From the NCBI GenBank assembly GCA_001782235.1, contig MFOC01000007.1, positions 156,040 to 220,039 of the forward strand: 64,000 nt of DNA, given 5' to 3'. The DNA comes from Candidatus Levybacteria bacterium RIFCSPHIGHO2_02_FULL_40_18. Its GTDB lineage: Bacteria; Patescibacteriota; Microgenomatia; Levybacterales; GWA1-39-11. Of the stretch, positions 1 through 64,000 are shown piece by piece; the first letter of the stretch is position 1; each line of letters opens with the position of its first letter. The position numbers and the translations under genes are program-made. A model generated the notes under the pieces. That model was not told the origin of the DNA. It searched no databases and saw only the letters and a list, made by a program, of their open reading frames with translations.

Positions 1-573
1 AGCGTAAAATCCTTGGCGGGAGGTTGTTTCCATCATAAGTTTAAGGTAATGTTCGAAAGATTCTTTTGAATTGTCTTCGCGAATGCGAACTTTGTGCTTT
101 TGCGCAACGTGAATATTGTAGCGAGTCTTTGAGTGCATGGCCGCGAGCAATTCTTGTTCGGTCTTTGTTAAATCGAGAACAAAGGTGTATTTGGTGAACA
201 AGGGATGTGCCGCAGGTTTTAGGTTAGATTTTAGATCATAGATCTTAGATCTTAGATCTGATTTGACGTTGGGTTCGAGTTGGATAAATATACAATTCTC
301 TTGGCGGCCAATTCGAGTTAGTTCTTCGACAATTTCTTCTGTTGGCAAATTACCTTTCGGGAGATAGCCGATGTAGAGTTTTGTTCGAGGAATTTTGTGA
401 AGAGTAAGAGTGAACCCTTCGGCAAGCTTTTTATTTCGAACAAGTCCGCGGCGAATAACTTTGACTCCGGTTTTTTTGCGGAATTCACCCCACTCACAAG
501 CCTGTAACGGATGGCTTACTACCTTATTGTAATCATCTTTCTTATCAGCGTCTATGTCTATAAAGTCTGTCAT
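1..573 (-). CDS. FemAB-family peptidoglycan aminoacyltransferase (FemX/MurM-like); N-terminal part, runs off window start
   Basis: Reverse-strand ORF from ATG at 573..571 reads MTDFIDIDADKKDDYNKVVSHPLQACEWGEFRKKTGVKVIRRG...HSKTRYNIHVAQKHKVRIRED. The HPLQxxEWGEF-type block and overall pattern are typical of the FemAB family. Missing from the ORF track because it runs off the window edge. Confidence 0.5.
   Translation of the reverse strand, partial: MTDFIDIDADKKDDYNKVVSHPLQACEWGEFRKKTGVKVIRRGLVRNKKLAEGFTLTLHKIPRTKLYIGYLPKGNLPTEEIVEELTRIGRQENCIFIQLEPNVKSDLRSKIYDLKSNLKPAAHPLFTKYTFVLDLTKTEQELLAAMHSKTRYNIHVAQKHKVRIREDNSKESFEHYLKLMMETTSRQGFYA
233..261. repeat. AGATCTT-type heptanucleotide tandem repeat (4 units) inside the FemAB-like CDS
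   Basis: agatcat agatctt agatctt agatctg; encodes DLRSKIYDLK in frame. The same AGATCTT x3 core is found again at 1464..1491. Confidence 0.8.
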
Positions 574-636
574 GGTTAGAATGGTTAAAATGGCTGCATG
601 GTTTTTGACCATGTGACCATTCAACTATGTAACTAT

Positions 637-2571
637 TCATAAATATGTTGGTTCGTCCGTATATCGTTCGATATAATTCTTTTTCAAAACGTCCTCCGGG
701 AGCTCGTAAATAAAGCGGGAAATTTGGTTTGAAACAATTTGTCCAAAATATAATCTTCTTTTTGCAAAAACCAGATACAGTTTTTCTTTTGCGCGCGTAA
801 TCCCTACATAACAAAGTCTTCTTTCCTCCTCAAGTTCATGTGCATCCATCAATGATTGACTGTGAGGAAAAAGCCCCTCCTCCATCCCCACAATAAAGAC
901 AATTTTAAATTCAAGTCCTTTTGCTGCATGCACAGTCATAAGTGTTATTGCATCCTTTTCATCCTTAATAATTTTATCTGGCATGCTTGCCCGAAGCGTT
1001 GAAGAGGAGTATTCTTGCTCAACCAATGCAACATTCTCAAGAAACTGCGTAAGACTAGGAAATTCAATGGCAACAGATCTAAGTTCCTTAATGTTTTCTA
1101 TACGCGACTTATCTTCGGAATCTTTTTCGTCATAGAGTGATGGATAGTCCGTTTTTTTCAAAACTTCATCGAGAATTTCGATTGTAGGGTTTTTATCTAA
1201 ATATCCTCCTGCTTTTGCTTCTTCGAAATAATTCATAAAATTCGAAAGTCTCTTTTTGCCAATTTTTGTTATTCTTTTTAGAGCTACTTTATTCTTGGGA
1301 TTCGCAAGATACGAAAGATATGCCAGAACGTCTTTTATTTCCTTTCGCTCGTAGAATCTTGTTCCGCCAATTAAGATGTATGGGATTGAATTATGTAAAA
1401 AAGTTTCTTCAAGCGCGCGTGATTGAGCATTAGTTCTATACAGGATCGCAATATCGGAAAATTGGATCTTAGATCTTAGATCTTGGATCTTTGTGATTTC
1501 TTGAATTATAAATTCTGCTTCGTTGTGCTCGCTTTCTGCCGGAAAAATTATTATATCTTCACCGCTCTGGTTTTGCGTCCATAGAGAAAGTACAGGGTGC
1601 AATGTGTTGTTCGAAATAACGCTTGTAGCGGCATCCAAAATCTTTTGGGTTGAGCGATAGTTTTGAGAAAGAGGAAAAGTTTTTGCTTCCGGGAAATCTC
1701 GTTTGAATTTCTCAAGATTACGAAAATCCGCGCCTCTGAAGGAATATATGCTCTGCGAAAAATCGCCGACAATGCAAATATTTTTAAATTTTCCACCCAA
1801 GAGTTTTGTCAATTGATATTGAGCTTCATTCGTATCTTGATATTCGTCAACCATAACGTATTGAAATTTGTTTTGGTAGGAAGCCAAGAGTTCAGGAACT
1901 TTTTTGAAAAGTTCGATAGTTTTTAAAAGTAGGTCATCGAAGTCAAGAGCATCTTGATCGCGGAGCAAGCCTTGATAGACGGGATAGACTTTTGCAACTA
2001 TTTCCTGAAAATATCCTCGCGCAATAGATTGATACGTTTCTTCATCAATCATCTGGTTTTTGGCTTGCGAAATCATGGAGAGAACTGCCTGGGGTCTTAC
2101 TTCCTTTGGATTTAAATCAAGAAACGAGAATGTTTCTTTCATCGCCTCAAGCTGATCTTGATCATCAAATATTTGAAAACCAATGGGAATTCCAATAGCT
2201 CTTCCGTCTCGTCGCAGAATCTTGGCGCAAAGGGAGTGGAAGGTTCCAACAATTGGCTGCTCGTGAATTTTATTTTGGGCAAATACTTTTGTAATCCGTT
2301 CAAGCATTTCTCCGGCGGCTTTATTCGTGAAAGTGGTCAATAGGATATTTGATGGTCTGACCTTCTTTTCGAGAACTAAATAAAGTACGCGATGCACAAG
2401 GACTCGGGTTTTTCCAGACCCTGCTCCGGCCAAAACGATCATCGGGCCATCTGTATGGACCACTGCCGCTATTTGTTGATCATTTAATTTATCATGCGGG
2501 TCCTGCCACTTCACAAGGCCGCTCGTGTACGTTTTTCTCAGACCCGCTTGGGTGGTTCGGTTGAGTATCAC
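637..2571 (-). CDS. UvrD/PcrA/Rep-type superfamily-1 ATP-dependent DNA helicase
   Basis: Walker A VLAGAGSGKTRVL and SF1 helicase motifs (TFHSLC, VDEYQDTN, LYRTNAQSRALEE, VHAAKGLEF). The track GTG start at 2571 lies inside a repeat element; an alternative GTG at 2514 would start the gene just outside it. Confidence 0.85.
   Translation of the reverse strand: MILNRTTQAGLRKTYTSGLVKWQDPHDKLNDQQIAAVVHTDGPMIVLAGAGSGKTRVLVHRVLYLVLEKKVRPSNILLTTFTNKAAGEMLERITKVFAQNKIHEQPIVGTFHSLCAKILRRDGRAIGIPIGFQIFDDQDQLEAMKETFSFLDLNPKEVRPQAVLSMISQAKNQMIDEETYQSIARGYFQEIVAKVYPVYQGLLRDQDALDFDDLLLKTIELFKKVPELLASYQNKFQYVMVDEYQDTNEAQYQLTKLLGGKFKNICIVGDFSQSIYSFRGADFRNLEKFKRDFPEAKTFPLSQNYRSTQKILDAATSVISNNTLHPVLSLWTQNQSGEDIIIFPAESEHNEAEFIIQEITKIQDLRSKIQFSDIAILYRTNAQSRALEETFLHNSIPYILIGGTRFYERKEIKDVLAYLSYLANPKNKVALKRITKIGKKRLSNFMNYFEEAKAGGYLDKNPTIEILDEVLKKTDYPSLYDEKDSEDKSRIENIKELRSVAIEFPSLTQFLENVALVEQEYSSSTLRASMPDKIIKDEKDAITLMTVHAAKGLEFKIVFIVGMEEGLFPHSQSLMDAHELEEERRLCYVGITRAKEKLYLVFAKRRLYFGQIVSNQISRFIYELPEDVLKKNYIERYTDEPTYL
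1464..1491. repeat. AGATCTT-type heptanucleotide tandem repeat (4 units) inside the helicase CDS
   Basis: ggatctt agatctt agatctt ggatctt; encodes KIQDLRSKIQ in frame. Shares the 21-nt core with the repeat at 233..261. Confidence 0.8.
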
Positions 2572-2676
2572 ACCTTTATTCCCCCTTCGCTAAATGAAAA
2601 TCGCATATTCACATTTATCTATAAAATAATATTTTTCTTGGGCGATTTTCAGTTGTCTTCGAAAAAGCACACTTCC
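2520..2676 (+). repeat. ~155-bp MITE-like / structured element with terminal inverted repeats, copy 1 (copy 2 at 23954..24106)
   Basis: Shared blocks cgctcgtgtacNtttttctcagacccgct and ccttcgctaaatgaaaatcgcatattcac...tttttcttgNgcgattttcagttgtcttcgaaaaa are about 85-90% identical between copies. The ends are inverted (gtgtacNtttttc / gaaaaaNNNacac). An inner stem gaaaatcgc / gcgattttc is also present. Confidence 0.8.
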
Positions 2677-2719
2677 CGGCCTGGAGTCACTTTCAATATG
2701 CAAATTCGCCTTTAATTTA

Positions 2720-2749
2720 TTGAGAATATCATTCATGTGTTGCTATAAT
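2720..2749 (+). promoter_or_regulatory. Candidate sigma70 promoter for tpiA (TTGAGA-18-TGcTATAAT, extended -10)
   Basis: ttgaga at 2720-2725 and tgcTATAAT at 2741-2749, 21 nt upstream of the tpiA ATG. Confidence 0.4.
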
Positions 2750-2770
2750 TGGAATAACTTATATTTTACC

Positions 2771-3430
2771 ATGAAAGATTTACTCATTGTTGCAAACTGG
2801 AAAGAAAACAAAACTTGGGAAGAAGCGCTTGATTTTCTTTCGGAGTTCTCGAAAATTTACGAGCCCAAACCCAATGTAAAAGTAGCGATTTGTCCTCCCT
2901 ATCTCTTGGTGCCGGAAGTTTCAAATTATGTTCGAACGAATAATCTTTCGATTGATGTTGGAGTTCAAAATTTATCAAAATTTGACGAGGGCGCGCACAC
3001 CGGTGAGGTTTCGGCACGCGAGGCGGCGGAATTCGCTCGGTTTGCAATAATTGGGCATTCCGAGAGAAGGGCGCTTGGAGAAACAGATAGTGATGTTAAG
3101 ATGAAAGTCGAAATGGCAATCAAATATAACATTGAACCTATCGTTTGTGTTGTGAACGAAAATGTCCCTATCCCTTCTGGCACAAAAATAGTAGCGTACG
3201 AACCAATCGAGGCAATTGGGACGGGAAATCCCGATACGCCGGAAAACGCCGATAGAGTAGCATCGGCTATAAAATCAAAATACCAAGGAATAATGCATGT
3301 TCTATATGGAGGAAGCGTTACATCTGAAAACGTTCGAAGATTCACACAAATGCAAAACATTGACGGAGTTTTAGTTGGAGGAGCAAGTCTTGATCCAAAA
3401 GAATTTTCCGCAATTGTAAAACAATGCTAA
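2771..3430 (+). CDS. tpiA: Triosephosphate isomerase
   Basis: IANWKEN, AICPP, IIGHSERR and AYEPIEAIGTGNPDTPE (the AYEPxWAIGTG signature). The internal Met MKDLLIV is preferred over the track start at 2720. Confidence 0.85.
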   Translation: MKDLLIVANWKENKTWEEALDFLSEFSKIYEPKPNVKVAICPPYLLVPEVSNYVRTNNLSIDVGVQNLSKFDEGAHTGEVSAREAAEFARFAIIGHSERRALGETDSDVKMKVEMAIKYNIEPIVCVVNENVPIPSGTKIVAYEPIEAIGTGNPDTPENADRVASAIKSKYQGIMHVLYGGSVTSENVRRFTQMQNIDGVLVGGASLDPKEFSAIVKQC

Positions 3431-4575
3431 ATAATTTTTCAAATAAGAAGAAACTCTTTTTGGTCCTACTTGTTCTGTTTATTTTTTCTCTCGGAGTATT
3501 TATTTTATATAAATTCTATTTCAAGCCCGATATTCAACTTAAAACCGAGAAAAAAACAGGCAATATTAATGTTTTGCTTCTTGGCAAAGCGGGCGGTCAG
3601 CATGAAGGCCCGGATTTAACAGACACCATAATTTTAGCAACTATAAATCCTCAAAAAAACGTAGTTAATCTTATCTCAATCCCAAGAGATCTCTGGATAC
3701 CGGACCTTCAAGCGAAAATCAATACAGCATATGCATATGGGCAAGAGAAAGATCGCCAGGGAAAGCTTTTAGCAAAAACGGCCGTAAGTCAGGTTACGGA
3801 AAAACAAATAGACTATGTTTTAGTTGTTGATTTCCAGGCATTCGTAGATTTGATTGATCATATCGGAGGAATTGACGTAGGTGTTAAAACAATTCTTGAT
3901 GATTATAAATACCCAATTGAAGGCCGCGAGGATGATCCTTGTGATCATACGGATGAAGAGATTATAGACCTTTCAGCCCAGATCGCCACCGGGAGCGCCT
4001 TACCAGAAGATGTATTCCCATGTAGATATAAACACATACATTTTGATGCCGGATTAGTTCATATGGACGGAGAACGAGCCCTAGAGTTTGTCCGGTCGCG
4101 CCACGGCACGAATGGTCAAGGGTCGGATTTTGCAAGAAGCATGCGACAGCAAGATGTTATTAATGCGGTAAGGGATAAGACTTTATCTTTGGGAACACTC
4201 CTTAATCCCATTAAGGTTTTAGGTGCTTTCAATATCATTCAAAACAATATTGATACGAATGCAGAGATCCGTGAGTTAGATGATTTCATAAATTTGGCAA
4301 GAAAAATTCAGGGCGCAAAAATAATAAGTACCGTAATAGACATTGGATCCGGGGAAGGACAAAGGCCAGGATTACTTATACATCCTCCCGTGTCAGAAGC
4401 GCAAAAACTTCAGTGGGTATTAATACCAAGAGTAGGAGACGGAAATTTTTCAGAAATTCATGAGTTTATAAAATGCATCGAAGAAGGATTCGAATGTAAA
4501 ATTGAAGAAGACGGCATTAGTAAGAATACCACGAGTATCAAGAGTACCAAAAGTACCAGAAATATAAAAGACTAA
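3424..4575 (+). CDS. LytR-CpsA-Psr (LCP) family cell-envelope phosphotransferase
   Basis: N-terminal TM, then NVLLLGKAGGQHEGPDLTDTIILATINP...ISIPRDLWIP...INTAYAYG...VVDFQAFVDLIDHIGGIDV, which matches LCP domain hallmarks. The last 15 codons lie in a GTATCA-type repeat. Confidence 0.8.
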   Translation: MLNNFSNKKKLFLVLLVLFIFSLGVFILYKFYFKPDIQLKTEKKTGNINVLLLGKAGGQHEGPDLTDTIILATINPQKNVVNLISIPRDLWIPDLQAKINTAYAYGQEKDRQGKLLAKTAVSQVTEKQIDYVLVVDFQAFVDLIDHIGGIDVGVKTILDDYKYPIEGREDDPCDHTDEEIIDLSAQIATGSALPEDVFPCRYKHIHFDAGLVHMDGERALEFVRSRHGTNGQGSDFARSMRQQDVINAVRDKTLSLGTLLNPIKVLGAFNIIQNNIDTNAEIRELDDFINLARKIQGAKIISTVIDIGSGEGQRPGLLIHPPVSEAQKLQWVLIPRVGDGNFSEIHEFIKCIEEGFECKIEEDGISKNTTSIKSTKSTRNIKD

Positions 4576-4587
4576 AGAAAATGGTTG

Positions 4588-4703
4588 TTGGAAATTAGAA
4601 AATAGTAATGGAGATAGGAAAATAGAAAATAGTTTAAAAACCAATTTCTAACATCTAATTTCCATTACCAATTTCTATTTTCTAATAACTAATTTCTAAC
4701 TCC
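4588..4703. repeat. Palindromic GAAATTAG/GAAAATAG/TAATGGA element, copy 1 (family also at 5866..6025 and 63908..64000)
   Basis: Left arm ggaaattagaaaatagtaatggagataggaaaatagaaaatag; right arm is its approximate reverse complement ...ctaatttccattaccaatttctattttctaat. It fills the convergent gap between the LCP gene and the 4713..6980 gene. Confidence 0.75.
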
Positions 4704-4712
4704 TGATACCTT

Positions 4713-6980
4713 TTAGTTGAGTTTATATATCTTTGTCTGCCCGACTTCAAAAACTACATCTCCGAGCTTTTCAAACTTTGCCTCGTTGATATTATTGTAT
4801 TTTTCGCGTTCAAGATTCCCGAGATAAACATATTTGATATTATGTTTTTTTAGAATCTTTTTCGTTTCGTCTAGATCGTTTGATTCGTAAATTAGTCTCA
4901 CTTCCTCAATTCGAGGTGCCGGAATATCATACGTTCCGCGCCAGAGCCATTCGTGAACTGTCCAACCAAGGACCGTCGGGAGTCCTGTGTTTGCCGATAT
5001 TCGGGCGTAATCCGTATAGGAGTCTCCCTGTGCCTCAACAATAACCGGCCTTCCCTCTATATTTTGGTTTAACCACATGATGGCTTTATAATCATCCGGG
5101 AGTCTGTCTTTCATGTAAGCGATTCCGTCAAGTCCGATAAATTTTCTTAAGTCTCCATAATAAGATTTGATTGCAAAGTAAGGATAGACGAAGACCAATA
5201 TTAAAAATAAAATAGCAAGTAGCAAATATACGTAGTAAACCCCGTTAGACCAATACCGTCTAACGGGGTAAATATTAAAAACTTTAAAACCTTTCGGTTT
5301 GAAACTTACGGCCAATCTCACAATAATATAGCCTGATGAGATTGAAAGCATGATGAAGCTTTGATAGACAAGTTTAAACATAGTGTTCGCGCGATAGTGG
5401 GCAGGATAAATGTCTTTCAAATAGATAAGTTCCGGAGTTATAATTAGTATCGAAGAAAGAAGGATCAAAAGAAAGATAAAAACATCCGAAACTTCAACTT
5501 TGAATTTCTTTTTTTGCCTCCTGATAAAAATGATAAAAGATAAAACGAAAAAGTAAAAAAATCCATAGAGCGTTAATAGTTGCCACCAGGTGCTTCTTTG
5601 GCAGTGGTCTTTTTCAAAAAGAAGTGGTCCAATTTGCCCTATATTTTCTAAAAATTTTGGGGGGCAAACCATGCCGATTCCCTGAGCAAACGGCTTAAAA
5701 TTTAAACTAAAAGGGAGCGTGAATAATACAAATAAAAAGAAGAGCGGTATTATTAACTTTGGTTTGCGAATATAAACAAAGACAAAACCGGCAAGAGCCA
5801 TATAAATTAGTCCGTCCCACGCATTAGTCATATACATAATTGCTAGCAAGAGTGCTAGCAATAAAATTCGAAATTCGAAATTCGAAGTTCTATTAAAAAG
5901 AAATTGGTTTATAGAAATTAGAAAATGGTAATAGAAATTAGATATTAGAAATTGGTATTTTTTGCTATTTTCTATTTTCCAGCTTCCATTACTAATTTCA
6001 ATTTTCTTAGAACTATTTTCCCTTCGTGGGGTTCCATGCCTTTGTATTAATAAGGCATAGAGTAGGGCGATTGTTAAGAGTACGAAAGGAATGTCGATTA
6101 CATGGCCGTGTAAATCCGATACGACAAAAGAATAAATGGGGAATTCGTGGATTGTGAAAGGTATAAATCTTGTCGCATTTGGGTACCAGTAACTATTGGG
6201 AAAAGTAGAAAATAAAAATTGTAAATTCCAAAATGGAACCGGCGCGTCAGTATTATATGAGGCAAAAAACGCATATATTGTATGAAGATTTCCAGCTAAA
6301 GCCACAATAAGGCCTGTTAGAAGTCCTCCTATAAAAGCTTTTCTCAGAGATACGACTTTAGACAAGATATTCGTCCCCAAAGAAAATGATAAGGTCAATG
6401 TAAAAGAAAATAAGGTTGCGATCATTAAGTTATATGAAACAGAGGAAGGCACAAAAGAGATTTCTGTCATAACCGCGGTCACAAGGTGTCCAAAGTAATA
6501 ATAATTTATCGGTAACGGCGGGAACCACATATCAACCGCTGGTTGCCACGTTGTTCGAAGAATCGAGTTCACAAATCCAAAATCCATGAACTTCTCAAGA
6601 CCATTAATACTTGGTTCATGCGCACGAATATAGCTCCAGAAGACAATTCCGGCAAAGAAAAGAAATTCTTCGAATAGAAAAATTTTTGCGAAGGGCTTGA
6701 GTTTATCAATCCTATGCTTTTTAAGAATAAAAATATTTCCGATAAGACAAATCCATAAAATTATTGCAAGAGAGAAAACGCCAAAAGGCAAAAGATGTAG
6801 ACTGTTGACCACAAGAATTATGTAGGAAATAATTCCAATTCCAAGAACCTTTGAGAAAAGAAATCCTCGATCCCAAAAATTCTTGAATATTAAAAAAGTT
6901 AATGGCGCAAATACTATTCCCACCAAAAAGAATGAGCCCCACCACTCTAGAATCCAAACAACTTCTTGAAAGCTAAACAT
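4713..6980 (-). CDS. Polytopic membrane protein with Chlor_Arch_YYY / DUF2298-like region (putative GT-C-like glycosyltransferase)
   Basis: Many TM helices; PINYYYFGHL motif; conserved C-terminal soluble domain (GRPVIVEAQGDSYTDYARISANTGLPTVLGWTVHEW). Contains an in-frame repeat-element-derived segment (see 5866..6025). Confidence 0.5.
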   Translation of the reverse strand: MFSFQEVVWILEWWGSFFLVGIVFAPLTFLIFKNFWDRGFLFSKVLGIGIISYIILVVNSLHLLPFGVFSLAIILWICLIGNIFILKKHRIDKLKPFAKIFLFEEFLFFAGIVFWSYIRAHEPSINGLEKFMDFGFVNSILRTTWQPAVDMWFPPLPINYYYFGHLVTAVMTEISFVPSSVSYNLMIATLFSFTLTLSFSLGTNILSKVVSLRKAFIGGLLTGLIVALAGNLHTIYAFFASYNTDAPVPFWNLQFLFSTFPNSYWYPNATRFIPFTIHEFPIYSFVVSDLHGHVIDIPFVLLTIALLYALLIQRHGTPRRENSSKKIEISNGSWKIENSKKYQFLISNFYYHFLISINQFLFNRTSNFEFRILLLALLLAIMYMTNAWDGLIYMALAGFVFVYIRKPKLIIPLFFLFVLFTLPFSLNFKPFAQGIGMVCPPKFLENIGQIGPLLFEKDHCQRSTWWQLLTLYGFFYFFVLSFIIFIRRQKKKFKVEVSDVFIFLLILLSSILIITPELIYLKDIYPAHYRANTMFKLVYQSFIMLSISSGYIIVRLAVSFKPKGFKVFNIYPVRRYWSNGVYYVYLLLAILFLILVFVYPYFAIKSYYGDLRKFIGLDGIAYMKDRLPDDYKAIMWLNQNIEGRPVIVEAQGDSYTDYARISANTGLPTVLGWTVHEWLWRGTYDIPAPRIEEVRLIYESNDLDETKKILKKHNIKYVYLGNLEREKYNNINEAKFEKLGDVVFEVGQTKIYKLN
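5866..6025. repeat. Palindromic GAAATTAG/GAAAATAG element copy embedded in-frame inside CDS 4713..6980
   Basis: aaattcgaaattcgaaattcgaag...gaaattagaaaatggtaatagaaattag...tttttgctattttctattttccag...ccattactaatttc. It shares a 22-nt exact block (ctggaaaatagaaaatagcaaaaa, reverse complement) with the 63908 copy. It is translated as ENSSKKIEISNGSWKIENSKKYQFLISNFYYHFLISINQFLFNRTSNFEFRI. Confidence 0.7.
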
Positions 6981-7566
6981 ATTTTGTAAAGAACTCGGCT
7001 AAATCCTTTATTTGCTTTATATTATTAGGTAAATTTCTTGTCCACCGCTGTCTCGTTCCACTCGCAGCCGGTTTCCCTCGCACTTCGCCGGAGCCGGTGC
7101 TCGGTCCAACCCAGTAAAATTCAATATTCGGATTTTCCTTTGAGAGAAAGAGGAGAAGATCTAAATCGTCATCTATATATTTTTTAATCTTTTCTTTTTT
7201 GATGATGCTATCCTTAAATTTATGAGGCTGTTCGTCCTTCTCATTAAAATAGCATTTTTTAAAATATCCAAAAAGATTATTCTTTTTATCCCAATCGGCT
7301 GTTCGTTGTTTTAAAAATGAAAATCTACTCGAGATTAGATACATATTAGAGAGGCGAGTCTTTTTAAAAAATAGCAGATTGTTTTTTATTGCCGGACGAA
7401 AAATAGGAATATGGGACAAAACTCTTATTTTCTGCTCTAATTTACCGGGGAATCTGTACAAAAGGCTGTTTCTTCTTTGTTTATAGAGCCACTCAATTAA
7501 AAATTTTGGTATGAAAGGAGGACCACTAATAAAGACGCCATCAAGATCAAAGCCTATTTTTGTCAT
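6973..7566 (-). CDS. Hypothetical protein, possibly HAD-superfamily-like (FDLDGV motif)
   Basis: The N-terminal IGFDLDGVF resembles HAD motif I; the rest is unassigned. Contains a GC-rich patch at 7040-7110 encoding WVGPSTGSGEVRGKPAASGTRQRW. Confidence 0.3.
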   Translation of the reverse strand: MTKIGFDLDGVFISGPPFIPKFLIEWLYKQRRNSLLYRFPGKLEQKIRVLSHIPIFRPAIKNNLLFFKKTRLSNMYLISSRFSFLKQRTADWDKKNNLFGYFKKCYFNEKDEQPHKFKDSIIKKEKIKKYIDDDLDLLLFLSKENPNIEFYWVGPSTGSGEVRGKPAASGTRQRWTRNLPNNIKQIKDLAEFFTKYV

Positions 7567-8723
7567 TTTTTCATTCTACCTATTTTCGTATAATACATCA
7601 AATGAGACAAAAAAGATTATTAATTTTTACGGATTTTTTTACTCCTCATTGGACAGGAGTGTCAAAATCTATTGACTATTTAACCAAAGGAATAGGTAAT
7701 CATTACAAAATTACTGTCCTGACAGTAAGATTTGATAAGTCTTTAAAAAAGAAAGAGAATCTTGGGAGAGTCCGAGTGTTGAGAGAGGATTTTGCCTTTG
7801 CACTAAGCAGAAGCAAATATTCTGTTAGGATCATATTTAGGTTTCTTGGGATTGTAAAAAATTTTGATGTCGTTGTTATCAATTCTCCTTCATCCAATAT
7901 ACTCCCAATAGCAATAATAACTAAGATTTTTGGCAAGAAATTAATTATTTTTCATCAAGGGGACTTGATATTGCCGAAAGGATTTATAAATAGAATAATA
8001 GAGAAGATTTTTGACATATCTTGCTATTTTTCTTTTTTAATCTCTGACAAAGTTTCAACATATACCGCAGACTACGGGAAGAACTCAAGGGTTATTAGGA
8101 ATTTTTTATCAAAATTTGAACCGATGCTTGTACCGATTTATTTAACTAAAACAACAGATAAAATCAGATTAATTCAGGATCTTAAAAAAGAAAAGTTATA
8201 TATATTTGGGTTTGCCGGAAGATTTGTTGAAGAGAAAGGGTTTGATATCTTACTTGATGCAATTCCGGCCGTTATAAAAGAAAGAAAAGATGTTAAATTT
8301 GTATTTGCTGGGGAGGCTAATATAACCTATGAAAATTTTTACCAAAAAAATCAAGATAAACTTTCAAGGATCAACGAGCACGTGATAATTTTGGGACTTT
8401 TAGGCGAATACGATATTGTGAAATTTTATAATTCGCTAGATTTTCTTATTGTGCCTTCTCGCTCGGATTGTTTTAATTTAGTTCAAGCAGAGGCAATGGT
8501 AAGAGGCATTCCATCAATAGTTTCTAATATACCCGGAGCGAGATTTTTAGTTGATGAAACTTCCTTTGGATTAAAATTTAAGCTAGAAGACTCAAGCGAT
8601 CTTGGGAAAGCGATATTAAGTGCGATAAAAAATAAAGATATGTTTAAAAAGAAGTGGATTAAAGTTAAGGAGATATTAAATAATAATCAAAATGTTAAAA
8701 AAATTGAAGATATTATTGGATAA
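7560..8723 (+). CDS. Glycosyltransferase family 4 (GT-B, Glycos_transf_1)
   Basis: FGFAGRFVEEKGFDILLDA...FVFAGE...LIVPSRSDCFNLVQAEAMVRGIPSIVSNIPG, i.e. the GT4 E-x7-E region. Confidence 0.8.
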   Translation: MSFFHSTYFRIIHQMRQKRLLIFTDFFTPHWTGVSKSIDYLTKGIGNHYKITVLTVRFDKSLKKKENLGRVRVLREDFAFALSRSKYSVRIIFRFLGIVKNFDVVVINSPSSNILPIAIITKIFGKKLIIFHQGDLILPKGFINRIIEKIFDISCYFSFLISDKVSTYTADYGKNSRVIRNFLSKFEPMLVPIYLTKTTDKIRLIQDLKKEKLYIFGFAGRFVEEKGFDILLDAIPAVIKERKDVKFVFAGEANITYENFYQKNQDKLSRINEHVIILGLLGEYDIVKFYNSLDFLIVPSRSDCFNLVQAEAMVRGIPSIVSNIPGARFLVDETSFGLKFKLEDSSDLGKAILSAIKNKDMFKKKWIKVKEILNNNQNVKKIEDIIG

Positions 8724-9492
8724 CGAGATAGATCCGGCATACGCAAAAAGAGCAGAGTTTATTTTTCAAACCGTCGAGCGCGAAAAACCAAAAAGGATTC
8801 TTGATGTTGGATGCGGAAGAGGATTTTACGTAAACGCACTATCGCTTTACGATTTTCCCAAAGAAATCATAGGACTAGATATAAATAAAGAGTACCTTGA
8901 GGAAGCAAGAAGATATGCGAGTGATATGCGAGCAAAATTTATTAGGAAATCTGTTTATTCCATTAATTACACCAATAACTATTTTGATTTAGTGATTTGC
9001 TCAGAGCTTCTTGAACATCTCTCGTATGATAAGAAAGCCCTATCAGAGATTTTTCGGGTTTTAAAAAAAGGAGGAACACTTATTGTAACGGTGCCAAGCG
9101 AGGACTTTCCACTGTTTTGGGATCCGGTGAACTGGGTTTTGATGCGTTTTTTTAACACCCATATAAACAAAGATGTATGGTTTTTGGCAGGAATATGGGC
9201 AGGACATGAAAGGCTTTATAACATGAAGAATCTTTCAAGAATTATTGAAGAAGCAGGATTTTCAATTCTTGAGATGAGCGGGGTAATTTCTTTCTCTTGG
9301 CCTTTCTCCCATTTTCTTTTATACGGTTTAGGTAAAAATATTGTAGAGAGATTAAATGTGAAAAGCCTAAACAGGTTTGAACTTAAAAAAAATAATATTA
9401 AGATTTTTTTGGCAAAATTATTTTCTTATCCAACCAAACTTAGCATAGGCGATTCTTCTGTGGACATTATTGTTCTTGCAAAAAAGAATTAA
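8692..9492 (+). CDS. Class I SAM-dependent methyltransferase
   Basis: ILDVGCGRGFY (motif I), LVICSELLEHL, VLKKGGTLIVTVP. Overlaps the GT4 gene by 32 nt. Confidence 0.8.
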   Translation: MLKKLKILLDNEIDPAYAKRAEFIFQTVEREKPKRILDVGCGRGFYVNALSLYDFPKEIIGLDINKEYLEEARRYASDMRAKFIRKSVYSINYTNNYFDLVICSELLEHLSYDKKALSEIFRVLKKGGTLIVTVPSEDFPLFWDPVNWVLMRFFNTHINKDVWFLAGIWAGHERLYNMKNLSRIIEEAGFSILEMSGVISFSWPFSHFLLYGLGKNIVERLNVKSLNRFELKKNNIKIFLAKLFSYPTKLSIGDSSVDIIVLAKKN

Positions 9493-11134
9493 TTATCGTT
9501 TTTTTAAAAATCATGACTTTTGGATGGTCAAAGACTGTGAAATTTTCTTCTGCAAAATCATCGGGGAAAGTGATTGGAATTCCAAGATATGATAATGACG
9601 GATAAGAAGTAAATTCTTTTATTTTTTTGTATTCAAGCTTCCCATAGAATAAGTCTTTATAAAATTTTGCTATCCTTGGGTATTTTTCCGGAGCACGAGA
9701 TATACTGCCCCAGGCGCGATTTGAGGAAAGTATATAATAATCTCCTTGCGAAAGCGAGTCCGTCATTTTCTTCCATTTTCCATCTGTATCTTGGTCAAAA
9801 ACAGGCAGTTGAATAACCTTATAATTCTGGTATCCCGTCAAAGGAAGAGAATCATCCCAATGTTCGGTGAGTAGAGTTGCCCCATATGGGATATTCTCAA
9901 GAATCCAATTTGTTGCGGAGGTTCTCGTGTGGGGTTTGGTATAAATCGATAAAAACATAAGCGGTGAGATAAACATAGCGATTAAAAGCAAGTAGAATGC
10001 TATCTTGTTGATTTTTCTTGTGAGTTGGTCAAGACCGATCCCAACGAAAATAGCGATGAACGGATAAATGATTAAGAAATATCTTAGTGTCATCACTGTT
10101 TGAGTACCTTGATAAATAAAAAAGATGACGATCCAAAAAGCAAATAGTGAGAAGATAATTCCTGCTCTTATTTTTGCCGTATTAACAAGGCCCGCAACAA
10201 ACAATATAAATGCGGGGATGCCTATACCAAATAAGATTAGATTTTTTAAAGGGAAAATTATCGGGATTTTATTTATCCATTGAATGTTCGGAGGGTAAAT
10301 GGAGGTTTTTTGAGAGAGTATTTTTAACGTGTTGATGTTTTTCAAAAAGTCGGGATTTAGTCTGGGGTCAAAAATATTTGAGGAATAATACATATAAGGG
10401 TAGGCAAGCTTTGAGATAAAAAATGAAATAATCCCGAACAAAAAAACATTTCCCACGAACCTTAATAGAGACTTTTTAAGCGATCCGGCCGGCGTTATAA
10501 GAAGAGAAAGTATTAAAGGTAAAAGATAGATGGCCGATATTTTTGTGGATATGGAAAGACCAAAAAAAATAGCGCTAATAATTAAATTCGCGGAGGATCG
10601 TTTTATAAAATAAGATAATGCAAAAAAGAAAGATGAGAATAAGAATAAATTAAGAAAAGTATCAGTTATAAAGAAATGAGAAAGCTGGATTGGCAATACA
10701 AAAGTTGCATAAGAAAAAGAAGCCAAATACTTGACATTAGAGTTCAATTTATATTTATCCTCAAGCAACTTTACGGATTTATAAATTAAAAGAATAACAA
10801 TTGTATCAGCTAAAGCAGAAAAAAATCTCCCCTGTAGTGTAAATGCATTATAATTATCATTATTTAACATTAAAGCTAATATTTTATTTAGAATGATTGG
10901 AAAAAGGCCATATACAAAAAATTCGAAGCCAATATTTGCCGGATTAAAAGTTGAATTCTTGGAGTCAAGGTATTGCATAAAATTATCTGGTAGAGTCATT
11001 GCATTGCCTACCATTGTTAGAAATCTTTCATCTGGATGAAGGTGAAAGTTTGCATCCCAATTGAGATTGTAGGTTCGAAAGAAAAATCCAATTACAACAA
11101 TCAATACCAATAATAATTTTTCTCTAATTTTCAT
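9467..11134 (-). CDS. GT-C fold membrane glycosyltransferase (ArnT/PMT_2, GT39/83-like)
   Basis: N-terminal TM followed by FRTYNLNWDANFHLHPDERF (conserved DE loop of PMT/ArnT-type transferases); about 11 TMs; C-terminal soluble domain. Confidence 0.55.
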   Translation of the reverse strand: MKIREKLLLVLIVVIGFFFRTYNLNWDANFHLHPDERFLTMVGNAMTLPDNFMQYLDSKNSTFNPANIGFEFFVYGLFPIILNKILALMLNNDNYNAFTLQGRFFSALADTIVILLIYKSVKLLEDKYKLNSNVKYLASFSYATFVLPIQLSHFFITDTFLNLFLFSSFFFALSYFIKRSSANLIISAIFFGLSISTKISAIYLLPLILSLLITPAGSLKKSLLRFVGNVFLFGIISFFISKLAYPYMYYSSNIFDPRLNPDFLKNINTLKILSQKTSIYPPNIQWINKIPIIFPLKNLILFGIGIPAFILFVAGLVNTAKIRAGIIFSLFAFWIVIFFIYQGTQTVMTLRYFLIIYPFIAIFVGIGLDQLTRKINKIAFYLLLIAMFISPLMFLSIYTKPHTRTSATNWILENIPYGATLLTEHWDDSLPLTGYQNYKVIQLPVFDQDTDGKWKKMTDSLSQGDYYILSSNRAWGSISRAPEKYPRIAKFYKDLFYGKLEYKKIKEFTSYPSLSYLGIPITFPDDFAEENFTVFDHPKVMIFKKTIINSFLQEQ

Positions 11135-12786
11135 AATTTATGGTCGGGGTCCTGCCGCTCCGCGTCACCCCTTACTCGTTTAAAAATATAGACTGTTGGT
11201 CTGTCGAATACGCTTGTAGTTTCTTCGAAATTGAATACAGGGTTTCCTAAATAAGTAATTTTGCAAAATATGTCGCATGGCGTTTCATAAATTTTTTTAA
11301 ATCCTAATTTTTCAGAAAGTAGATTTGAATAGAAATTAAAACCATTAGGAAATTTTTCTTTATTAGCGATTCGAGATTTTAATACCCTTTGGCTAGGAGT
11401 AATAAGATAGTCTGCATTTTTTAATTGTTTTTCAAGCTCGATTTTTTTACGGGCACTGCCGTCTAGGTCATAAAAATTAAAAAGAGTGATATTTGGGAGA
11501 TAAGGGTTGAATGGCGTAATTCCAAGGTCATAAACTTCACTTAAAATTTTGGTATCTTTTGGAATATTCCAAGATGCCCATTTGCTTGCGGCAATTCTTG
11601 TGTCCTCTTTTATAAAGACTTCCGATAAATAGGAAAATGCAGAGACCGCATTTGTTAGTACTAAAGCCGCTACAATAACTGTCGCTTGCGTCCTAAAGTT
11701 TCGCAAGATCGTATCCAAAAAATCAACAACACCTATTGAGATAATTAAATATATGAAGGGGAGTGTGGGCACAAGATATCTAGTCCACTTTGCAAATAAA
11801 AGAGCATTTGGAAGAAATAAAATAACAAAAAAGATGCAAGGCATAAGATAGGCAACATTCCTCTTTTTTATTCCGCGATACATTACATAAGGTAGTGCGA
11901 TAATAAACAACAGCGTGAGGATAGGGTTAATAAGAAAAGGCAAAATATCGGTAAATTGGTAAATTACCGGAATAGTTCCAAAGAATTCGCCAGTATAAAA
12001 AACCGGCAAAGAGCCTGTCAAAAGAGAAGCCTCATATGCGAACATATCCCTGAAGTTTCTCGTTAAATAATAAGGAGATGCAAAAAAGGTAAGAAGCAAA
12101 GGGGAGCTTATTAAAAGAAAAAGATATATTGATCCTTGGATTTTATTTATTTTTTTCTCGCGGAGATGCATTACGAATAGCAACACCGGAATTATTAGAA
12201 ATATAAAAGAGTTAATTTTTATCGCCGTTGCTAAACTTACGATTAATATCGACATAAATATGTAAATTAATTTTTTAGTTTTCAGATACATGATCCCTGA
12301 TAAGAGAAGCAGAGAATACATTAAAGTAAGAATGCTCTCATAGACTCCAAAATGTGCCGCTTGAATAAGTCCGACAGAAAACGTTGTAAAAAGAGTTGCG
12401 GCAAGCGTTTGTTGCCATTTCAATGTTTTGTGACCAATAAGAAAGACTATTAAAATCGTAAATATTGACGAAACGCTAGATACAATTCTCAATAATATAA
12501 TGCTTTGGCCAAATGGGTCATTAAGTCCCAAAATACGAAGTATTGGGTCTGTTAAATTTTTGATCACGAATACAATATTTGAGACAAGGGTACCATAGGC
12601 AAAAGTCCCTTTTAAAAGGAAACCTAAGTTACTCCCGTCAAGTGAAGTGATTAAGGAGGCAATATTTCTTTCATCCGGGTGAAAATAAAATGGAGCCCCC
12701 CAATTTAGGTTATAAAAACGAAGGAACCCTCCAACTATCAAGAGAACTATTAGAATTTTTAATTTTAAATTTTTAATTTTAAACAT
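11131..12786 (-). CDS. GT-C fold membrane glycosyltransferase (ArnT/PMT_2-like), paralog of 9467..11134
   Basis: FLRFYNLNWGAPFYFHPDERNIASL after the first TM; polytopic. Start placed at ATG 12786 (MFKIKNLKLKI), which overlaps the upstream gene by 8 nt; the track start at 12948 would overlap it by 170 nt. Confidence 0.5.
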   Translation of the reverse strand: MFKIKNLKLKILIVLLIVGGFLRFYNLNWGAPFYFHPDERNIASLITSLDGSNLGFLLKGTFAYGTLVSNIVFVIKNLTDPILRILGLNDPFGQSIILLRIVSSVSSIFTILIVFLIGHKTLKWQQTLAATLFTTFSVGLIQAAHFGVYESILTLMYSLLLLSGIMYLKTKKLIYIFMSILIVSLATAIKINSFIFLIIPVLLFVMHLREKKINKIQGSIYLFLLISSPLLLTFFASPYYLTRNFRDMFAYEASLLTGSLPVFYTGEFFGTIPVIYQFTDILPFLINPILTLLFIIALPYVMYRGIKKRNVAYLMPCIFFVILFLPNALLFAKWTRYLVPTLPFIYLIISIGVVDFLDTILRNFRTQATVIVAALVLTNAVSAFSYLSEVFIKEDTRIAASKWASWNIPKDTKILSEVYDLGITPFNPYLPNITLFNFYDLDGSARKKIELEKQLKNADYLITPSQRVLKSRIANKEKFPNGFNFYSNLLSEKLGFKKIYETPCDIFCKITYLGNPVFNFEETTSVFDRPTVYIFKRVRGDAERQDPDHKL

Positions 12787-14059
12787 TAAAAATGAACTCG
12801 GATATTTTTTGTCCAAGTTCGACCGCATAATTCGTACCCCTATCCCAGGGGTAGACCTGTTGAATGTTGGCAAGATAAACATTTGGGAGCGGAGTTTCAG
12901 GCGGCGGAATAATTTTTGAATAATTCGTGGGAATGATTGGTTGAGCAAAGGGGGCCTTAAACAATTTATAATTTATAATTGATAATTTATAATTTGGGTT
13001 AATCTTTCGGAGCCAGGGATCGTAGAGCTTGAGAAGTTCGTCTTCAGTCATTTTGAAGCGAGGATCATCTTGTTCGACATAATTCCCTAAATATATAATG
13101 TGTTCATTATTGTAATGTTCATTGTCAATAAAATTTGTGTGTTCAACAATTGCAAGAATTGGAGATTTAGCATCACAAACGCTCAGCCAATAAGTGCCGT
13201 CTGTTAAAAACTGTTTTTTTAAGCGAAGCATTAGATTTAAAGCGCCCAAAGATTTAAGCTTCAAAAGATTTTTTTTATAATCAGCAGGAAGTTGCGGGGC
13301 AATTTTTATAAAGAAAAAAGACGGTAAAGTTACAGTTACCGAATCGAACTCATGATCTTTAACTTTTGACTTTTGACTTATAATTTTGACTTTTGACTTT
13401 TGACTTTTGAGTTCTGTGACTTCGGTATTGTAGTAAAATTTTCCGCCCTTTTTTTCGACCTCTTTTTGTAAATGTTCGGCAAAGCTCAAGAATCCACCTT
13501 CAGGGTAGGCAAGACTTTCGGTTCGTTTATAAACTCGGGCCCAGAACCAAGCAAGCGAAACATCGCCAGCATATTTTCCTAACTTATTCTGCATCAAAGG
13601 TTTCCAGATTTTTAGGTATGCATCTTTCCCCATTGATAGTTCAAGATAGCTTTGCGCGCGAAATCGCTCAAGAGGGCGCCATACGGGATTGTAACGAAGA
13701 GCGGCAAGGGACGCCCCCATTCGAACTCTATCTAAAAAGCCAATTTTTGGGAATTTTAAAAGAGACGTAGGAGAGTCGAGTTGAAAAATTCCGCCATCAA
13801 CAAAGGAGGACGTTTTGGGACGTCGGATTATGACTTTATGGTTAATATCATTTGCCAGTTTTAAAACGCTTTTGTCATTTGTGAACCAATGATGATAATG
13901 TTTTTCCAAAGACCAGTCCCATTCCTTCTCGCGATATCCGACTGCCAAACCCCCTGGTTTTTCATCCTTCTCGAAAACTGTAACATCGTACCCTTTTTGT
14001 GCCAAATAATATGCCGCTGAAAGTCCCGTAAACCCCGCTCCAATAATTCCAATTTTCAT
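12779..14059 (-). CDS. FAD/NAD(P)-binding oxidoreductase (amine oxidase / protoporphyrinogen-oxidase-like fold)
   Basis: MKIGIIGAGFTGLSAAYYLAQKGYDVTVFEKDEKPGG, a Rossmann GxGxxG-x17-E dinucleotide motif. ATG 14059 is preferred over the track TTG at 14092. Contains two in-frame heptamer-repeat segments. Confidence 0.7.
   Translation of the reverse strand: MKIGIIGAGFTGLSAAYYLAQKGYDVTVFEKDEKPGGLAVGYREKEWDWSLEKHYHHWFTNDKSVLKLANDINHKVIIRRPKTSSFVDGGIFQLDSPTSLLKFPKIGFLDRVRMGASLAALRYNPVWRPLERFRAQSYLELSMGKDAYLKIWKPLMQNKLGKYAGDVSLAWFWARVYKRTESLAYPEGGFLSFAEHLQKEVEKKGGKFYYNTEVTELKSQKSKVKIISQKSKVKDHEFDSVTVTLPSFFFIKIAPQLPADYKKNLLKLKSLGALNLMLRLKKQFLTDGTYWLSVCDAKSPILAIVEHTNFIDNEHYNNEHIIYLGNYVEQDDPRFKMTEDELLKLYDPWLRKINPNYKLSIINYKLFKAPFAQPIIPTNYSKIIPPPETPLPNVYLANIQQVYPWDRGTNYAVELGQKISEFIFNV
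12963..12996. repeat. ATAATTT heptanucleotide tandem repeat inside the oxidoreductase CDS
   Basis: ataattt ataattg ataattt ataattt; encodes KLSIINYKL. Confidence 0.7.
13362..13417. repeat. TTTTGAC heptanucleotide tandem repeat (about 8 units) inside the oxidoreductase CDS
   Basis: acttttgacttttgacttataattttgacttttgacttttgacttttgag; encodes SQKSKVKIISQKSKVK. The same TTTTGAC unit recurs intergenically at 53417..53470. Confidence 0.8.
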
Positions 14060-14128
14060 ATAAAGGTATTTTAGATGTTCTCTAGAGGACAAACAAGCCC
14101 TTCGGCTGTGCTCAAGGTTATAGTCCTT

Positions 14129-15481
14129 CTAAAGTACAAAAAGGAGGGCGGAGCCGGCAAAAATTAAAAGGACCGATATCACTGTTAAGATTAGCGATGA
14201 TGTATTTCCTGGTGGGGCAGGAGTGATGACGGGTATCTTCGTCGGGGAGACTGTAATAGAGGGAAGACTTGTTAGTGTAGGCGTTGCGATGGGCGACAGA
14301 ACAGGAGCAACTGTCGGCGTCGCCGTTGGTTTAGGCGTTGTGGGAGTGGGTGTTTTAGTAGGAGTAGCAGATGGGGTTGCAGACTCTGCAACCTGAGACC
14401 CTTGGGCAAATACGGCAAAGTTTTGGGTCAGAATTTTTGAAACACCAAAGGAATCAATTGTTTCGATAGTTATTTTATGTTGGCCCGGGGGGATAGACAA
14501 TGGAGGCCTATAAGTCCAAACGCCATTACTGTCTGACGTTACCTCGTCAATTATTATCTCTGATTCAATTTTTATCCTCACTTTCTGATTTGGCAATGCA
14601 GTGCCGCGGAAAAGAGGTTTGGAATCTACAAAAGATTCATTTTCTCTTGGAGTTGAAATTCTGATTGTCCCGGGAATAATTTTAGGGGTTGGTGCACGAA
14701 GAATCGATGACTCTGTGGAAATTTCAACTTCGGTTACATCCGTAAAATCATAATCTTGAGATAGACTTGCAACTGCAAGAGTTTCTATATTCTTTAAAAG
14801 AGTCTGAATAGTAGAGGAGAGATCTTGTCTTCTGAGTGTTAAAGTTATAAGGGTCTCAGGTTCTAACTTGCTGTATCCACTTAAGTCCGCTTTTCTAATA
14901 GAATTGGTTTGGATGGTAAATTTCCCATCGTCAGATGTTAAGGCGACAATCTTTTGAGCCCCTTGAATTTGAAGTTCAACAATTGTATCAAGAGCCGCTT
15001 GTCCATCAGGGAGTAGTCCTCTGCCCACTATCGGTTTTTGGGAAGACGGGGCTTCATTTAACTTTGGTCCTGTCCTAACAAAATACTTTTGGTCACCGTT
15101 TTGATATGTTTCCCCATCGGCAATTATAGTGAAGTTATAGGAAGTTTGAGGAGAAAGATCTGAGACAGTAATATAGTGAGAATAAAATTCAGTTTGCCCT
15201 CCGGTTTCTTTGTCTCTATCATCGAGGACCAGATATGGATTTTTCCCTACCTCCTCAACAGATAATCCGCTTGATGCTTTTCCATTTGTAGTAAAAGCTA
15301 CAGTAAAAGAAGAGCCTGTTATATTCGCTATTCTAACATTCTGGGGGGTTTTATCGGGTGTGGCTTGTCCGGTAAATATCACCCCTGTTTGAATCAAATA
15401 AGACGTTACCCAAATGCTTATAAAAAGTAGAAGAAAAGCAAGTAAGGTGGGCATCCTCTTATTCCATAAGCCTCTTTTCAT
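14129..15481 (-). CDS. Membrane-anchored surface protein with Ig/FN3-like beta domains and a Thr/Pro-rich C-terminal stalk
   Basis: N-terminal TM/signal (LLAFLLLFISIWVTSYLI), an FN3-like segment (PQNVRIANITGSSFTVAFTTNGKAS), a TPTKTPTPTTPKPTATPT stalk, and a C-terminal TM. Confidence 0.45.
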   Translation of the reverse strand: MKRGLWNKRMPTLLAFLLLFISIWVTSYLIQTGVIFTGQATPDKTPQNVRIANITGSSFTVAFTTNGKASSGLSVEEVGKNPYLVLDDRDKETGGQTEFYSHYITVSDLSPQTSYNFTIIADGETYQNGDQKYFVRTGPKLNEAPSSQKPIVGRGLLPDGQAALDTIVELQIQGAQKIVALTSDDGKFTIQTNSIRKADLSGYSKLEPETLITLTLRRQDLSSTIQTLLKNIETLAVASLSQDYDFTDVTEVEISTESSILRAPTPKIIPGTIRISTPRENESFVDSKPLFRGTALPNQKVRIKIESEIIIDEVTSDSNGVWTYRPPLSIPPGQHKITIETIDSFGVSKILTQNFAVFAQGSQVAESATPSATPTKTPTPTTPKPTATPTVAPVLSPIATPTLTSLPSITVSPTKIPVITPAPPGNTSSLILTVISVLLIFAGSALLFVL

Positions 15482-15483
15482 AT

Positions 15484-15792
15484 TTAAAGTTGCTGTTGTG
15501 CAGAGCCCGTTCCCGGTTGTTGTTCTGCGCCTGTTGCTTCTTGTGCGGCTTCTGTTGCCTCATTTATTTCACTTATTTCCACAAGATTTTCGGTTAGGTC
15601 TGCCCTAATTACTTTTTTTGCCTTTATTTTTTCTATCGTTTCTCGATCAAAGCCCGACGGTATCGGAGTTATAATTATTCCCGTGTCAGACGAAATTGTC
15701 GACGTACTATAATTATGAAAGACGGAAAAACCAATCCATGATGCAGCTACCGCCGCTGTTAATAGTGCAAGATATAAAAGACCTTTAAACAT
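15484..15792 (-). CDS. Small membrane protein, hypothetical
   Basis: Single N-terminal TM; sits in the same operon as the PilN/PilO-like genes. Confidence 0.3.
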   Translation of the reverse strand: MFKGLLYLALLTAAVAASWIGFSVFHNYSTSTISSDTGIIITPIPSGFDRETIEKIKAKKVIRADLTENLVEISEINEATEAAQEATGAEQQPGTGSAQQQL

Positions 15793-15799
15793 AAAAATA

Positions 15800-16411
15800 T
15801 TACTTGTCTGAAAAATAGACTCTTCCTATTATTGATGCCTCATAGTTATTTTCTGCATTTTTACCCGTCGAGATTTTATCTATCCCAACAATTCTGTCAA
15901 AGCCAATAATATTTGAGATAAAAGCATTAACGCTTCGTTGATCTCCAATAATATCAACAGTAAAATTAAAAGAGTATATTGGTTCATTTTTAATATTAGG
16001 ATACAATTCAACAGTCCCAAAATTTAATTTTTTAATAGTAACACCCGAGTCTTTTGCAATATTCTCAAGCTGACGAGTTAAAAAGGGAATACGAGGAGTT
16101 TGCGGAATTGCCGAATAAATATTTTCCAAATCCTGCTGTATTTCTTTGTACTGAAAATCCAAAAGCGTTAGGCTCGAGAGTTTTTTATTCAAAGAATCAA
16201 GTATAAGCTTGTTGTCTTCATATTGTTTGTTGAGATTTGCGACTGTCGAAAGTGTAGGAGCAATAGCAAAAAATCCAAAAAATGAAAAGGCAAAGAGTGT
16301 CAAGATTATATAAAGATATGCCACAATCTTTTTCATTTGGTCCAGAGACAAAGCTTCAATATATCTTGAGTATATTTTCAGAAGATCTTGTATTATAGAT
16401 ATTCTTCTCAT
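15800..16411 (-). CDS. PilO-like pilus assembly protein (single TM + coiled coil + C-terminal domain)
   Basis: The topology and size match PilO. Directly downstream of the PilN-like gene. Confidence 0.35.
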   Translation of the reverse strand: MRRISIIQDLLKIYSRYIEALSLDQMKKIVAYLYIILTLFAFSFFGFFAIAPTLSTVANLNKQYEDNKLILDSLNKKLSSLTLLDFQYKEIQQDLENIYSAIPQTPRIPFLTRQLENIAKDSGVTIKKLNFGTVELYPNIKNEPIYSFNFTVDIIGDQRSVNAFISNIIGFDRIVGIDKISTGKNAENNYEASIIGRVYFSDK

Positions 16412-16412
16412 A

Positions 16413-16964
16413 TTAAATTTCTTTTAACCGCTGTTTTAATTCTATGGTTAGTTTAAATGAGACTCCGGAAGTTGCAGAAGATACATCGTCTAAAGCCAAT
16501 GAGACAACATTTGGATTTTCTTTAAGCGCTTCTAATAAGTTATTTATCGGGAATATTGAAAAAGCAACCCCATTAATACTAATTGAGCGTTGGCTTACGG
16601 TAAGGTTAGTTGATGAGAAATTACCTTTTGCTACAGAATCAAGAATTTGATTCATAATCTCAATTTTTGCTTGGGTGTCCTCTTCGGTATCTTTTATATT
16701 CAAAAGTCTCTCCTGAATGCTTCTGAAGTCTTTTTCTTTTGCGCTTTGCGCTTTTACAAACAATTCAGACTTTTTTATCTGATCATGCAGGTCTATAATT
16801 TTCCTGTCAATGGTAAATCTGTATATAAGAGCGGTAAGAGCTACTAATTCCGTTACGACAATTACGATTCTTCCAATATTTACAGTCCACTTTAAAAAAT
16901 TATCGGCCACTGAAATGCGAGCTTTACCAATAAGATTAATCTTCACATGAGGTGAATTCGCCAT
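16413..16964 (-). CDS. PilN-like fimbrial assembly protein
   Basis: N-terminal VKINLIG (compare the PilN INLLP motif), one TM, and a coiled-coil periplasmic part. In the printed sequence the ATG is at 16963-16965, and there is a 1-nt discrepancy with the track near 16920. Confidence 0.4.
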   Translation of the reverse strand: MANSPHVKINLIGKARISVADNFLKWTVNIGRIVIVVTELVALTALIYRFTIDRKIIDLHDQIKKSELFVKAQSAKEKDFRSIQERLLNIKDTEEDTQAKIEIMNQILDSVAKGNFSSTNLTVSQRSISINGVAFSIFPINNLLEALKENPNVVSLALDDVSSATSGVSFKLTIELKQRLKEI

Positions 16965-17021
16965 AATTTCCCTTTCTGTATGTTATCCTGAACCCCGCTT
17001 TATCGGGGTGAAGGATCTTTT

Positions 17022-17327
17022 CTAAAGCGTACCGGAATAAAACTCCAGCTTCTTTGAGAGATCCTCCCAATTAGGATTTTTAGATTCGATTAGTTTTATT
17101 TTCTTTGCCCTAGTCCAGCCTTTTATTTTCTTTTCTGCTTCGATAGCGTCTCTTACATATGAGAACTCTTCGAAAAAGACTAGTTTATTTACATTATATT
17201 TAGCTGTAAATCCTTTCATAAGTTTAACTTTATGCTGTCCTGTCCGAATTAATATATTATTTGTAACACCCGCGTAAAGAACTTTATCATTCCAATTAGT
17301 CATTATATAAACAAAATAGTGTTTCAT
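17022..17327 (-). CDS. Standalone GIY-YIG nuclease family protein (COG2827-like, ~100 aa)
   Basis: YFVYIMTNWNDKVLYAGVTNNILIRTGQHK matches the GIY-x10-YxG ... R ... H motif. Flanked by a 16-nt direct repeat (16950..16965 and 17376..17391). Confidence 0.8.
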   Translation of the reverse strand: MKHYFVYIMTNWNDKVLYAGVTNNILIRTGQHKVKLMKGFTAKYNVNKLVFFEEFSYVRDAIEAEKKIKGWTRAKKIKLIESKNPNWEDLSKKLEFYSGTL

Positions 17328-17428
17328 ATAAGGCTAAGATTCTTCGCCTATGGCTCAGAATGACAATACCACTTTGAGGTGAATTCGCCATGAATCCAGT
17401 TTAGGGAATTTCGGCTAGTTTGTAAAGC

Positions 17429-17761
17429 CTATTTTTTGGATGAGCTAACTTTTCTTTTAGGACTTTTTGCGGCTCTAAGTTTCGCGGTGGGCTTTCGAAT
17501 AGTCTTTGCTGGTTTAGCCCCTCGACTACGCTCGGGATGAACAAGTTTTGAGAGGGAAGATTTAAGCCGCGCAGCCTTATTTTGGTGGATTATGTGTCTC
17601 TTTACGGCACGATCAATAACAGAATATGCCTCGTTGGTCTTTGCGGGGGATTTTCTTGCCGTGCGAATCGCTCTTTCAAGCTTTGCACGAAGAGTATCAT
17701 TCTCTTTTTCTCTCTTTCTATCCTTTCTTAATTTTTTAATTGCTGATTTTATTACTGGCAT
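17429..17761 (-). CDS. rpsT: 30S ribosomal protein S20 with Lys-rich C-terminal extension
   Basis: MPVIKSAIKKLRKDRKREKENDTLRAKLERAIRTARK...IDRAVKRHIIHQNKAARLKSSLSKLV is a typical bS20. Confidence 0.8.
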   Translation of the reverse strand: MPVIKSAIKKLRKDRKREKENDTLRAKLERAIRTARKSPAKTNEAYSVIDRAVKRHIIHQNKAARLKSSLSKLVHPERSRGAKPAKTIRKPTAKLRAAKSPKRKVSSSKK

Positions 17762-17856
17762 TTTTCAAGTCTAGCGCATGGCCCGCCTAGACAGATATTA
17801 TCATCTATTTTTCTATCTGGGCAGGGCAATTTTAGCATGATATACTTGTAAATACA

Positions 17857-19509
17857 ATGGTAGCAAGTCTTGTAAAAAAAGGATTAACCGCTTTCGTATC
17901 AAAACAAACAAATATTTTTACTGCGGCATCGTTTATAATTTTAACAACAATTTTTTCTCAAATACTGGGAATCTTAAAATACAGATTGCTAGTGTCTCTT
18001 TTTGGAGCTTCACAAGAGCTCGGAGTCTTTTTTGCCGCGTTCAGAATTCCCGATTTTGTTTTCCAGGTAGTGATAGCAGGCGCTCTTTCCTCATCTTTTA
18101 TACCAATTTTTGCCGATTTTATTTCCCGCGATAAAAAGCAAGAAGGTTTTGAATTCTCTTCAACATTAATAACAATGGGATTGGTATTTTACATCTTTGT
18201 TTCGGCAGTAATTATTGTTTTTTCTTATCAACTGGCAAGTATTGTTGCGCCTGGGTTCTCTCAAAGTGAATTGCGGCTTATGGCAAATCTAATGATAATT
18301 ATTCAGCTCGCGCAAGTTTTTTTTATTTTAGGAACCATATTTACTGCCATGTTGCAATCTTTTCAGCATTTTGTCATCCCGGGTCTTGCCAGCGCATTCT
18401 ATAATTTTGGGATAATTTTGGGCTTAATAATTTTCTCCCATTTCTTAGGGGTTGGAATATACGGAGCTACTATAGGAGTTTTAATTGGAGCTATATTTTT
18501 TTCTCTTATTCAACTTCCACTACTTGCTGTTACCGGTTTTAGGTTTTCACCTTCTTTCGCTCTTACTCCGGGAATCGACAAGTTATTTCGACTTATGGTG
18601 CCCCGTTCTCTAACTGTTATCATTTCTCAAATCGCAGCAACAGCCAATGTTTTTTTTGCTTCATTTTTATCAGCAAGGTCGCTTGTAATCTTTGACCTGG
18701 CACATACACTTGCTATGGCCCCAGTTTTGCTACTAGGTCAATCAATTGCCCAAGCCTCTTTCCCGGCGCTCTCTTTAAAGTCGGGAGACAGACGTGAATT
18801 TCTTTCCATTTTAACATCTTCTTTTAATCAAATTCTATATTTAACTTTACCCATCAGCGCACTTTTAATAGTCTTGAGGATTCCATTAGTAAGGCTTTTT
18901 TATGGCGCGTCAAGATTTGACTGGGAGGCAACGGTAGAAACAGGATTAACACTTGCTTATTTTGCAATCGCAATTACTGCAAATGCATTAATTGCTCTTC
19001 TTTCGCGAGCTTTTTATGCTTTCAAAGATTCAAAAACACCGTTCATAATTACAAGTATTACTGTTGCCATTAATATTTTCTTGTCTTACCTCTTTATACT
19101 TACCTATCAATTGCCGATTTATTTCTTGGCATTTTCTTTTTCAACATCATCTATTGTTGGAGTGGTTCTAATGGCCTTTTTGTTAAATAAAAGAATTGAA
19201 CTGCCAAAAATAGAAATTATGGTTTCCTCTGCCAAAATTATTATTTCAACTATTGTTATGGGCGCCGCACTTTATATTCCTATCAAGCTCCTCGATCAAT
19301 TGGTATTTGATACCACAAGAACAGTCGGCTTATTGGCTTTGACAGGAATTGCCTCGGCGGCAGGATTTGCTTCCTATATTTTCTTCACGTGGCTTTTGGA
19401 TATAAAAGAAGCATATTACGTTATTCGCGTTCTTAAGAAATTCGGACAGAAGGATAAGATATTAAAGGGCCTAAACGAAATCATCGGCGGTCCCAAATTC
19501 AACGGCTGA
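17857..19509 (+). CDS. murJ: Lipid II flippase MurJ (MviN)
   Basis: About 14 TMs. The N-terminal FGASQELGVFFAAFRIPDFVFQVVIAGALSSSFIPIF matches the MurJ signature. Confidence 0.85.
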   Translation: MVASLVKKGLTAFVSKQTNIFTAASFIILTTIFSQILGILKYRLLVSLFGASQELGVFFAAFRIPDFVFQVVIAGALSSSFIPIFADFISRDKKQEGFEFSSTLITMGLVFYIFVSAVIIVFSYQLASIVAPGFSQSELRLMANLMIIIQLAQVFFILGTIFTAMLQSFQHFVIPGLASAFYNFGIILGLIIFSHFLGVGIYGATIGVLIGAIFFSLIQLPLLAVTGFRFSPSFALTPGIDKLFRLMVPRSLTVIISQIAATANVFFASFLSARSLVIFDLAHTLAMAPVLLLGQSIAQASFPALSLKSGDRREFLSILTSSFNQILYLTLPISALLIVLRIPLVRLFYGASRFDWEATVETGLTLAYFAIAITANALIALLSRAFYAFKDSKTPFIITSITVAINIFLSYLFILTYQLPIYFLAFSFSTSSIVGVVLMAFLLNKRIELPKIEIMVSSAKIIISTIVMGAALYIPIKLLDQLVFDTTRTVGLLALTGIASAAGFASYIFFTWLLDIKEAYYVIRVLKKFGQKDKILKGLNEIIGGPKFNG

Positions 19510-19557
19510 AGGAGATACTAGAAACTAGATAATAGTGACTAGGGAATAGTAATTAGG

Positions 19558-20664
19558 ATGGCAGACAGAAAAATAACATATTCCAAAGTTGGAGATAATT
19601 ACGATACAAAAGATCCAATAAAAAAACTCGCTCAGAATGCTGCTCGCTTAACCGCAAACAATCTTCGCAAGCATAATTTTGAAGAAATGCCGGATTCAAG
19701 AGGAGAGTCAGCTTACGTTTGGAAGCAAGGGGATGTCTATATGGCATCTGTTATTGAAGGTTTAGGCACTAAAAATTTAGTTGCTGACGGAACGCGAAAA
19801 ATAACAGGAAAAACCTACTACGACATTATTGCATACGATACCGTTGCCACAATTATCAATGATTTAGTAACAGTTGGAGCCACACCGCTTGTGCTCCACG
19901 CATATTGGGCGATTGAGAATAATGAGTGGCTCTACGATGAAGAACTAATGAAAAACTTAATTTCTGGATGGAAGAAAGCTTGTGACATTGCAGGTGTTTC
20001 GTGGGGAGGAGGAGAAACCGCAACTCTTAAACAAGTTGTGATTAAAGGTGCTTCTGAATTTGGTGGATCGGCTGTCGGAATAATTCGTTCAAAGAAACAC
20101 TTAATAACTGATAATAAATTAAGACCTGGAGATCGTATAGTTCTCATACAAAGTAACGGAATTAATGCGAATGGTATTTCGCTTGCACGAGCAGTTGCAA
20201 AAAAAATAAACGGCGGATACGGAACAAAACTTTCAAATGGGAAGATTTATGGCGAGGCGCTACTTACAAAATCTAATATTTACTCGAAATTAGTTCAAGA
20301 TTTGCAAGATACAAACGTAGATATCCACTATATTTCAAATATTACCGGTCACGGAGTTCGTAAAATAATGCGAGCAAGACCTGCATTTACCTATACTATT
20401 GAGAAAATATTTAAGCCTCAGGAAGTATTTGTTTTTATACAAAAACATGCGGGACTTTCAGATTATGAAATGTATGAAACATATAATATGGGACAGGACT
20501 ACGCAATTTTTGTCTCAAAAAAAGACGTCGAAAAAACCTTAAGACTTGTTCAAAAAAATAAATTCAAAGCAATCGATGCAGGTTACGTTGAACAAGGCAA
20601 GAGACAAGTTATCGTAAAACCCAAAAATATTGTTTATAGTTCTAAGACTCTAAACTTAAGATGA
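19558..20664 (+). CDS. purM: Phosphoribosylformylglycinamidine cyclo-ligase (AIR synthetase)
   Basis: IEGLGTKNLVA, IAYDTVATIINDLVTVGATPL, GGGETA, PGDRIVLIQSNGINANGISL, EMYETYNMG; all align with PurM blocks. Confidence 0.8.
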   Translation: MADRKITYSKVGDNYDTKDPIKKLAQNAARLTANNLRKHNFEEMPDSRGESAYVWKQGDVYMASVIEGLGTKNLVADGTRKITGKTYYDIIAYDTVATIINDLVTVGATPLVLHAYWAIENNEWLYDEELMKNLISGWKKACDIAGVSWGGGETATLKQVVIKGASEFGGSAVGIIRSKKHLITDNKLRPGDRIVLIQSNGINANGISLARAVAKKINGGYGTKLSNGKIYGEALLTKSNIYSKLVQDLQDTNVDIHYISNITGHGVRKIMRARPAFTYTIEKIFKPQEVFVFIQKHAGLSDYEMYETYNMGQDYAIFVSKKDVEKTLRLVQKNKFKAIDAGYVEQGKRQVIVKPKNIVYSSKTLNLR

Positions 20665-21368
20665 GAGAAAGAATGGCGAGTATGGTCGGCGAGAGCGGGA
20701 CGACAATGGAATTCCTGGGGCGAGAGATAATGGATGGTAAGCTTGAAGGTATCGGTCTCGAATTGGTTATTGCCGATCATTCAAACACCCCATCTACTTC
20801 TCGAGCAGAAATTCTAAGAATTCCTGTCGAAGTAATTGAAAAAGCCAAATTTAAAAATCGAAATTCATATGGTGAAGCACTTTTACGACTATTTGAAAGA
20901 TATCGAATCTCAGTAATTTCACTTAACGGAACTCTTAATATAATTCCTGAGAATGTTTTAAATGAGTTTGAGGATAGAATTTTCAATCAACATCCGGGTC
21001 CAAAAAAAGAAACTGAGAAAACCTGAGGAATAGGCCCGTATGCGATAATGCTTGAGTTTACAAAATTGACTGGGAGAAACGAAGGGACAAATGTAATTAT
21101 TCATCGCGTAACTAATCAAATCGATGAGGGGCCAACAGTTGCTATTTCTCATGTTCCAATTTTTGAAGAAGATACGGCCGAAACTTTACAGGAAAGAGGT
21201 AAAGAGAGAGAAAGGCAACTTCAACTTGAGTTTTGGAAAGGGTTTGTAAAAGGTGAGGTTCAAGAAATTCAAGACACAGTCTATATGAGACCTGGTGAAG
21301 AAGAAATTTTGGAATCCGCCCGCCAAAAAGCAAGAAAAGACTACCCCAACGGCTGGAGACGTACTTGA
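20661..21368 (+). pseudogene. purN: Phosphoribosylglycinamide formyltransferase (purN) interrupted by one in-frame TGA at 21024..21026
   Basis: ORFs 20661..21026 and 21048..21368 are in the same frame. Reading through the TGA restores a colinear PurN (…NQHPGP-KKETEKT-*-GIGPYAIMLEFTKLTG…VIIHRVTNQIDEGPTV; compare PurN NIHPSLLP…VHFVTEELDAGPII). An A7 run at 21002-21008 lies just upstream of the TGA. Confidence 0.6.
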
Positions 21369-21419
21369 TTTTGGTTTTTTATATAACAAAACGGAATTTT
21401 TGGGGTGATATAATAATCG

Positions 21420-21770
21420 TTGGTGATTATTACAAAAGGTGAGCCCTATACAAAAGAAGAAATAAAAAAGCTAAGTGAACAATTTGATGTTTATATAAAA
21501 ACAGTTATTGATGTAAGCAAAAAGATTTGTTCGGCAGGATGTGATCGTCATTTTGAGTCGGAGAGAGTTCTTTTAAATGAAGGATCAAGAGAGTCAGATT
21601 TGTGGGGAGGAGGAGTTGATCTTGAAACAGGTGAAGTTGATTGTAATTCGTTTATTAACATAAGGCCGGGAGATAATAATACTAGCAATGAAATTCAAAA
21701 TCCTGAAACAAGAAAGGTATTTGAGGATCTGACAAAATACTTTTTTAAAGAAATTTATGGACAAAAATAA
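21420..21770 (+). CDS. Hypothetical protein (116 aa, CSAGCDRH motif)
   Basis: No family recognised. A TGaTATAAT extended -10 lies at 21398-21406. Confidence 0.3.
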   Translation: MVIITKGEPYTKEEIKKLSEQFDVYIKTVIDVSKKICSAGCDRHFESERVLLNEGSRESDLWGGGVDLETGEVDCNSFINIRPGDNNTSNEIQNPETRKVFEDLTKYFFKEIYGQK

Positions 21771-22032
21771 AATTGCCCTTTCATCACTGGCACTTGATTT
21801 AAAGCGAGTAGCGCTTGGATACTTCCGTGGATCAAATAGCATGGCTGAGCGTTTTTTTGAAGAAGCTTTGAGGAGAAAGAAAGAAATTGACAGCAGGAAA
21901 GTTAAGCCCTATATTAGGAATCTTCTCTCAAATTTTGAGAAGATAATGTTTGATCACGATCAAAAGAAACAGGCAGAAGACGCATTGATGTATAGTACCC
22001 TATTCCAGAACGCCTCCCTCGCGAAGAAATAA
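21757..22032 (+). CDS. Hypothetical small helical protein (91 aa)
   Basis: Overlaps the previous ORF by 14 nt, so possibly a two-gene module; no family recognised. Confidence 0.3.
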   Translation: MDKNKIALSSLALDLKRVALGYFRGSNSMAERFFEEALRRKKEIDSRKVKPYIRNLLSNFEKIMFDHDQKKQAEDALMYSTLFQNASLAKK

Positions 22033-22052
22033 GTTTCTGATATAATTTCCAC

Positions 22053-23951
22053 ATGGTTCGACAAGACTCACCACAAGTGAATCAATCTAACATTCGGAAT
22101 TTTTGTATTATTGCGCATGTGGATCATGGGAAGTCTACGTTGGCGGATAGGCTGCTTGAGATAACGGGGACTGTTCGAAAAGAAGAACTAAAAGAACAGT
22201 TTCTCGATTCAAGTGAAATTTCAAGGGAACACGGAATAACAATTAAATTAGCACCAGTCAGGATGGAATACAAGGTTGGGGGAGAGGTTAAAAGTTTGGG
22301 CAGCCAGTATAGTGAGGGGGTTGGGTCATTGGGTAAAAAAAGCCCTACAACCACACCCATAAACCATACTAGTAGCCACAACCAAACCCAAAACCAAACC
22401 TTCGTTTTGAACCTGATTGACACTCCGGGGCATGTGGATTTTTCCTATGAAGTTGTTCGAACACTTTATGCGTGTGAAGGGGCGATACTTTTGGTCGATG
22501 CTACAAAAGGAGTACAGGCCCAAACAGTTGCAAATTATAATTTTGCAAAAAAACTTGGACTTACAATTATTCCTGTAATAAATAAAATCGATTTACCTAC
22601 TGCGAATATAGAAAAGGTCGAGAACGAAATTGTTTCGAGTTTTGGATTTGATAAAGATTCGATATTAAAAATTTCGGCCAAGACCGGTGAAGGGGTCCAA
22701 GAATTAATTCGAACAGTTGTCGAAAGAGTTCCTGCCCCAGGTGGTAGTTCGGATTCTCCAACGCAAGCACTTATTTTCGACTCAATCTACGATGAGCATC
22801 GAGGGATTGTTATTTATGTTCGTTTAAAAAATGGAAGAATCAAAAAAGGCGACAAAATTGCTTTTGCATCGGACGGTTCGAAAACTCTCGTAAACGAGGT
22901 TGGATACATGAGGCCATTATTTTCTTATTCGGTCGAACTTGTAAACGGTGAGGTTGGTTTTATTATTACAAATATTAAAGACATAACTCAAGCAAAAGTT
23001 GGGGACACGATTCTAAATGAAAAGGGCGAAGGGACTTCTCTTGGTAAATATATTGAGCAGAAACCTTTCGTTTATTTATCGATTTATCCTACATCGATCT
23101 CCGATTTCCAAAATTTGAGAAAAGCTTTGTATAGGCTAAAACTCAATGATGCGGCACTTTCGATTGCTCCCGAACAATCAAATATTTTTGGTCCCGGTTT
23201 TCGCTGCGGATTTTTAGGGCTTTTACATGCACAAATTTTAATTGAGCGGATTGAGCGCGAGGAGGGGGTTGAAGTGTTTGCTGCGCCGCCATCAATCGAA
23301 TATATTGTTGATGGCAAAAGCATTACAAATCCAAAAGATTTTGATCTCGCAAATCACGAAGTAAAAGAGCCATATGTTTTGGGTGAGATTTATACCCCGC
23401 AGGAATATCTTGGTTCGATTCTTGAGTTAATACATAAGAGGCGGGGAGAAAGTTCGAACGTAACATATTTTGGCACACAGACTAAAATAGAATTTACAAT
23501 GCCTTTGGCTAATGTTATTTATGATTTTTATGACAAATTAAAAACCTTATCATCAGGTTTTGCTTCTTTTGATTATGATGTAGCAGACTTTCGGGAATCG
23601 AATTTATCCCGAATCGATATTTCCGTAAACAATAAGACAATTCCAGAGTTGTCATTCGTAGTTCATAAAAACGAGACAGAAAGTTTCTCGCGAAGAATGG
23701 TTAAAGCTTTATCCTTGGAAATTCCAAGACACCAGTTTGAAGTTTTTGTCAGAGCCCAAATTGGTTCACGTGTTGTTGCGTCAGAAAGGATAATGCCATT
23801 TAAAAAAGATGTAACTGCTAAATTATACGGCGGAGATAGAACCCGCAAAGACAAGCTTTTAGAGGCACAAAAGAAGGGCAAGAAAAAAATGAAAAAAATA
23901 GGACAAGTCAATGTCCCCAAAGAAGCCTTTCTAGCAGTATTAAAAGCTTAG
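22053..23951 (+). CDS. lepA: Elongation factor 4 (LepA) with a ~40-aa low-complexity insertion in the G domain
   Basis: AHVDHGKSTLADRLL, DTPGHVDF, NKID and a LepA C-terminal domain. Insertion VGGEVKSLGSQYSEGVGSLGKKSPTTTPINHTSSHNQTQNQT lies between switch I and G3 and is encoded by 7-nt-periodic DNA at 22270-22400. Confidence 0.9.
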   Translation: MVRQDSPQVNQSNIRNFCIIAHVDHGKSTLADRLLEITGTVRKEELKEQFLDSSEISREHGITIKLAPVRMEYKVGGEVKSLGSQYSEGVGSLGKKSPTTTPINHTSSHNQTQNQTFVLNLIDTPGHVDFSYEVVRTLYACEGAILLVDATKGVQAQTVANYNFAKKLGLTIIPVINKIDLPTANIEKVENEIVSSFGFDKDSILKISAKTGEGVQELIRTVVERVPAPGGSSDSPTQALIFDSIYDEHRGIVIYVRLKNGRIKKGDKIAFASDGSKTLVNEVGYMRPLFSYSVELVNGEVGFIITNIKDITQAKVGDTILNEKGEGTSLGKYIEQKPFVYLSIYPTSISDFQNLRKALYRLKLNDAALSIAPEQSNIFGPGFRCGFLGLLHAQILIERIEREEGVEVFAAPPSIEYIVDGKSITNPKDFDLANHEVKEPYVLGEIYTPQEYLGSILELIHKRRGESSNVTYFGTQTKIEFTMPLANVIYDFYDKLKTLSSGFASFDYDVADFRESNLSRIDISVNNKTIPELSFVVHKNETESFSRRMVKALSLEIPRHQFEVFVRAQIGSRVVASERIMPFKKDVTAKLYGGDRTRKDKLLEAQKKGKKKMKKIGQVNVPKEAFLAVLKA

Positions 23952-23953
23952 AC

Positions 23954-24106
23954 GCTCGTGTACATTTTTCTCAGACCCGCTCGGTAAGTTATTAGTTTAT
24001 TAATGTTATCCTCCCTTCGCTAAATGAAAATCGCATATTCACTTTAGTCTATATGTAATATTTTTCTTGAGCGATTTTCAGTTGTCTTCGAAAAATGTAC
24101 ACTTTG
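23954..24106 (+). repeat. ~155-bp MITE-like / structured element, copy 2
   Basis: Terminal inverted repeats cgtgtacatttttc / gaaaaatgtacac (13 bp perfect), with inner stem gaaaatcgc / gcgattttc. Exactly fills the convergent gap between the lepA stop (23951) and the stop of gene 24110..25309. Confidence 0.8.
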
Positions 24107-24109
24107 CGC

Positions 24110-25309
24110 CTAAAGGGCTAGGAGGGCGAGTCCGGCGACTATTGTCAGGATTATTGCCCCGATTATGCCAATAGTTTTTGCTACCTCCCCGGGCGGCGGA
24201 ACAGTTGGAGCAGTTGTTGGAACAGCTGTAGGGGAGGATGTTAGCGTACTTGTTGGGGTGAGCTGGCCGGATGATGTGCCTGTTGGCGTTGGCGCCGCCC
24301 CGGTGGGGCTCTGCCCCGGAGGGGGCGCGGTCGTAGCAGATCCTGCCGCTGTTGCCGTTATTGTTTGAGTACATGCAGTTGAAATCTTACCTCCATTATC
24401 CGTAAATACCGCTGTTGCGCCAAATGTTCCCGCAGACTGATATGTATGATTAGTTTGAATAGTAGCGGATTTTTGTCCAAGACCCTCCGTTATATCCTGA
24501 ATACTTCCATCGCCAAAGTTAAAAGATGCTTTTGTTAAGGTTCCGGCTGCGTCTGGATCATTGCCTTTGGCGGTTAGGGAAACTGAGAAAGGGGCGCTGC
24601 CTGTGACAGAAGGACTTACAGATAATTCTGTACAGAGAGGTGCTTGATTTGCAGTGCCTGTTGGAACAGTAGTGGGTGCGCTTGTTGGTGAGATTGTGCC
24701 AGTTGGCTGGGTTCCTGTAGGTGTCACAGTAGGTGTGACGGTTCCGCCAGTTGTACAGGCGTCAGACCCTATAGTTACATTTGCCGTAGAGACTTGAAAC
24801 AATACATTTTCGGTTGGTTCATCAGCCGGCGCCAGAGAGAAAACACGAGATTTCTCCGAGTCAAATGATATCTGTGCGCTTCCTGCTGCTTTTGGACGGA
24901 AGGTAACCGTGGCAACCTTTGAGACTACTTGTACGGCCCGTGTGACATCTGCTCCAACAGAGACGGACATATTTGCTTCTCCGCTTGAGACGCTGACCGG
25001 TCTCACTACTGTTGAAAAACTATCACTTTCTTTAATTTGTAGGACATCAAGTTTGGTAGGATCATATTTAAGGTAAAAATCAACTATAGAAACAATATTA
25101 GAGCTGGGATCGAGCATGATATCAACATTGAAATTTTGACATTGAGTTGAAGTATTTACATTTTCAGGACTAAAGGTGAGTTTTGAAGAAGGAGCGGCAC
25201 GACTTCGCAGTTCTTGTTGTCTTTTAATAAAAAAGAGAGTGAGGGGAATGCTTATCAAAAGCAACAATAAATTCCCAAGTATAAAATACCTGTTGGTTAA
25301 AATTTTCAT
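24110..25309 (-). CDS. Membrane-anchored surface protein with PKD-like domain and Thr/Pro/Gly-rich linkers
   Basis: N-terminal TM; NFGDGSIQDITE...HTYQSAGTFGATAVFTDNGG (PKD-like); C-terminal TM anchor. Contains GC-rich 35-nt motif copy A at 24291..24325. Confidence 0.5.
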   Translation of the reverse strand: MKILTNRYFILGNLLLLLISIPLTLFFIKRQQELRSRAAPSSKLTFSPENVNTSTQCQNFNVDIMLDPSSNIVSIVDFYLKYDPTKLDVLQIKESDSFSTVVRPVSVSSGEANMSVSVGADVTRAVQVVSKVATVTFRPKAAGSAQISFDSEKSRVFSLAPADEPTENVLFQVSTANVTIGSDACTTGGTVTPTVTPTGTQPTGTISPTSAPTTVPTGTANQAPLCTELSVSPSVTGSAPFSVSLTAKGNDPDAAGTLTKASFNFGDGSIQDITEGLGQKSATIQTNHTYQSAGTFGATAVFTDNGGKISTACTQTITATAAGSATTAPPPGQSPTGAAPTPTGTSSGQLTPTSTLTSSPTAVPTTAPTVPPPGEVAKTIGIIGAIILTIVAGLALLAL

Positions 25310-25377
25310 TCAATGATGCCATTATAGCGTAGAAGATTTCATAGGATAAGTCAATAATTAGCAGTCAACAACGCCAC

Positions 25378-25406
25378 TTGACAAAATTAGGAGTTTTTTT
25401 TAAAAT
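25378..25406 (+). promoter_or_regulatory. Candidate groES promoter (TTGACA-17-TAAAAT) with overlapping GTCAA-N9-TTGAC inverted repeat
   Basis: ttgaca at 25378-25383 and taaaat at 25401-25406. Inverted repeat gtcaa caacgccac ttgac at 25364-25382. No canonical CIRCE is present. Confidence 0.4.
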
Positions 25407-25424
25407 ACTTAATTGATTTCTATT

Positions 25425-25730
25425 ATGGCAAAGACCTCTACAGTTAATATAAAGCCTTTATTTAATAATGTTTTGATAAGGCCGCTTGAGGCAGAAGAAA
25501 AAACTTCTGGCGGTATTTATTTGCCTGAAACCGCAAAAGAAAAACCCCAAATGGGACTCGTCATGGCAGTTGGTGAGGGCGAAGTTACTCCCAAAGGGGA
25601 AGTTCGTAAGATGACTGTCAAGGTTGGACAAAAAGTAATGTACAAAAAATGGGGCGGAAATGAAATCAAAGTAGGCAATGAAGAATGGACGATTGTTGAA
25701 GAGAAAGATATTCTTGCAATAGTTAGCTAA
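25425..25730 (+). CDS. groES: Co-chaperonin GroES
   Basis: NIKPLFNNVLIRPLEAEEKTSGGIYLPETAKEKPQMGLVMAVGEG is a typical Cpn10. Confidence 0.9.
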   Translation: MAKTSTVNIKPLFNNVLIRPLEAEEKTSGGIYLPETAKEKPQMGLVMAVGEGEVTPKGEVRKMTVKVGQKVMYKKWGGNEIKVGNEEWTIVEEKDILAIVS

Positions 25731-26015
25731 CAATTGCAATATAAAAAATAAAATATAAAATAGCAAAAATACATATCAAATATAAAAAATGAAAGGCAAA
25801 GAATCAGCTTCGAGAGCACCAAGGGTTAAACTGCAGACAGTTGGTAGTTTTTCGGAAGCAGCAGACATGCAGACAAAGAGAACAAGACCTACAGTAATTA
25901 CAGGTTTATCTATTGAAGGAAGTTGGGCAAAAGAAGCAAGAGAGGCAAAACAAAGAAGAGAATCGAAGCAAAATAGCTAAATATTTGATATTTGATTTGT
26001 ATATTTAATTTTTAA

Positions 26016-27677
<1,662 letters not shown>

Positions 27678-27714
27678 TCTTGCTCTTAGCTCTTGGCTGT
27701 TAGCTTTTGGCTTG
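27678..27714. repeat. 7-nt-periodic tandem repeat immediately downstream of the groEL stop
   Basis: tcttgct cttagct cttggct gttagct tttggct tg. Confidence 0.65.
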
Positions 27715-27737
27715 AATTCAAACTTTCCAATCTCCAA

Positions 27738-28043
27738 TTATTTTAGCGATTCTTCGAGCCATCTAAGATAAGACTTATTGACATTCCCGGCTTTTACCTC
27801 AATTATTTGGGGGATTTCGTAGGGAAAAATTTTTTCGAGAGCCGTTCGGACCTTATTAAAATATCCATCATCTGTTTTTATAATGCCCGAAAACTCCTGT
27901 GTGTTTATTTTTTCACCTTTCCAATAATAATGTGATTGAACCGGAAAGGTTTCAATGCACGCCGCGAGTTTGTTTTTGATCAAATAATCAGAAACCTTCT
28001 CTGCATCTTCACGGTTTTCAAAAGTCACAAATATCAAAATCAT
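27738..28043 (-). CDS. cutA: Divalent-cation tolerance protein CutA
   Basis: LAACIETFPVQSHYYWKGEKINTQEFSGIIKT...FPYEIPQII matches CutA1 family blocks. Confidence 0.7.
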   Translation of the reverse strand: MILIFVTFENREDAEKVSDYLIKNKLAACIETFPVQSHYYWKGEKINTQEFSGIIKTDDGYFNKVRTALEKIFPYEIPQIIEVKAGNVNKSYLRWLEESLK

Positions 28044-28077
28044 AGCCTTATTATACTACTTGAGATATAATTCTTTT

Positions 28078-28111
28078 AACTAGTTTCTAGTATCTAGTTA
28101 CTAGTTCCTAG
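28078..28111. repeat. CTAGTTN heptanucleotide tandem repeat in the cutA / tatD divergent region
   Basis: ctagttt ctagtat ctagtta ctagttc ctag. Confidence 0.7.
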
Positions 28112-28114
28112 ATT

Positions 28115-28954
28115 ATGGTAGATACCCATTGTCATTTGAATTTTCATGTGTTTGATAAGGATGTCGATGAGGTGGCCAAAAGGGCGTTTGATGCCGGGGT
28201 TCGAATAGTTGTTAATACCGGGACTAGTATCCCATCAAGCAGAAAAGCTGTTGAGCTTGCGCACAAGTTTGATTCGCCAGCTGGCGAAATGTATGCGATT
28301 GTAGGAGTGCACCCCCATAATGCTGACAAAGCGGATCGCGAATTTGAGGGTGAGATTCAGTCGAATTGGTTCGAGGAGATTACCAAACTTGCCCATGATG
28401 AAAAAGTGATTGGAATCGGCGAGACAGGGCTTGATTACCATTATTATGAATCTAATGGAATCGTTGACAAAAAACTTCAGAAAGATGCGTTTCGGAAGCA
28501 GATTGAGCTCTCGATCGAATTAAAACTTCCCCTCCAGATTCATAACAGGCAAGCAGGTGAAGATGTTGTTTCGATACTTTCCGAATATCGAACAAAATTT
28601 CAGGATCCGCCGGGGATGTTTCATTGTTTTGCGGGCACGTTTGACGTGCTGCAGGATGCTTTGGAAATGGGATTTTACATTGGGTTCGATGGGAATATAA
28701 CCTATAAAGGAATTGCAAAAGGTGAGACCGTAGAACTTTCCGAACTTGCAAAATCAACACCTCTCGATCGTCTTTTGGTTGAGACAGACGCGCCGTTCTT
28801 AACGCCAATGCCTTTTCGCGGCCGGCGAAATGAGCCTAAAAATGTTATAATCGTAGGGCAGTATTTAGCCAATTTAAAAAGCGTGAGTTTTTCTGAGTTT
28901 GCGACTATAGTCGATAATAATGTCAGGAGAGTCTTCAAAAAGATAAATGCATAG
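28115..28954 (+). CDS. tatD: TatD family metal-dependent hydrolase/DNase
   Basis: VDTHCHLNF, GVHPHNA, IGETGLDYHY, QIHNRQA, FHCFAGT, GFDGNITYK, LVETDAPFL. Confidence 0.85.
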   Translation: MVDTHCHLNFHVFDKDVDEVAKRAFDAGVRIVVNTGTSIPSSRKAVELAHKFDSPAGEMYAIVGVHPHNADKADREFEGEIQSNWFEEITKLAHDEKVIGIGETGLDYHYYESNGIVDKKLQKDAFRKQIELSIELKLPLQIHNRQAGEDVVSILSEYRTKFQDPPGMFHCFAGTFDVLQDALEMGFYIGFDGNITYKGIAKGETVELSELAKSTPLDRLLVETDAPFLTPMPFRGRRNEPKNVIIVGQYLANLKSVSFSEFATIVDNNVRRVFKKINA

Positions 28955-30440
28955 ACTAGCCACAAAATTTTTTGCAAGATATCCCAGAAAGTCTATAAGA
29001 CTTCTTGAGGTTATTCCGCCTTTGGCAGCAGTCTTTATGATAAGTATGCCTTTTTGGGGCGCAGTATTTTTCCCATTGTATCTTGCTTATTTCATTATCT
29101 TCTTCAATATGTACTGGCTTTATAAATCAGCCAATCTTGCAATCTGCGCATTAGTTTCCTCAAGAAAAATAAAAGAGGCAGAAAAAGTAGATTGGCTTGC
29201 GCGAGCAAAAGCTCTCCCAAATTTTAAAAAAATGGCACATGCTGTGATAATCCCTACATATCAGGAATCGCATCCCAAAATAAAAGAAACCATAGAAAGC
29301 ATAGGGGACCAGACTTTTCCAGTTAAAAATATTTTTGTTTTTGTTGCATTTGAAGAGAGAGAAAAAGAATCAGCTGAAAAAGCAAGTGCTCTGCTTTCAG
29401 AATATAAAAATAAATTTGGGGGAGTTTATTGTACCTTCCACCCGGATAACCCGGAAGAAGTAAAAGGAAAATCTTCGAACCAAGCATATGCTGCGCGATT
29501 TGCAAATGAGATTCTTGAAAAGAAAAATATCAGCATGAATTTCTTAACGGTTTCATCGGTTGATGCAGATTCTATATTCGACAAGCAATTTTTCTCCTAT
29601 TTATCCTATCAATTTTTAACATCCGCTGATCCTCATTATTCGTTCTGGCAATCGGCAAACGTTTATTACAATAATTTTTGGCAAATTCCTTCATTTATAA
29701 GGATCCTTTCTTTTTTTGGGAGTTTATGGAGAATCTCGCTTCTCGTACAGGGGATGCGGCTTATTCCGAATTCTGTTTATTCACTCTCATTTAAGTTACT
29801 CAAACAAATTGACTATTGGGATACAGATGTGATTCCTGAAGATTATAGAATCTTTTTCAAAGCATTCTTTGAGACAGGTGGAAAAGTTAATGTTGAGCCA
29901 ATATTTTTAAAAACTTCTATGGACTCTCCCAAAGCCGGGACATACATAAAATCGCTACTTAATAAATATCATCAAGAAAGACGGTGGTCATGGGGAATCT
30001 CAGACGATGCCATGTATTTAAAGTGGTGGCTCTTGGTTCATGAAGCGCCATTCCTTAAAAAAACATATTTAGTTTGGAATGTTTTACTTGATCATATCTT
30101 ATGGCCTGTCAACTGGTATATCATCACAATCTCAGCCAACTTAATAGTTTTCTTAAATCCTGTATTCACAAGAACAAGTCTTGGTTATAGTTTGCCAAGA
30201 ATGTCGGGATTTATCCTGACTTTATGTCTATTCGCTTTGTTTGTTTTAATCTATGTTGATTTTGATATGAGATCAAAGAAATATGCCAGTGCATCACGAT
30301 TTAGACAATTCCTGTTCCCTTTGGAATTTGTTCTCATGCCAATCTCAGGATTTTTTCTTTCCTCTTTACCTGCGCTAATTTCACATATACAATTAATAAT
30401 AGGCAAGCGACTTGAATATCGCGTGACTGAGAAGTCATGA
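28947..30440 (+). CDS. Membrane-embedded family 2 glycosyltransferase (GT-A, VDAD motif) with C-terminal TM bundle
   Basis: AVIIPTYQE...DQTFPVKNIFVFVAFEEREKESAEKASALL...SSVDADSIF; N- and C-terminal TMs. Confidence 0.5.
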   Translation: MHRLATKFFARYPRKSIRLLEVIPPLAAVFMISMPFWGAVFFPLYLAYFIIFFNMYWLYKSANLAICALVSSRKIKEAEKVDWLARAKALPNFKKMAHAVIIPTYQESHPKIKETIESIGDQTFPVKNIFVFVAFEEREKESAEKASALLSEYKNKFGGVYCTFHPDNPEEVKGKSSNQAYAARFANEILEKKNISMNFLTVSSVDADSIFDKQFFSYLSYQFLTSADPHYSFWQSANVYYNNFWQIPSFIRILSFFGSLWRISLLVQGMRLIPNSVYSLSFKLLKQIDYWDTDVIPEDYRIFFKAFFETGGKVNVEPIFLKTSMDSPKAGTYIKSLLNKYHQERRWSWGISDDAMYLKWWLLVHEAPFLKKTYLVWNVLLDHILWPVNWYIITISANLIVFLNPVFTRTSLGYSLPRMSGFILTLCLFALFVLIYVDFDMRSKKYASASRFRQFLFPLEFVLMPISGFFLSSLPALISHIQLIIGKRLEYRVTEKS

Positions 30441-31927
30441 AGAAACAGGCGGAGTTATTTTTAGGGGGGATAGTTACTTTTTTTGCTGCACTTCGCTTTC
30501 CCTCTCTCTTTGAACCTTATTGGTATGGAGATGAGGGGGTATATCAAGTGGTTGGTACTGCTATTCGCCAAGGAAGAATTCTATACAGTGAGATTTGGGA
30601 CAATAAACCTCCGATTCTTTATTTAATCTACGCCCTTTTTAATGGCGAACAATTTTATGTTAGGCTCGCGTCTCTAATAGTTGGAATCGGCACTATTGTC
30701 GTCTTCTATTATTTAGCAATAAAAATTTTTAAGAATCTGTACTCGATTTACTTTTCAACCGCTTTTTTTGCCTTGATGTTCTCTTTACCGGTTCTTGAAG
30801 GAAATATTGCCAATGCTGAGAATTTTATGCTGCTTCCGGTAATTGGAGCATTTTATTATGTAGTAGCATCTTCATCAACCCCGATTAAATCGGGGTCAAA
30901 AAATAGGTTCCTTTTTACGTTCATGGCGGGAGTTCTTATGTCTTTTGCATTCCTAACAAAAACAGTTGCGATTTTTGATATGGCAGCGCTTTTTATAGCC
31001 CTTTTTGTCCTAAGATTCTTTGAGGAGATGCATTTAACAGCAAAAAATATTCATCGCCACATAAGAGCTATTATTAACGGTTTAGAACAAGAAACGGTTT
31101 TAGTTATAGGATTTATAGCTCCCATAATTGTAACTATTTTATATTTTTTATTCGTTGAGGTATTAGTCGATTTTCTTCGCGCTACATTTTCTCAAAATGT
31201 GGGCTATGTTGGGTATGGAAACTTTTTCCTATTCCCCATGGGATTTTTATACCTTAAGCTTTTTCTACTACTTTTCTTGCTTCTTCTTGTCGTAAGATAC
31301 AGAGAACATCTTGGGAAGAATGGAATATTAATTTTTATTTGGCTTGCATTTTCAATCTTTAACGCATTTTTCTCTCAACGGCCTTACACGCACTATCTTC
31401 TTGTCGCGATCGCGCCCTTCTCGCTATTTATTGGCTATATGATAGAGAATAAAAAACTTTCAATGGTAACACTGCCGCTTTTAATCGTCATGCTATTATT
31501 AATATTAAGCGTTTTTAGGTTAAATTTTAGGAAGGCAATTCCTTACTATGAAAATTTTCTATCATTTATTTTTAATAATAAATCAGTTGAAGACTATCAA
31601 GCTTTTTTTGATAAAAAAACGCCGCGCGATTATGAAATTTCAAATTTTGTAAAGACAAAAACAAATACTTCCGAAGGAATATTTATATGGGGTGATAACC
31701 CTCAAGTTTATAAACTGTCAGAAAAACTTCCACCGGGAAGATATACCGTTTCTTATCATATTACATTCTACCCCGATGCAATAGATGAAACAAAAAGGGC
31801 GATTGAAAAACAAAAAGTAAAGTATATAATTCAAACAAAAGAAAGTCCCGAGATTTTTCAATTCCTTGATAATTATGAATTGAAATATAGAATTGCGGGA
31901 ACAAACATCTATGAGAGGAAATTTTAG
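30437..31927 (+). CDS. GT-C fold membrane glycosyltransferase (ArnT/PMT-like), third paralog
   Basis: FEPYWYGDEGVYQVVGTAI loop after TM1; about 11 TMs; C-terminal soluble domain. Confidence 0.5.
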   Translation: MKKQAELFLGGIVTFFAALRFPSLFEPYWYGDEGVYQVVGTAIRQGRILYSEIWDNKPPILYLIYALFNGEQFYVRLASLIVGIGTIVVFYYLAIKIFKNLYSIYFSTAFFALMFSLPVLEGNIANAENFMLLPVIGAFYYVVASSSTPIKSGSKNRFLFTFMAGVLMSFAFLTKTVAIFDMAALFIALFVLRFFEEMHLTAKNIHRHIRAIINGLEQETVLVIGFIAPIIVTILYFLFVEVLVDFLRATFSQNVGYVGYGNFFLFPMGFLYLKLFLLLFLLLLVVRYREHLGKNGILIFIWLAFSIFNAFFSQRPYTHYLLVAIAPFSLFIGYMIENKKLSMVTLPLLIVMLLLILSVFRLNFRKAIPYYENFLSFIFNNKSVEDYQAFFDKKTPRDYEISNFVKTKTNTSEGIFIWGDNPQVYKLSEKLPPGRYTVSYHITFYPDAIDETKRAIEKQKVKYIIQTKESPEIFQFLDNYELKYRIAGTNIYERKF

Positions 31928-32264
31928 CCTCATTCTTTCAGACAATATAATAAGAATTTCATTTTATTCCTCTCTTGCCATAATAATTCTTCAATGTATT
32001 TTACTTTCAGTAACTTTTAATAGACTTCCTCCTTTAATACCGTTTCTTAATAGTCAGCCCTGGGGGGTCGGGCGTCTTTACGAATCTTGGGTAGTTTTTA
32101 TTATCCCGCTGGTTCTTGCGATAGTTTTTGTTATTAATAATTTTCTTAGCTTAGTTTACTATAGAGCAAATACTCTGGCCTCAAGAATTCTTTCTTTCAA
32201 TGCATTTCTATTTATCCTTTTAGGATTTTTAGCGTATATCCAAATAGTGCTTTTAGTTTTTTAA
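31893..32264 (+). CDS. Small polytopic membrane protein, hypothetical
   Basis: Three to four TMs; sits between the GT-C and MraY/WecA-type genes. Confidence 0.3.
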   Translation: MREQTSMRGNFSLILSDNIIRISFYSSLAIIILQCILLSVTFNRLPPLIPFLNSQPWGVGRLYESWVVFIIPLVLAIVFVINNFLSLVYYRANTLASRILSFNAFLFILLGFLAYIQIVLLVF

Positions 32265-32265
32265 T

Positions 32266-33321
32266 ATGCTTGAGTTACTTCTTTTCCCATTTTCGATAGC
32301 CTTTGCCTTTTCAATGATCTTAACTCCCATAACAATTAGTTTCGCGAGAAAATTTAAATTAATAGATGATCCAAAAACTCACCAGCACCCGGCAATTATT
32401 CATAAAAAGCCTCTTCCTCGCGCAGGTGGAATCCCCATTTTCCTCTCAATAATCGCTGCCATGATCTTGTTTTTACCCGACGATAGAATCTTTTTATCAA
32501 TAATTGCGGCGGGAGCGCTTGTTGTTGCGATCGGAATTCTCGACGATAAATTTGATCTTTCGCCATATATCCGCTTTGCAGGAAACATATTTTGCGCAAG
32601 CATTATCGTTTTGGCAGGCGTTGAGGTTCCTTTTATAACAAACCCTTTGGGAGGAATTTTAGATTTTACAAATTTCTCTTATCAGTTCCTAGGTATTACT
32701 ATTACCGCCGGAAGTCTTCTTGCAATAATCTGGATTGTTTGGGTTATGAATATGCTTAACTGGAGTAAAGGAGTAGATGGACAGATGCCCGGAATCGCCG
32801 TAATCTCGGCAATTATTATAGGCATAGCATCCTTGAGGTTTCCAATAATCACCCAAAATAATATTTATACATCGCAATTGTCTTTTATTATAGGAGGAGC
32901 GGCCCTAGGTTTTCTTTTTTACAATTTCTACCCTGCAAAAATTTTTCCGGGATACAGCGCAACGATTCTTGGTTTTATGCTGGGCGTAGTTTCTATTATG
33001 TCAAGCGTAAAACTTGCCACTGCGATTCTTGTCATGGGGGTTCCTACTGCCGACGCGCTTTTTACGATAACAAGAAGAATCTTATCCCGCAAATCTCCGT
33101 TCTGGCATGACAAAGGACATCTTCATCATTTGCTTCTTGCACAAGGCGCGAGTCAACAGCTAATTGCGTTATTTTATTGGCTGATGTCGCTTCTCTTAGG
33201 ACTTTTTGCATTAACTCTCTCAAGCCGCGGAAAGCTTTTTGCTATAATTCTGGTAGTTGTTTTTGTTGGTGCTTTTATTTCATCTCTTAAACTTTTTGGA
33301 AAGATGAAAGAAGAACAATGA
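32266..33321 (+). CDS. Polyprenyl-phosphate sugar-1-phosphate transferase (GT4, MraY/WecA family)
   Basis: GILDDKFDLSPYIRF (DDxxD), VMNMLNWSKGVDGQMPGIAV (NxxNxxDGxDG), about 10 TMs. Confidence 0.8.
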   Translation: MLELLLFPFSIAFAFSMILTPITISFARKFKLIDDPKTHQHPAIIHKKPLPRAGGIPIFLSIIAAMILFLPDDRIFLSIIAAGALVVAIGILDDKFDLSPYIRFAGNIFCASIIVLAGVEVPFITNPLGGILDFTNFSYQFLGITITAGSLLAIIWIVWVMNMLNWSKGVDGQMPGIAVISAIIIGIASLRFPIITQNNIYTSQLSFIIGGAALGFLFYNFYPAKIFPGYSATILGFMLGVVSIMSSVKLATAILVMGVPTADALFTITRRILSRKSPFWHDKGHLHHLLLAQGASQQLIALFYWLMSLLLGLFALTLSSRGKLFAIILVVVFVGAFISSLKLFGKMKEEQ

Positions 33322-34256
33322 TCAAACATTACTATTATATCTTAAAATTGCTTAGGCCTAGGCAGTGGATCAAAAATTTCGCCCTTTTCACAGCGCTTGT
33401 TTTTGGAGGTCAACTGTTTGAAATAGGCCCATTGATACAAGTTTTTTTAGGGTTTATCTCCTTTTGTTTACTTGTATCATCAACGTACATTATAAACGAT
33501 ATCTTGGATTTAAAAAAAGACAGGCTTCATCCTTTTAAAAAAGCAAGACCTATTGCAAGCGATAAAGTAAGCGTTCGCGAGGCAACGATAATATTTATAG
33601 CAATACTTGCTTTAGCTCTTTTTATTGCAAGAGGGGTGGGCGATGGGTTTTTCTTAATTTCGCTTCTTTATCTTGCTCTTCAAATGTTATATTCTTTTGT
33701 CTTTAAGTCAATTGAGATATTTGACATTTTTTTCATTGCGGCTGGTTACATTTTGCGAGTTTATGCCGGGGAGATGATAACCGGATATCATCTTTCGGTT
33801 TGGCTACTCTTGACCACAATTTCGCTTTCCATGTTTTTGGCAATTGGAAAACGACGGTCTGAACTTACGCTTCTGGCAAACTATGCAGGCGTACGGGCAG
33901 CAGAAATTAGGCAAAGCCTTTCTCATTACTCTGAGCCTTTGCTCGCTGCCTTTATTATCATATTTGCTACATCAACTTTTATTTTCTATTCGTTCTTTAC
34001 GTTCCTTGAAAATCCTCAAGGTCCAAGATTAAGTATTGATTTTTTCCCAGATGTTCTACCATATTATCTTCAAAGAAAATGGCTAATGGTGACTATTATT
34101 CCCGTAGTTTATGGTCTGATGCGATATCTTCAGGATATTTATGAAAAACAGGAAGGGGAAAGCCCTGATCGCGTCCTTTTGTCGGATAGGTCTTTACTTG
34201 CCTCAGTTATAATTTGGGGACTTCTCGTAATAGTCATTATTTATTTTATTCCGTAG
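33318..34256 (+). CDS. UbiA-family prenyltransferase (decaprenyl-phosphate phosphoribosyltransferase-like)
   Basis: RPRQWIKNFALF...YIINDILDLKKDRLHPFKKARPIASDKVS carries the NDxxDxxxD motif; about 8 TMs. Confidence 0.75.
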   Translation: MIKHYYYILKLLRPRQWIKNFALFTALVFGGQLFEIGPLIQVFLGFISFCLLVSSTYIINDILDLKKDRLHPFKKARPIASDKVSVREATIIFIAILALALFIARGVGDGFFLISLLYLALQMLYSFVFKSIEIFDIFFIAAGYILRVYAGEMITGYHLSVWLLLTTISLSMFLAIGKRRSELTLLANYAGVRAAEIRQSLSHYSEPLLAAFIIIFATSTFIFYSFFTFLENPQGPRLSIDFFPDVLPYYLQRKWLMVTIIPVVYGLMRYLQDIYEKQEGESPDRVLLSDRSLLASVIIWGLLVIVIIYFIP

Positions 34257-35136
34257 CCTGTTCGAGGCTCGCATATTGTTTGCTCACCCAGCCGAGCGTT
34301 CCGTCCTCAAGTTCTATTTGAAACCAGCTTGCATTTTCATCAACAAAAAGATAAGATTCTCCGGGATTTACGCGACTAATCTCCTGTGATGCAGTTGAAG
34401 GGTTTTCTCTCACTCTTAAAAATCCTACGGGCGTATTTTTGATTGTTACTTGCGGTTGATTTGCTTCTGTTGGGGAGGGTATCGGGGCGCCGCCCCGGAG
34501 GGACTCTGCCCCGGAGGGTGTGGACGTAGGTTCTAAGGTTTCATCGGCTGTACCTTGCGTTCCCAATATCACATTAAGAACCAGCTTATAAGAGGGAACC
34601 GCTCTTACTCTTACTGTCTTTTTTGAAAAGCCCTGCTTTTGAATTTCTATTTCGTGTTCTGAAGGAGAAATAGAGTTTTGCGAAAGAGGCGTAATTCCTT
34701 CTTCCCTTCCATCAATTGAAACAAGCGCGCCATCAGGGATAGACGCAACAAAAAGTTGCGGGTCGCTCGAATTGGTTTTTTCAAGCGCCAAAATATATGA
34801 GGAGGCATATGCCCCTGGCAAAAAAGTTCGCTCAACTGCCGTTAATACTCCGGAATTTATTCTAACGCGCGACATAAACGGTTCAACATTTTTATCATCT
34901 GGCACTATTTTTAATTCGTATACTCCTGCATTTAGCGTATCGTGTTGCTCACAACGACATAAAGGAGTTTGTCCTAATGGTTTATTATCAAGAAAAACCT
35001 GCGCCTTTATATTCGATGTGACTTGAAGGGCTCCTTTTCCGGCAGGCACAAGCGTATTTGCCGCAATCCTAACCAAAAGAAACATTCCGGCAAGAATTAA
35101 AATAATCGCAACAACAAGAAGAATTCTTCTTTTCAT
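34246..35136 (-). CDS. PEGA-domain protein with C-terminal SH3b-like domain
   Basis: N-terminal TM; ALQVTSNIKAQVFLDNKPLGQTPL and SIPDGALVSIDGREEGITPL (PEGA-like); C-terminal WFQIELEDGTLGWVSKQYA (SH3b-like). Contains GC-rich motif copy B at 34486..34518. Confidence 0.5.
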   Translation of the reverse strand: MKRRILLVVAIILILAGMFLLVRIAANTLVPAGKGALQVTSNIKAQVFLDNKPLGQTPLCRCEQHDTLNAGVYELKIVPDDKNVEPFMSRVRINSGVLTAVERTFLPGAYASSYILALEKTNSSDPQLFVASIPDGALVSIDGREEGITPLSQNSISPSEHEIEIQKQGFSKKTVRVRAVPSYKLVLNVILGTQGTADETLEPTSTPSGAESLRGGAPIPSPTEANQPQVTIKNTPVGFLRVRENPSTASQEISRVNPGESYLFVDENASWFQIELEDGTLGWVSKQYASLEQATE

Positions 35137-35327
35137 TAACGTTAATAATAACAGAATATAATCAGTCTTTCAAAAAAATTTTGATCATGTCTTGCTCCGA
35201 GCTTTCGCAATATCGCTCGCTTATCGGGGGAAAACCTCCCCCTCCGCCAGTTCGGCGGGTCTCCCCCTGATGCGTTCGCTCATTGCTCATGCACTTCGCT
35301 TCGAAATGACAAATTTTTTGAAAGACT

Positions 35328-36749
35328 TTATTGGAGGCGGGGGAAGAGAGGGGGGGCGGACTTAATTTTTCCCGAGAATTGCGGAAGAATCTTTTCGGCG
35401 GTTTCGGGAAGAAACGGCCTAAGGTTGTATCCAATCTCTTGGACTCTTTTGACTAGATCTTTTAATACCTTCGAAAGTTCTTCGCCCGCCAGCTTCCAAG
35501 GTTCGCGAGCGTTTATTAATTGATCTGCCTCAGCAATTAATTGCCAAATTCCCCGTAAACCTTCATTGAATTTGAATTCTTCAAAAGATTTATCGACATC
35601 CGCGCACCAAACTTTATAAGTATCAGGCGCTTCAAAATTTTCCTTCTCGCAAAGCTTTGCAACTCTTGCCACCAAATTCCCTAACCCATTGGCAAGATCT
35701 GCGTTATAAACTTCGCGGAATTTATCTTCCGAAAAATCACCATCTTGGAAAGGCGAAAATTTGGCAAGAAAATAGTAGCGAAGCGGATCAGCCCCATATT
35801 TCTCAACAAGCGGCGTTGGATCAATAATATTCCCGAGCGTTTTTGACATCTTTTGTCCGTTGACAGTAAAGTACTCATGAACAAAAAGAGTTTTAGGCAA
35901 AGGGAGCCCAGCGGAAAGTAAGATTGCCGGCCAGTAAATAGCGTGAAATCGGATAATGCCCTTACCGATTACGTGAACATCCGCCGGCCACCACTTTTTG
36001 TATTTTTCATCGTCCCGGCCGAATCCTATACCGCTTTGATAAATGTTTAAAGCATCAAACCAAACATATATACGCTGTGAATCATCGCCCGGAACGGGTA
36101 CTCCCCAATTTTTGGCCCTCTCATTTGTTCGAGAAATGCTAAAGTCCGAAAGACCGGATTTTATTAAAGAGAGCATTTCGTTCTTTCTAAATTCAGGAAT
36201 TATTTTATATTCGTCCGACTCGATTAGTTTTAATAACTTATCCTGATAGGAAGAGAGTTTAAAAAAATAATTCTCCTCAGAAACCTCCTCAAGCTTTTTG
36301 CCAGGATGCTCGTAGCATTCGCCTTTTTTGTTTAATTCGTCTTTTGTATAAAATACCTCACATCCTACACAATAGAGACCTTTATATGGTTTTTTATAGA
36401 TATCGCCGGCCTTATCGCACAATTCCCAGAGTTTTTGGCTTGAGGGGTAGTGGGTTTTCTTATCACTTCCCTTTTGCCAGACATCAAATTGAACATTTAG
36501 CTTCTTTGAGAGATCATAAAAGGCTTGAGTATTACGATCGACAAATTCCTGAATAGGGACTCCGGCTTCCTCTGCGGCTTGTACATTTTTTAAGGCATTC
36601 TCGTCCCCGCCGCACAAAAGTAAAACATCCTCACCTTTTAATCTATGGTAGCGCGCGATAGCATCAGATTGGACAAATTCCAAAGCATGGCCCACGTGAG
36701 CGGCAGCATTCACGTAAGGGATCGCATTTGTGATATAGAACTTGTTCAT
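35328..36749 (-). CDS. metG: Methionyl-tRNA synthetase (short form lacking C-terminal tRNA-binding extension)
   Basis: AIPYVNAAAHVGHALEF (HIGH-type), Zn knuckle CVGCEVFY, KMSKTLGNIIDP (KMSKS). The last 10 codons are GC-rich. Confidence 0.9.
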   Translation of the reverse strand: MNKFYITNAIPYVNAAAHVGHALEFVQSDAIARYHRLKGEDVLLLCGGDENALKNVQAAEEAGVPIQEFVDRNTQAFYDLSKKLNVQFDVWQKGSDKKTHYPSSQKLWELCDKAGDIYKKPYKGLYCVGCEVFYTKDELNKKGECYEHPGKKLEEVSEENYFFKLSSYQDKLLKLIESDEYKIIPEFRKNEMLSLIKSGLSDFSISRTNERAKNWGVPVPGDDSQRIYVWFDALNIYQSGIGFGRDDEKYKKWWPADVHVIGKGIIRFHAIYWPAILLSAGLPLPKTLFVHEYFTVNGQKMSKTLGNIIDPTPLVEKYGADPLRYYFLAKFSPFQDGDFSEDKFREVYNADLANGLGNLVARVAKLCEKENFEAPDTYKVWCADVDKSFEEFKFNEGLRGIWQLIAEADQLINAREPWKLAGEELSKVLKDLVKRVQEIGYNLRPFLPETAEKILPQFSGKIKSAPPLFPRLQ

Positions 36750-36799
36750 ATATGAATTATACCCGAGCCTATGAGGCTAAACAAGCCTCATGGGAAGAG

Positions 36800-36880
36800 T
36801 ACCACGGGTATCAAGAGTACCAAAAGTATCAAGGGCTCTTACTTTTCGAATGTAGTCTAATGATCTAGATAATTAGATTA
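36800..36880. repeat. GTATCA-heptamer + TAGTCTAAT-palindrome intergenic element (family also at 4525..4570 and 58232..58296)
   Basis: agagtaccacgggtatcaagagtaccaaaagtatcaag ... gtagtctaatgatctagataattagattagaca. It is near-identical to accacgagtatcaagagtaccaaaagtacc at 4531-4562 and is related to gggtatcacgagtatcacgg...tagtctaataattcagatcattagact at 58232-58296. Confidence 0.6.
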
Positions 36881-36894
36881 GACATAATTCGTTT

Positions 36895-37230
36895 TTATTT
36901 GCGTTTGGAGTAGAGGAATTCTATTAGTAAAATTATGGTGAGAAGAACAAGCATGTGGAAGGCGCCTCGAATTTCAAAAAACCTCAAGATCAAAAGCCCT
37001 ATTATAAATATTGAGGCAAGAATTCCACGCCTTGTGTTTACAAACAGAAATGAAAAGAGAAAAAAAGAAGAGATAAATACTAAAGCCAATAAAAATATTA
37101 CTGGGTGAATGACAGAATTGAAAACTTCGAATTCTTGTTTGGGAGATACTAAAAGGATAAAGAAGCCAAGCGGCAAAAGCGACACTAAAAAAAGATACAA
37201 AAACGGCAAAAACTTCCTTTGCGACCGCAT
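36895..37230 (-). CDS. Small membrane protein (3 TMs), hypothetical
   Basis: Hydrophobic 111-aa ORF. Confidence 0.3.
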   Translation of the reverse strand: MRSQRKFLPFLYLFLVSLLPLGFFILLVSPKQEFEVFNSVIHPVIFLLALVFISSFFLFSFLFVNTRRGILASIFIIGLLILRFFEIRGAFHMLVLLTIILLIEFLYSKRK

Positions 37231-37386
37231 ACATTAAGAGTATCAGATTAAAAGGGTATGGTTAAAGGGTTAAGTTTGTGCTGCCAGTATGGTAATAGGG
37301 TGTGGTTTTTAGTAAATTTAAGCCTAAGACCCAAACCATAACCATACGAGCTGCCCCAACCCCAACGAAACCCTAAGCCCCATCTC

Positions 37387-37422
37387 TTGACATCCGTTAG
37401 CACTCGTGGTATCATCTTGCTA
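37387..37422 (+). promoter_or_regulatory. hrcA promoter (TTGACA-17-TATCAT) overlapping a CIRCE-like operator (TTAGCACTC-N9-TCTTGCTAA)
   Basis: ttgaca at 37387-37392 and tatcat at 37410-37415. The CIRCE left half ttagcactc is perfect; the right half matches 6 of 9 positions. Lies upstream of hrcA-grpE-dnaK. Confidence 0.5.
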
Positions 37423-37466
37423 ATTGCGAATCCTACGAATAATTGTTTGCATAATATTAGCATAAT

Positions 37467-38189
37467 ATGTACGATTTGACGCCAAGACAAATAGACATTC
37501 TTAAGAATATAATTCGAGAATATATTGATTCTGCAGAACCTGTGGGTTCTGAGACCCTTGAGAAAAAATATGATCTTGGGGTATCTCCTGCCACAATCCG
37601 TAATGAAATGGCCGAGATGACAAAAATTGGCTATCTTTCAAAACCGCATTCTTCTGCGGGCCGAATCCCCACAAGCAAGGCAATTAAATTCTACATCAAT
37701 GAATTAATGAAAGAAAAGGAGATGTCTGTGGCTGAAGAGGTCGAAGCAAAGGAAAAGATTTGGGACCTGCGGGAAGGAAGAGAAAGATTTTTGCGCGAGG
37801 CTACACATGAGCTTGCTCAAAAGACCCATTCCTTAGCAGTTGCAGCAACTGATGAGGGAGATATTTATTATTCCGGCTATTCGAATATTTTAGAAATGCC
37901 TGAATTTTATGACATTGATATAACTAAAAATCTCTTAAGTATTCTTGATAATGCCTCATACTTTGAAAGAATTCTTCAAAGACTAGAAGATGAATGTTCA
38001 GTTTTTCTTGAGGATGATTTTGAAGAGGCTCTTCTTAAGCCCTATGGTTTTGTTTTTACAAGATTTGAAACAAAAGGACATCACATAGGAACGATAGGCG
38101 TAGTTGGTCCTACAAGAATGCAATATGAATTGGTAATTCCGGTTGTCAGATATTTTGGTAATTTGGTCCGCGAAGTTGCCACATGGTAA
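37467..38189 (+). CDS. hrcA: Heat-inducible transcription repressor HrcA (short form)
   Basis: LTPRQIDILKNIIREYIDSAEPVGSETLEKKYDLGVSPATIRNEMAEMTKIGYLSKPHSSAGRIPT. Confidence 0.8.
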   Translation: MYDLTPRQIDILKNIIREYIDSAEPVGSETLEKKYDLGVSPATIRNEMAEMTKIGYLSKPHSSAGRIPTSKAIKFYINELMKEKEMSVAEEVEAKEKIWDLREGRERFLREATHELAQKTHSLAVAATDEGDIYYSGYSNILEMPEFYDIDITKNLLSILDNASYFERILQRLEDECSVFLEDDFEEALLKPYGFVFTRFETKGHHIGTIGVVGPTRMQYELVIPVVRYFGNLVREVATW

Positions 38190-38190
38190 G

Positions 38191-38658
38191 ATGGATGAGA
38201 CAAAAAAGGTAAAAAAAACAAAGAATAAAGAGGTTGAGCAACTTTTGCAGCGGATAGCAGATTTAGAAGAACAGTTGAAAAGGACGGTCGCAGATTACAG
38301 GAACCAAGAAAAGAGATTTGAAGACGAGAAACACGAGTTTGTCAAGTTTGCTAATCGGGAATTATTGATAAAACTTATCCCTTCTTTTGATACGCTATTT
38401 TTGGCAGAAAAACATGTAGCAGACGAAGGAATAAGGATTACCATTAAACATCTTCAGGACGCTTTCAAGGATGTGGGAGTAGAGAGAATTAATGCAGAAG
38501 GAGAAATGTTTAATCCGGAAAAAATGGAAGTAGTTACGACAATACATGGAGAAGAGAACAAAGTTTTGGAAGAATTAAGACCTGGGTACATGCTAAATGG
38601 TAAACTTTTAAGACCGGCCCAAGTGACAGTAGGCAAAAAAACGATTGTCACGGATTAA
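38191..38658 (+). CDS. grpE: Nucleotide exchange factor GrpE
   Basis: ADYRNQEKRFEDEKHEFVKFANRELLIKLIPSFDTL...GEMFNPEKMEVV. Internal Met preferred over the track start at 38143. Confidence 0.8.
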   Translation: MDETKKVKKTKNKEVEQLLQRIADLEEQLKRTVADYRNQEKRFEDEKHEFVKFANRELLIKLIPSFDTLFLAEKHVADEGIRITIKHLQDAFKDVGVERINAEGEMFNPEKMEVVTTIHGEENKVLEELRPGYMLNGKLLRPAQVTVGKKTIVTD

Positions 38659-38764
38659 TAGCGAGATTTCCGCGGATATAATAATCAGCGGAAATCAGTT
38701 ATAAATCAGCGAGAATCTTGGTGATAAACAAGAAAAAACATTAATATAATAAAAAGGAGATAAA

Positions 38765-40696
38765 ATGTCGAAGATAATAGGCATAGACCTGGGGACAACC
38801 AATTCATGTGTTGCGGTTATGGAGGGAGGATCGCCCAAAGTAATCTTTTCAGCTGAAGGTCGCAACGTTACCCCTTCGGTGGTAGATCCTGTGGACAGAG
38901 TGGTTGGGGATGTGGCAAAGCGTCAGATGGTTTTGAAGCCCAAAAAGATAATTTACTCGATTAAAAGGCTTATGGGGCGTCGCTTTAAAGATAAGTCCGT
39001 TGACGAAGATAAGAAATTCCTGCCTTACGAGATAAAGTCTGGCCGCGATGGAATGGCGGTTGTAGAGGTTGACGGAAAGACTTACACACCTCAGGAGATT
39101 TCATCAATGATACTTCAGAAAATGAAGAAAGACGCAGAAAATTATTTGGGAGATAAAGTAACTCAAGCAGTAATTACAGTTCCTGCTTATTTTGATGATG
39201 CGCAGCGTCAAGCAACAAAGCAAGCAGGGGAAATTGCCGGACTTGAGGTTTTACGAATCATTAACGAACCAACAGCAGCAGCCCTGGCCTACGGCTTAGA
39301 TAAAAAACACGCCCATACTATTGCAGTTTATGATCTTGGGGGAGGAACATTTGACATTTCGATTTTAGAGCTAGGAGAAGGCGTGTATGAAGTAAAAGCC
39401 ACTAATGGAGATACTCATCTTGGGGGAGACAATTTTGATCAGGTGGTAATCAATTATATTGCGGATGAATTCAAAAAAGAAAATAATATAGACCTGCGGT
39501 CCGATCCTCAGGCTCTTCAGCGACTTAAAGAAGCGGCAGAAAAGGCAAAAATCGAGCTTTCAACATCGAGCGAGGCTGAGATCAATCAACCGTTTATTAC
39601 ACAGGGCCCAGCAGGACCATTGCATTTAACCATGAAATTAACTCGCGCAAAACTTGAGAGCTTGGTAGATCCTCTTATTCAAAAGACGCTTAAACCCGTT
39701 GAAGCCGCATTAAAAGATGCGGGAATAGATAAGAATAAGATAGATGAAGTCATTCTGGTTGGCGGTATGACCAGAGTGCCAAAGATTGTTGATGAAGTAA
39801 CGAAGTTTTTTGGAAAAGAACCTAACAAAAGCGTTAATCCTGATGAAGTTGTTGCAGTTGGCGCAGCGGTACAGGCAGGAGTTTTAGGCGGAGAGGTAAA
39901 GGATGTATTACTTCTTGATGTTACTCCGCTAACTTTGGGTATAGAGACTCTTGGAGGAGTGGCGACGCCCTTAATTGAGCGAAACACAACAATTCCATCC
40001 AAGAAATCTCAGATTTTCTCAACTGCAGCCGGTAATCAAACACAGGTTGAAATCCATGTTGTTCAGGGAGAGCGACCAATGGCTGCCGACAATAAGTCTC
40101 TTGGTCGTTTTATTCTTGACGGAATTCCGCCTGCTCCTCGCGGTGTCCCTCAAATTGAGGTAACCTTTGATATCGACGCCTCCGGAATTCTTTCGGTCAC
40201 AGCACAAGACAAAGCAACAGGAAAGGAGCAAAGTATTAAGATTACAGGTTCGACAGGTTTATCAAAAGACGAGGTTGAGGAAATGACAAAACAGGCAGAA
40301 GCGCATAGTGAGGAGGATACTAAAAAGAAGGAGCTTGTGGATGCCAAAAATTCGGCCGATGCTCTTATATTTACTGCAGAAAAATCATTAAAAGACGCAG
40401 GCGACAAAGTTTCGGAAGATGCTAAAAAGGATATCGAAGAAAAGATAAAAGTTCTTCGAGAGGCAACATCAAAAGACGACAAAGAAGATATTGAATCAAA
40501 GACCCGCGAGCTTTCAGATGCGTTATCAAAGATAGGAGAAGCAATGTACAAAGGTTCGGAAACTGGCGAAAACTCAGCTAAGTCGGAAGGTTCGGATAAT
40601 TCAGAAGATCAGAAGGAAGAGGGTTCGGCAGAAGAAAAAAAGGAAGATTCGAAAGCTAAAAAAGGCGAGGCAGAAGAAGGCGAAGTCGTCAACTAG
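38765..40696 (+). CDS. dnaK: Molecular chaperone DnaK (Hsp70)
   Basis: [35 protein letters not shown]; SD aaaaggag located 8 nt upstream. Confidence 0.95.
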
Positions 40697-40740
40697 ATCC
40701 TCTTGTGTGATTCCACCTGATTTGCTAGGATAAAAAGTAG

Positions 40741-40763
40741 CCTGTTTTTTAACAGGAGATTTT
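40741..40763 (+). terminator. Hairpin + T-run after dnaK (cctgtt-tttt-aacagg agatttt), overlapping the SD of the next gene
   Basis: 6-bp stem plus U-tract. The aggag SD for the ORF at 40767 sits in the 3' arm, so the structure is either a terminator or an attenuator. Confidence 0.35.
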
Positions 40764-40766
40764 ACT

Positions 40767-41066
40767 ATGCCGACAGACTGTCCTACCGGTGAAATCCCGA
40801 CAGATTTAGGTTGTATTCCTACTGACCCAATCGGATTTGTAGAAAGATTCTATGGAATAGGACTCGGATTTATAGGGATGGTAGCACTGCTTTTTATGAT
40901 AATAGGGGGATATCACATAATGACATCAGCGGGTAATCCCGAGCGTCTCGCAACAGGCAAGTCTTTTATTTTCTATTCGCTTGCAGGGTTACTACTTGCC
41001 GTGCTTGGATTTGTATTTATTCAAATAGTAACAGGCGAAATATTAAGAATTCCGGGCTTTAGATAA
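40767..41066 (+). CDS. Small two-TM membrane protein, possibly TrbC/VirB2-like pilin of a Gram-positive/CPR-type T4SS
   Basis: 99 aa: a Cys-containing polar N-terminus followed by two hydrophobic helices separated by TSAGNPERLATGKS. The size and topology fit VirB2-like pilins, but homology cannot be verified here. Confidence 0.3.
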   Translation: MPTDCPTGEIPTDLGCIPTDPIGFVERFYGIGLGFIGMVALLFMIIGGYHIMTSAGNPERLATGKSFIFYSLAGLLLAVLGFVFIQIVTGEILRIPGFR

Positions 41067-41068
41067 AT

Positions 41069-43501
41069 ATGAAGTTATTCCTGCCCAAACTATTTGCCCC
41101 TATACTTTTCGGAATTGCACTTTTGTTCTTAAGTTTGTTTTATGCCCCTTTCGCATCTGCTCAAACCCCAACCCCTTCATCGATTGAAGGGAGATGGGTA
41201 AGTGACCAGGAAGTAACTTTTGTAGGTAAAACCGGTGCGCGTTCAGGACAATTTCTCGACTGGGCACTACAAAACTATCAATGGCTGACTTTGGTGAATG
41301 GCCAAAATCCCCTGATTCCGTTTTGGATAACGATTAGAAACATAGTATATGCCGTGCTCGCCTTATTTATTCTTGCAACCGCTTTTATTTTAATCATAAC
41401 TCGCGGGCAAAGTATTACTGTTATGCGCTTCATCCCAAGATTTGTTTTTATAGTGATTCTTATAACTCTCTCCTTTTCAATTGTCCAATTTATCTATCAA
41501 ATTAATGATATTATTCAGAACTTTTTCCTAAGAGTAGAAGATAGATTTATTTCCACCCAAGACCTTTTGTATATTGGATTTGATTATGAAACATTCACTG
41601 GATTCAGACGCGTAGGTCTTCAATTTGAAGAATCGGCGTTTATTTCTTTGCTGCTTGTTCGACTAACGGCAATTACTTATTATGTCATGACAGGTCTTCT
41701 TTTGGTAAGAAAAATAATTTTGTGGTTTTTTATTATACTTTCTCCTGTCTTTCCCCTTCTTATCTTCTACAGACCTATTCGCAACACGGCCAAAATTTGG
41801 GTTGGAGAATTTTTCAGATGGCTTTTTTATGCTCCGCTTTTCGCAGTCTTTTTAAAAGGTTTGGTTGTGATGTGGAGAACAGGAATTCCCCTGCCATTTG
41901 ATTTTTCACAAGTAGGCACAATTGTTTATCCAACGGCAATTAATATTCTCTTGGGAGGGCCGGGGCAAACAATAGGTATTAACAATTCCGTAAATCTTCG
42001 TGACACTTTTGCTTTATATGTTGTTGCGCTTCTTATGCTTTGGGTAGCAATATTACTTCCATTTTTGTTGCTTAAGATATTCCTTGATTATCTTGCGTCG
42101 CTCTCTTTTGATAACAGCATTTTTGTAAAACAGTTTATGAATAGAAACCTTAATTTCTTATCGCCATCAAAAGGAGGTCCTTCCGCTCCACCTCCGGCAC
42201 CTCCCGGATCGCTCGCGCCAACCGGAGTAGCAAGAGCTCTTCCTTTCCTCCGAAAAGGCGCTGGCGTGGCAGTTGAACCGGTAAAGTTTCATGCAACAAT
42301 TCAAGCCAGCGTCCAAGAAAGTGCTGACATTTTAAGACTTACAGATCTTTCGATACCCAGGATGCGCGATATTGCAAGATATGAGGTTTCAAGTATTTCA
42401 AGTGACATCTCAAAGAGAAGTGAGGTTTCAACCTTCCATACTACGCTTCAAAAAATTGCCAATCCGGCGAGCGTTTCAACAGTAACTGAACGCGAGAAAT
42501 TTACAACTGTCAGACAGAAACTTCTTGAGCAAAAACAGAAAGGAAATCCAATTGCAACATCTATTATTAATGCAACACAGGTAACAAGTTCAAGTGTTCA
42601 GAATCTTGCAACGAATATCCTTAACACTTCACAGATTTCAACGACAGGTATTCAATCAAGGCAAGAACAAATTAATAATATGAGTCACGCTCTTTCGATG
42701 GTTGCAAATCCTGAAAAAGCTACTTTACCCGCCGAGAAAGAGAAGTTCGTTAGCCTAAGAGAGCAACTAATACATGAAAAAGAAAAAGGAAATACTCTTG
42801 CCTCATCTATACTTGAAACAAGCGAGAAAATCAGTAAAGCAGAGATTGTAGGAGATCAGAGAGCAACTCGAGAGGCGGCACTTATTGAAGAGCTATTAAC
42901 CCGGGAAAAGAGAGAGAAAGCAGCAGGAGCGGGCACGCCTTTAGCTGGCCCGCATGGTGTCGTGAGACCTCATGAAGTTCTGCCTATTGTTAACAAAGTT
43001 CAGCAAGTAAGCGTTGAGGATTACGAAGAGGTAAGAAAGCTTTGGACAGAAAATTACCATCAACTTTCGCCGCCAAAAGATCTTTCAGGACAAGAAGCAG
43101 ACAGGGAAACCTGGATAAAAAACGATATAGATCGCGTAAATCAGGCAATAGTACTTCTTACATCCTCCGATCAAGCTAAAGTTAATGAGGGAATGGAAAT
43201 GGTCGCAAATATTTTGCCATTCCTTTTAATAGGAGGATTCTCAAAATCAGAAGTGACTGCATACCTTAAGGCAAAGATGCAAGCAGGTAAATCAGTACTT
43301 GAAGAGTTGTTGCGCAAACGCGAGGAGGAGGAGACAAAAATCAGTGCTGTTGCAAGGAAAAAAGAAGAAAAAAAAGAAATGGCAGAAGAAGCAAATGTTG
43401 AAGAACCAAAAGAAAATCCTGATAACACAAAAGAAGCAGGTGAAGCGTTTGATAAGGGAGAGGCAGACAAAGGCGCTGTTGATAAGAAAGGACAGATATG
43501 A
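41069..43501 (+). CDS. Large polytopic membrane protein, VirB6/TrbL-like candidate, with a long charged C-terminal domain containing internal ~40-aa repeats
   Basis: Signal peptide, about 6-7 TMs, then a hydrophilic tail with repeated ANP(A/E)..(E/T)(R/K)EKF..(R/L)..L..(Q/E)K.KGN... segments. Its pairing with the small 2-TM protein resembles VirB2 + VirB6 of CPR/Gram-positive T4SS-like loci. Confidence 0.3.
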   Translation: MKLFLPKLFAPILFGIALLFLSLFYAPFASAQTPTPSSIEGRWVSDQEVTFVGKTGARSGQFLDWALQNYQWLTLVNGQNPLIPFWITIRNIVYAVLALFILATAFILIITRGQSITVMRFIPRFVFIVILITLSFSIVQFIYQINDIIQNFFLRVEDRFISTQDLLYIGFDYETFTGFRRVGLQFEESAFISLLLVRLTAITYYVMTGLLLVRKIILWFFIILSPVFPLLIFYRPIRNTAKIWVGEFFRWLFYAPLFAVFLKGLVVMWRTGIPLPFDFSQVGTIVYPTAINILLGGPGQTIGINNSVNLRDTFALYVVALLMLWVAILLPFLLLKIFLDYLASLSFDNSIFVKQFMNRNLNFLSPSKGGPSAPPPAPPGSLAPTGVARALPFLRKGAGVAVEPVKFHATIQASVQESADILRLTDLSIPRMRDIARYEVSSISSDISKRSEVSTFHTTLQKIANPASVSTVTEREKFTTVRQKLLEQKQKGNPIATSIINATQVTSSSVQNLATNILNTSQISTTGIQSRQEQINNMSHALSMVANPEKATLPAEKEKFVSLREQLIHEKEKGNTLASSILETSEKISKAEIVGDQRATREAALIEELLTREKREKAAGAGTPLAGPHGVVRPHEVLPIVNKVQQVSVEDYEEVRKLWTENYHQLSPPKDLSGQEADRETWIKNDIDRVNQAIVLLTSSDQAKVNEGMEMVANILPFLLIGGFSKSEVTAYLKAKMQAGKSVLEELLRKREEEETKISAVARKKEEKKEMAEEANVEEPKENPDNTKEAGEAFDKGEADKGAVDKKGQI

Positions 43502-43515
43502 ATATAATTAAATAG

Positions 43516-43560
43516 TTTGTAAGGTTCGTAAAGTTTGTAAAGTTCTTAAAGTTGAACTTT
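43516..43560 (+). promoter_or_regulatory. 9-nt-periodic direct repeats (TTYGTAAAG x4) upstream of clpC; operator-like
   Basis: tttgtaaggttcgtaaagtttgtaaagttcttaaagttgaacttt, 14 nt upstream of the clpC ATG. Reminiscent of, but distinct from, CtsR heptad operators. Confidence 0.3.
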
Positions 43561-43573
43561 ATAAACTAAAATT

Positions 43574-46297
43574 ATGTTTGGAAATTTATTTAATTCAAGA
43601 AAAACAGTAAGATCAGAGGATGAGGCAACTGGCGAGACTCAAGTTACGGGCGCCGAGGTTAAAATAGAGCAAAACAGTGGCGGAGATTTGTTCGGTGATG
43701 CTACAAAAGTTTCAGAATCTATAAAAGTCGCGGCTCCAAATGTGCCTTCAGAACCTTCGGAACAAAGCAATAAAAGCATCGTAGCAAATCCCCAAAGTAG
43801 GGAAAATATTACAGCCTTATCGCGTCTTGATCCCCGCGCCACCCAAGTTTTAAATCAAGCACAGCAATTAGCCAAGAAAAACGGACAACAGCTTATCGAA
43901 CCCATGCATCTTCTTTATGGCCTCATTTATGATGGAGAAATATTTAAGGTTCTTGAGCAATTCGGAGTTGATGGGGCCAAAGTTTCGCAAGAAATTGAAG
44001 GTAGACAAGAAAAAGGAAATTTTTTCGGCCAGCCGACATTAAGTGACGGTTCAAAAGAAATTCTTGAAGAAGCATATGGGACAGCAAAACAGAGAGGCGC
44101 AAGCTTTATTAGCCCTGAGGATATATTACTTGCTGTCTTTCAAGCCACACAAACAGCGGACCTTCTGAAATCAAAAGGGATAGATAAAGCAGGCGTTGAA
44201 GAGAAATTATCAAAGAGTACAGGCTATGTACTCGCCCACAAATCAATGATTGAAAAATACAGCATTGATTTGACCGTCGAGGCGCACGAAGGAAGACTTG
44301 ATCCCGTGGCCGGCCGGGATCGCGAGATTGAAAGACTTATACATATACTTTTGAGAAGAACAAAGAACAACCCCATCATCATTGGAGAGGCGGGAGTTGG
44401 GAAGACGGCGATTGTTGAAGGACTTGCTCAAAAGATAGTTGATGAGAAGGTTCCCAAAGACCTTTCAGGACGCAAGATTATGCAGCTTGATATGGCCTCT
44501 TTAATCGCCGGTGCGGCTCATCGCGGTGAATTTGAAGAAAGATTCCGAGCGGTAATTAAAGAAGCGCAAGCGTCAAGCGGACAACTGATACTTTTTATTG
44601 ACGAAATTCATTCTTTAATTGGAGCAGGCGACACAGAGGGCTCAATGGACGCTTCGAATATAATAAAGCCATATCTTGCTCGCGGCCAGATTCAATTAAT
44701 CGGAACCACTACAACGGCAGAATACAGAAAGTATTTTGAAAAAGATAAAGCATTTGAAAGAAGATTTCAACCAATTCTGGCAGAGGAACCGTCTGAGGAA
44801 GCGGCAATCGAGATGCTCAAAGTACTTCAACCAAAATATGAAAAATTCCACAATGTCACTTTCTCAAAAGAAGCTCTTGAGTCGGCAGTTCACCTCTCAA
44901 AAAAATACGTTGGAGAAAGATTTCTTCCTGACAAGGCAGTAGATCTATTGGATGAGGCGGGAGCTGAAGTGAAGCTTACGCGCTCCGAGGGCAAAAGAGC
45001 GGATAATGAAGTTAAAAAAGAGGATATAGAAAAAGTAGTTTCCGCATGGACAGGCATACCCATAACAAAACTAACAGAAGATGAAAGTCAGAAGTTGATT
45101 CACCTTGAAGAGTTGATTCACAAAAGATTTATTAATCAAGAAGAAGCAGTGGTGGCAATTGCCGAGGCAATAAGGAGAGGGAGAATAGGGCTGTCTGCCG
45201 CCGGAAGGCCGATAGCCTCATTCATCTTTCTTGGGCCAACGGGAGTCGGAAAAACCGAACTTGCAAAAGCCATGGCAGAGATTTTGTTTGGTAAAGAAGA
45301 GGCAATGATCAGGCTTGATATGAGTGAATATATGGAAAAACATGAAGTGGCAAAATTAATAGGCGCGCCACCTGGATATGTTGGATATGAAGAAGGAGGG
45401 CAGCTCACGGAAGCTGTCCGGACAAAACCTTATTCTATAGTTTTGCTTGATGAGGTTGAGAAGGCGCATCCTGACGTTTTCAATATTCTTCTTCAGCTTC
45501 TTGAGGACGGAAGGCTGACAGATAACAAGGGGAACACTATATCGTTTAAAAACACAGTTATTATTGCAACATCAAATATAGGAAGCAAGATCATTCAGGA
45601 ACAATTAAGTCAAACTAGAGACGCCTCTCTACCGAATGGAGACTCGACAAATGCCAAAAATCCAAGCGGAGAGGATAAGTCCTTCGACGATGCTCAGGGT
45701 AAACAAGCTCAAGAATTTGAGAAAAAATTTGCGGAAGTAACCAAAATTCTCCTCGACGAACTGCATAAATTCTTCAGACCCGAACTTCTTAATCGATTTG
45801 ATGAATTGGTAGTATTTAAACCTTTGAACCCACGCGATATGATCTTGATCGCAAAACTTGGGATTGAGAAAACAAGAAAGCTCCTTCGAGATCAAAAATT
45901 TGATCTTGAAATTACTGAGAAGGCGTTGAATCAACTTGCTAAGGAAGGGTATGACCCAATTTATGGAGCAAGACCTTTGAGGCGCTTGATTCAAACCGTA
46001 ATTGAAAACCCAATCTCTCTTGAGATCATTGGGAAGAATTATGTTGCCGGAGACACAATCCTCATAGACTTTGATGAACAAAAAAACGAATTTATCTTCT
46101 CAAAAACTCAGGTTCAAAAAGTTACTAGCGAATCAAAAACTGAACAAGAAAGTCAAACCAATGGGAAAGAGCCTGTTTATGGCTTTGACAATGACGGCAT
46201 GATGCCGCCTGTTAAACCGCAAGAACCGCCTTCTTCTTCCCCGCCAGTCCCGCATGAACCTCCCGCAGACGGCACGCAGATGCAGAAGAACGTGTAA
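43574..46297 (+). CDS. clpC: ClpC/ClpA-type AAA+ chaperone ATPase (two NBDs, short middle domain) with N- and C-terminal low-complexity extensions
   Basis: Clp_N repeats; NBD1 GEAGVGKTAIVEGLA...LFIDEIHSLIGAG; NBD2 FLGPTGVGKTELAKA...LLDEVEKAHPDVFNILLQLLEDGRLTD. The short linker between the NBDs fits ClpC rather than ClpB. Pro-rich C-terminal tail. Confidence 0.85.
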   Translation: MFGNLFNSRKTVRSEDEATGETQVTGAEVKIEQNSGGDLFGDATKVSESIKVAAPNVPSEPSEQSNKSIVANPQSRENITALSRLDPRATQVLNQAQQLAKKNGQQLIEPMHLLYGLIYDGEIFKVLEQFGVDGAKVSQEIEGRQEKGNFFGQPTLSDGSKEILEEAYGTAKQRGASFISPEDILLAVFQATQTADLLKSKGIDKAGVEEKLSKSTGYVLAHKSMIEKYSIDLTVEAHEGRLDPVAGRDREIERLIHILLRRTKNNPIIIGEAGVGKTAIVEGLAQKIVDEKVPKDLSGRKIMQLDMASLIAGAAHRGEFEERFRAVIKEAQASSGQLILFIDEIHSLIGAGDTEGSMDASNIIKPYLARGQIQLIGTTTTAEYRKYFEKDKAFERRFQPILAEEPSEEAAIEMLKVLQPKYEKFHNVTFSKEALESAVHLSKKYVGERFLPDKAVDLLDEAGAEVKLTRSEGKRADNEVKKEDIEKVVSAWTGIPITKLTEDESQKLIHLEELIHKRFINQEEAVVAIAEAIRRGRIGLSAAGRPIASFIFLGPTGVGKTELAKAMAEILFGKEEAMIRLDMSEYMEKHEVAKLIGAPPGYVGYEEGGQLTEAVRTKPYSIVLLDEVEKAHPDVFNILLQLLEDGRLTDNKGNTISFKNTVIIATSNIGSKIIQEQLSQTRDASLPNGDSTNAKNPSGEDKSFDDAQGKQAQEFEKKFAEVTKILLDELHKFFRPELLNRFDELVVFKPLNPRDMILIAKLGIEKTRKLLRDQKFDLEITEKALNQLAKEGYDPIYGARPLRRLIQTVIENPISLEIIGKNYVAGDTILIDFDEQKNEFIFSKTQVQKVTSESKTEQESQTNGKEPVYGFDNDGMMPPVKPQEPPSSSPPVPHEPPADGTQMQKNV

Positions 46298-46304
46298 GAT
46301 AATT

Positions 46305-48257
46305 ATGGATTCGGTAAAGAAATATTTCGAGAATCTGTTTGGCAAAGTTATCTCGACAGATGACCCCGATTTTAAAAGGAAGAGACTACTTGTAATCACA
46401 GTAACGATTATTATCGTAATTATCCTTTTTATCCCCTTGGTTTTTTTTGCTATTTCCGCTCTGGGACTTAAGGAATCAATCAAAGATCTTGAGAAAACAA
46501 AGGGTCAAAAAACTTTTTCCCTCACGGCACCCTATGTTCCAGACGAATTGATTGTAAAGCTTAAAGCATCTTACACAGAGGAAGAGCTTGCGAGAATCGA
46601 AAAAAAGTTCAAAGAACTTGGAGTTGTCTCTCAGAAGAAAGCCTTTGAAAGTGAGGACCCCTTGCTTAGAAACTATTATTTACTTACGTTTAAAAAGGGG
46701 ACAGACATTAAAAAAGCAGGACAAGAGCTTACGGACTTGAGAGAGCTAGTAGGGGTTGAACCGAATTATCTTGTGGAAGTCCAAGCTAGTCCGAATGATC
46801 CCTTTCTCGGGCAGCTTTGGGGTCTTGAAAAAATTCAAATGCAGAAGGCTTGGGATATTTCTCAGGGGTCAAATTCAGTAATTGTTGCAGTTGTTGATAC
46901 GGGAATTGATTATAACCATCAAGATTTTGTTGGGAGAAACATCATAAAAGGAAAAGATTTTTCAACATGTGATCTTTATTCATCAAACGACAGCTGTTCA
47001 AGCCCAAAAGAAAGGGATTCGGATCCTATGGATGATCACGGGCATGGTACGCATGTTGCAGGGACAATAGGAGCTGCTACCGATAATAATATTGGAATTG
47101 CGGGAGTAAATTGGAACATAACTCTAATGGCCGTAAAGACAATAGGAAAAGATGGTAGAGGAACGACTCAGGATATAGTTGATGGAGTGGTTTACGCTTC
47201 GGACAATCGTGCAAATATAATAAATTTAAGTTTTGGCCAAAGCAGCTCTTGTTCTGGAAGTTATCAAAATGTTATCAACTATGCCATGTCACGGGGCTCT
47301 ATAATTGTTGTGGCTGCAGGAAACAATAATGTTAATGCCCAAAATTATAGCCCCGCATCTTGTAGCGGCGTTATAGCCGTTGGAGCTACGACCTCATCGG
47401 ATGGCAGAGCAAGTTTTTCTAATTGGGGAAGCGTTGTAGATATAGCAGCACCGGGGGTAGGAATCTACTCGCTCTCACCCGGTAACTCTTACAAATCAAG
47501 AAACGGAACATCAATGGCAGCGCCTCATGTCGCGGGAGTAGCGGCGCTGCTTCTTGCTGCCAACTCTTCGCTATCTAGCGCCCAGGTTGAGAGTTGTCTT
47601 GTGAGGGGAGCAGATCCCATTAATACGGATAAACCTATCGGGCCAAGGCTTAATGCTTACAAAGCATTGACAACGTGCCTAAATATCAGTCCAGTGCCTA
47701 CGGGCGCTTCTCCTACTGGAATGCCTACCATTACGCTTTCTCCCACCCCTTCCCAAGTTGTGCATGAAATATATGGGGGAGTGTTTATTGATGCAAACGG
47801 AAATAAGGCATGGGACGCGGGAGAAAGCGGGTATTCAGGCGCCCAAATCACAACTTCGGGCATGCAAGCACTTTCTACGTTAACAGATACATCCGGAATA
47901 TTTAGTTTTCCCAATGTTGCGGTGGGTAGTTATTCAGTGAATCTGATAATCGGCGGACAAATTCGTGCTACAGCCGGGGCTTTCACAATCACTAATAACA
48001 CGCGACAAATTCGGGTGTTTTTCTTTCTACCTCCATCCATACTCACTCCAACAACAATAGGAGAACAAGCTCCATCCCCAACTCCTATTCAAATAACACC
48101 GACCGTAATCCAGACAACCCCAACGCTATCTATCACACGGCAAACTAGTCCCTCACCGACACCTATTCAAACCTACACCTGCCGCGAATCAACACCTGCC
48201 AAAAAACCTCTCCCGGGAAGTATCAAAATAGGGAGTTTAGTATGCGAGCCAAACTAA
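46305..48257 (+). CDS. Subtilisin-like S8 serine peptidase, membrane-anchored, with Thr/Pro-rich C-terminal region
   Basis: VAVVDTGIDYNHQDF (Asp), HGHGTHVAGTIGA (His), GTSMAAPHVAGVAALL (Ser); N-terminal TM. Internal Met preferred over the track start at 46254. Confidence 0.85.
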   Translation: MDSVKKYFENLFGKVISTDDPDFKRKRLLVITVTIIIVIILFIPLVFFAISALGLKESIKDLEKTKGQKTFSLTAPYVPDELIVKLKASYTEEELARIEKKFKELGVVSQKKAFESEDPLLRNYYLLTFKKGTDIKKAGQELTDLRELVGVEPNYLVEVQASPNDPFLGQLWGLEKIQMQKAWDISQGSNSVIVAVVDTGIDYNHQDFVGRNIIKGKDFSTCDLYSSNDSCSSPKERDSDPMDDHGHGTHVAGTIGAATDNNIGIAGVNWNITLMAVKTIGKDGRGTTQDIVDGVVYASDNRANIINLSFGQSSSCSGSYQNVINYAMSRGSIIVVAAGNNNVNAQNYSPASCSGVIAVGATTSSDGRASFSNWGSVVDIAAPGVGIYSLSPGNSYKSRNGTSMAAPHVAGVAALLLAANSSLSSAQVESCLVRGADPINTDKPIGPRLNAYKALTTCLNISPVPTGASPTGMPTITLSPTPSQVVHEIYGGVFIDANGNKAWDAGESGYSGAQITTSGMQALSTLTDTSGIFSFPNVAVGSYSVNLIIGGQIRATAGAFTITNNTRQIRVFFFLPPSILTPTTIGEQAPSPTPIQITPTVIQTTPTLSITRQTSPSPTPIQTYTCRESTPAKKPLPGSIKIGSLVCEPN

Positions 48258-48258
48258 T

Positions 48259-48275
48259 CCGCCAGTGGCGGATTA
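48259..48275 (+). terminator. GC hairpin (ccgcc-agt-ggcgg) 2 nt after the S8 peptidase stop
   Basis: 5-bp GC stem followed by attat; opens a 120-nt GC-rich intergenic block at 48258-48380. Confidence 0.3.
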
Positions 48276-48383
48276 TCCCGAGTCTCGGTCTAAGAGGCGA
48301 GGGATCTCTGAACCCGCGTGTTGCGACCGAAGGATCCATTGCGTTCCACTAGCAAACGGCCTCAACTTTTGCTAAAATACCCT

Positions 48384-49274
48384 ATGACAGAAAAGGATTA
48401 TTACCAGATTTTGGGCGTTTCAAAATCGGCTAAACCCGATGAAATTAAGAAGGCATATCGAAAACTGGCTCTTCAATATCATCCGGATCGTAATAAAACA
48501 AAGGAAGCTGAAGAGAAATTCAAAGAAATAAATCACGCCTATGAAATTCTTTCGGACCTTTCGAAAAGGCAGCAGTATGATCAATTTGGACCGTCTGCTT
48601 TTGCGGGTGGCCCCTTCGGCTCCGCGAAGGCGCGGCAGGGACCGTTTGGCGGCGGATTCGGTGGATTTCGTCAACAGGGTCCATTCACATACACTTATTC
48701 AACCGGAGGTGGAGCTCAGGGTTTCGATTTCGGCGGGTTTACTGATCCTTTTGAGATATTCGAGCAGTTTTTTGGAGGGGCCTCGCCTTTTGGTCGGCGT
48801 AAACCCACTTATTCAATTTCAATTGATTTTATGGAGGGAATAAAAGGCATTCAAAAAGAAGTAAACATAAACGGTGCGGTAAAAAAGATTAAAATACCGG
48901 GAGGAATTGGTGATGGATCAAGGATTAGATTTGATGACTTTGATTTAATTGTTGATATAAGACCCCACGCAAAATTTGTGAGAGAGGGGCAAGATATAAT
49001 AACAGAAAAAGGAATCCCTATGGCTCAAGCAGCGCTTGGTGGCGTAGTCAATATTGAAACTATCGATGGGCAAATTAAGCTTAAAATCCCGGAAGGTACC
49101 CAGCCGGGAGCGCTTATTCGTTTGAGAGAACATGGAGTCCCAAATCTTGTCGGCAAAGGCCGCGGAGATCATTATGTGCGGGTAAAGGTTAATATTCCTA
49201 CTAAGCTTCGAGGAAAACAAAAACAGCTTTTAGAAGAGTTTGAAAAAGAAGAGAAAAAAAGTGGTTGGTTCTAA
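48384..49274 (+). CDS. DnaJ-family co-chaperone lacking the Cys-rich zinc-finger domain (CbpA/type II-like)
   Basis: J domain [34 protein letters not shown], a G/F-rich region, and a DnaJ C-terminal beta domain. Internal Met preferred over the track start at 48318. Confidence 0.75.
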
Positions 49275-49277
49275 AGT

Positions 49278-49793
49278 TTAGCGAGTCACTGAGATTGTAG
49301 CTCCAAGTTCTGCATCCGGGGCATTAACTGTAATTCTATTGTCGGTTGCGCTCTGAGAAATTGTATATCCTGTGTCATAAGCTGCCGCACATTCGCTCTG
49401 ATCAATAGGGTCACCGTTATTGGTCAGTGGATCAACAGGAAGCGCTGCGATATATTGGGGAACCAAATCATCACAAATGTTCACTCCGGTATCTGCAATT
49501 GCCGATGCTGTTGCCGTTATTCCCAGAGCAGTGAGATTCCCCTGGTTGTCTGCCGCATATTGGCCGACAGCGTTAAGAACTGCGTTAACATCGCTACTTC
49601 TTTTTGTGTTATTTGCTTGAGAGAATTGCCGTGCAGGGTTAATTGCTATAAGCGTGATTGCTAGAAGCACAGCAAGAATACCTATGACGACTAAGAGTTC
49701 GATTAGGGTGAACCCAGCACTATTTTTACAATATTCCACCCAACGACGAAAATGGTGCTGGGTGAATCCTTGAATGCGGCGGGCAGATTTCAT
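49278..49793 (-). CDS. Type IV pilin (prepilin N-terminal cleavage/methylation domain)
   Basis: NSAG|FTLIELLVVIGILAVLLAI. With the ATG start the leader is unusually long (26 aa); an in-frame GTG would give MEYCKNSAG. A 14-bp inverted repeat spans the leader coding region. Confidence 0.75.
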   Translation of the reverse strand: MKSARRIQGFTQHHFRRWVEYCKNSAGFTLIELLVVIGILAVLLAITLIAINPARQFSQANNTKRSSDVNAVLNAVGQYAADNQGNLTALGITATASAIADTGVNICDDLVPQYIAALPVDPLTNNGDPIDQSECAAAYDTGYTISQSATDNRITVNAPDAELGATISVTR

Positions 49794-49841
49794 TACATAC
49801 TAATCATAAGCATATTCCCAAGTACTTGTCAAGAGCCTATA

Positions 49842-50516
49842 CTATCTCCCGGTGAATATAAGGAAAATTAATATTAATAAAAGCAGGCCAAAAATACCCA
49901 ATATGATATAGAGCCTTAAGCTTTTGGGTTTATTTTTGCCTACTTGTGATTCAACTTGAGAGGCTGTTTTCTTTTCATTTCTCTCAAACTCAAAACTTGC
50001 CTCCTTTAAAGAATCAAATTGCTTGATAATGGTCTTTGAAGTCTCTGTAGTTACGGAATTTATTCCCGAAGAAAGTTCGCCAAGAAACTCATACGGCACC
50101 ATTCCCTCAATTGAAAAGCCAAACTCTTCAAAAGAGATCTTAAGCGCATCCAAAAGATTTTTATTTACAGCTATAGCTCTTACTCCTTGTTGGATTGGGA
50201 GAATCTTAGTGCTTATGGACTCAAAGGGAATTATATCCAGAAACTTCTGGACCTCCTGGGCTTGAGTATTTGGATCCTGAACTTGAATATCTTTTTCGAA
50301 TAAGACGTCTGCCAATAGAATAATCATTAAATCTGCCCGAGAAAGTTTGTTTGTTTCAACAAAAGTCTTAATTTGATTCTTTAGCTCTTTGAGGTTGATA
50401 ATCTCTAAAGAAAATACTACGCCTTGCGAAAAGGGGAAATTTAAAATTCGGCCATCGCGATCTTCATAAAAATCAAAGCCGTCTCTTCTAAGAAATATTA
50501 CTCCTTGCGATCTCAT
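49842..50516 (-). CDS. Hypothetical protein with C-terminal TM, embedded in the pilin cluster (pilus assembly accessory?)
   Basis: 224 aa with a single C-terminal TM (LYIILGIFGLLLLILIFLIF). The context between pilin genes suggests a pilus-biogenesis role; no motif confirms it. Confidence 0.3.
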   Translation of the reverse strand: MRSQGVIFLRRDGFDFYEDRDGRILNFPFSQGVVFSLEIINLKELKNQIKTFVETNKLSRADLMIILLADVLFEKDIQVQDPNTQAQEVQKFLDIIPFESISTKILPIQQGVRAIAVNKNLLDALKISFEEFGFSIEGMVPYEFLGELSSGINSVTTETSKTIIKQFDSLKEASFEFERNEKKTASQVESQVGKNKPKSLRLYIILGIFGLLLLILIFLIFTGR

Positions 50517-50529
50517 GTTGTTTTACTCG

Positions 50530-50907
50530 TTACTGTTCCTTCCAAGAGGAAATGGTTAATATATTATCATTATATGATGCTTGCGCTTGAATTGTTCTTT
50601 TAAAATTTCCATTCGTGGCTTGTGATGTAATAATATATGGAGCCCCACCCCCTCCCGATACCTGAATTTCCAAAGTGTAATCTTCCAAACTCAATGTTTC
50701 CCCCGTATAATTCGGGTCTCTTAAGAGTCTTATGATTGCATTTTCAATACCTATTTCTGCGGCATCATAAGAAACCATGCCCTGATATAGCTTACTCGTG
50801 GTCTTGCTGTTTATTATAATTACGGCTACAGCGGCTGTTATAATTATTATGGCTGTTACCATAAAAATCATAAGAGACACAAGAGTTTGCCCACTATTTT
50901 TTTTCAT
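50530..50907 (-). CDS. Pilin-like / pseudopilin (MKKNSG|QTLVSLMIF N-terminus)
   Basis: Short basic leader ending in G followed by a hydrophobic helix; 125 aa. Confidence 0.4.
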   Translation of the reverse strand: MKKNSGQTLVSLMIFMVTAIIIITAAVAVIIINSKTTSKLYQGMVSYDAAEIGIENAIIRLLRDPNYTGETLSLEDYTLEIQVSGGGGAPYIITSQATNGNFKRTIQAQASYNDNILTISSWKEQ

Positions 50908-51440
50908 CTTAATCCTGAAGTTGTTTGAACTGTTCTTGTTTCAGGCCCCGCTTCTCTTTGGGTAACGCTTGTTAGCGTTAAAGAGATAGTTACAGTATTT
51001 TTCCCGCCGACATTCCCAAGTTTCTTAAAGGAAAGGTTTGAGATCCTTGTCCCGAAACTGTTTAAGTTATCGGACCCTTGGCTATTCGTGATTAAAAGAT
51101 TTCCGGCAGAAAGAGAGTATATGTTTGATGTTCCATCAATGATGAGCTCAAGGGAATCGGTAACAGCCGAGGGAGTTGCGGGCACTGCGATATTTTCCGC
51201 ACGATTTATATCATAGATAAGCCGGGCCATAATAAATCGGGAATCTTGCGAAACTTGAGAGTTTGCTTCCGATTCAAGCCGTACCCCGAGAACTGATGTA
51301 AAAATTTGAGTTTGGACCAGGAGAAAAAGCGAGAGAATACCCATATATAGGAGGAGTTCGACAAGTGTAAATCCAGCACCATTTTTTGGTTTTGGAGAAC
51401 ATAGTTCAAGCTTAGATAAAAATGGTGCTGGATAAATCAT
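50904..51440 (-). CDS. Prepilin-type N-terminal domain protein (minor pilin / pseudopilin)
   Basis: KNGAG|FTLVELLLYMGILSLFLLV. 23-aa leader; a perfect 16-bp inverted repeat lies in codons 3-24. Confidence 0.7.
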   Translation of the reverse strand: MIYPAPFLSKLELCSPKPKNGAGFTLVELLLYMGILSLFLLVQTQIFTSVLGVRLESEANSQVSQDSRFIMARLIYDINRAENIAVPATPSAVTDSLELIIDGTSNIYSLSAGNLLITNSQGSDNLNSFGTRISNLSFKKLGNVGGKNTVTISLTLTSVTQREAGPETRTVQTTSGLR

Positions 51441-53452
51441 GGTGAATAGTTGACAGTAACGTCATTTAATACTGGTGCCGCATATACATCGGTGGTAGAA
51501 AAATATGCTTTATACTTAAAGCAGCGTCCTGGATTAACATACCCTTGCGCGTTTGTAAGAAGAGGAATAGCAGACGAGGTTGCAAAGAACGTGTTTGAAG
51601 TTCCGTCCGGCCCCACAAAATAATAAGAGGAATTAGTGCAGCTTCCACCAACATCGGAAGCCACAGCTACTTGAAGCTCCAAATTTGTTCCCAAAGGCTC
51701 AATGAAATTAGGAATAATTCTGTTGTAGGCAACACTTGATCCTGCGTCAAAAGGGCCTGAGACAAAAGTGCCTGAAGTTGTATATTCTCCTCCGGGTCCG
51801 CCTTCAATAACCTTGAGCTCCAAAGGAGCATCCCCGGTGACAATATATGAATAGGCGTCTCCATCTGCTTCAAGAACTGATGCGCTGTCATTAATGCCAA
51901 AGTTCATCTGCATTCCTCCGCATCTGACAGGACTTGCTTCTGTTGAGATATCAATAACCTGATATTCTTCGCCTCCCTGTCCAATAACAACTGCCCGATT
52001 CCCGGGTACAATTTCAACGGCTTTAAGATTAACAGAAGTCCCGGCATTATAAGTGCCTAAATCCGGACAATCACTGCAATTTTTGTTTGTAGTGTTAATT
52101 ATGAAAAATTCGGGCAGTGTGGATGAAGCATCTGTAACAAGATAGGCTCTTGTCGCATCGGAGTTCATGTAAACATCTCTTGCTGCCTCTCCATTTACAT
52201 CTGCCCATCCAACTCGAGTTATGCTGGCCGGGTTTGAGATATTGAAAATCTCAAGTTCTCTTACGTGTCCCGCAATCGAGACAAATGCATAATTTCCCGA
52301 AACCACAACAGACGTTCCGGTCGCAGAGATTGCCGCGCCATCCGGGTCAATTGCGGGACAAGAGCCAGTTCGATTTCCTCCGCTACAGGTGGCAAGATTG
52401 AAATTTCTAAGTCTATTCCCTTGTGTCATATAGCCGGTGTTGCCCACTATAAAAACACTATTTGTGTCGGTATTTCCGAACGCATCAAAGTATCCCGATT
52501 CGGAATATGGAAGGGTAGCCATGTTAATAATAACTATCTCCTTAGAATTCGTGTCTGTTCCTATATATCCATAATTACCTTCTATATAAACATCATTTGT
52601 TTTATAACCGTTAAATGTTCCCGAAATTGTAGCGACAGGTGGATCGGTATTTGTGACGGCAATATCGGCAAGGGATACTCCGGAAGAGTTTTCTCCTGTT
52701 CCTGCCAAGATGCGGCCTTCATATGCCGAGACGGCATTTGCTACTCCACTTTTGGGAAGATCAAGATCTTCGACAATGTACTGATTAGGATTACACCAGT
52801 CACCGCCTCCTCCCGCGCCTAGAGTGACCTCGCCTCCATTGGTGTTTGTAACTATGGTACCCGATAGAGTTCCCGAATTAAAATCGGACTCTGAAGTTTG
52901 CGTAAAAATAGTGTTGTTAAGATAACGAGTTAAATACATGGTCGAGGTGACCCCTGATGGGTATGGAGTATTCCAGGAAACAGTGATAACGCTCTTTTTA
53001 GTTGATGGATCAAGCGTTCCGCTTTCGACAAGATATCCATTAGAATCTCGGTAAGCATCACTTATCGTGATTTGACGCGCGTAGCCGTTAATTGTTTCGC
53101 TTCCTGAGATAAGCTGCCATGAAGGCCCGGATCCTTGAGGATGATAAGTTCCATTTGTTTCAACTTGCGACCAGCTTGTTTCGCGGATTACACGTAAAGC
53201 TTCCTGACCCTCACGCAAAAGCCCCGTTGCCTCAAGTCTCTGCGCATTTTGCGCTTTTCCCTCTCGTGATGCCACAAGCCCTGTTATGAGTCCTGGCAAA
53301 ACAAGCGAGGCAAAGGCCAGAGCCACCAGAAGTTCCACCAATGCCTGTCCATTGTGGCTTCGCCACAATTTTAAAGTTAAAAGTTTAAAGTTAAAAGTTT
53401 TTAAAGAGAAGCTATAATTTTGACTTTTGAATTGTAATTTTGAATTTTGCAT
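51437..53452 (-). CDS. Large (about 640-670 aa) pilin-like protein, candidate minor pilin / tip adhesin
   Basis: HNG|QALVELLVALAFASLVLPGL prepilin-like N-terminus followed by a large beta-rich domain. The true start is probably the in-frame TTG at 53369..53367 (leader MWRSHNG) rather than the track ATG at 53452, which would translate the upstream tandem repeats. Confidence 0.55.
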   Translation of the reverse strand: MQNSKLQFKSQNYSFSLKTFNFKLLTLKLWRSHNGQALVELLVALAFASLVLPGLITGLVASREGKAQNAQRLEATGLLREGQEALRVIRETSWSQVETNGTYHPQGSGPSWQLISGSETINGYARQITISDAYRDSNGYLVESGTLDPSTKKSVITVSWNTPYPSGVTSTMYLTRYLNNTIFTQTSESDFNSGTLSGTIVTNTNGGEVTLGAGGGGDWCNPNQYIVEDLDLPKSGVANAVSAYEGRILAGTGENSSGVSLADIAVTNTDPPVATISGTFNGYKTNDVYIEGNYGYIGTDTNSKEIVIINMATLPYSESGYFDAFGNTDTNSVFIVGNTGYMTQGNRLRNFNLATCSGGNRTGSCPAIDPDGAAISATGTSVVVSGNYAFVSIAGHVRELEIFNISNPASITRVGWADVNGEAARDVYMNSDATRAYLVTDASSTLPEFFIINTTNKNCSDCPDLGTYNAGTSVNLKAVEIVPGNRAVVIGQGGEEYQVIDISTEASPVRCGGMQMNFGINDSASVLEADGDAYSYIVTGDAPLELKVIEGGPGGEYTTSGTFVSGPFDAGSSVAYNRIIPNFIEPLGTNLELQVAVASDVGGSCTNSSYYFVGPDGTSNTFFATSSAIPLLTNAQGYVNPGRCFKYKAYFSTTDVYAAPVLNDVTVNYSP

Positions 53453-53470
53453 TATGAATTTTTAATTTAA
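53370..53470. repeat. Two adjacent 7-nt-periodic tandem repeat arrays (AAAGTTA/AAAGTTT and TTTTGAC/TTTTGAA) between pilin genes
   Basis: ttaaagttaaaagtttaaagttaaaagttttt ... aattttgacttttgaattgtaattttgaattttgcattatgaatttttaattt. Confidence 0.75.
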
Positions 53471-53935
53471 AGAGGTGACTACGCCATATCTATTTATATT
53501 TATGGTTTTTGAGTCCTGAGCAACAGTATCTTCTAAAGTTATAGAATTTTGTGTTTCCGAAAATGAGGTTACTTCCCCACTTTTAATTAAAAAAATAATC
53601 TGAGAGGACGGAAAAGTCGATTGGATTTGTAAATCCTCGTTCAAGTTTATAGTAAAGTTTGAAGGATCGTTTGGATCAAAATTGTCACCATGGAAGAGAG
53701 TGTAAGAATTAGTTCCAAAATAGATTCCATAATTATCGTTTGTAGAACGTCCTTCCGTGTCGCCTGCCATAACTTTAATCTGTTGAGAGGAGAGGTCTGA
53801 AATAAGGGTTGTTATAGCTGTACCTAAAATGGACCCACTTCTAAAAGGCACGAAGCTGATGCTTGCCATGCCAGCAAGCGTCATGAGTATTCCGATAACT
53901 ATGATTACTTCAATAAGAGTGATTCCGCGCTTCAT
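53462..53935 (-). CDS. Type IV pilin (MKRG|ITLIEVIIVIGIL)
   Basis: Canonical short leader and prepilin methylation domain; 157 aa. Confidence 0.7.
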   Translation of the reverse strand: MKRGITLIEVIIVIGILMTLAGMASISFVPFRSGSILGTAITTLISDLSSQQIKVMAGDTEGRSTNDNYGIYFGTNSYTLFHGDNFDPNDPSNFTINLNEDLQIQSTFPSSQIIFLIKSGEVTSFSETQNSITLEDTVAQDSKTININRYGVVTSLN

Positions 53936-54984
53936 CGTGGTCCAACCTGACCAATCAGGCCATAAATTGGCGAAATAATTGCCAACATCATTCCTCCTAC
54001 AATTATGCCCACAACAATCAGCATAATTGGTTCAAGAAGAGAGATTAGAGTCCTAAGAGTTGTTGACACCTGATAATCAAGATATTCCGATACATCCTGC
54101 ATGGATTTGTCTAAGGAACCGCTTTTTTCTCCCGCCTCGGTAATTTTTATCATTATACTCGGGAAAATATTTTTTGCTGCCTTAAGTCCTTCAGATAATT
54201 TATTACCTGATAGAACCATATCGCGAGACCTTATAATTGCCTGTGCTACTTCTTTCTTTAAAACAATCTCCTGTGTTAATTCTAGCGCCGTGGTAATAGG
54301 TATCCCGGCATTAAGAAGAATATAAAGATTTCGTGAAAAACGTGTAAGATCTATCTGCCTCGCAAGACTTCCTACAAGTGGAAAGGAAAAAAGAATGTTT
54401 AGGAACACATGTTTTTGATTTATATACATAAAAATAAATACTATAAGTAAAATTATTCCTCCCAAGACAAGAAAAATGGTTTGTTTAAGAATTAGATCGG
54501 ACAATAAAATCAAGATTTGAGTAGGCAAGGGGAGAGGAACGTTTAGACGCAAAAAAACTGTCGAAATTTTAGGGATAACCACGGTTAGGATCATGAGCAA
54601 AACGCCAATAAATACAAGAAGAATAAAGGCAGGGTAAGTTAATGCAGCCCTTATTTTATCCCTAAATTCTGTTTCCATTCTAATATTTTCTTTTAGATCC
54701 AAAAGAGTTACATCCAGAGTTCCTCCCTCCTCGGCCGCTTTTATAAGATTTACAGTGACTTTGTCAAAAATTTTAGGGAATTTTTCAAAAGAGGCCGAAA
54801 TATGGACGCCTTGCATGAGATCTTCCCGCAATACCTCAAGTAGTTTCTTTTGATTTCCTTTTGAGTCCTCAAGAAGGGAGTCTACGATCTCAAGGATTGA
54901 TAGACCTGCCTCAAGCATTGTTGCGAAGTTGCTAATCAAGCCTAATTTTTCAGAATTGGATATTGAAATAGATTTTATGTTCAT
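53932..54984 (-). CDS. pilC: Type IV pilus assembly platform protein PilC (GspF family)
   Basis: Two T2SSF repeats (…LIKAAEEGGTLD…, …ITEAGEKSGSLD…); three TMs per repeat. Confidence 0.85.
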   Translation of the reverse strand: MNIKSISISNSEKLGLISNFATMLEAGLSILEIVDSLLEDSKGNQKKLLEVLREDLMQGVHISASFEKFPKIFDKVTVNLIKAAEEGGTLDVTLLDLKENIRMETEFRDKIRAALTYPAFILLVFIGVLLMILTVVIPKISTVFLRLNVPLPLPTQILILLSDLILKQTIFLVLGGIILLIVFIFMYINQKHVFLNILFSFPLVGSLARQIDLTRFSRNLYILLNAGIPITTALELTQEIVLKKEVAQAIIRSRDMVLSGNKLSEGLKAAKNIFPSIMIKITEAGEKSGSLDKSMQDVSEYLDYQVSTTLRTLISLLEPIMLIVVGIIVGGMMLAIISPIYGLIGQVGPR

Positions 54985-55015
54985 TTTTTCACCCCGCCAC
55001 GGCGGGGAGAGCCCC

Positions 55016-56713
55016 TCATACTAATTCTACTTTGGTAACTCTTAGGACCTCTTCTATAGTTGTAACGCCTCGTGTTGTCTTGTCTAAGCCATCTTCAAGC
55101 ATTGTAACCATCCCCTCGCTGATTGCTTTTTGCTCAATTACATCAGAGTCGCTTTTCTCGGTAATTAATTTCCTTATGTCTTTTGTAACCTCTAATACTT
55201 CAAATATTCCAATTCTTCCGGAATAACCTGTTGAATGACAAATTTTACAGCCTTGTCCCTTAAAAAATTCAACCTCGATTTTTTCTCCAAAATGTTTAGT
55301 TACCATTTCTTTTGGAAGATTCTTGATTAATTCTGAAGTGGAAATTTTATATGGCGCTTTACACATTTCACAAATTTTTCGAACCAACCTTTGGGCAATA
55401 ATTACATTAACAGTTGATGCGACCAGGAACGGTTCAACGCCCATATCAATTAAGCGGGGAAGGGAAGTGGCCGCATCATTTGTGTGTAATGTAGACAAAA
55501 CTAAATGACCGGTTAGAGCAGCATTTACAGCAATTCCTGCAGTTTCATTGTCGCGAATTTCCCCAACAAAAACAACATTTGGGTCTTGTCTTAAAATAGA
55601 GCGCAGACCATTGGCAAAAGTTAGATTGGTTTTAGGGTTTGCCTGTATTTGATTTACTCCCATGATTCTATATTCAATAGGGTCTTCTATAGTGGTGATG
55701 TTTTTTTCCCTAGTATTTAAGATCTTTAAGATAGCGTAAATAGTGGTAGTTTTTCCCGATCCGGTAGGACCGGTTGATAGGACCATTCCGTATGATTTAT
55801 TGTATGCGGATGTTACTTTCTTGAGTTCCTCCTCATTCATTCCTAGATCAATAAGAGAAAATTGTCTGTATCTTGCGGCAAGAAGTCTTAACACAGCCTT
55901 CTCCCCATCCGTAATTGGCAAAATTGATACTCTAATATCTAGATCCTCCTCTTCAAGCTTAACTCTCATTTTTCCATCCTGCGCACTTAAATGCTCATCG
56001 GTTCGTAGCCTTGAAAGAATTTTTATTCTTGAGATTATTCTGTCATGAAAATTTTTTGGCAAGAGAAGCACGTCATGGAGTATTCCGTCAATTCTGAACC
56101 TGATTAAAGATTCTTTTTCCTGCGGCTCTATATGAATATCTGACGCTTTATCCTGATAGGCAAATTCTATAAGAAGCGTTACGATTTTCTCAATTGGGGC
56201 TTCATCTGATAATTTTGAGGGATCTGTCTCTCCCAGTTCTTTGTGCAATAGCTCTTCAAAGGTAACCTGAAGGGCTTTTTTATAAATTTTTAGAACGCTT
56301 TCGATATCTCTTTCCGTAGCAAGATATGGTATAACCCTAAAACCGGCTTTCTTGCCGATTACATTTTGTAACTCAACATTTGTTGGATCAACCATGGCAA
56401 GTCTTAATCCATCTTGGTCCAATGCAAACGGAATGACTTTATTTCTCCTCGCAGTTTTTTCAGGGATTATATGAAAGATGTTCTCAGGGATTGATAATTT
56501 TGATAAGACTATGAAAGGGATATGGAGAAAATTGGCAATAAGAATTCCTAAATTTTCATCAGAAATTATGTCCTTTTCAATTAAAGCATCATTAAGAGTT
56601 ACTTTAGAATTCTTAGCGAATTCATTAAGTTCCTCAAGCTTTTCTTGCGTAATAACTCCTGTTTTTAAAACTAATGCTTTTAACTCTTCCTCAGAAATCA
56701 GCATGGGCAGCAA
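55016..56713 (-). CDS. pilB: Type IV pilus assembly ATPase PilB (GspE family)
   Basis: Walker A LSTGPTGSGKTTT, Asp box, Walker B, His box, and a tetracysteine motif CEMCKAP...CKICHSTGYSGRIGIFE. Confidence 0.9.
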   Translation of the reverse strand: MLPMLISEEELKALVLKTGVITQEKLEELNEFAKNSKVTLNDALIEKDIISDENLGILIANFLHIPFIVLSKLSIPENIFHIIPEKTARRNKVIPFALDQDGLRLAMVDPTNVELQNVIGKKAGFRVIPYLATERDIESVLKIYKKALQVTFEELLHKELGETDPSKLSDEAPIEKIVTLLIEFAYQDKASDIHIEPQEKESLIRFRIDGILHDVLLLPKNFHDRIISRIKILSRLRTDEHLSAQDGKMRVKLEEEDLDIRVSILPITDGEKAVLRLLAARYRQFSLIDLGMNEEELKKVTSAYNKSYGMVLSTGPTGSGKTTTIYAILKILNTREKNITTIEDPIEYRIMGVNQIQANPKTNLTFANGLRSILRQDPNVVFVGEIRDNETAGIAVNAALTGHLVLSTLHTNDAATSLPRLIDMGVEPFLVASTVNVIIAQRLVRKICEMCKAPYKISTSELIKNLPKEMVTKHFGEKIEVEFFKGQGCKICHSTGYSGRIGIFEVLEVTKDIRKLITEKSDSDVIEQKAISEGMVTMLEDGLDKTTRGVTTIEEVLRVTKVELV

Positions 56714-56808
56714 AAGACAGACGCCTAATTAAACGCCTACATTTATCATACAATAGGTCGAATTTAGATGCTAGATCTTGGATGATAGATATTAGATAAT
56801 AATTAAAA

Positions 56809-57207
56809 GTGAAAAGGTTAATAAATAGTTTCGATAAGTTAAAAGCGTGGCAAGAGGCTCATAAATTAGTAGTTATGATCTATAAGGTAACAACTAGTTT
56901 TCCGAAACATGAAATGTATAGATTAACAGATCAGCTATGTCGATCAGCAAGTTCGATCGCGGCAATTTTGGTTGAGGGTAATTCGCGAGGTTCAAGAAAA
57001 GAGTATATTCATTTCGTTTTCCAAGCAAGAGCATCCTTAGAAGAACTTAAGTATCACCTTCTACTGGCAAAAGACCTAGGTTATTTAGATGAAAGCTTAT
57101 ATAATAAGTTAATGGCACAGGTAGATTTGGTTGGGAAACTAATTAATGGCCTACTTCGATACTTAAAATCTAGTAGAAATGTCCAATATCCAAAATCTAA
57201 TATCTAA
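56809..57207 (+). CDS. Four-helix-bundle protein (TIGR02436; 23S rRNA intervening-sequence protein / DGR Avd-like family), standalone
   Basis: FDKLKAWQEAHKLVVMIYKVTTSFPKHEMYRLTDQLCRSASSIAAILVEGNSRGSRKEYIHFVFQARASLEELKYHLLLAKDLGYL matches the family consensus. Confidence 0.8.
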   Translation: MKRLINSFDKLKAWQEAHKLVVMIYKVTTSFPKHEMYRLTDQLCRSASSIAAILVEGNSRGSRKEYIHFVFQARASLEELKYHLLLAKDLGYLDESLYNKLMAQVDLVGKLINGLLRYLKSSRNVQYPKSNI

Positions 57208-57224
57208 TATCTAATATCAAAATT
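57186..57224. repeat. CTAATAT heptanucleotide tandem repeat between the four-helix-bundle gene and the dehydrogenase gene
   Basis: atatccaaaat ctaatat ctaatat ctaatat caaaatt. Confidence 0.7.
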
Positions 57225-58226
57225 ATGAAGTTTGCGTGTTTTGAACTACAAGACTGGGAAGAGGATTATCTTAAAGAAAAATTCGGAAACACCGTTGACA
57301 TCTCGTTCCATTCGGAGGAATTAAATATTGAGAATGTTCCGGCCGTAAAAGATGCGGATGGAATTGTGGTGTTCATCTATTCGACTATCGATAAACAAGT
57401 TCTTGACCTGATGCCTAATCTGAAATTTATCGCAACTATGTCAACGGGATTTGACCATATTGATATTGAGGAGTGTAAAAGACGAAACATTATCGTATCA
57501 ACTGTTCCGACATACGGAGAGAATACCGTCGCAGAACACGCTTTTGCTCTAATTTTTGCCATATCACGAAGATTGATTGAGTCCCATAATAGAGTTTCCG
57601 AAGGAAATTTCTCACCAACAGGGCTTACGGGGTTCGATCTTTTTGGAAAAACTTTAGGGGTGATTGGGGTTGGAAATATTGGCTCGCATGTTATCCGAAT
57701 CGCCAAAGGGATTGGCATGGATGTTTTAGCTTATAAACGAACGCCGGATCCAAAACTTGCAGCTGATCTTGGGTTCCGTTTTGTATCTATGGACGAGTTG
57801 CTTTCTCAATCAGATATAATTTCAGTTCATGTTCCATACAATAAAGAAACACATCACATGCTAAATAGCGATGCATTTTCTAAAATGAAGGATGGCGTTG
57901 TGATTATAAACACTGCACGAGGGGCAATTATTGATACAACGGCATTAGTTTCAGCGCTTCAAAGCGGAAAAGTTGCGGCCGCAGGACTCGATGTTCTTGA
58001 AGAAGAATCAATTATTCGCGAGGAACATGAGCTTTTGCACAAAGAGTTTCCGATTGAAGATTTAAAAACAGTTCTTGAAAACCACATGCTCTTAAATAAT
58101 CCAAAAGTTGTGATTACTCCCCATAATGCCTTCAACAGCCGTGAGGCCCTGATGCGAATATTGCGGATCACCGAGGAGAACATCAACGGCTTCCTCGCGG
58201 GCCAACCTAAGAATTTGGCCTTCTAA
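57225..58226 (+). CDS. D-isomer-specific 2-hydroxyacid dehydrogenase (D-lactate dehydrogenase-like)
   Basis: NAD-binding GVIGVGNIGSHV; catalytic region VHVPYNKETHHML...INTARGAIIDTTALVSAL...GLDVLEEE. Confidence 0.85.
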   Translation: MKFACFELQDWEEDYLKEKFGNTVDISFHSEELNIENVPAVKDADGIVVFIYSTIDKQVLDLMPNLKFIATMSTGFDHIDIEECKRRNIIVSTVPTYGENTVAEHAFALIFAISRRLIESHNRVSEGNFSPTGLTGFDLFGKTLGVIGVGNIGSHVIRIAKGIGMDVLAYKRTPDPKLAADLGFRFVSMDELLSQSDIISVHVPYNKETHHMLNSDAFSKMKDGVVIINTARGAIIDTTALVSALQSGKVAAAGLDVLEEESIIREEHELLHKEFPIEDLKTVLENHMLLNNPKVVITPHNAFNSREALMRILRITEENINGFLAGQPKNLAF

Positions 58227-58231
58227 CAGAA

Positions 58232-58296
58232 GGGTATCACGAGTATCACGGGGAAGTTTTTGTGCCTAGTCTAATAATTCAGATCATTAGACTTGA
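58232..58296. repeat. GTATCA-heptamer + TAGTCTAAT-palindrome element at the left edge of the GC-rich island
   Basis: gggtatcacgagtatcacgg ... tagtctaataattcagatcattagact. Same family as 36800..36880. Confidence 0.55.
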
Positions 58297-58390
58297 GGTG
58301 AAGATGGAAGCGCTCTGTTTGTGAATTTGTTTCCGAATAAAATCGGAATTCGCCAAAAGGCGAAAGAGCGCTTCCGGATCGACACGGATG

Positions 58391-58915
58391 TTACCTTCTG
58401 ATGCCGTTGATGAGCATTTCGGGCGACGGGTCTTGCCAAGGGCTGTTGTCGAACGCGACAGTTGCGACGTATCCTGCGATGCACAGTACGCAGAACGTGA
58501 CTACCCATGGGTCGGAGTGGAACTTGGTGATGATGAGAATCCCGCTCCAGAGCACAAGGTAGAATAGCACGGCAAACATGGCAGTGTGCCAGATTTGGCT
58601 CGGAAGCCAAGAAATTGCCGCTTCGCGTCCAGGCGCCGATCTTGTCTCGATCGCAATCGAGATGACGAGTCCTACTATGAGTAGTGTGACGTGCCAGTAG
58701 AAGTTGCCTTGAAGCCCAGTAACATCTTTGTCCTGGATTAGTATTGCTGCACCCACACCGTAAAGAGCGAGTAGAATGTCGCCTACCTTGAATGACCACC
58801 AGCGTGTCCAGTAGAAATGCCCTTCCCAGATAACCCTGATGTAGAGGATTGCGCCCCATTGGATCGCGAGCATAAAAAGTCCGGCCTCGACAGGGCTGTT
58901 CCAGATTGGGAGCAT
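58391..58915 (-). CDS. Polytopic (about 5 TM) membrane protein of unknown function, encoded in a ~52% GC island
   Basis: A hydrophobic, sensible 174-aa ORF. The overlapping 277-aa Arg/Cys-rich ORF at 58287..59120 is judged a spurious frame of the same GC-rich DNA. Confidence 0.4.
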   Translation of the reverse strand: MLPIWNSPVEAGLFMLAIQWGAILYIRVIWEGHFYWTRWWSFKVGDILLALYGVGAAILIQDKDVTGLQGNFYWHVTLLIVGLVISIAIETRSAPGREAAISWLPSQIWHTAMFAVLFYLVLWSGILIITKFHSDPWVVTFCVLCIAGYVATVAFDNSPWQDPSPEMLINGIRR

Positions 58916-58975
58916 GAGTTCCCTCCTTGCAAGGTGGATTCATGGTTCGATCTTGCCTCACCATGCCTTGTACCG

Positions 58976-59335
58976 CTAGTCTTCGGCCTCCATTCCGGCA
59001 ATACCGAAGAGAACCAAAATTGCCAAGAGGATCAAGCCAAGTAATGCGGCCATCACCACTAGCACAGGCTCTCCTGTCAAGATGAAAGACGGTATTCCGA
59101 TCAGTGCTATAATCACCCATATCACTACAGTCGCTATGGTAAGAAGCGGATAGGACTTCAGCATTTTCTGCAAGCCATCCCTAACGAGATCGGTAACTCC
59201 CCAAACAAAGAAAATCAGGAAGCTGATAGCGTTGATCATGATTCTTCCTTTCTTTTGTCGCGATGCGACTGATACTTTGATCCGTGTCGATGTCAAAGAG
59301 CCAAGAGTCTCGATACCTCGCCATAGGCGGGCCAC
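58976..59335 (-). CDS. Small (3 TM) membrane protein of unknown function in the GC-rich island
   Basis: Likely starts at the internal Met (MINAISFLIFFVW…). A TTGCCC-17-TATAAT promoter candidate sits on the minus strand at 59350-59385. Confidence 0.3.
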   Translation of the reverse strand: MARLWRGIETLGSLTSTRIKVSVASRQKKGRIMINAISFLIFFVWGVTDLVRDGLQKMLKSYPLLTIATVVIWVIIALIGIPSFILTGEPVLVVMAALLGLILLAILVLFGIAGMEAED

Positions 59336-59439
59336 ACAGCTATTGTGTGTTTACGAGAAGCTTTCTCAAGGGCTGTATTATACTCTTCGACTTCGCTCAG
59401 GGCAAACCAAAACTATAAGGTGAGGGAGTTGGGGAAAGA

Positions 59440-59865
59440 CTATAGCTGTTTTACGTCGTCCTCGATGCCTTTAAGATCGGTCTCAGGGCTTCCAAGATCG
59501 ATTGTTTCTATATCTTCTTCAGAAAGCGGCGTGGGCGTTGGTGTTAGCGTGGGCGTTGGAACCTGTGTAGGGGCCGGAGTTACCTGTGCGTTGTTCTGAT
59601 TATTAAGCTGAGTTGCCAAGAAATAAGTTACCCCAAGAACTATAAGCAAAAGAATTCCAACTGCAATAAATAAAACCATTTTACTGTTCGGCGGCATGGC
59701 AGGCCCTCCTTGACTTGCGGGTGGTGTGAGGGGAGCAGTCGGTTGAGGAGGTGTTGGCGCCGCCCCGGAGGGGCTCTGCCCCGGAAGGGGTGGTGCGGGC
59801 GGAACGTTTCCCACAGGCACAGTGGGATTGTCAAGAGTTTGATTTTGTGGTTGATTTGGGTCCAT
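59440..59865 (-). CDS. Pro-rich single-TM protein, hypothetical
   Basis: PPAPPLPGQSPSGAAPTPPQPTAPLTPP ... TM ... TPAPTQVPTPTLTPTPTP. Contains GC-rich motif copy C at 59756..59790. Confidence 0.35.
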   Translation of the reverse strand: MDPNQPQNQTLDNPTVPVGNVPPAPPLPGQSPSGAAPTPPQPTAPLTPPASQGGPAMPPNSKMVLFIAVGILLLIVLGVTYFLATQLNNQNNAQVTPAPTQVPTPTLTPTPTPLSEEDIETIDLGSPETDLKGIEDDVKQL

Positions 59866-59866
59866 A

Positions 59867-60511
59867 TTATATGTTAGCTGAGCCTGTTGCCGTATTATCT
59901 TCGCCGCGAAGCTTTGCCGCTTCCATTATTGCTTTCATAACGGCTTGTTTTGCATCAACAATCAGCTTGTGCACTGCCTGAATGTCCAATCGGAACTGTG
60001 AAACCATTTGACCAATAGTATTTCGCAATGTTGATTCATCCGTAATATTTGCCGTATATTCTTTTGATTTTTGAGCATCAACTGCATTTTTCGCTGTCGT
60101 AATTGCGTTTGCCGCTGTCGTAATTGCCGCGTCGAGCGCCGTTGTGTCTTTCCCTTGTGCTTTGAAAGCTGCCGCCTTTTCCGTTACTCTATTAAGAATA
60201 TCTGTCAAATGATCCAATGCTTTATCCATTTTGTTAGTTAATCTTGCGTTTGCGCTTGCTACTTTATCAGCAATTCTCTCGGTAAGCAGCTGTTTTCTAG
60301 TATCTTTAATAGCTCTGATTTGGGATTTAAAAGCCTCCATTTTTTCTTTCATTTGTTCGCGTGTGTCCTGAACAAACTCTCGGCGATCCTCTTTTAAATT
60401 TATCAATCGATCGCGAGTTGTTTGGGGTGATGAGGTCGCGGTTTGAGCACCTATAGTTTTAGGATTAAATATTACGGCAATAAAGATTATTAGAACCAAG
60501 AATTTTCCCAC
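59867..60511 (-). CDS. Secreted alpha-helical / coiled-coil protein, hypothetical
   Basis: Signal peptide MGKFLVLIIFIAVIFNPKTIGAQT followed by heptad-rich helical sequence. Confidence 0.35.
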   Translation of the reverse strand: MGKFLVLIIFIAVIFNPKTIGAQTATSSPQTTRDRLINLKEDRREFVQDTREQMKEKMEAFKSQIRAIKDTRKQLLTERIADKVASANARLTNKMDKALDHLTDILNRVTEKAAAFKAQGKDTTALDAAITTAANAITTAKNAVDAQKSKEYTANITDESTLRNTIGQMVSQFRLDIQAVHKLIVDAKQAVMKAIMEAAKLRGEDNTATGSANI

Positions 60512-60551
60512 GTAAAATTATATTAGGGTATTTTTAAAATAATTTCAAGTT

Positions 60552-61202
60552 TTACTCCTCAATTCTTATGTTCCTATAATTACAGAAGGGGCAGGAAGGT
60601 GCGGGAGCAGGCATTTTTCCTTCAAGAATTCTTATTGCAGAGGCTATTTTTTTTGCAGTATTGGCAGGATTTCCGCGAAGCTTCTTAATATGAATGACCA
60701 TTGGAAATTTATCATGAAGCTCGGTTCCTTGATCTGGATAAACATACATAAGATATCCAAAATCTCCAACTTTTTTATTGTTTTGCGCGAGTAAGAAAAG
60801 GTAGGCGTCTATTTGGGATTGATAAGCAGCTAGCGTTTCTCGATCTCGAGGATCAGTGCTTGCAGTTTTAAAATCCAGAGGAATATGCTCCCCATTTTTC
60901 TCAACAATGCACTCATCAAGCTTCCCCTTGAATCCGTATCTATTATCAATTCGAATCCAATAAGTCTCCTGATATGGATTTTGAAGTTTTCCTTCAATTT
61001 TGCCTTGAATCATTGGGGGCAACTCACCGGTATTTCTATAGATGTTGAAGTAATTTTTGAGTACTTTATCAAACCTATTCGCAAGACGCGAAACTATTCC
61101 TTCAGGTTGATAAATGCCTTTAACATATTGAAGCCAAAAACATCTCGGGCAGCGCTCAAGTGCTTCAATTCCGGTATGCGACAGCCAAATAGTATTTGCC
61201 AT
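60552..61202 (-). CDS. Cas4/RecB-like PD-(D/E)XK nuclease family protein (DUF83-like) with paired CxxC motifs
   Basis: N-terminal ALERCPRCFWLQY (CPR-aromatic motif typical of Cas4/AddB-type nucleases), a central IPLDFKTAS block, and C-terminal CPFCNY. No cas neighbours. Confidence 0.4.
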   Translation of the reverse strand: MANTIWLSHTGIEALERCPRCFWLQYVKGIYQPEGIVSRLANRFDKVLKNYFNIYRNTGELPPMIQGKIEGKLQNPYQETYWIRIDNRYGFKGKLDECIVEKNGEHIPLDFKTASTDPRDRETLAAYQSQIDAYLFLLAQNNKKVGDFGYLMYVYPDQGTELHDKFPMVIHIKKLRGNPANTAKKIASAIRILEGKMPAPAPSCPFCNYRNIRIEE

Positions 61203-61258
61203 GTGACAAAATATTATAGAGATAAATCATATTAAAGTCGAGGGGCGTATTTTAGATA

Positions 61259-61879
61259 TTAAAATCCGAGGAAGTATTCGATTTTGGCCTTTTTACGAAG
61301 ATTTTCAACAAGAGATTGAATTTTTTGATTAATTTTATCCTGCTCAAGCTGTGCTTTTGCTTGCGATCTTAAATCTTCCGGTTTTGCATCTTGTGGCAGA
61401 GAAGCCTTATTTTGTTCAATAAAATCATCAATTTCTTTGTCTGAGACTTCGACTTTTCCCACAAGCTTTCTTAACAGAAGCTGGGTTTTTACCTCTTCTT
61501 TTAATTGTTGTTTTGTTAATCCTTGAAGAGCCAGTAGATCATCTAAATTTTGCCCCTGATCTTTTATGCTTTTTTCAATCTTTGAAATTTCATCATTAAT
61601 TTCATTATCAGAAACAATAATCTTCTTTTTCTTCGCTTCCTGAATTATTAATCTTTCATTTATAATTCCCTCAAGAGCATTTTTGCCTTCTTTTTTCTCA
61701 AGTGCCCGGATGAGCTCTATGCGGTTAATCTGTTCGCGATTTACACTTGCAACAACAAACTGATCCTTCAATAAACCGAGAGCTAATACAACGATTACAA
61801 TTGCAATCGGCAAAAGAAGACTTTTTATCTTGATACCAGTGAACCTATTGGATTTTTTAGCTTGAGAGCTTTTTGCCAT
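61259..61879 (-). CDS. SurA/PrsA N-terminal-domain-like chaperone protein, membrane anchored
   Basis: N-terminal TM then a helical domain (INERLIIQEAKKKKIIVSDNEINDEISKIE...) resembling the SurA_N fold. Confidence 0.35.
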   Translation of the reverse strand: MAKSSQAKKSNRFTGIKIKSLLLPIAIVIVVLALGLLKDQFVVASVNREQINRIELIRALEKKEGKNALEGIINERLIIQEAKKKKIIVSDNEINDEISKIEKSIKDQGQNLDDLLALQGLTKQQLKEEVKTQLLLRKLVGKVEVSDKEIDDFIEQNKASLPQDAKPEDLRSQAKAQLEQDKINQKIQSLVENLRKKAKIEYFLGF

Positions 61880-61891
61880 TCCGTGATTATA

Positions 61892-62638
61892 TCAGATATC
61901 TTCAATTTTTGTATCACTGACTTTTCCAAAACCACACCCGCCCGGATCAACCACTTCTGAACCACCTATTGCTTTTGCACTTTGGTGATTAAGGGCATGA
62001 TAATGCTCCACGGGTTTCTGATTTGTTTGGCATTCGGGACCAATTCCTGTTGTGAGCGCACTTATTGGAATCTTTTTTCCGTTAAAATCTATAACTTTTA
62101 CCCCGTTAGATAATTTTGATCTAACGGGGTTTATCTTTTGCGCAGGAGATGTGGGAAATGGGGCTGAAGCTTTTTCCGTTTGCGGACTCCGGAAATTTAT
62201 GACAATTCCGACAGCAACTATTATTGCTGCCGCAATTGTTATAATTCCCAAAGGGCCTTTGAATCCTGCAAGAATATTTTTTGTGCTGGTAAAAGCTTCT
62301 TGCGAATCGCCCTGCGTTTTCTCAAATTCACTTTTTACTCGTTTAACTTCTGATTTAAGCTGATTCCAGTTTCTTATGAAAAGCAAAAGCGCCTTTTTCC
62401 TATTTTTGTCCTCGCGGGTTTCCTCTGGCAAGTGCTCAACGCTTAGCCCAACAACATCACCCTCCTTAAATCGTAAAATTTGCGAATGCAGTTTAAATAA
62501 TCGGTTTAAGATTTCGTCTGCCTTTGGATTTATGCCGCGAAGTAAGGTTCGAATCGATTCTAATTTTTGAATTGTTGTTGAATCCTCTTGAAGTAAATCA
62601 TATGCGGCAAGAATTTTCTTTCTCGTCTCCTGATTCAT
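61892..62638 (-). CDS. Hypothetical protein with central TM
   Basis: 248 aa: N-terminal helical region, a TM (GIITIAAAIIVAVGIVI), and a C-terminal Cys/Gly-containing domain. Confidence 0.3.
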   Translation of the reverse strand: MNQETRKKILAAYDLLQEDSTTIQKLESIRTLLRGINPKADEILNRLFKLHSQILRFKEGDVVGLSVEHLPEETREDKNRKKALLLFIRNWNQLKSEVKRVKSEFEKTQGDSQEAFTSTKNILAGFKGPLGIITIAAAIIVAVGIVINFRSPQTEKASAPFPTSPAQKINPVRSKLSNGVKVIDFNGKKIPISALTTGIGPECQTNQKPVEHYHALNHQSAKAIGGSEVVDPGGCGFGKVSDTKIEDI

Positions 62639-62646
62639 AAATTTTC

Positions 62647-63315
62647 CTATATAAAATCAGATTCTCCCTCTTTTTTAGAACCATTTTTTGGTTCCTTTGT
62701 GGACTTAGAGTTATTTAAATCTTGGCCATTACCAGGTGTGCTTGTGATGATTGTTTTTGGGTGGGCAATTGGCTCAGGTAATTCTCCCAACATTTTCTTA
62801 ACTAAGGATTTATTTGCCCTTTCCATTTGTCCTAAGATAGCGCGCTCTATGTAGGCTGCGTCAATTCTCTCAAGCATTTTTTCAAGCTGAGGATCGGGTT
62901 TTTTAATTCCAAGCTCGCGCCTTATTTCTGCCAAAACCTCGAGAATTTTTGTTATCTCTTCTTCGGCTATCAAATTTATTCCCATGTGGACTTCATCGCG
63001 AATAGTTGAAATATATGCGCTTCTGTTTTGAGACACAAGTACAAATATTGCAAGGAATATTGCCTCAAGAGATACGACCATTGTAAGAAGACCAAAAGGG
63101 AAAGGGTCAAAAGGAACAATCCACGGAACATAATCAAGGTTTATAGTAACCCACCCAGTAAAAAATAGAACGTGAAATAATAAAAATGGGGTGGAGCCGC
63201 AAATTGCGGTTAGATCATCCGCAATTTGGGTAAGAAAGGAACGTCCGCGCAGGGATTTAGCCTCAAAAGATTTAAAGAATTGCCGCCGTGTTTCTGATCT
63301 CTTAAGAGATGCCAT
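62647..63315 (-). CDS. DUF1003-family membrane protein
   Basis: IADDLTAICGSTPFLLFHVLFFTGWVTINL...DPFPFGLLTMVVSLEAIFLAIFVLVSQNR matches the DUF1003 consensus. Confidence 0.6.
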   Translation of the reverse strand: MASLKRSETRRQFFKSFEAKSLRGRSFLTQIADDLTAICGSTPFLLFHVLFFTGWVTINLDYVPWIVPFDPFPFGLLTMVVSLEAIFLAIFVLVSQNRSAYISTIRDEVHMGINLIAEEEITKILEVLAEIRRELGIKKPDPQLEKMLERIDAAYIERAILGQMERANKSLVKKMLGELPEPIAHPKTIITSTPGNGQDLNNSKSTKEPKNGSKKEGESDFI

Positions 63316-63316
63316 A

Positions 63317-63412
63317 CTTAAAAAGTATCATACTTTTTAAGAAATTTCCAATTACCAATTGCCAGTTTCCAATGATTAACTGGCAAATGGAAACTGGAAA
63401 CTGGAGATTTCT
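63317..63412. repeat. Two consecutive palindromes: a perfect 12-bp hairpin abutting the DUF1003 start codon, and a 7-nt-periodic palindromic array (CCAATT / GGAAACT units)
   Basis: cttaaaaagtat-c-atactttttaag (63317-63342); ttccaattaccaattgccagtttccaatgattaactggcaaatggaaactggaaactgg (63345-63412). Confidence 0.6.
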
Positions 63413-63906
63413 CGGTAGTTTGCTCCGAGCGGAGAGAGTTTTGATTCGAATAAAGTTATTTTGCCAACAGTCATTTCCCAACTGATGTTCCGTTCGATTT
63501 GTTCATCCTTTAATTTCTCGAAATTTAGATGTTTGAACCGCGCTAAGGTTATATGGGTTTTGAATGGTCTTTTTTCAGGTTTTTTTTTAAGATGAACATT
63601 GATATTTTTCCTGAGTTCTAAAAGATCTCTTGGTGTTTGTGCTTCTGCCCAAAAAAGTCTTGGAGCAATGCTTGGACCCAAAGAGATACTATCGAATCTT
63701 ATCTCGAAATTCCGAATGAGAGATTTAAAAGAGGATAAATATTTAACCAAATCGTTAATTTTTGTTTCATACCATGGAGGGACTAAAGTGATATGGAGAT
63801 TTTCAGGCTTTATGAATCTAACAGGCAGATTTTTATGTTTTTCCTGCCACGCAAGAATTCGTTTTTGAATTTCTTCCGATGTTTTAATGCCGATAAAAAC
63901 CCTCAT
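63376..63906 (-). CDS. thpR: RNA 2',3'-cyclic phosphodiesterase / 2'-5' RNA ligase (LigT/ThpR, 2H family)
   Basis: Two H-x-T-x motifs (HITLV and HITLA) at the expected spacing. Confidence 0.7.
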   Translation of the reverse strand: MRVFIGIKTSEEIQKRILAWQEKHKNLPVRFIKPENLHITLVPPWYETKINDLVKYLSSFKSLIRNFEIRFDSISLGPSIAPRLFWAEAQTPRDLLELRKNINVHLKKKPEKRPFKTHITLARFKHLNFEKLKDEQIERNISWEMTVGKITLFESKLSPLGANYREISSFQFPFAS

Positions 63907-63907
63907 A

Positions 63908-64000
63908 ATTAGAAATTAGTTTTTGGAAAATAGAAATTAGTAATGGAAAGTGGAAAATAGAAAATAGCAAAAACAAAAACCAATTTCCAATTTCAAGTTT
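63908..64000. repeat. Palindromic GAAATTAG/GAAAATAG/TAATGGA element, copy 3 (truncated by window end)
   Basis: ttagaaattagtttttggaaaatagaaattagtaatggaaagtggaaaatagaaaatagcaaaaacaaaaaccaatttccaatttc. Shares extended identity with the copies at 4588 and 5866. Confidence 0.7.

Follow-up and report, generated by a model that had tools for sequence, protein, structure and literature searches.

The 64,000-nucleotide stretch of DNA analysed here (the window) is rich in short tandem arrays with a period of seven bases. These are probably (probability of about 0.7) slippage-prone heptanucleotide simple-sequence repeats, which are filtered by selection where they lie inside genes. Heptanucleotide simple-sequence repeats form the long-unit class of bacterial microsatellites. 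Wherever a near-clonal assembly showed a clean indel, it fell within an array.

Tandem Repeats Finder (TRF) identified 24 non-redundant arrays of period 7 and three of period 14 in the window, while fifty third-order Markov shuffles gave expectations per 64 kb of 2.1 and 0.5, respectively. Short 7-base tandem repeats are thus about eleven times above chance. The enrichment over neighbouring periods anticipated in a preliminary description of this DNA was borne out by TRF on the window: periods 6 and 8 yielded two arrays apiece (0.7 and 2.2 expected). Among periods 4 to 12, period 7 alone had exact tandem repeats with three or more copies (four, against 0.0 expected); those of two to fewer than three copies numbered 16 at period 7 (5.1 expected). 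The base-match autocorrelation of intergenic DNA had maxima at lags 7, 14, and 21. A count of trinucleotide-anchored runs (four or more) over 138 kb of Levybacteria DNA gave 79 at period 7, compared with 8 at period 6, 3 at period 8, and 10 at period 9. Array lengths were 15–61 nt overall and 19 to 53 nt inside genes, and arrays cover 1.5% of the window. About 75 kb of the source genome sequence was covered.

The preliminary description had listed at least 15 heptamer arrays. These are real, and 14 of the 15 positions were correct by direct reading and TRF. The exception is the lepA segment at 22270–22400, described as a CCAAACC-type heptamer: it is a hexanucleotide repeat, with TRF periods of 6/12 (CCAAAC) at 22376–22400 and nothing at period 7. 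The following arrays were absent from that list: 4591–4632, 4643–4699, four in the DUF2298 gene (5528–5979), 25738–25787, 25980–26035, 56764–56801, and 63907–63967. An origin of the arrays as assembly artefacts, which had been named beforehand as a refutation, or as by-products of AT-rich low complexity is already refuted. One scaffold (L098) is indeed interrupted by an N-gap precisely where the TAG array at 19513 lies, but different assemblers and independent NCBI, JGI, and ENA assemblies gave identical arrays, each shorter than one sequencing read, and composition-preserving shuffles did not reproduce the period-7 peak.

Three contigs (L091, L094, and L095) displayed a clean indel relative to the window, and all of these indels lay inside arrays. 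Over 21.1 kb, L095 differed solely by the deletion of 7 nt from the AAATTCG array of the DUF2298 membrane-protein gene (5864..5890, minus strand, 3.9 copies, aa 364–373); the same deletion was present in L091. L094 lacked 27 nt of the GTCAAAA array (13358..13410), with the reading frame kept, and was otherwise identical over 12.6 kb. The indels correspond to whole units or to a higher-order unit block. The variation of copy number that was to be looked for among reads or strains was thereby seen between assemblies, in no more than three or four independent events. Substitutions were also seen within arrays: an SNP at 13402 in L091 and L098, and SNPs at 53377 and 53384 in L096, which fall at equivalent positions of two neighbouring units. 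Strand slippage or misalignment in a 7-nt register, while DNA is replicated or repaired, would create and remove copies, and the same process would homogenise the units within an array (concerted evolution). The preference for seven would then, as Mrázek and colleagues proposed, be a property of the replication or repair machinery; it would not stem from sequence recognition. Of the heptamer-specific process suggested earlier, the 7-nt register stands, without dependence on one unit sequence; nothing points to a nickase, primase, or sequence-specific DNA-binding footprint.

The 7-nt deletion frameshifts the DUF2298 gene, which is consequently called as 372 + 374 or 372 + 362 aa in L091 and L095. 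Three further minus-strand arrays occur in this gene: AAAAGAT (5528..5558, aa 475–485, found by TRF); TAGAAAT (5912..5953, 6.1 copies, aa 343–357); and a short TTTTCTA array (5961..5979, 2.7 copies, aa 334–340) belonging to inverted repeat I10. The array at 5912..5953 forms an inverted-repeat pair (I2) with 5863–5895 and lies within a region of about 45–55 aa that is missing from the orthologue of the related contig L093; in that of another relative, L092, this region is replaced by a different heptamer array. The neighbouring genes encode LytR_cpsA_psr, GT4, PMT_2, and methyltransferase proteins, which is an envelope-glycosylation neighbourhood. This location, the occurrence of the split allele in two independent assemblies, the in-frame length alleles of FemAB and of an amine-oxidase loop described below, and the precedent of NeuO would fit adaptive contingency loci that switch envelope genes on and off, as in neuO, or vary surface loops. 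Such loci would help an episymbiont to evade phage or to alter host attachment. We consider this unlikely, since, in contrast to typical contingency tracts, these are short (3–8 units) and imperfect, and since housekeeping loci also carry arrays (UvrD, upstream of GroEL); moreover, the single frameshift allele could be a deleterious minority variant.

Within the minus-strand FemAB-like, UvrD/PcrA-like helicase, and amine-oxidase-like genes, the in-frame TAA that a pure repeat would create is substituted at every third unit. The FemAB array (224..259, sense unit AAGATCT, 5.1 copies) encodes SDLRSKIYDLKSN at aa 105–117 and has TAT in place of TAA. It corresponds to a variable loop in comparison with L092, which has other heptamer arrays there, and a read-derived variant (P0162), seen at the protein level only, lacks RSKIYDL, i.e. 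21 nt or three units. The UvrD array (1465..1491, AAGATCT, 3.9 copies) encodes KIQDLRSKI at aa 342–350; on the plus strand, TTG replaces TTA in units 1 and 4, which removes the in-frame TAA, and the segment is of equal length in the L092 orthologue. The amine-oxidase-like gene contains two arrays. The first (12963..12995, sense ATAAATT, 4.7 copies) encodes the length-conserved segment PNYKLSIINYKL, has TCA in place of TAA, and shows a diverged unit in the related contig L001 and an identical unit in L092. The second is the polymorphic GTCAAAA array (7.7 copies in sense), which encodes LKSQKSKVKIISQKSKVK, a variable hairpin loop. An additional minus-strand array (12754..12783, AATTTTT/period 14) spans a gene junction and takes in the stop codon of the amine-oxidase gene together with the initial 11 codons of the following one (FKIKNLKLKI); a different heptamer, ACAGTCC, occupies the orthologous junction in L001.

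The comparison of orthologous enzymes, called for earlier, gave a mixed picture: some array segments vary in length or presence, others are length-conserved. The constancy of the UvrD segment and of amine-oxidase site 1 between orthologues means that simple expansion is not the whole story. Every coding copy in the window does keep the frame, as had been stated, but the natural one-unit-shorter variant breaks it; the preserved frame is a matter of survivorship. Nor are the total lengths of the arrays inside genes multiples of 21 nt, the example given earlier. Under the slippage reading, selection would determine where arrays survive, namely in some intergenic spacers, at 3' ends that inverted pairs fold into hairpins, and in protein segments under little constraint. 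Within genes, repeat-made stops would be patched and mostly 3n-compatible changes would persist, while other unit changes would act as frameshift switches, with DUF2298 as the one case.

Gene DNA of the window and L001 is 63–78% identical (BLASTN). Arrays of L001, L092, and L093 occupy spacers and protein loops that correspond to those of the window, and further genomes of the candidate phyla radiation also share arrays at orthologous sites. The units of in-gene arrays match their own array consensus better (0.73–0.89) than that of the orthologous array (0.46–0.68). Judged by these matches, each lineage appears to have homogenised its arrays at orthologous in-gene sites independently, i.e. by concerted evolution.

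The units at different loci, previously described as unrelated, resemble each other more often than in shuffles. With rotation and strand allowed, 66 of 325 pairs of consensus units differed by no more than one mismatch, against 28.5 ± 4.8 in composition-matched shuffles, and seven pairs were identical (1.7 expected). The AAGATCT unit occurs at both 224 and 1465, and the AGAAATT family recurs at 4591, 4643, 5912, and 63907. This likeness, which weighs against the slippage reading, suggests a sequence preference or a common origin. A weak two-copy array inside a hypothetical gene (16738..16754, minus strand, TTTGCGC) is outside the network of related units and may be due to chance, as may another inside a ClpB-like gene (44356..44370, plus strand, AAGAACA); TRF also reported a weak period-14 repeat within a purN-like gene (20834..20865, plus strand).

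Heptamer arrays make up all three of the window's strongest inverted repeats. In the convergent LytR|DUF2298 spacer, the left hairpin arm is an array of GAAAATA/AAATTAG type (4591..4632) and the right arm an AATTTCT array (4643..4699, 8.3 copies), whose unit is the reverse complement of the left unit family. The corresponding inverted repeat I1 (4576–4635 and 4638–4697) has 60-nt arms with 75% complementarity, and its RNA fold reaches −43.2 kcal/mol (z = −7.5). A second hairpin (−38.8 kcal/mol, z = −7.8) lies across the LigT stop codon; one arm is an AATTTCC array (63343..63373; I3, I5), and the other (63378..63405, AACTGGA/GGAAACT) encodes the last nine LigT residues. Together with the related or identical units at distant loci, these inverted pairs might suggest that the arrays are small mobile elements (MITE-like or Nostoc-type small dispersed repeats) whose copies insert into spacers and genes. 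This is highly improbable: the arrays lack shared termini, target-site duplications, and a common length; several in-gene arrays leave protein length unchanged; array positions are orthologous across genera; and the polymorphisms are single-unit or unit-block indels instead of the presence or absence of whole elements.

Many spacer arrays lie close to start codons. On the plus strand, these include the following: a TAG-anchored array with six TAGs every 7 nt (NANTAGN, 19513..19556), which fills the 48-nt MurJ|PurM spacer and ends 1 nt before the PurM ATG; a T-rich array (AATATTT, 25980..26035, 8.1 copies) that stops 4 nt short of the GroEL ATG; a CTAG-anchored array (TNNCTAG, 28077..28111, five copies), which is located downstream of a TATAAT box and 3 nt from the TatD ATG; a TAG-anchored period-7/14 array (TTAGATG, ATAGATA; 56764..56801) in a divergent spacer, 7 nt before a bAvd-like gene; and TCTAATA/TCCAATA (57178..57223), which covers the end of the bAvd-like gene plus a 17-nt spacer and ends 1 nt before a 2-hydroxyacid dehydrogenase ATG. 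An AATTAGA array (63907..63967, 8.9 copies) directly precedes the LigT start codon, with a short two-copy CCAATTT repeat (63980..63994) in the same spacer. On the minus strand, AATTTTG/TTTTGAC (53416..53468, 7.7 copies) covers both the stop codon of a pilin-like gene and the annotated start of an LVIVD-repeat gene, and AAAGTTA/period 14 (53370..53400) in the start region of that gene is coding or 5' leader according to the start used. Two further plus-strand arrays follow genes: A-rich AATATAA (25738..25787, 7.3 copies) fills the spacer after GroES, and TCTTAGC/TCTTGGC (27678..27712) lies directly 3' of the GroEL stop codon. In L001, TAGATCA-type heptamers occupy the pre-GroEL spacer and a TAG-anchored array stands in place of 27678..27712.

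The (C)TAG spacer arrays have four invariant and three variable positions, which are the same in the window and L001, as seen for both 19513..19556 and 28077..28111. In these arrays, units match the consensus of the orthologue as closely as that of their own array. Slippage and homogenisation should treat all seven positions equally, and this position-specific conservation is thus unexplained by slippage alone. Some arrays, above all the (C)TAG and start-proximal ones, could tentatively be regarded as selected cis-elements in mRNA instead of mutational debris, although we rate this as a clear minority option. They would act as unstructured periodic leaders or intercistronic pads 0–7 nt before start codons, possibly placing a stop codon in each reading frame shortly ahead of the following start, as an aid to termination and re-initiation, or binding a putative protein with a footprint of some 7 nt per monomer (such as S1 or a cold-shock OB fold). 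Consistent with this, (C)TAG is constant over 5–6 successive units, CTAG is avoided overall (66 observed, 225 expected) while 9 of the 66 fall in arrays, and TAG and CTA are among the top period-7 anchors (0.0 such runs expected). RNA folding of single spacer arrays revealed no structure (z between −1.75 and +0.33): it was not significant for 19513..19556 (−1.75) and 53416..53468 (0.33), gave no structure for 25738..25787 (0.31), and yielded −0.79 for 25980..26035. A Shine-Dalgarno-like motif precedes only about 5 of 61 genes, and start-adjacent TAACTGA repeats, along with S1/Csp ideas, were described for Beggiatoaceae and cyanobacteria (PMC4679880). However, start-proximal arrays differ widely in unit and composition (A-rich, T-rich, TAG-type) and only 8 of the 32 spacers of at least 25 nt contain arrays. 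In short spacers that are nearly filled by arrays, adjacency to the start codon is almost forced, and stop triplets are frequent by chance in AT-rich heptamers. TAG arrays are also absent from L092 and L093, which are more distant Levybacteria.

Slippage-prone heptanucleotide repeats have precedents, and an excess of them is, as a kind, already known in cyanobacteria and other bacteria. According to Mrázek (2007), as cited in PMC4679880 and PMC4692102, heptanucleotides are the most abundant class of long simple-sequence repeats, for which polymerase slippage was proposed. The excess seen in cyanobacterial STRR and in the TAACTGA repeats directly upstream of start codons in Beggiatoaceae (PMC4679880) is of the same kind as that in Levybacteria. 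In NeuO, an in-gene heptanucleotide tract is ON only if its copy number is divisible by three (PMC13001214). We found no report in the literature of a heptanucleotide excess for the candidate phyla radiation, to which the host, the uncultured groundwater organism Candidatus Levybacteria bacterium RIFCSPHIGHO2_02_FULL_40_18 and no cyanobacterium, belongs. The arrays are not the product of an unusual, genome-specific process, as had been supposed, given these published cases and the arrays shared by relatives: L001, L092, and L093 contain 8, 9, and about 5 period-7 arrays, respectively, in approximately 21 kb each. Array density in other phyla was at or near expectation, and 28 loci from the candidate phyla radiation averaged 13.4 arrays per 100 kb against 3.3 in shuffled sequences.

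Tandem Repeats Finder (TRF), run with a permissive threshold, returned 77 rows for the window, and overlapping rows were merged before counting. The merged set comprised 24 arrays of period 7 and three of period 14 in 64 kb, against 2.1 and 0.5, respectively, expected per 64 kb from fifty third-order Markov shuffles of the window. The neighbouring periods, proposed as the yardstick in a preliminary description of these arrays, were at background level (period 6: 2 arrays vs. 0.7 expected; period 8: 2 vs. 2.2). Period 9 was also elevated in the window (13 vs. 2.4 expected in the same test), a rise attributable to coding DNA, where it is expected. Exact-match arrays of at least three copies were found for period 7 only (4 vs. 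0.0 expected in the window), and exact two-copy duplications of this period showed a threefold excess (16 vs. 5.1). Base-match autocorrelation of the intergenic DNA had its maxima at lags 7, 14, and 21. The density of period-7 arrays in the window is 37.5 per 100 kb, plus 4.7 at period 14. The period-7 values obtained for other loci were 13.4 per 100 kb (3.3 after shuffling) for 28 loci of the candidate phyla radiation (CPR); 6.9 (3.3) for Bacteroidota; and 5.8 (5.6) for the remaining phyla. Heptanucleotide long simple sequence repeats (SSRs; unit 5–11 nt) are recognized by head-to-tail 7-nt copies, by an excess over composition specific to this unit length, and by whole-unit length polymorphism between close genomes, which is a signature of slippage. 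The first of these was seen here by TRF and by direct reading, and the other two were found as well.

Each region named in the preliminary description was read in 7-nt rows, and the heptamer arrays proved to be real and as described, with the exception of the lepA segment. About ten further arrays had not been listed, including four clustered in one gene (5528–5979). The claim that the units are unrelated is contradicted by the comparison of 26 consensus units: 66 of the 325 pairs differ by at most one mismatch (28.5 ± 4.8 expected), and the related units form a network around AGAAATT, TAGAT, and GTCAAAA. The arrays inside genes, which had been given lengths of the type 3 × 7 = 21 nt, actually measure 19–53 nt and are not multiples of 21. 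For the CCAAACC-type segment of lepA, TRF reported period 6/12 (CCAAAC) at 22376–22400 and no period-7 signal; this hexanucleotide stretch, whose RNA fold is not significant (z = −1.25), was rejected as a heptamer array. The initial observation held, except that one item and one qualifier were incorrect, and its interpretation was supported in part.

The lepA segment itself (22270–22400; LepA residues 73–116) corresponds to an insertion of ~37 aa relative to L093, a related Levybacteria contig, and carries the in-frame CCAAAC repeat in its 3′ part without a significant hairpin. At this site, the insertion in another relative, L001, is 9 aa long. Two intergenic tandem arrays of the window are also non-heptameric. 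One, AGTTCGTAA at 43514–43553 (period 9/18, 4.4 copies), is located 5′ of a ClpB-like gene; the other, at 36795–36833, consists of an 18-nt repeat.

The closest relatives of the LepA protein belong to MAGs of Patescibacteria (CPR), and the proteins of the window are identical to those of contig MFPG01000011.1 in assembly GCA_001782635.1 (Candidatus Levybacteria bacterium RIFCSPHIGHO2_02_FULL_40_18). The clone was assembled independently many times in ENA, JGI, and NCBI, and 47 blocks of the collection include its LepA. The compared assemblies of the clone were 100% identical over 14–22 kb. The contigs L081–L087 matched the window completely around LepA and in the 47–64 kb region and displayed no strain variation there; L083 and L090 depart from it only at chimeric contig ends (GroEL; amine-oxidase 5′ end). 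Since the arrays of the window are only 15–61 nt long and were independently assembled with identical sequence, they are not assembly artefacts, a possibility on which the preliminary description would have had to be abandoned.

The chimeric ends lie inside conserved genes (L083 from 14185; L090 and L091 near window positions 13900–13978), where the contigs switch to the sequence of a related organism, and they call for caution in variant calling from these assemblies. An apparent 158-nt insertion in the TAG array of L098 (ANAN16-1 scaffold_915) was rejected because the segment holds an N-gap. In this scaffold, unrelated sequence with the N-gap (3125–3318; window 19526–19561) stands for most of the array, and the change most likely arose when sequence pieces were joined at the repeat during scaffolding.

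Natural variation gave the most informative result, since any difference is conspicuous in a nearly clonal population. All clean indels fall in the arrays, which make up 1.5% of the sequence. The sole event in 21.1 kb of L095 (ERZ27254756) is the loss of one CGAATTT unit from the array at 5864–5890, which splits the DUF2298 gene into ORFs of 372 and 362 aa. The same 7-nt deletion is present in L091 (ERZ27254759), together with two SNPs, one of them within the GTCAAAA array of the amine-oxidase-like gene (13358–13410). In L094 (ERZ27254845), the sole difference in 12.6 kb is a 27-nt in-frame deletion in this GTCAAAA array; the lost block is composed of 7+7+7+6 nt and encodes SQKSKVKII. These 7-nt and 27-nt deletions were the only clean indels in comparisons over 12.6–21 kb. 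The proposed survey of copy number among strains revealed whole-unit or block indels between assemblies. Pattern scans of the metagenome_contigs collection for length alleles of the arrays at 53370–53468 and 5864–5956 gave no match, evidently since these contigs are not part of it. At the protein level only, a read-derived FemAB variant lacks RSKIYDL, equal to three units (21 nt). The six SNPs of L096 in 22 kb are confined to 53339–53412, and two of them affect corresponding positions in adjacent units; this cluster is treated cautiously since sequencing error is possible. The single SNP of L097 is 5 nt away from an array. Mutagenesis by a DGR was rejected, as the window has no reverse transcriptase and the variation consists of unit indels, not adenine-directed substitutions. 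In the DUF2298 array, copy number sets the reading frame, as in phase-variable contingency loci of the neuO type.

The arrays were tabulated against the gene calls that accompany the contigs. They cover 488 of 3972 intergenic bases (12%) and well under 1% of coding sequence, and 8 of the 32 spacers of at least 25 nt contain one. Single arrays that nearly fill short spacers and end 0–7 nt 5′ of the next start codon (class a) precede the genes for PurM, a 63-aa ORF, GroEL, TatD, 2-hydroxyacid dehydrogenase, LigT, and a bAvd-like protein. As RNA, these arrays are unstructured (z from −1.75 to +0.33). Inverted array pairs (class b) form the strongest hairpins of the window, one at 4576–4697, where the LytR and DUF2298 genes converge (−43.2 kcal/mol, z = −7.5), and one at 63345–63409, which spans the LigT stop codon (−38.8 kcal/mol, z = −7.8). 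A third inverted pair lies within the DUF2298 gene. No canonical Rho-independent terminator, defined by a GC-rich stem and a U-tract, was detected at 4400–4900 or 63200–64000; the array hairpins are long, AT-rich, and very stable, have no T-run, and do not qualify as such terminators. No match to any Rfam family was found in the window. Two genes of the 23S_rRNA_IVP/bAvd family occur ~8 kb apart (window 56809–57207 and L084 18284–18718), and the window contains no reverse transcriptase.

About a dozen arrays are located inside genes (class c). These genes encode FemAB (224–259), a UvrD/PcrA-like helicase, DUF2298 (four arrays), a 551-aa protein (N-terminus), the amine-oxidase-like protein (two arrays), LigT (C-terminus), and an LVIVD protein (start region). 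Read through three frames, a 7-nt unit yields a peptide with a period of 7 aa (21 nt); (GTCAAAA)n, for example, encodes KSQKSKV. Pure (AAGATCT)n and (AATTATA)n would read KI*DLRS and NYKL*II, respectively. The in-frame TAA is, however, replaced by CAA or TAT in the UvrD and FemAB genes and by TCA in the amine-oxidase gene, in exactly each third unit. This pattern is a signature of selection cleaning up a repeat.

Comparison of the encoded segments with those of orthologues, also suggested in the preliminary description, showed that the in-gene arrays occupy poorly constrained segments. The array region of DUF2298 (~45–55 aa) is missing from L093, and a ten-copy TTTCAAA array is present instead in L092, another related contig, which has other heptamers in the FemAB loop as well. 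The hairpin loop with the array in the amine-oxidase-like protein comprises 23–25 aa and is sequence-variable across 76 homologues. The segments with the UvrD array and with the first amine-oxidase array (12963–12995) are of constant length, which implies that the repeats overwrite sequence there, beyond mere addition. In the same amine-oxidase loop (columns 255–320 of A1, the alignment of homologues), the proteins P0012, P0014, P0016, P0017, P0021, and P0029 carry GC-rich inserts of 20–30 aa, such as GVTRSGGPP...RQDPEQ and GGAGGKAPDTRAV...ATGPR. Inserts of this kind are common to different proteins, as if a small element had been inserted in frame.

L001 shares 77% identity with the window in LepA and 63–78% in gene DNA (BLASTN). 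It has heptamer arrays at the same places, namely at both amine-oxidase sites, at the junction of the amine-oxidase gene with the next gene, in the MurJ|PurM spacer, after and before GroEL, and before TatD. In L092, whose amine oxidase is 67% identical, arrays occur at the same amine-oxidase, DUF2298, and FemAB sites, and the units at both amine-oxidase sites are identical to those of the window. The in-gene units match the consensus of their own array (0.73–0.89) better than that of the orthologous array (0.46–0.68), which amounts to concerted evolution. The arrays are both old and new. The genome-specific process initially postulated is not tenable, given that period-7 arrays are also found in relatives and other CPR loci.

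The (C)TAG arrays in the MurJ|PurM spacer (19513–19556) and before TatD (28077–28111) have four invariant positions and the same three variable ones in both the window and L001, while in-gene arrays behave otherwise. CTAG is strongly avoided (66 occurrences vs. 225 expected from base composition), and 9 of the 66 are in arrays. TAG and CTA occur at ~0.55 of expectation in the whole window. As anchors of period-7 runs, both rank among the highest, against an expectation of none. Three TAGs spaced 7 nt apart place a stop in all frames, and CTAG does so on both strands. Stop triplets are by chance too common in AT-rich heptamers for ~12 arrays to inform on enrichment. A Shine-Dalgarno-like motif was identified for only ~5 of the 61 genes in the window, and many genes have a TATAAT box 6–12 nt 5′ of the ATG (e.g., 22035–22052 and 61203–61258). 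This suggests that leaderless or Shine-Dalgarno-independent translation is widespread in this Levybacteria genome. We speculate that selection could maintain the (C)TAG arrays as leaders or re-initiation pads.

Over-representation of 7-nt units among long SSRs is known, and slippage in a 7-nt register was proposed as its origin (Mrázek, Guo and Shah, 2007, as summarized in PMC4679880 and PMC4692102). The same two papers put forward the polymerase footprint as a hypothetical cause of the 7-nt preference. They also name Burkholderia, Xanthomonas, cyanobacteria, and others as bacteria in which heptanucleotide repeats are in excess. Such SSRs resemble the arrays studied here in the excess of 7-nt units over other unit lengths, the many units per genome, and the much higher density in intergenic DNA; the many in-gene arrays with patched stops, the cross-genus positional orthology, and the population-level unit indels set the present arrays apart. 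The literature searched contained nothing relevant on heptamer repeats, SSRs, or phase variation in CPR.

STRR heptamer repeats are mentioned for the heterocystous cyanobacteria Calothrix and Nostoc (PMC4692102). They are likewise short tandem heptanucleotide arrays dispersed through the genome, mostly in spacers, but they belong to another phylum, and the units examined here are AT-rich (AGAAATT, TAGAT, and GTCAAAA families). The STRR units described by Mazel in 1990 are reportedly CCCCAGT, TTGGTCA, and CAACAGT. None of our 26 consensus units equals any of these, a rotation, or a reverse complement. Identity with cyanobacterial STRRs was rejected, since LepA and all the remaining proteins assign the window to Candidatus Levybacteria and the units differ; we found no evidence that the window arrays share ancestry with STRRs.

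TAACTGA repeats of marine Beggiatoaceae, Microcystis, and some Bacteroidetes form arrays of 2–8 heptamers, often directly 5′ of start codons; they are at times translated in ORFs as 7-aa periodic peptides and, in some genomes, occur together with other heptamers (PMC4679880). Start-proximal arrays and occasional translation are also seen here, and the host taxa of these repeats probably use Shine-Dalgarno signals weakly, as in our case. The window, however, has no single dominant unit and no TAACTGA tandem, as searched with TAACTGATAACTGA allowing up to two mismatches. The GGGAATC/GGGGAYT repeats of Xanthomonas and Nostoc are intergenic, include inverted pairs able to form stem-loops, and differ in length and sequence between related genomes at the same intergenic site (PMC4692102). 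All this applies to the intergenic heptamers of the window, but the former repeats are G-rich and quadruplex-forming, whereas the latter are AT-rich and without G-runs.

The neuO gene of E. coli K1 contains a 5′ heptanucleotide tract of 3–53 perfect copies with proven reversible switching; the gene is ON only if the number of copies is a multiple of three (PMC13001214). The DUF2298 allele is comparable in that an in-gene tract leaves the frame intact at certain copy numbers and a one-unit change truncates the protein. The tracts in the window differ in having 3–8 imperfect copies at internal loops, and the switch is putative, represented by two alleles in separate assemblies. Borg elements possess pervasive, fast-evolving tandem repeats between and within genes, which create new low-complexity protein segments within genes (PMC9879509). 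The arrays studied here differ in their 7-nt unit, which is not divisible by 3 and gives a peptide period of 7 aa (21 nt). In-gene Borg units are said to be multiples of 3 and much longer than 7 nt.

With heptamer precedents in other bacteria, the arrays are neither genome-specific nor the product of a new class of process. The core phenomenon has been described before. Two features merit further attention: the natural alleles that differ by unit indels, one of which shifts the frame of an envelope-associated gene, and the conservation of the (C)TAG register. The best-supported reading is that the arrays are slippage-prone heptanucleotide microsatellites: the excess is period-specific, indels are unit-wise, evolution is concerted, the arrays occur lineage-wide, and stop codons are patched. 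The generating event would be strand slippage, and the 7-nt register may be a property of the replication or repair machinery, in line with the proposal attributed to Mrázek and colleagues. The sequence-specific nickase, primase, or binding footprint offered as an alternative left no indication of its action. Two features do not fit slippage alone, namely the related units across loci and the position-specific constancy of the (C)TAG arrays. A broader scenario, which we consider rather improbable, is that a sequence-blind, lineage-wide process with a 7-nt register in Levybacteria and some other CPR lineages continually writes and rewrites short stretches of DNA. Its products would be exploited as frameshift or loop-length switches of envelope genes, with DUF2298 as the first example, and as selected (C)TAG spacer arrays, serving as all-frame stop/re-initiation pads or periodic protein-binding leaders in a genome nearly without Shine-Dalgarno motifs. 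In that case, the arrays would contribute functionally to gene expression in these bacteria instead of being debris of slippage that is tolerated.

Taken as slippage-prone microsatellites, the arrays show that the puzzling excess of 7-nt microsatellites known from other bacteria also occurs in the CPR, whose members are extremely streamlined, uncultured, and have scarce spare DNA. They also provide a clean natural example, in that every clean length difference found among genomes that are identical in other respects is a change of units in an array. The cause of the 7-nt register and a possible role of the arrays as frameshift switches, loop generators, or translation signals can now be tested with existing Rifle metagenome reads. 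Annotators of these genomes should bear in mind that a gene split in two, or an unusual low-complexity loop, can be an allele produced by repeat slippage.

A dispersed repeat of ~150 nt is present in two copies with 84% identity, at 2520–2674 (divergent UvrD|TIM spacer) and 23953–24104 (convergent LepA|hyp399 spacer). It had no counterpart in Rfam and could represent a miniature mobile element or a small RNA. The purN-like formyltransferase gene (20661–21368) contains one in-frame stop (…ETEKT*GIGPY…), and all assemblies have two ORFs called in its place; a pseudogene, read-through, or recoding would each be a possible explanation.

What the first reader, a model, noticed from the sequence alone, without database searches (positions are those of the whole stretch)
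2520..24106. Two copies of a ~155-bp element with terminal inverted repeats and nested stems (MITE or structured RNA)
Positions 2520-2676 (between the helicase start and the tpiA promoter) and 23954-24106 (exactly filling the lepA / surface-protein convergent gap) share about 85-90% identity over about 120 nt, with a variable ~30-nt internal segment. Copy 2 has perfect 13-bp terminal inverted repeats (gtgtacatttttc / gaaaaatgtacac) and a perfect 9-bp inner stem (gaaaatcgc / gcgattttc). Both copies have the same orientation and lie on the sense strand of the adjacent gene (tpiA 5' side, lepA 3' side). The element could be a non-autonomous transposable element or a conserved cis-acting structured RNA. 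In copy 1 it overlaps the annotated helicase start codon.
Basis: seen in the sequence. Interest (0 to 1): 0.65.

Follow-up and report, generated by a model that had tools for sequence, protein, structure and literature searches.

The report
Small palindromic mobile element in Levybacteria
The two look-alike 160-base stretches are copies of a small, hairpin-forming, probably mobile DNA element (a MITE-like repeat) found in a few related groundwater Levybacteria, and one copy landed inside the start of a DNA-helicase gene, which now seems to start translation from inside the element.

Summary
Copy 1 (window 2518-2681) and copy 2 (23951-24110) are about 81-85% identical, with three blocks of 25-30 nt that are identical. 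A third copy lies elsewhere in the same genome, Ca. Levybacteria RIFCSPHIGHO2_02_FULL_40_18. Homologous copies occur in four related Levybacteria.

Five copies at three loci are flanked by TA on both sides. Removing copy 2 plus one TA restores overlapping TAA stop codons for lepA and the convergent surface-protein gene, at the residues where their orthologues end. Relatives lack the element at all three window-genome loci.

Copy 1 sits in a 218-nt composite insertion flanked by a 10-bp direct repeat, inside codon 9 of pcrA/uvrD. The ancestral ATG is stranded upstream as a 48-codon leader ORF. The helicase frame restarts at GTG 2571, 9 nt after a GGGGG box inside the element. A relative has the same arrangement with an ATGA stop/start overlap.

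Three nested stems are kept by compensatory changes: 19 of 33 pairs change on both sides, and no shuffle reached that. There is no Rfam match, no terminator and no transposase in the window.

Best reading: a new MITE-like family, whose mobilising enzyme was not found. Selection for an RNA or DNA hairpin at the host level is not excluded.

The parts
2518..2681 (+). Copy 1 (c1) of the ~160-nt element, 164 nt. It is given in the orientation shared by both window copies. The strand that carries the purine-rich GGGGG box is the minus strand, which is the sense strand of pcrA/uvrD. The flanking dinucleotides are AG and TG, not TA.
   Evidence: covariance model 174.6 bits.
23951..24110 (+). Copy 2 (c2), 160 nt. 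It is flanked by TA at 23949-23950 and TA at 24111-24112. It fills the whole gap between the lepA stop and the stop of the convergent surface-protein gene.
   Evidence: 184.4 bits.
23958..23976 (+). Left terminal inverted-repeat arm of c2 (stems P1+P2), GTGTACATTTTTCTCAGAC. It pairs with 24084-24102.
   Evidence: 19 nt, 89% complementary; the outer 13 nt are perfect.
24084..24102 (+). Right terminal inverted-repeat arm of c2, GTCTTCGAAAAATGTACAC.
24022..24083 (+). Inner hairpin P3 of c2: arms 24022-24034 and 24071-24083, with a variable AT-rich loop of about 36 nt.
   Evidence: helix 4 is 100% paired in all copies; 3 pairs covary.
2525..2543 (+). Left inverted-repeat arm of c1. It pairs with 2655-2672. 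There is one bulged G, and one A.C mismatch that reads as G.U on the minus strand.
2592..2654 (+). Inner hairpin P3 of c1: arms 2592-2604 and 2642-2654.
2493..2710 (-). The whole 218-nt insertion in the 5' coding region of pcrA/uvrD. It consists of c1 plus 29 nt (2682-2710) and 25 nt (2493-2517) of extra inserted DNA. The 25-nt part (GAAGTGGCAGGACCCGC) is shared with the orthologous insertion in relative L013.
2711..2720 (-). Upstream copy of the 10-bp direct repeat ATAAATTAAA. It encodes part of the ancestral N-terminus (ILNKL).
2483..2492 (-). Downstream copy of the 10-bp direct repeat ATAAATTAAA. It encodes DKLN, where the conserved helicase sequence resumes.
2590..2736 (-). Stranded leader ORF of 48 codons. 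It begins with the ancestral pcrA/uvrD start ATG (2736-2734) and the first 8 ancestral codons (MNDILNKL), then reads into the element and stops at TAG 2592-2590.
   Evidence: orthologue N-termini.
2569..2585 (-). Secondary translation start of pcrA/uvrD inside the element: the GGGGG box (2585-2581), a 9-nt spacer, then GTG (2571-2569).
   Evidence: The 644-aa product from this start is what gene callers report (P0124).
637..2571 (-). pcrA/uvrD helicase ORF as it now reads (644 aa). The first 19 codons are encoded by the element, and the next 9 codons by the 25-nt flank and the downstream direct repeat.
   Evidence: (the UvrD-helicase domain starts at residue 29).
22053..23951 (+). lepA. Its TAG stop (23949-23951) is made of the flanking TA plus the first base (G) of the element.
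24110..25309 (-). Cohesin/PKD-like surface protein gene. Its TAG stop (24112-24110 on the minus strand) is made of the flanking TA plus the last base (C) of the element.
2720..2749 (+). Promoter-like site for tpiA (TTGAGA-18-TATAAT; the tpiA ATG is at 2771). It lies outside the element and overlaps the stranded ancestral helicase codons.

Best explanation
The two stretches are copies of a roughly 160-nt non-coding palindromic repeat family. It behaves like a miniature inverted-repeat transposable element (MITE) and is restricted to a small clade of Candidatus Levybacteria (CPR/Patescibacteria).

Anatomy. On the strand carrying the purine box, the order is:
- a flanking TA;
- a short variable closing stem (P0);
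- a 13-bp stem (P1), a tandem G.A/A.G internal loop, and a 4-6-bp stem (P2);
- a 10-11-bp inner hairpin (P3) with a variable loop of about 36 nt;
- an invariant single-stranded box TTTCATTTAGYGARGRGG, then a variable stretch of about 35 nt;
- the 3' strands of P2, P1 and P0, and a flanking TA.

Inferred mechanism. The element was inserted at TA dinucleotides, duplicating the TA, by a transposase supplied in trans that was not found. Because the termini are G...C, each junction reads TAG on the inward-reading strand. An element landing in the TA of a stop codon therefore leaves the flanking gene terminated at the same residue. This is what is seen for lepA, the convergent surface-protein gene and, in a relative, dnaJ.

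After insertion, the copies persisted and kept their hairpin through compensatory changes. Most copies sit within 16 nt of a stop codon. There the hairpin would be part of the 3' end of the mRNA, and it may act like REP/BIME or ERIC elements as a 3' stem-loop. This role is inferred, not shown.

Copy 1 is a special case. It lies in a 218-nt composite insertion, flanked by a 10-bp direct repeat, that split pcrA/uvrD after codon 8. The old promoter, start codon and first 8 codons survive as a leader ORF that ends inside the element. The helicase is most likely translated by termination and re-initiation at a new start just downstream of the element's purine-rich (Shine-Dalgarno-like) box.
For: Repeat family:
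- There are three copies in one genome at unrelated loci. c1 and c2 are in the window. c3 is on JGI contig Ga0209541_10000005, between a 161-aa ORF and mraZ. Exact protein look-up shows it is the same organism.
- A covariance model built from four copies finds divergent homologues in two other species: L015 at 56 bits (E about 1e-11) and L013 at 52 bits (E about 1e-10). It finds closer ones in L014 and L017/L018.

TA flanks:
- c2, c3, L014, L015 and L017 are all flanked by TA on both sides, at the point where homology between copies ends.
- Deleting c2 plus one TA gives AAAGCT-TA-AAGGGC. LepA then ends ...KA-TAA and the surface protein ...AL-TAA. These are the same last residues as in the relative L006, where the proteins end ...RA* and ...LLAL*.
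- The same logic restores ...WF-TAA for dnaJ in L015, matching the window's DnaJ C-terminus.

Presence and absence at orthologous sites:
- The lepA site is empty in L006/L007, whose LepA is 79% identical.
- The helicase site is empty in L009 (85%) and occupied by an unrelated insert in L011.
- The mraZ site is occupied in L017 (MraZ 92%) and L014 (86%), but empty in L025 (92%) and L020 (88%).

Insertion into a gene:
- 100 or more Levybacteria PcrA homologues start M-x-D-I-L-N-K-L-N.
- The window keeps ATG AAT GAT ATT CTC AAT AAA TTA upstream of the insertion and resumes with ...AAA TTA AAT GAT CAA downstream. A 10-bp duplication flanks the insertion.
- The leader ORF and the new starts were verified by translation.

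Structure:
- On the 8-row alignment, 90.7% of cells are paired against 78.6% in shuffles (0/500).
- 19 of 33 pairs change on both sides, against 6.5 in shuffles (0/500).
- The covariation score is 0.346, against 0.135 in shuffles and at most 0.122 when partners are slid (six-copy version).

Not a known RNA or a terminator.
Against: - No autonomous element or transposase with matching ends was found. There is none in the window by Pfam. The only IS seen nearby, in relative L006, has unrelated ends.
- Copy number is very low. Only 3 loci carry the invariant 20-mer in the searched metagenomes.
- The outermost 5-7 nt vary between copies while staying complementary. This is unusual for transposase-recognised termini.
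- c1 and its orthologue L013 are not flanked by TA. They lie within a larger insertion with a 10-bp duplication, so at least that event used another route or is nested.
- No strain-level empty site was recovered, so the TA duplication is inferred from gene ends rather than seen directly.
- At the mraZ site the element is far better conserved than the adjacent, unalignable spacer. Compensatory changes separate copies at the same site. This points to selection in place, which a purely selfish element does not need.
- Transcription, mRNA stabilisation and re-initiation are all untested.
Confidence: 0.62

Rival explanations
1. A host-selected structured RNA. This could be a cis-acting 3'-UTR or leader element, or a small RNA gene, that spread by duplication. 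Its three-stem fold and invariant single-stranded box would be the functional unit, and mobility would be incidental or absent.
For: - Covariation in all stems is strong, including the internal hairpin P3, which is not part of the termini.
- An 18-nt single-stranded box and a GAATATGC motif are invariant across five species.
- A tandem G.A/A.G internal loop is retained, though shifted by two pairs in L014.
- The purine-box strand always folds better than its complement. Minimum free energy is lower by 3-17 kcal/mol in six copies, and z-scores are -4.3/-6.0 against -1.3/-5.0.
- At the mraZ site the element is conserved in three species, while the neighbouring spacer cannot be aligned.
Against: - Orientation relative to transcription is inconsistent. 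The purine-box strand is sense for pcrA (c1, L013) but antisense to both flanking genes at the mraZ and dnaJ sites.
- The stems are 87% Watson-Crick. G.U pairs number 5 on one strand against 2 on the other, which is not decisive.
- There is no promoter-like or terminator-like site within the copies and no Rfam family.
- TA flanks, restoration of gene ends, patchy presence among equally close relatives, and insertion into a coding region are not expected of a regulatory RNA.
Confidence: 0.2
2. A REPIN/BIME-like element: a hairpin-forming repeat recognised as single-stranded DNA by a RAYT or IS200/IS605-type tyrosine (HUH) transposase, rather than a cut-and-paste TA-targeting DDE enzyme.
For: - It is a long hairpin whose pairing, rather than its terminal sequence, is conserved. 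The outermost stem P0 varies but stays complementary.
- It sits immediately after stop codons and between convergent genes, as REP/BIME elements do (the comparison with REP/BIME is from general knowledge).
- Copy number is low and no DDE transposase is detected.
Against: - The GTAG tetranucleotide that defines REPs is absent. The base before TAG is T, C or A in the ten junctions read.
- At 160 nt with a three-way architecture, it is larger than REP doublets.
- A 2-bp TA duplication is inferred from three gene ends, whereas HUH transposition leaves none.
- No Y1/HUH transposase gene was seen in the window.
Confidence: 0.1
3. A chance similarity, or a duplicated promoter or terminator segment with no identity as an element.
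For: Both window copies are intergenic and AT-rich. One lies next to a promoter-like site.
Against: - 25-30-nt exact blocks have 0 expected chance matches.
- Homologues exist in four other species, with covariation.
- There is no terminator-like site in the copies, and the tpiA promoter lies outside the element.
Confidence: 0.01

Closest known systems
Correia repeat-enclosed elements (CREE/NEMIS) of Neisseria (from general knowledge)
   Same: - Size is about 100-160 bp, they are non-coding, and they have terminal inverted repeats.
- They insert at TA, duplicating it.
- They lie in intergenic space close to gene ends and fold into a long hairpin when transcribed.
- They can change expression of neighbouring genes.
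- No transposase has been firmly assigned.
   Different: - There is no sequence similarity.
- Correia elements occur in hundreds of copies per genome, whereas only 3 are seen here.
- Correia termini are well conserved, whereas here the outer 5-7 nt vary.
- This family has an extra internal hairpin and an invariant purine-rich box.
- The host is a CPR bacterium.
ERIC/IRU and related enterobacterial MITEs, and RUP of Streptococcus pneumoniae (from general knowledge)
   Same: - They are small palindromic repeats in transcribed intergenic regions.
- They are TA-associated.
- Subfamilies differ by compensatory changes.
- Effects on mRNA stability depend on orientation.
   Different: - The sequence is unrelated.
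- RUP has a candidate IS630-type partner, whereas none was found here.
- Copy number is much lower.
Rickettsia palindromic elements (RPE) (from general knowledge)
   Same: They are palindromic repeats of about 100-150 nt that can sit inside protein-coding genes without killing them.
   Different: - RPEs are read through in frame and become part of the protein.
- Copy 1 is not read through. It carries stops in the incoming frame, and the gene restarts inside the element, leaving a stranded leader ORF.
REP/BIME/REPIN elements mobilised by RAYT transposases (from general knowledge)
   Same: - They are hairpin-forming extragenic repeats just after stop codons and between convergent genes.
- Pairing is maintained by correlated changes.
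- A proposed role is as a 3' mRNA stem-loop.
   Different: - There is no GTAG motif.
- The element is larger and has a three-way architecture.
- A TA duplication is inferred.
- No RAYT gene was seen.

Membership tests
MITE (bacterial non-autonomous DNA transposon) | Short (under about 300 bp) and without coding capacity | tested here: met
   - The element is 159-180 nt.
- No ORF is conserved between copies.
- The 73-aa mechanical ORF across c1 has no relative among 1.84 billion representative proteins.
MITE (bacterial non-autonomous DNA transposon) | Terminal inverted repeats | tested here: met
   In c2 the repeat is 13 bp perfect and 19 bp at 89%. It is present in all copies.
MITE (bacterial non-autonomous DNA transposon) | Target-site duplication flanking each copy | tested here: inconclusive
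   - c2, c3, L014, L015 and L017 have TA on both sides.
- The single-TA pre-insertion state restores the gene ends seen in relatives.
- c1 has AG/TG and L013 has GT/AG, and both lie inside a larger insertion with a 10-bp repeat.
- No true empty site from a near-identical strain was obtained.
MITE (bacterial non-autonomous DNA transposon) | Several dispersed copies in one genome | tested here: met
   There are three loci in one organism. The number is low, and the whole genome could not be scanned.
MITE (bacterial non-autonomous DNA transposon) | Presence/absence polymorphism at orthologous sites | tested here: met
   - The lepA site is empty in L006/L007.
- The helicase site is empty in L009.
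- The mraZ site is occupied in L014 and L017 and empty in L020 and L025.
- All comparisons are between species, not strains.
MITE (bacterial non-autonomous DNA transposon) | A cognate autonomous IS with the same ends | tested here: inconclusive
   - There is no transposase in the 64-kb window.
- The IS in L006 has unrelated ends.
IS630/Tc1-mariner-derived MITEs | TA target duplication | tested here: inconclusive
   As above: 5 of 7 copies have TA flanks.
IS630/Tc1-mariner-derived MITEs | Conserved outermost bases of the inverted repeats | tested here: not met
   The outer 5-7 nt differ between copies while remaining complementary:
- c1: GGCCG/CGGCC
- c2: GGCGC/GCGTC
- c3: GACAC/GCGGC
- L017: GAGTG/CACTC
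IS630/Tc1-mariner-derived MITEs | An IS630-family transposase in the host genome | not testable with these tools
   The complete genome could not be retrieved. Only about 100 kb of it was seen.
REP/BIME/REPIN | Conserved GTAG at the 5' end of each repeat unit | tested here: not met
   The junctions read TTAG, CTAG or ATAG, never GTAG.
REP/BIME/REPIN | RAYT (Y1/HUH) transposase gene in the genome | not testable with these tools
   None is in the window. The rest of the genome was not available.
Any Rfam RNA family | Score at or above the family's gathering threshold | tested here: not met
   - There are 0 matches in the window and in five loci carrying copies.
- At E up to 10, only two chance-level hits appear, at 13-15 bits against thresholds of 47 and 79.
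Intrinsic transcription terminator | Short GC-rich hairpin followed by a T run | tested here: not met
   No terminator-like site lies inside either copy. The sequence after the 3' arm is CACTTTGCGCC or CACTTCCCGG.

The most novel reading that the evidence does not exclude
The element is not merely selfish DNA but a hairpin module kept by the host. Orthologous copies in several Levybacteria species appear to have preserved a three-stem fold by compensatory changes in place, while neighbouring spacer DNA diverged beyond alignment. On this reading the fold has a function at RNA or single-stranded DNA level. One candidate is a REP-like 3'-end stabiliser or transcription barrier for the gene that ends at its TAG junction. 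In pcrA/uvrD it would act as a built-in re-initiation platform: a leader ORF stop, then a Shine-Dalgarno-like box, then a new start. That would make it a portable 'stop-and-restart' cassette, which lets a minimal-genome CPR bacterium tolerate insertions even inside essential genes.
Probability: 0.2. Interest if true: 0.65.

Novelty: new member of a known kind. Interest (0 to 1): 0.45.

Why it matters
Small palindromic mobile repeats are well known in Proteobacteria and Firmicutes. Two full-text literature searches found no description of them in the Candidate Phyla Radiation, whose genomes are tiny, densely packed and thought to be poor in mobile DNA.

This family shows how such an element can survive in a genome with almost no spacer. 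It lands on the TA of stop codons, and its G...C ends rebuild a TAG for the flanking genes.

In one case it split a conserved DNA-repair helicase gene, and the gene survived in two species through a leader ORF plus an internal restart.

The finding also has a practical side for annotation. The helicase start called in public gene sets lies inside a repeat, and the real ancestral start is an apparently orphan 48-codon ORF.

If the hairpin proves to be selected at RNA level, it would be one of the few candidate cis-acting RNA structures specific to CPR bacteria.

Tried and rejected
- Rfam at gathering thresholds on the window and on five loci, and at E up to 10 on copy 2, gave nothing meaningful.
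- Exact 19-20-mers from two invariant blocks gave 0 hits in viral contigs. The one tried in the GTDB species genomes also gave 0.
- The same 20-mer in JGI metagenomes returned only the third locus.
- BLASTN in distant mode against phage and plasmid records gave no match.
- The mechanical 73-aa ORF across copy 1, searched against 1.84 billion representative proteins in the hope that spurious ORFs would reveal other copies, gave 0 hits.
- A small-peptide reading was rejected. The frame through the 3' half is open in all copies (..AGLRK(T/M)YTS..), but a start codon exists only in c1, L013 and L015. The plus-strand MK(I/V/A).. mini-ORF has no ribosome-binding site, and its conservation is explained by stem P3.
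- A hammerhead or other ribozyme was considered because of a CUGAGA/GAAA resemblance. It was rejected because the motif is not conserved in L014 and Rfam ribozyme models do not match.
- The DDE_Tnp_1 IS next to lepA in relative L006 was rejected as parent element. Its ends (TGGTGCAA...) are unrelated.
- An internal promoter was not supported. Only one weak 9/12 site was found in c1 and none in c2.
- I could not resolve the history of the helicase insertion. The 29-nt and 25-nt outer segments and a duplicated 3' terminus (CACGAGCGGC..TGTGAAGTGGC) suggest nesting or partial replacement of an older L013-type copy, but alternative alignments exist.
- The Elusimicrobiota hit L016 is a chance match to the degenerate pattern. 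It has no similarity outside the pattern and lies in GC-rich context.

Full report

Yes. The two stretches align over about 160 nt in the same orientation. Mean column identity is 85% with flanks included, and 81% over 163 model-aligned positions.

Divergence is not uniform. Three blocks are identical or nearly so:
- CGCTCGTGTACRTTTTTCTCAGACCCGCT
- CCCTTCGCTAAATGAAAATCGCATATTCAC
- GCGATTTTCAGTTGTCTTCGAAAAA

Each occurs exactly twice in the window, with zero expected by chance. Two segments of about 30-35 nt are roughly half different.

- In copy 2 the outer arms are perfect over 13 bp and 89% complementary over 19 bp.
- The inner stem has a perfect 10-bp core.

BLASTN-short, nhmmer and a covariance model find no third copy in the window.

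**2. Whose genome, and are there more copies?**

Exact protein look-ups place the window in Candidatus Levybacteria bacterium RIFCSPHIGHO2_02_FULL_40_18, a groundwater CPR organism, and in sibling assemblies.

An invariant 20-mer found one further locus in JGI metagenomes, L004/L005. It lies between a 161-aa membrane-protein ORF and mraZ. The neighbouring proteins are those of the same organism. The genome therefore has at least three copies: c1, c2 and c3.

The same 20-mer is absent from the GTDB species genomes, and it and a second block are absent from viral contigs. Phage and plasmid records give no match either.

After a divergent copy turned up by synteny (section 4), a degenerate pattern matching all known copies found two more Levybacteria species, L014 and L015, plus one chance hit. 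Synteny look-ups added L017/L018.

A covariance model built from four copies scores the divergent ones at 52-56 bits, with E about 1e-10 to 1e-11. It finds nothing else in about 250 kb of related DNA.

**3. Boundaries and flanks.**

It is bracketed by TA on both sides in c2, c3, L014, L015 and L017.

For c2 the consequences can be checked:
- lepA's TAG is the left TA plus the element's first G.
- The convergent cohesin/PKD protein's TAG is the right TA plus the element's last C.
- Removing the element and one TA leaves GCT-TAA on one strand and CTT-TAA on the other, overlapping in TTAA.
- Both proteins then end at the same residues as in relative L006, which lacks the element (...RA* and ...LLAL*).

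This explains why the element 'exactly fills' the gap: the two genes abutted.

The same reconstruction gives ...WF-TAA for dnaJ in L015, matching the window's own DnaJ end.

I take this as good indirect evidence for a 2-bp TA duplication. No true empty site from a near-identical strain was available.

**4. Copy 1 is inside a gene.**

More than a hundred Levybacteria PcrA/UvrD homologues are 610-630 aa long and begin M-x-D-I-L-N-K-L-N-x-E-Q. In the window, reading the minus strand:
- ATG AAT GAT ATT CTC AAT AAA TTA (MNDILNKL) lies at 2736-2713, upstream of the element.
- The conserved sequence resumes at ...GAT AAA TTA AAT GAT CAA CAA (DKLNDQQ) at about 2492.
- A 10-bp direct repeat ATAAATTAAA brackets 218 nt of inserted DNA (2493-2710), of which c1 is the central 164 nt.

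The old start now heads a 48-codon ORF that stops at TAG 2592-2590 inside the element. Four nucleotides after that stop comes GGGGG (2585-2581). A further 9 nt downstream is the GTG at 2571, in frame with the helicase. Public gene calls use this start (P0124, 644 aa).

A relative, L013 from Hainich groundwater (helicase 83% identical), has a divergent homologue of the element at the same site. It shares the flank GAAGTGGCAGGACCCGC, which encodes KWQDP. There the old ATG heads a 54-codon ORF whose TGA overlaps the new ATG as ATGA, 9 nt after AGAGGGG.

Two species thus keep the ancestral start, a leader ORF ending at the new start, and an SD-like box from the element. Termination and re-initiation is the simplest reading, but it is an inference.

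Other close relatives differ at this site. L009 (85%) has no insertion. L011 has an unrelated insert of about 113 nt with a 9-bp duplication at the start codon.

The c1/L013 copies are not flanked by TA. The outer 29-nt and 25-nt segments, and a duplicated 3' terminus in the window, suggest nesting or partial replacement. I could not resolve this history.

**5. Presence and absence.**

- The lepA site is empty in L006/L007.
- The helicase site is empty in L009.
- The mraZ site is occupied in L017 (MraZ 92%) and L014 (86%).
- The mraZ site is empty in L025 (92%) and L020 (88%), where a PF05635 gene sits instead.

Copies within one genome resemble each other (78-84%) more than they resemble positional counterparts in other species (70-76%). 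L017's variable region resembles c2 rather than c3. This fits either repeated insertion from each genome's own pool or gene conversion among copies. Both are repeat-family behaviour.

**6. Structure.**

All copies fold into the same architecture: closing stem P0, stems P1 and P2 separated by a tandem G.A/A.G loop, inner hairpin P3, and a long single-stranded 3' segment.

Counts on the model-guided 8-row alignment (six-copy version):
- 90.7% of cells pair, against 78.6% in shuffles (0/500).
- 19 of 33 pairs change on both sides, against 6.5 in shuffles (0/500).
- The covariation score is 0.346, against 0.135 in shuffles and at most 0.122 for slid partners.

The alignment is fitted to the model, which favours the structure. 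Even so, individual cases are plain in the raw sequences:
- P3 reads TGAAAATCGC/GCGATTTTCA, TGAAAGTCGC/GCGACTTTCA, TGAAAGCTGGC/GCCAGCTTTCA and TGAAAGCTAGC/GCTAGCTTTCA.
- P2 reads AGAC/GTCT, GAGGAC/GTCCTC and TTGAAAGTGA/TCACTTTCAA.

The purine-box strand always has the lower folding energy and the better z-scores. But G.U pairs number 5 against 2 on the other strand, so the strand under selection is not established.

**7. What it is not.**

- No Rfam family matches.
- No terminator-like site lies in either copy, and there is no consistent promoter.
- No peptide is conserved, and the ORF across c1 has no relatives.
- No transposase is in the window.

**8. Interpretation.**

The following point to a MITE-like mobile element:
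- dispersed copies;
- terminal inverted repeats;
- TA flanks that restore gene ends;
- patchy distribution among equally close relatives;
- an insertion that split a conserved gene.

From general knowledge, the nearest analogues are the TA-associated palindromic repeats of Neisseria (Correia), enterobacteria (ERIC) and pneumococcus (RUP). Rickettsia RPEs are the analogue for residence inside genes.

Several points keep the confidence moderate:
- There is no partner transposase.
- Only three copies were found.
- The outermost bases vary while staying complementary.
- The helicase locus is not flanked by TA.

Compensatory change among positional counterparts, together with conserved single-stranded boxes, leaves room for host-level selection on the hairpin. 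That could be as a 3'-end stem-loop, since most copies lie within 16 nt of a stop codon, or as the re-initiation platform in pcrA.

**9. Novelty and verdict.**

The kind is known. The family is new. Two literature searches found no description of such repeats in CPR bacteria.

It is a real, moderately interesting feature. Its most useful by-products are the corrected anatomy of the helicase 5' end and a small covariance model that can be run on complete Levybacteria genomes.

Noticed in passing
L011:1400-1527 (also L012, L010): In a relative (helicase 82% identical), a different palindromic insert of about 113 nt sits exactly at the helicase start codon. Its arms are GTCATTCTGACACTGAGCGAAGCGAA ... 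TTCGCTAACGCTCAGGATGAC. It is flanked by a 9-bp direct repeat ATGAACGAT. This is a second, unrelated MITE-like family at the same spot.
   Followed up: partly
window 2711-2736 (minus strand) and homologues P0133, P0137, P0141, P0170, P0172, P0225, P0239: Several Levybacteria PcrA homologues carry extra in-frame residues directly after M-x-D-I-L-N-K. The AT-rich sequence AATAAATTAAAT at the start of this gene looks like a recurrent insertion hot spot.
   Followed up: partly
window 56809-57204 (+); L020:2288-2650, L023:794-1156, L025:1689-2051: A PF05635 '23S rRNA intervening sequence protein' (bAvd-like four-helix bundle) gene is in the window. A gene of the same family occupies the position between the 160-aa ORF and mraZ in relatives that lack the element there.
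   Followed up: no
window 22053-23951 (+): LepA is 632 aa here, against about 586-605 aa in relatives. The extra length appears to be a low-complexity insert (KSLGSQYSEGVGSLGKKSPTTTPINHTSSHNQTQNQ) in the GTPase domain. It is shared only by the closest homologues (90-100% identity).
   Followed up: no
window 20661-21368 (+): Two adjacent short ORFs (121 and 106 aa) both hit Formyl_trans_N. This could be a split or frameshifted purN-like gene. It is conserved as two ORFs in all sibling assemblies.
   Followed up: no
L006:3383-4405: An IS with a DDE_Tnp_1 transposase lies two genes downstream of lepA in a relative. It has inverted repeats of about 34 bp beginning TGGTGCAA, which are unrelated to the element studied.
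   Followed up: yes
window 2737-2770: Only 34 nt separate the ancestral helicase ATG (2736, minus strand) from the tpiA ATG (2771, plus strand). The tpiA promoter-like site therefore overlaps the first helicase codons. This 34-nt stretch is almost identical in L011 and L013. The helicase promoter was not located.
   Followed up: no
L015:736-780: In the L013/L015 subfamily the purine box is followed by an ATG. In L015 this opens a 14-codon ORF (MISIVVAERHFQRG). Its AGGAG is predicted to pair with CTCCT just before the ATG. Whether this mini-ORF is ever translated is unknown.
   Followed up: partly

Follow-up and report, generated by a model that had tools for sequence, protein, structure and literature searches.

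Small dispersed repeats that form hairpins and have no coding capacity for their own mobility, such as the REP/BIME, Correia, ERIC and BOX/RUP elements, are abundant but essentially extragenic, and several of them act as terminators or mRNA stabilisers. The cyanobacterial STRR heptamers and related small dispersed repeats form intergenic short-period arrays, with several unit families per genome that often occur as inverted pairs. Rickettsia palindromic elements (RPEs), on the other hand, are MITE-like repeats that lie in-frame within protein-coding genes (PMC10969869). Among DNA-binding regulators, HisR/YerC and TrpR recognise 20-bp palindromic operators, and autoregulation is frequent (PMC9413887).

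Like the RPEs, the nonamer element that we describe here is short and palindromic, is found both between genes and in-frame in unrelated housekeeping genes of a reduced genome, and adds a short hydrophilic peptide while the host ORF stays intact. It differs from them in host phylum (here CPR/Microgenomates), with no sequence relationship to be expected, and in length (about 60-110 nt versus ~150 bp). To our knowledge RPEs have no internal periodicity, whereas each nonamer arm is a tandem row of four 9-nt units in which one triplet (MRR) is degenerate, and unlike RPEs the copies in the stretch studied here are solo arms only. STRR arrays are set apart by their period of seven, as opposed to nine; nonamer arms are moreover fixed at four units, frequently occupy coding sequence in-frame and occur in another phylum. 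Finally, in contrast to the extragenic REP/BIME-type hairpins, whose small size, abundance and lack of mobility genes it shares, the nonamer element is as often intragenic, and the copies studied here are unable to form hairpins at all.

The second component, a palindrome, resembles the HisR (YerC)/TrpR operators in being a duplex site, for which binding is predicted, at the promoter of its own PF01371 small-HTH-dimer gene, and in having lineage-specific motifs that co-vary with the protein. It is, however, 28 bp long (TAGTCTAATGAT-TYAG-ATCATTAGACTA) and matches neither cacTTTAnnnnnnTAAAgtg nor TGTAcTnGTnnACnAgTACA, the CPR protein has ~146 aa with a C-terminal extension as opposed to <100 aa, a second site right after the regulator stop is constant, and there are many extra sites at gene 3' ends.

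Arrays and palindromes in the window

The window, a 64-kb stretch of DNA from a groundwater CPR bacterium, had been interpreted in a sequence-only reading as carrying a second dispersed repeat family at gene 3' ends, in which heptamers are followed by a palindrome. Our analysis favours, with a probability of roughly 0.7, a different view: what was taken for a family is a pair of independent elements side by side, namely truncated arms of a nonamer hairpin and an operator palindrome of the TrpR family. The features concerned are as follows.

3424..4575, + strand: LytR_cpsA_psr (LCP) family gene (PF03816), with array c1 at its 3' end
4523..4561, + strand: nonamer array c1, AGA-ATACCA CGA-GTATCA AGA-GTACCA AAA-GTACCA GAA; three perfect cores and one degenerate core
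35328-36749 and 36895-37230, both - strand: metG and ORF111, the neighbours of array c2, which lies between them
36796..36834, + strand: nonamer array c2, AGA-GTACCA CGG-GTATCA AGA-GTACCA AAA-GTATCA AGG; four units, intergenic
36835..36852, + strand: spacer between array and palindrome at c2, GCTCTTACTTTTCGAATG, holding the remnant of one inverted unit (TACTTTTCG)
36853..36880, strandless: palindrome c2, TAGTCTAATGATCTAGATAATTAGATTA, reverse complement TAATCTAATTATCTAGATCATTAGACTA; 37.4 bits
58231..58253, + strand: nonamer array c3, AGG-GTATCA CGA-GTATCA CGGGG; truncated arm of two units
58254..58266, + strand: left flank of palindrome c3, AAGTTTTTGTGCC, conserved; relatives have AAGTCTTTGTGCC/G
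58267..58294, strandless: palindrome c3, TAGTCTAATAATTCAGATCATTAGACTT; 40.4 bits

The tandem units themselves are real, with seven overlapping matches to GTAYCA-type units in the window against 0.31 expected, at three + strand sites (4526-4558, 36799-36831 and 58234-58248). Their supposed heptamer period is not, as TRF returns a period of 9/18 and the spacing from core to core is exactly 9; the units are nonamers composed of GTAYCA and MRR. The near-identity of the first two copies is borne out (92% between 4522-4558 and 36795-36831, the differences being transitions at degenerate R/Y positions), and so is the position of c1, which makes up the final ~15 codons of the LCP ORF and whose translation gives the ...NTTSIKSTKSTR... 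tail of the protein. LCP homologues have variable C-termini beyond ...CKIEExGIxK. The third copy has only two units and starts 4 nt past the stop of a 2-hydroxyacid dehydrogenase gene (57225-58226).

Pattern matching and folding identified no inverted partner for any of the three window arrays, so that none pairs as the arm of a hairpin, and their folding energy (-2.1 kcal/mol, z -0.8) shows them to be unstructured. Probable remains of a hairpin are present at c2 alone: a putative loop start and a single inverted unit, itself degenerate, with weak local pairing of CAAAAGTA with TACTTTTCG. Here AGG followed by GCTCTTACTTTTCGAATG probably represents the typical loop start of the hairpin element (AGGGCT), the remainder of the right arm having gone; this is based on the loop starts of full elements, which are agggct or cgagct (for example in L128 and L123). 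Because the window copies are all solo arms, we infer rather than observe their descent from full hairpins: they would be decayed halves of the full element, of which c1 has become fused to the 3' end of the LCP gene. No variation in array copy number was found across nine assemblies for the c3 region and one for the c2 region, all of which are 100% identical to the window; with the available assemblies of the population identical over the two regions, no polymorphism is observable.

The TAGTCTAAT...ATTAGA palindrome occurs at 36853-36880 and 58267-58294 (two matches versus 0.01 expected). These sites have PWM scores of 37-40 bits, compared with 7.6 for the best of 20 shuffles, and PWM and half-site scans of the window for further weak copies gave only the same two. 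Both contain GATC, as had been noticed, but the palindrome that was thought to follow each array is found after c2 and c3 only and is missing at c1. The c2 palindrome lies between the ORF111 stop codon, 14 nt away from its right end, and the metG start, which its left end precedes by 103 nt; it is kept at the orthologous position in L147/L159, and is similar to the putative operator in front of the L190 gene of the TrpR family. The c3 palindrome lies between the dehydrogenase gene (+ strand) and a GC-richer segment with two minus-strand ORFs for small membrane proteins, and has been conserved in L141/L146 and L148, again downstream of the dehydrogenase region; its GTGCC flank is also present in L132, L147, L154, L178 and L190. 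In the genomes that keep the orthologous c2 and c3 sites, the dehydrogenase has 69-84% amino-acid identity to that of the window. No known RNA was identified when the whole window was scanned for tRNAs and, at gathering thresholds, for Rfam families, or when 2450-2760 was scanned against Rfam by E-value.

The palindrome and the Trp_repressor-family gene

Beyond the window, the near-perfect 28-bp palindrome TAGTCTAATGATYTAGATCATTAGACTA is associated with a particular gene. In 13 lineages it is found at a ~146-aa Trp_repressor-family gene (PF01371, E = 2.3e-13), between the promoter and the ATG and again just after the stop. The 5' site is placed between TTGACA-N17-TAnnnT and the ATG. L132, L140, L150, L175 and L180 have the promoter-to-ATG site, and L185, L186, L188 and L190 have the palindrome on both sides of the gene. 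In L192, L205 and L206 lineage-specific variants of the palindrome flank the gene on both sides, such that the sequence of the site co-varies with the protein. Unspecified positions of the palindrome are also conserved over 38 sites, none of 45 sites lies inside an ORF, and the half-sites vary independently of one another at their degenerate positions 3 and 10, with mismatches at positions 10/19 left uncompensated (12 A-C pairs versus 2 A-T).

The palindrome is most likely the operator of a dimeric YerC/YecD-like regulator of the Trp_repressor family, a reading that draws on its co-variation with the protein, its absence from ORFs and the lack of compensatory pairing changes. The regulator would bind the palindrome as a duplex, and the bracketing of its own gene by two sites would imply autoregulation, possibly with looping. 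The c2 and c3 palindromes would then be extra regulator sites in short intergenic regions, kept by selection in related genomes. Their neighbour genes are metG, the 2-hydroxyacid dehydrogenase gene and one that encodes a small membrane protein; no his or trp genes are concerned in the window. Together with a consensus that does not match those quoted for HisR/TrpR in PMC9413887, this points to a distinct subfamily and regulon. A tblastn search of the 64-kb window with the TrpR-family protein gave no match; L190 and L191, from the same aquifer datasets, carry the GGCAC-type flank and a c2-like candidate operator. L190 is a candidate relative.

A simple repressor-operator role leaves the sites at gene 3' ends unaccounted for. 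Many palindromes, c3 included, are located between converging genes or 1-12 nt past a stop codon, where no promoter is expected. The gene-end placement first claimed for the whole family thus survives for the palindrome, which is strictly intergenic and in 17/45 sites no more than 12 nt from a stop codon, and fails for the arrays. At such positions the protein-bound palindrome may function as an insulator or roadblock.

Could the palindrome instead act as an RNA or cruciform hairpin? A structural element of this kind, REP-like and serving as mRNA punctuation or as a stabilising hairpin, might for example direct processing, block exonucleases or bring about factor-dependent termination at message 5' and 3' ends; we consider it unlikely. 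Its ability to fold into a stem of 12 bp with a loop of 4 nt (-13.1 kcal/mol, z -5.5) would suit such a role, as would its common occurrence immediately after stop and immediately before start codons and its presence at both ends of the TrpR-family gene. In addition, the 4-nt centre is flipped between two relatives although their flanks are oriented alike, suggesting that a hairpin is extruded from time to time. On the other hand, non-Watson-Crick pairs stand uncompensated in 23/46 sites at positions 10/19 and in 15/46 at 3/26, and only one exact match is present in contigs of 720 kb. Furthermore, the regulator gene stays bracketed even though the palindrome sequence changes along with the protein lineage, which would be unexpected for general punctuation. 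As for the terminator role originally proposed, consensus scans of 36000-38000 and 57500-59500 identified no terminator-like site at either palindrome, the palindrome is AT-rich, with only two to three G-C pairs in its stem and no consistent T-run, and the arrays do not fold, all of which argues against it.

The nonamer hairpin element in other genomes

Arrays of the window type are part of a nonamer family that is widespread in Microgenomates-type CPR MAGs. The full element has the structure (MRR-GTAYCA)x4, loop, (TGRTAC-YYK)x4. A genome scan identified 96 heterogeneous arrays (54 with four units, 40 with three and 2 with five), 34 of which have an inverted partner, compared with 0/48 homogeneous arrays; for 20 full hairpins the folding energy ranges from -23 to -46 kcal/mol. 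Among the matches listed, there are at least ten loci in DASZRG01 and at least six each in JACPAR01 and MFBU01. Several of the hairpin-bearing MAGs are labelled, as deposited, 'uncultured Gammaproteobacteria', Lysobacterales or similar.

The arrays do not have the bias towards gene 3' ends that had been attributed to them, as 55/96 lie inside long ORFs, in-frame. Their host genes encode Rho, RecG (twice), a histidine kinase, CarB, TopA, FolC, GuaA, transketolase, RluD and DinB, and in the single genome JACPAR01 elements are found in Rho, a histidine kinase, CarB and TopA. Pfam domains run across the in-ORF elements, whose predicted peptides are of the type ...RDTRDTLDTRGT...; TopA with the element has 28 residues where PDB 6ozw has 7. 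Tolerance in-frame can be explained by the period being a multiple of three, by four of the six reading frames being stop-free and by the hydrophilic nature of the peptide: translated elements would yield hydrophilic S/T/G/K/R/D peptides and hence be tolerated even within essential genes.

On these grounds the arrays are probably mobile, and the nonamer element would be selfish, spreading by copying or gene conversion and having no dedicated cellular function. Inspection of the element flanks revealed no evident target-site duplication, only the element's own MRR/YYK periodicity. Carriage by phages was considered and discarded, since scans of viral contigs gave nothing but palindromes that are AT-rich and unrelated, and the usual long tandem repeats in coding sequence (VPE-type, <=10 units).

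It seems quite unlikely that the arrays are local microsatellite-like expansions, or arrays selected for protein binding, and not selfish passengers. Such origins would agree with the strict periodicity and the conserved 6-mer core. They would also agree with a comparison from another lineage, in which L203 has a four-unit array at the LCP 3' end; L204, its closest relative among the matches listed, is without exactly 27 nt, the three-unit difference fitting unit gain or loss, and keeps a unit-like seed (GGGATCAAG). The same exact 27-nt presence or absence also counts in favour of the hairpin-element reading. Nevertheless, units within one array are heterogeneous, the arms stop at four units where slippage would give another distribution, and arms come in inverted pairs; together with the period of 9, the first two of these properties led us to reject a microsatellite or STRR-type slippage array. 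The same element moreover occurs in many unrelated genes of JACPAR01, and the order of variable triplets is the same in c1 and c2.

Juxtaposition, indels and significance

If array and palindrome formed one unit, further copies of that unit should exist. However, of 35 CPR-type palindromes found elsewhere none has at least two nonamer units in the surrounding 150 nt, and 0/120 array loci have the palindrome. Each component is truly a dispersed repeat, as had been supposed, while their spread as a composite is not seen. Orientation of the palindrome relative to the array, as defined by its flanks, differs between c2 and c3, so there is no fixed composite architecture. Both window palindromes nonetheless have an array within 35 nt, for which the chance is ~0.002 for random intergenic arrays, a figure calculated post hoc; full independence of the two elements does not account for this adjacency.

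Comparison with relatives brings indels into the picture. L141 and L148 have a ~650-nt two-gene cassette where the window has the c3 array, and the GC-richer segment of ~1 kb begins across the c3 palindrome from the array. The position of the array makes a link to indel junctions suggestive, and it may have been left at the junction after loss of the cassette; for the indel events other than c3, we infer the direction. To this extent the role in insertion at an island border that was suggested at the outset finds some backing, although the palindrome is better read as an operator than as a recombination site.

A site-specific recombination or integration site, like dif, attC or a tyrosine-recombinase core, is indeed very unlikely for the palindrome. 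The 11+6+11 = 28 bp layout with an asymmetric centre is what such a site might look like, and GTCTAAT...ATTAGAC is one mismatch per arm away from the attC R''/R' cores RYYYAAC...GTTRRRY. The TA-like cassette on one side in relatives, the GC-richer two-gene segment on the other side in the window, and a 200-aa gene that adjoins c2 in a relative only also fit. Yet 28 bp is far below attC length, the relatives' cassette has its own promoter, and the centre does not keep one orientation with respect to the flanks, a finding that speaks against directional crossover at the site. In compact genomes any intergenic landmark can be expected to have indels beside it, and recombination leaves the association with the TrpR-family gene unexplained.

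A single composite module, that is, a rho-independent terminator or insulator whose copies became dispersed to gene 3' ends and mark where recombination or insertion takes place, is largely refuted and retains hardly any probability: it would explain why a palindrome lies 20-35 nt past two of three arrays, why c1 and c3 come after + strand genes, why palindromes frequently abut stop codons and why indels relative to relatives lie beside both palindromes, but it is contradicted by the failure to find further composites, the lack of a palindrome at c1, the unequal orientation at c2 and c3, the unstructured arrays and the palindromes with no predicted terminator-like site, by the mostly intragenic location of arrays elsewhere, and by solo arrays not generally standing beside hairpins (the 100-nt flanks of 59 solo arrays fold like random segments, p = 0.48 upstream and 0.75 downstream).

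Within the view of two independent elements, the sequence families, their contexts, the in-frame insertions, the co-variation of site and regulator and the conservation at orthologous positions are observed. A joint reading of both elements, which we propose tentatively, as possible rather than probable, combines a new coding-tolerant hairpin class, a TrpR-family regulon whose 3'-end sites are perhaps roadblocks, and indels focused at protein-bound palindromes. The hairpin class would be specific to Microgenomates-type CPR, with four 9-nt units per arm, and would reside inside rho, topA, recG, carB and guaA. An uncharacterised CPR regulator would bracket its own gene with two operators and also occupy gene 3' ends, and truncated arrays would cluster at palindromes through deletion or insertion there. 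As part of this joint reading, the nonamer hairpin class might be previously undescribed, a suggestion that we make with the same reserve; literature searches returned nothing relevant on GTAYCA nonamer elements or CPR palindromic insertions, which in a limited literature is no proof of novelty.

CPR bacteria have tiny genomes with very few characterised regulators or mobile elements. Should the palindrome be an operator, one of the rare CPR transcription factors would gain a binding motif and a regulon that can be tested directly, with an unusual architecture in which the regulator's own gene sits between two sites. Should the nonamer hairpins be selfish, the 'selfish DNA in coding genes' of Rickettsia would have an independent counterpart, the second such case, in another reduced-genome lineage. 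In-frame insertion would mean that conserved domains are inflated and interrupted, and that gene calling and alignment in CPR MAGs, as well as the extraction of phylogenetic markers, can be misled; the hairpins may also seed deletions. More generally, two repeats that are adjacent in one window need not be one element. The window contains many heptamer arrays as well, and 3' of c1 there is an unrelated inverted repeat (4576-4697) whose 60-nt arms consist of heptamer arrays and which folds at -43.5 kcal/mol.

Nonamer arrays and a palindrome in the window

The sequence-only reading had combined GTATCA-type heptamers and a palindrome into one terminator or insulator module at gene 3' ends. The elements and genes concerned are as follows.

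3424-4575, plus strand: LCP gene
4523-4561, plus strand: array copy 1
35328-36749, minus strand: metG
36796-36834, plus strand: array copy 2
36853-36880: 28-bp palindrome of copy 2
36895-37230, minus strand: ORF111
57225-58226, plus strand: 2-hydroxyacid dehydrogenase gene
58231-58253, plus strand: array copy 3
58267-58294: 28-bp palindrome of copy 3

Tandem GTAYCA-type units do occur at the three loci, and GTAYCA-N3-GTAYCA has 7 overlapping matches in the window against 0.31 expected, only at these loci and always on the plus strand. Copies 1 and 2 are near-identical, as had been said (92% identity over a common 37-nt stretch). The sequences described are thus real, with two corrections. The period is nine and not seven: TRF reports periods of 9 and 18, the cores are exactly nine bases apart, and the unit consists of GTAYCA and a degenerate MRR triplet. 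The palindrome, claimed for all three copies, accompanies copies 2 and 3 but is missing at copy 1: TAGTCTAAT-N10-ATTAGA is found in the window only at 36853 and 58267 (0.01 expected), where PWM scores are 37 and 40 bits, respectively, against a maximum of 7.6 over 20 shuffles, and the PWM scan of the window yields no third site.

The interpretation as a single module is not supported. A nonamer scan of one genome per species, requiring three consecutive units, found at least 120 loci, with the palindrome in 0 of 120 among the matches listed. Conversely, a palindrome scan of metagenome contigs gave 56 stretches, and no more than one nonamer unit lies within 150 nt of any of the 35 distinct CPR-type palindromes. 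The two palindrome flanks differ (GTGCC and GATTCGAA), and by this measure opposite ends face the array in copies 2 and 3. The lack of shared loci elsewhere and the differing orientation argue that arrays and palindrome are separate elements. Both window palindromes do have an array within 35 nt, for which the chance is about 0.2% when three arrays are placed randomly in 4.6 kb of intergenic DNA, in a post hoc test; solo arrays elsewhere have no general adjacency to structured DNA.

The window population is a clonal CPR (Microgenomates-type) population from aquifer metagenomes. JGI/ENA contigs and the MAG contigs of GCA_001782635.1 and GCA_001782345.1 encode its LCP, dehydrogenase and ORF111 proteins with 100% identity; over the two regions compared, the available assemblies are all identical and offer no polymorphism to inform on rates. 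Probably it belongs to Candidatus Levybacteria, where the LCP protein has its closest named homologues.

The palindrome and a Trp_repressor-family protein

Judged from its sequence contexts, the palindrome resolves into a putative operator motif for an uncharacterised regulator of the Trp-repressor family. Over 38 distinct matches, bases that the search pattern did not specify show strong conservation, giving TAGTCTAATGATTYAGATYATTAGACTA. In five contexts the palindrome separates a TTGACA-N17-TAnnnT promoter from the ATG of a gene for a protein of about 146 aa with a Pfam Trp_repressor match (E = 2.3e-13). Seven further homologues of this protein (42-72% identity) are all encoded by genes bracketed by palindromes, one 1-14 nt ahead of the start codon and the other 2-5 nt beyond the stop. 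For the three lineages that diverge most, the palindromes on both sides of the gene are of a variant particular to the lineage (GCTACCATGATTCGAATCATGGTAGC in L192, ACTCTAAT-N10-ATTAGAGT in L206 and a CTATGAT...ATTAGAG form in L205), and the palindrome thus co-varies with the protein. None of 45 sites falls within an ORF. Asymmetries are uncompensated (A-C 12 versus A-T 2 at positions 10/19; G-T 9 and A-C 4 at positions 3/26), as expected of independently degenerate half-sites on duplex DNA and not of a selected hairpin.

HisR (YerC) and TrpR set a clear precedent in this family: they bind 20-bp palindromic sites with lineage-dependent motifs, and autoregulation applies to about half of hisR genes (PMC9413887). 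Our motif fits neither published consensus, the CPR protein is longer, and the genes beside the palindrome are unrelated to histidine or tryptophan, which together point to a separate Trp_repressor subfamily. A palindrome of similar appearance, TAGTCTAATAATGTAGATTATTAGAGCA, occurs in gut metagenomes (L129, L139, L149, L169) and viral contigs (L332, L342). It follows closely on a TTGACA-N17-TATAAT promoter, with XRE-type HTH genes diverging on either side; it resembles a phage operator of the cI/cro type and probably has no relation to the CPR motif.

The window palindromes are not at classical operator positions. That of copy 2 has the ORF111 stop 14 nt away and lies some 100 nt upstream of metG, and that of copy 3 lies between convergent genes. 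Of the 45 sites, 17 have a stop codon no more than 12 nt away. Bound by protein, such a palindrome could possibly serve as a roadblock or insulator, or as a looping partner. A putative metG promoter (TTGTTT-17-TATAAT, minus strand) is right beside the metG ATG, its -10 box ending only about 7 nt before it, a spacing that suggests a leaderless or near-leaderless mRNA. At 36750-36794, an 11-bp-stem hairpin, CCTATGAGGCT-AAACA-AGCCTCATGGG, overlaps the -35 region.

The nonamer hairpin in other genomes

The array resolves into one arm of an RPE-like (Rickettsia palindromic element-like), coding-tolerant hairpin of Microgenomates-type CPR bacteria. Among the matches listed, the pattern splits into 48 homogeneous arrays, from miscellaneous taxa and with an inverted partner in none of the 48, and 96 heterogeneous arrays, mainly in MAGs labelled Levy-, Curtiss-, Gottesman-, Davies-, Blackburn-, Woesebacteria or Patescibacteria. 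The latter are capped in length (four units in 54, three in 40 and five in 2 of those listed), their commonest triplets being AAA, AGA, CGG, CGA, AAG and AGG, and 34 of those listed have an inverted array 8-53 nt downstream. The hairpins that result, 20 in number, have folding energies of -23 to -46 kcal/mol. The full element is four units, a loop often starting with CGAGCT or AGGGCT, and four inverted units. In viral contigs the same DNA pattern picks out nothing but ordinary coding repeats, ten units long at most and without real partners, which shows that the search pattern itself does not create the CPR features.

On a crude map of ORFs, those of at least 90 codons contain 55 of the 96 heterogeneous arrays listed. 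Whole hairpins are in-frame in Rho, RecG (at the same position in two genomes), a histidine kinase, CarB, TopA, FolC, GuaA, transketolase, RluD and DinB. Against topoisomerase I structure 6ozw, both sides of the TopA insert align in conserved blocks, 28 element residues standing where the structure has 7, and the Pfam domains HATPase_c, GATase, PseudoU_synth_2 and IMS extend across inserts. Translation of the elements gives hydrophilic, low-complexity peptides: one arm yields KGTTSTTG... or RVSQVSRVP..., the opposite one ...RDTRDTLDTRGT. Rickettsia palindromic elements are likewise palindromic inserts in-frame within protein genes (PMC10969869). The nonamer arms have an internal 9-nt periodicity, which Rickettsia palindromic elements are not known to share. 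Neither the nonamer element nor the palindrome motif has an earlier account in the literature searched, which is weak evidence of novelty.

In a Patescibacteria MAG, DASZRG01 (L013 5886-6030; L023, minus strand from about 1194), four-unit arrays are followed by a conserved sequence of about 120 nt (CGAGCTAATYTCAATCGTTTARCG...), so the array there heads a different, longer repeated element. The FolC (L116), transketolase (L083) and RluD (L039) ORFs have further low-complexity inserts of other repeat types, e.g. VRKVREVREVSKVPKV and SVLGSQLSDKQSL...KTDNRKQKTDNR, suggesting that several array-hairpin families colonise coding regions of these genomes.

Solo arms, syntenic relatives and other repeats

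All three window copies are solo arms, and none folds. Copy 1 is in-frame and forms the tail of the LCP protein, whose 16 homologues align as far as ...CKIEExGIxK and vary beyond it in length and sequence. One homologue, P0103 (L203), has a four-unit array at the same spot. P0104 (L204), the nearest of its relatives listed, is short of exactly 27 nt there, with a single unit-like remnant left. Copy 2 comprises four units followed by the usual loop start AGGGCT and a single degenerate inverted unit, and breaks off beside the palindrome; copy 3 comprises two units and a loop-like CGGGG joined to AAGTTTTTGTGCC, which is the palindrome's conserved left flank.

Two relatives, A (contigs L141/L146/L147/L159) and B (L148), are syntenic with the window. 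Dehydrogenase protein identities (window-B 84%, window-A 69%, A-B 69%) make A the outgroup. Both have homologous two-gene cassettes with their own promoter, one gene encoding an HTH protein, between the dehydrogenase stop and the palindrome; parsimony places loss of the cassette in the window lineage, and the copy 3 array is at the junction of this loss. At the copy 2 site, A has a 200-codon gene between palindrome and metG, in the place that the array occupies in the window. Despite these differing intergenic surroundings, both window palindromes are conserved at orthologous positions in the relatives. On one possible reading, which would fit the truncated arms and missing genes, deletions took part of the hairpin element along with neighbouring genes, ending at the palindrome.

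Next to the copy 3 palindrome, a segment of about 1 kb (~58300-59340) has a G+C of ~0.49, versus ~0.38 elsewhere, and contains two minus-strand ORFs for small membrane proteins (58391-58915 and 58976-59335). In B, only about 90 nt separate the palindrome from a proline-rich gene, so either the window lineage gained the segment by insertion or B lost it by deletion.

Short-period tandem arrays abound throughout the window (G+C ~38%), heptamers being in the majority. Copy 1 is followed, between the convergent LCP and DUF2298 genes, by an inverted repeat of a different family (4576-4697), with 60-nt arms of heptamer arrays (GAAAATA/AATTTCT types; -43.5 kcal/mol, z -8.3), presumably the 'first' repeat family of the sequence-only reading. 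Related arrays are at 5899-5955 and 63911-63967. A heptamer-array hairpin at 5863-5979 lies in-frame within the DUF2298 membrane-protein gene (ORF 4713-6980, minus strand; translated ...IEISNGSWKIENSKKYQFLISNFYYHFLISINQFLFNRTSNFEFRI...), an insertion like those of the nonamer hairpins with a different unit; in one assembly (L004) gene calling splits it into two ORFs, 374 and 372 aa long. A G+C-ended hairpin, ACCCCGTTAGA(N9-11)TCTAACGGGGT, occurs at 5239-5276, within the DUF2298 ORF, and at 62100-62137, and related ACCCCG...CGGGGT hairpins directly adjoin the 28-bp palindrome in L147 and L148. Finally, an intergenic segment of about 150 nt is duplicated at 2520-2680 and 23953-24105 (90-98% identity), one copy upstream of tpiA; it has no Rfam match even at E <= 1, and may be a promoter or leader that recurs, or else an unknown small RNA.
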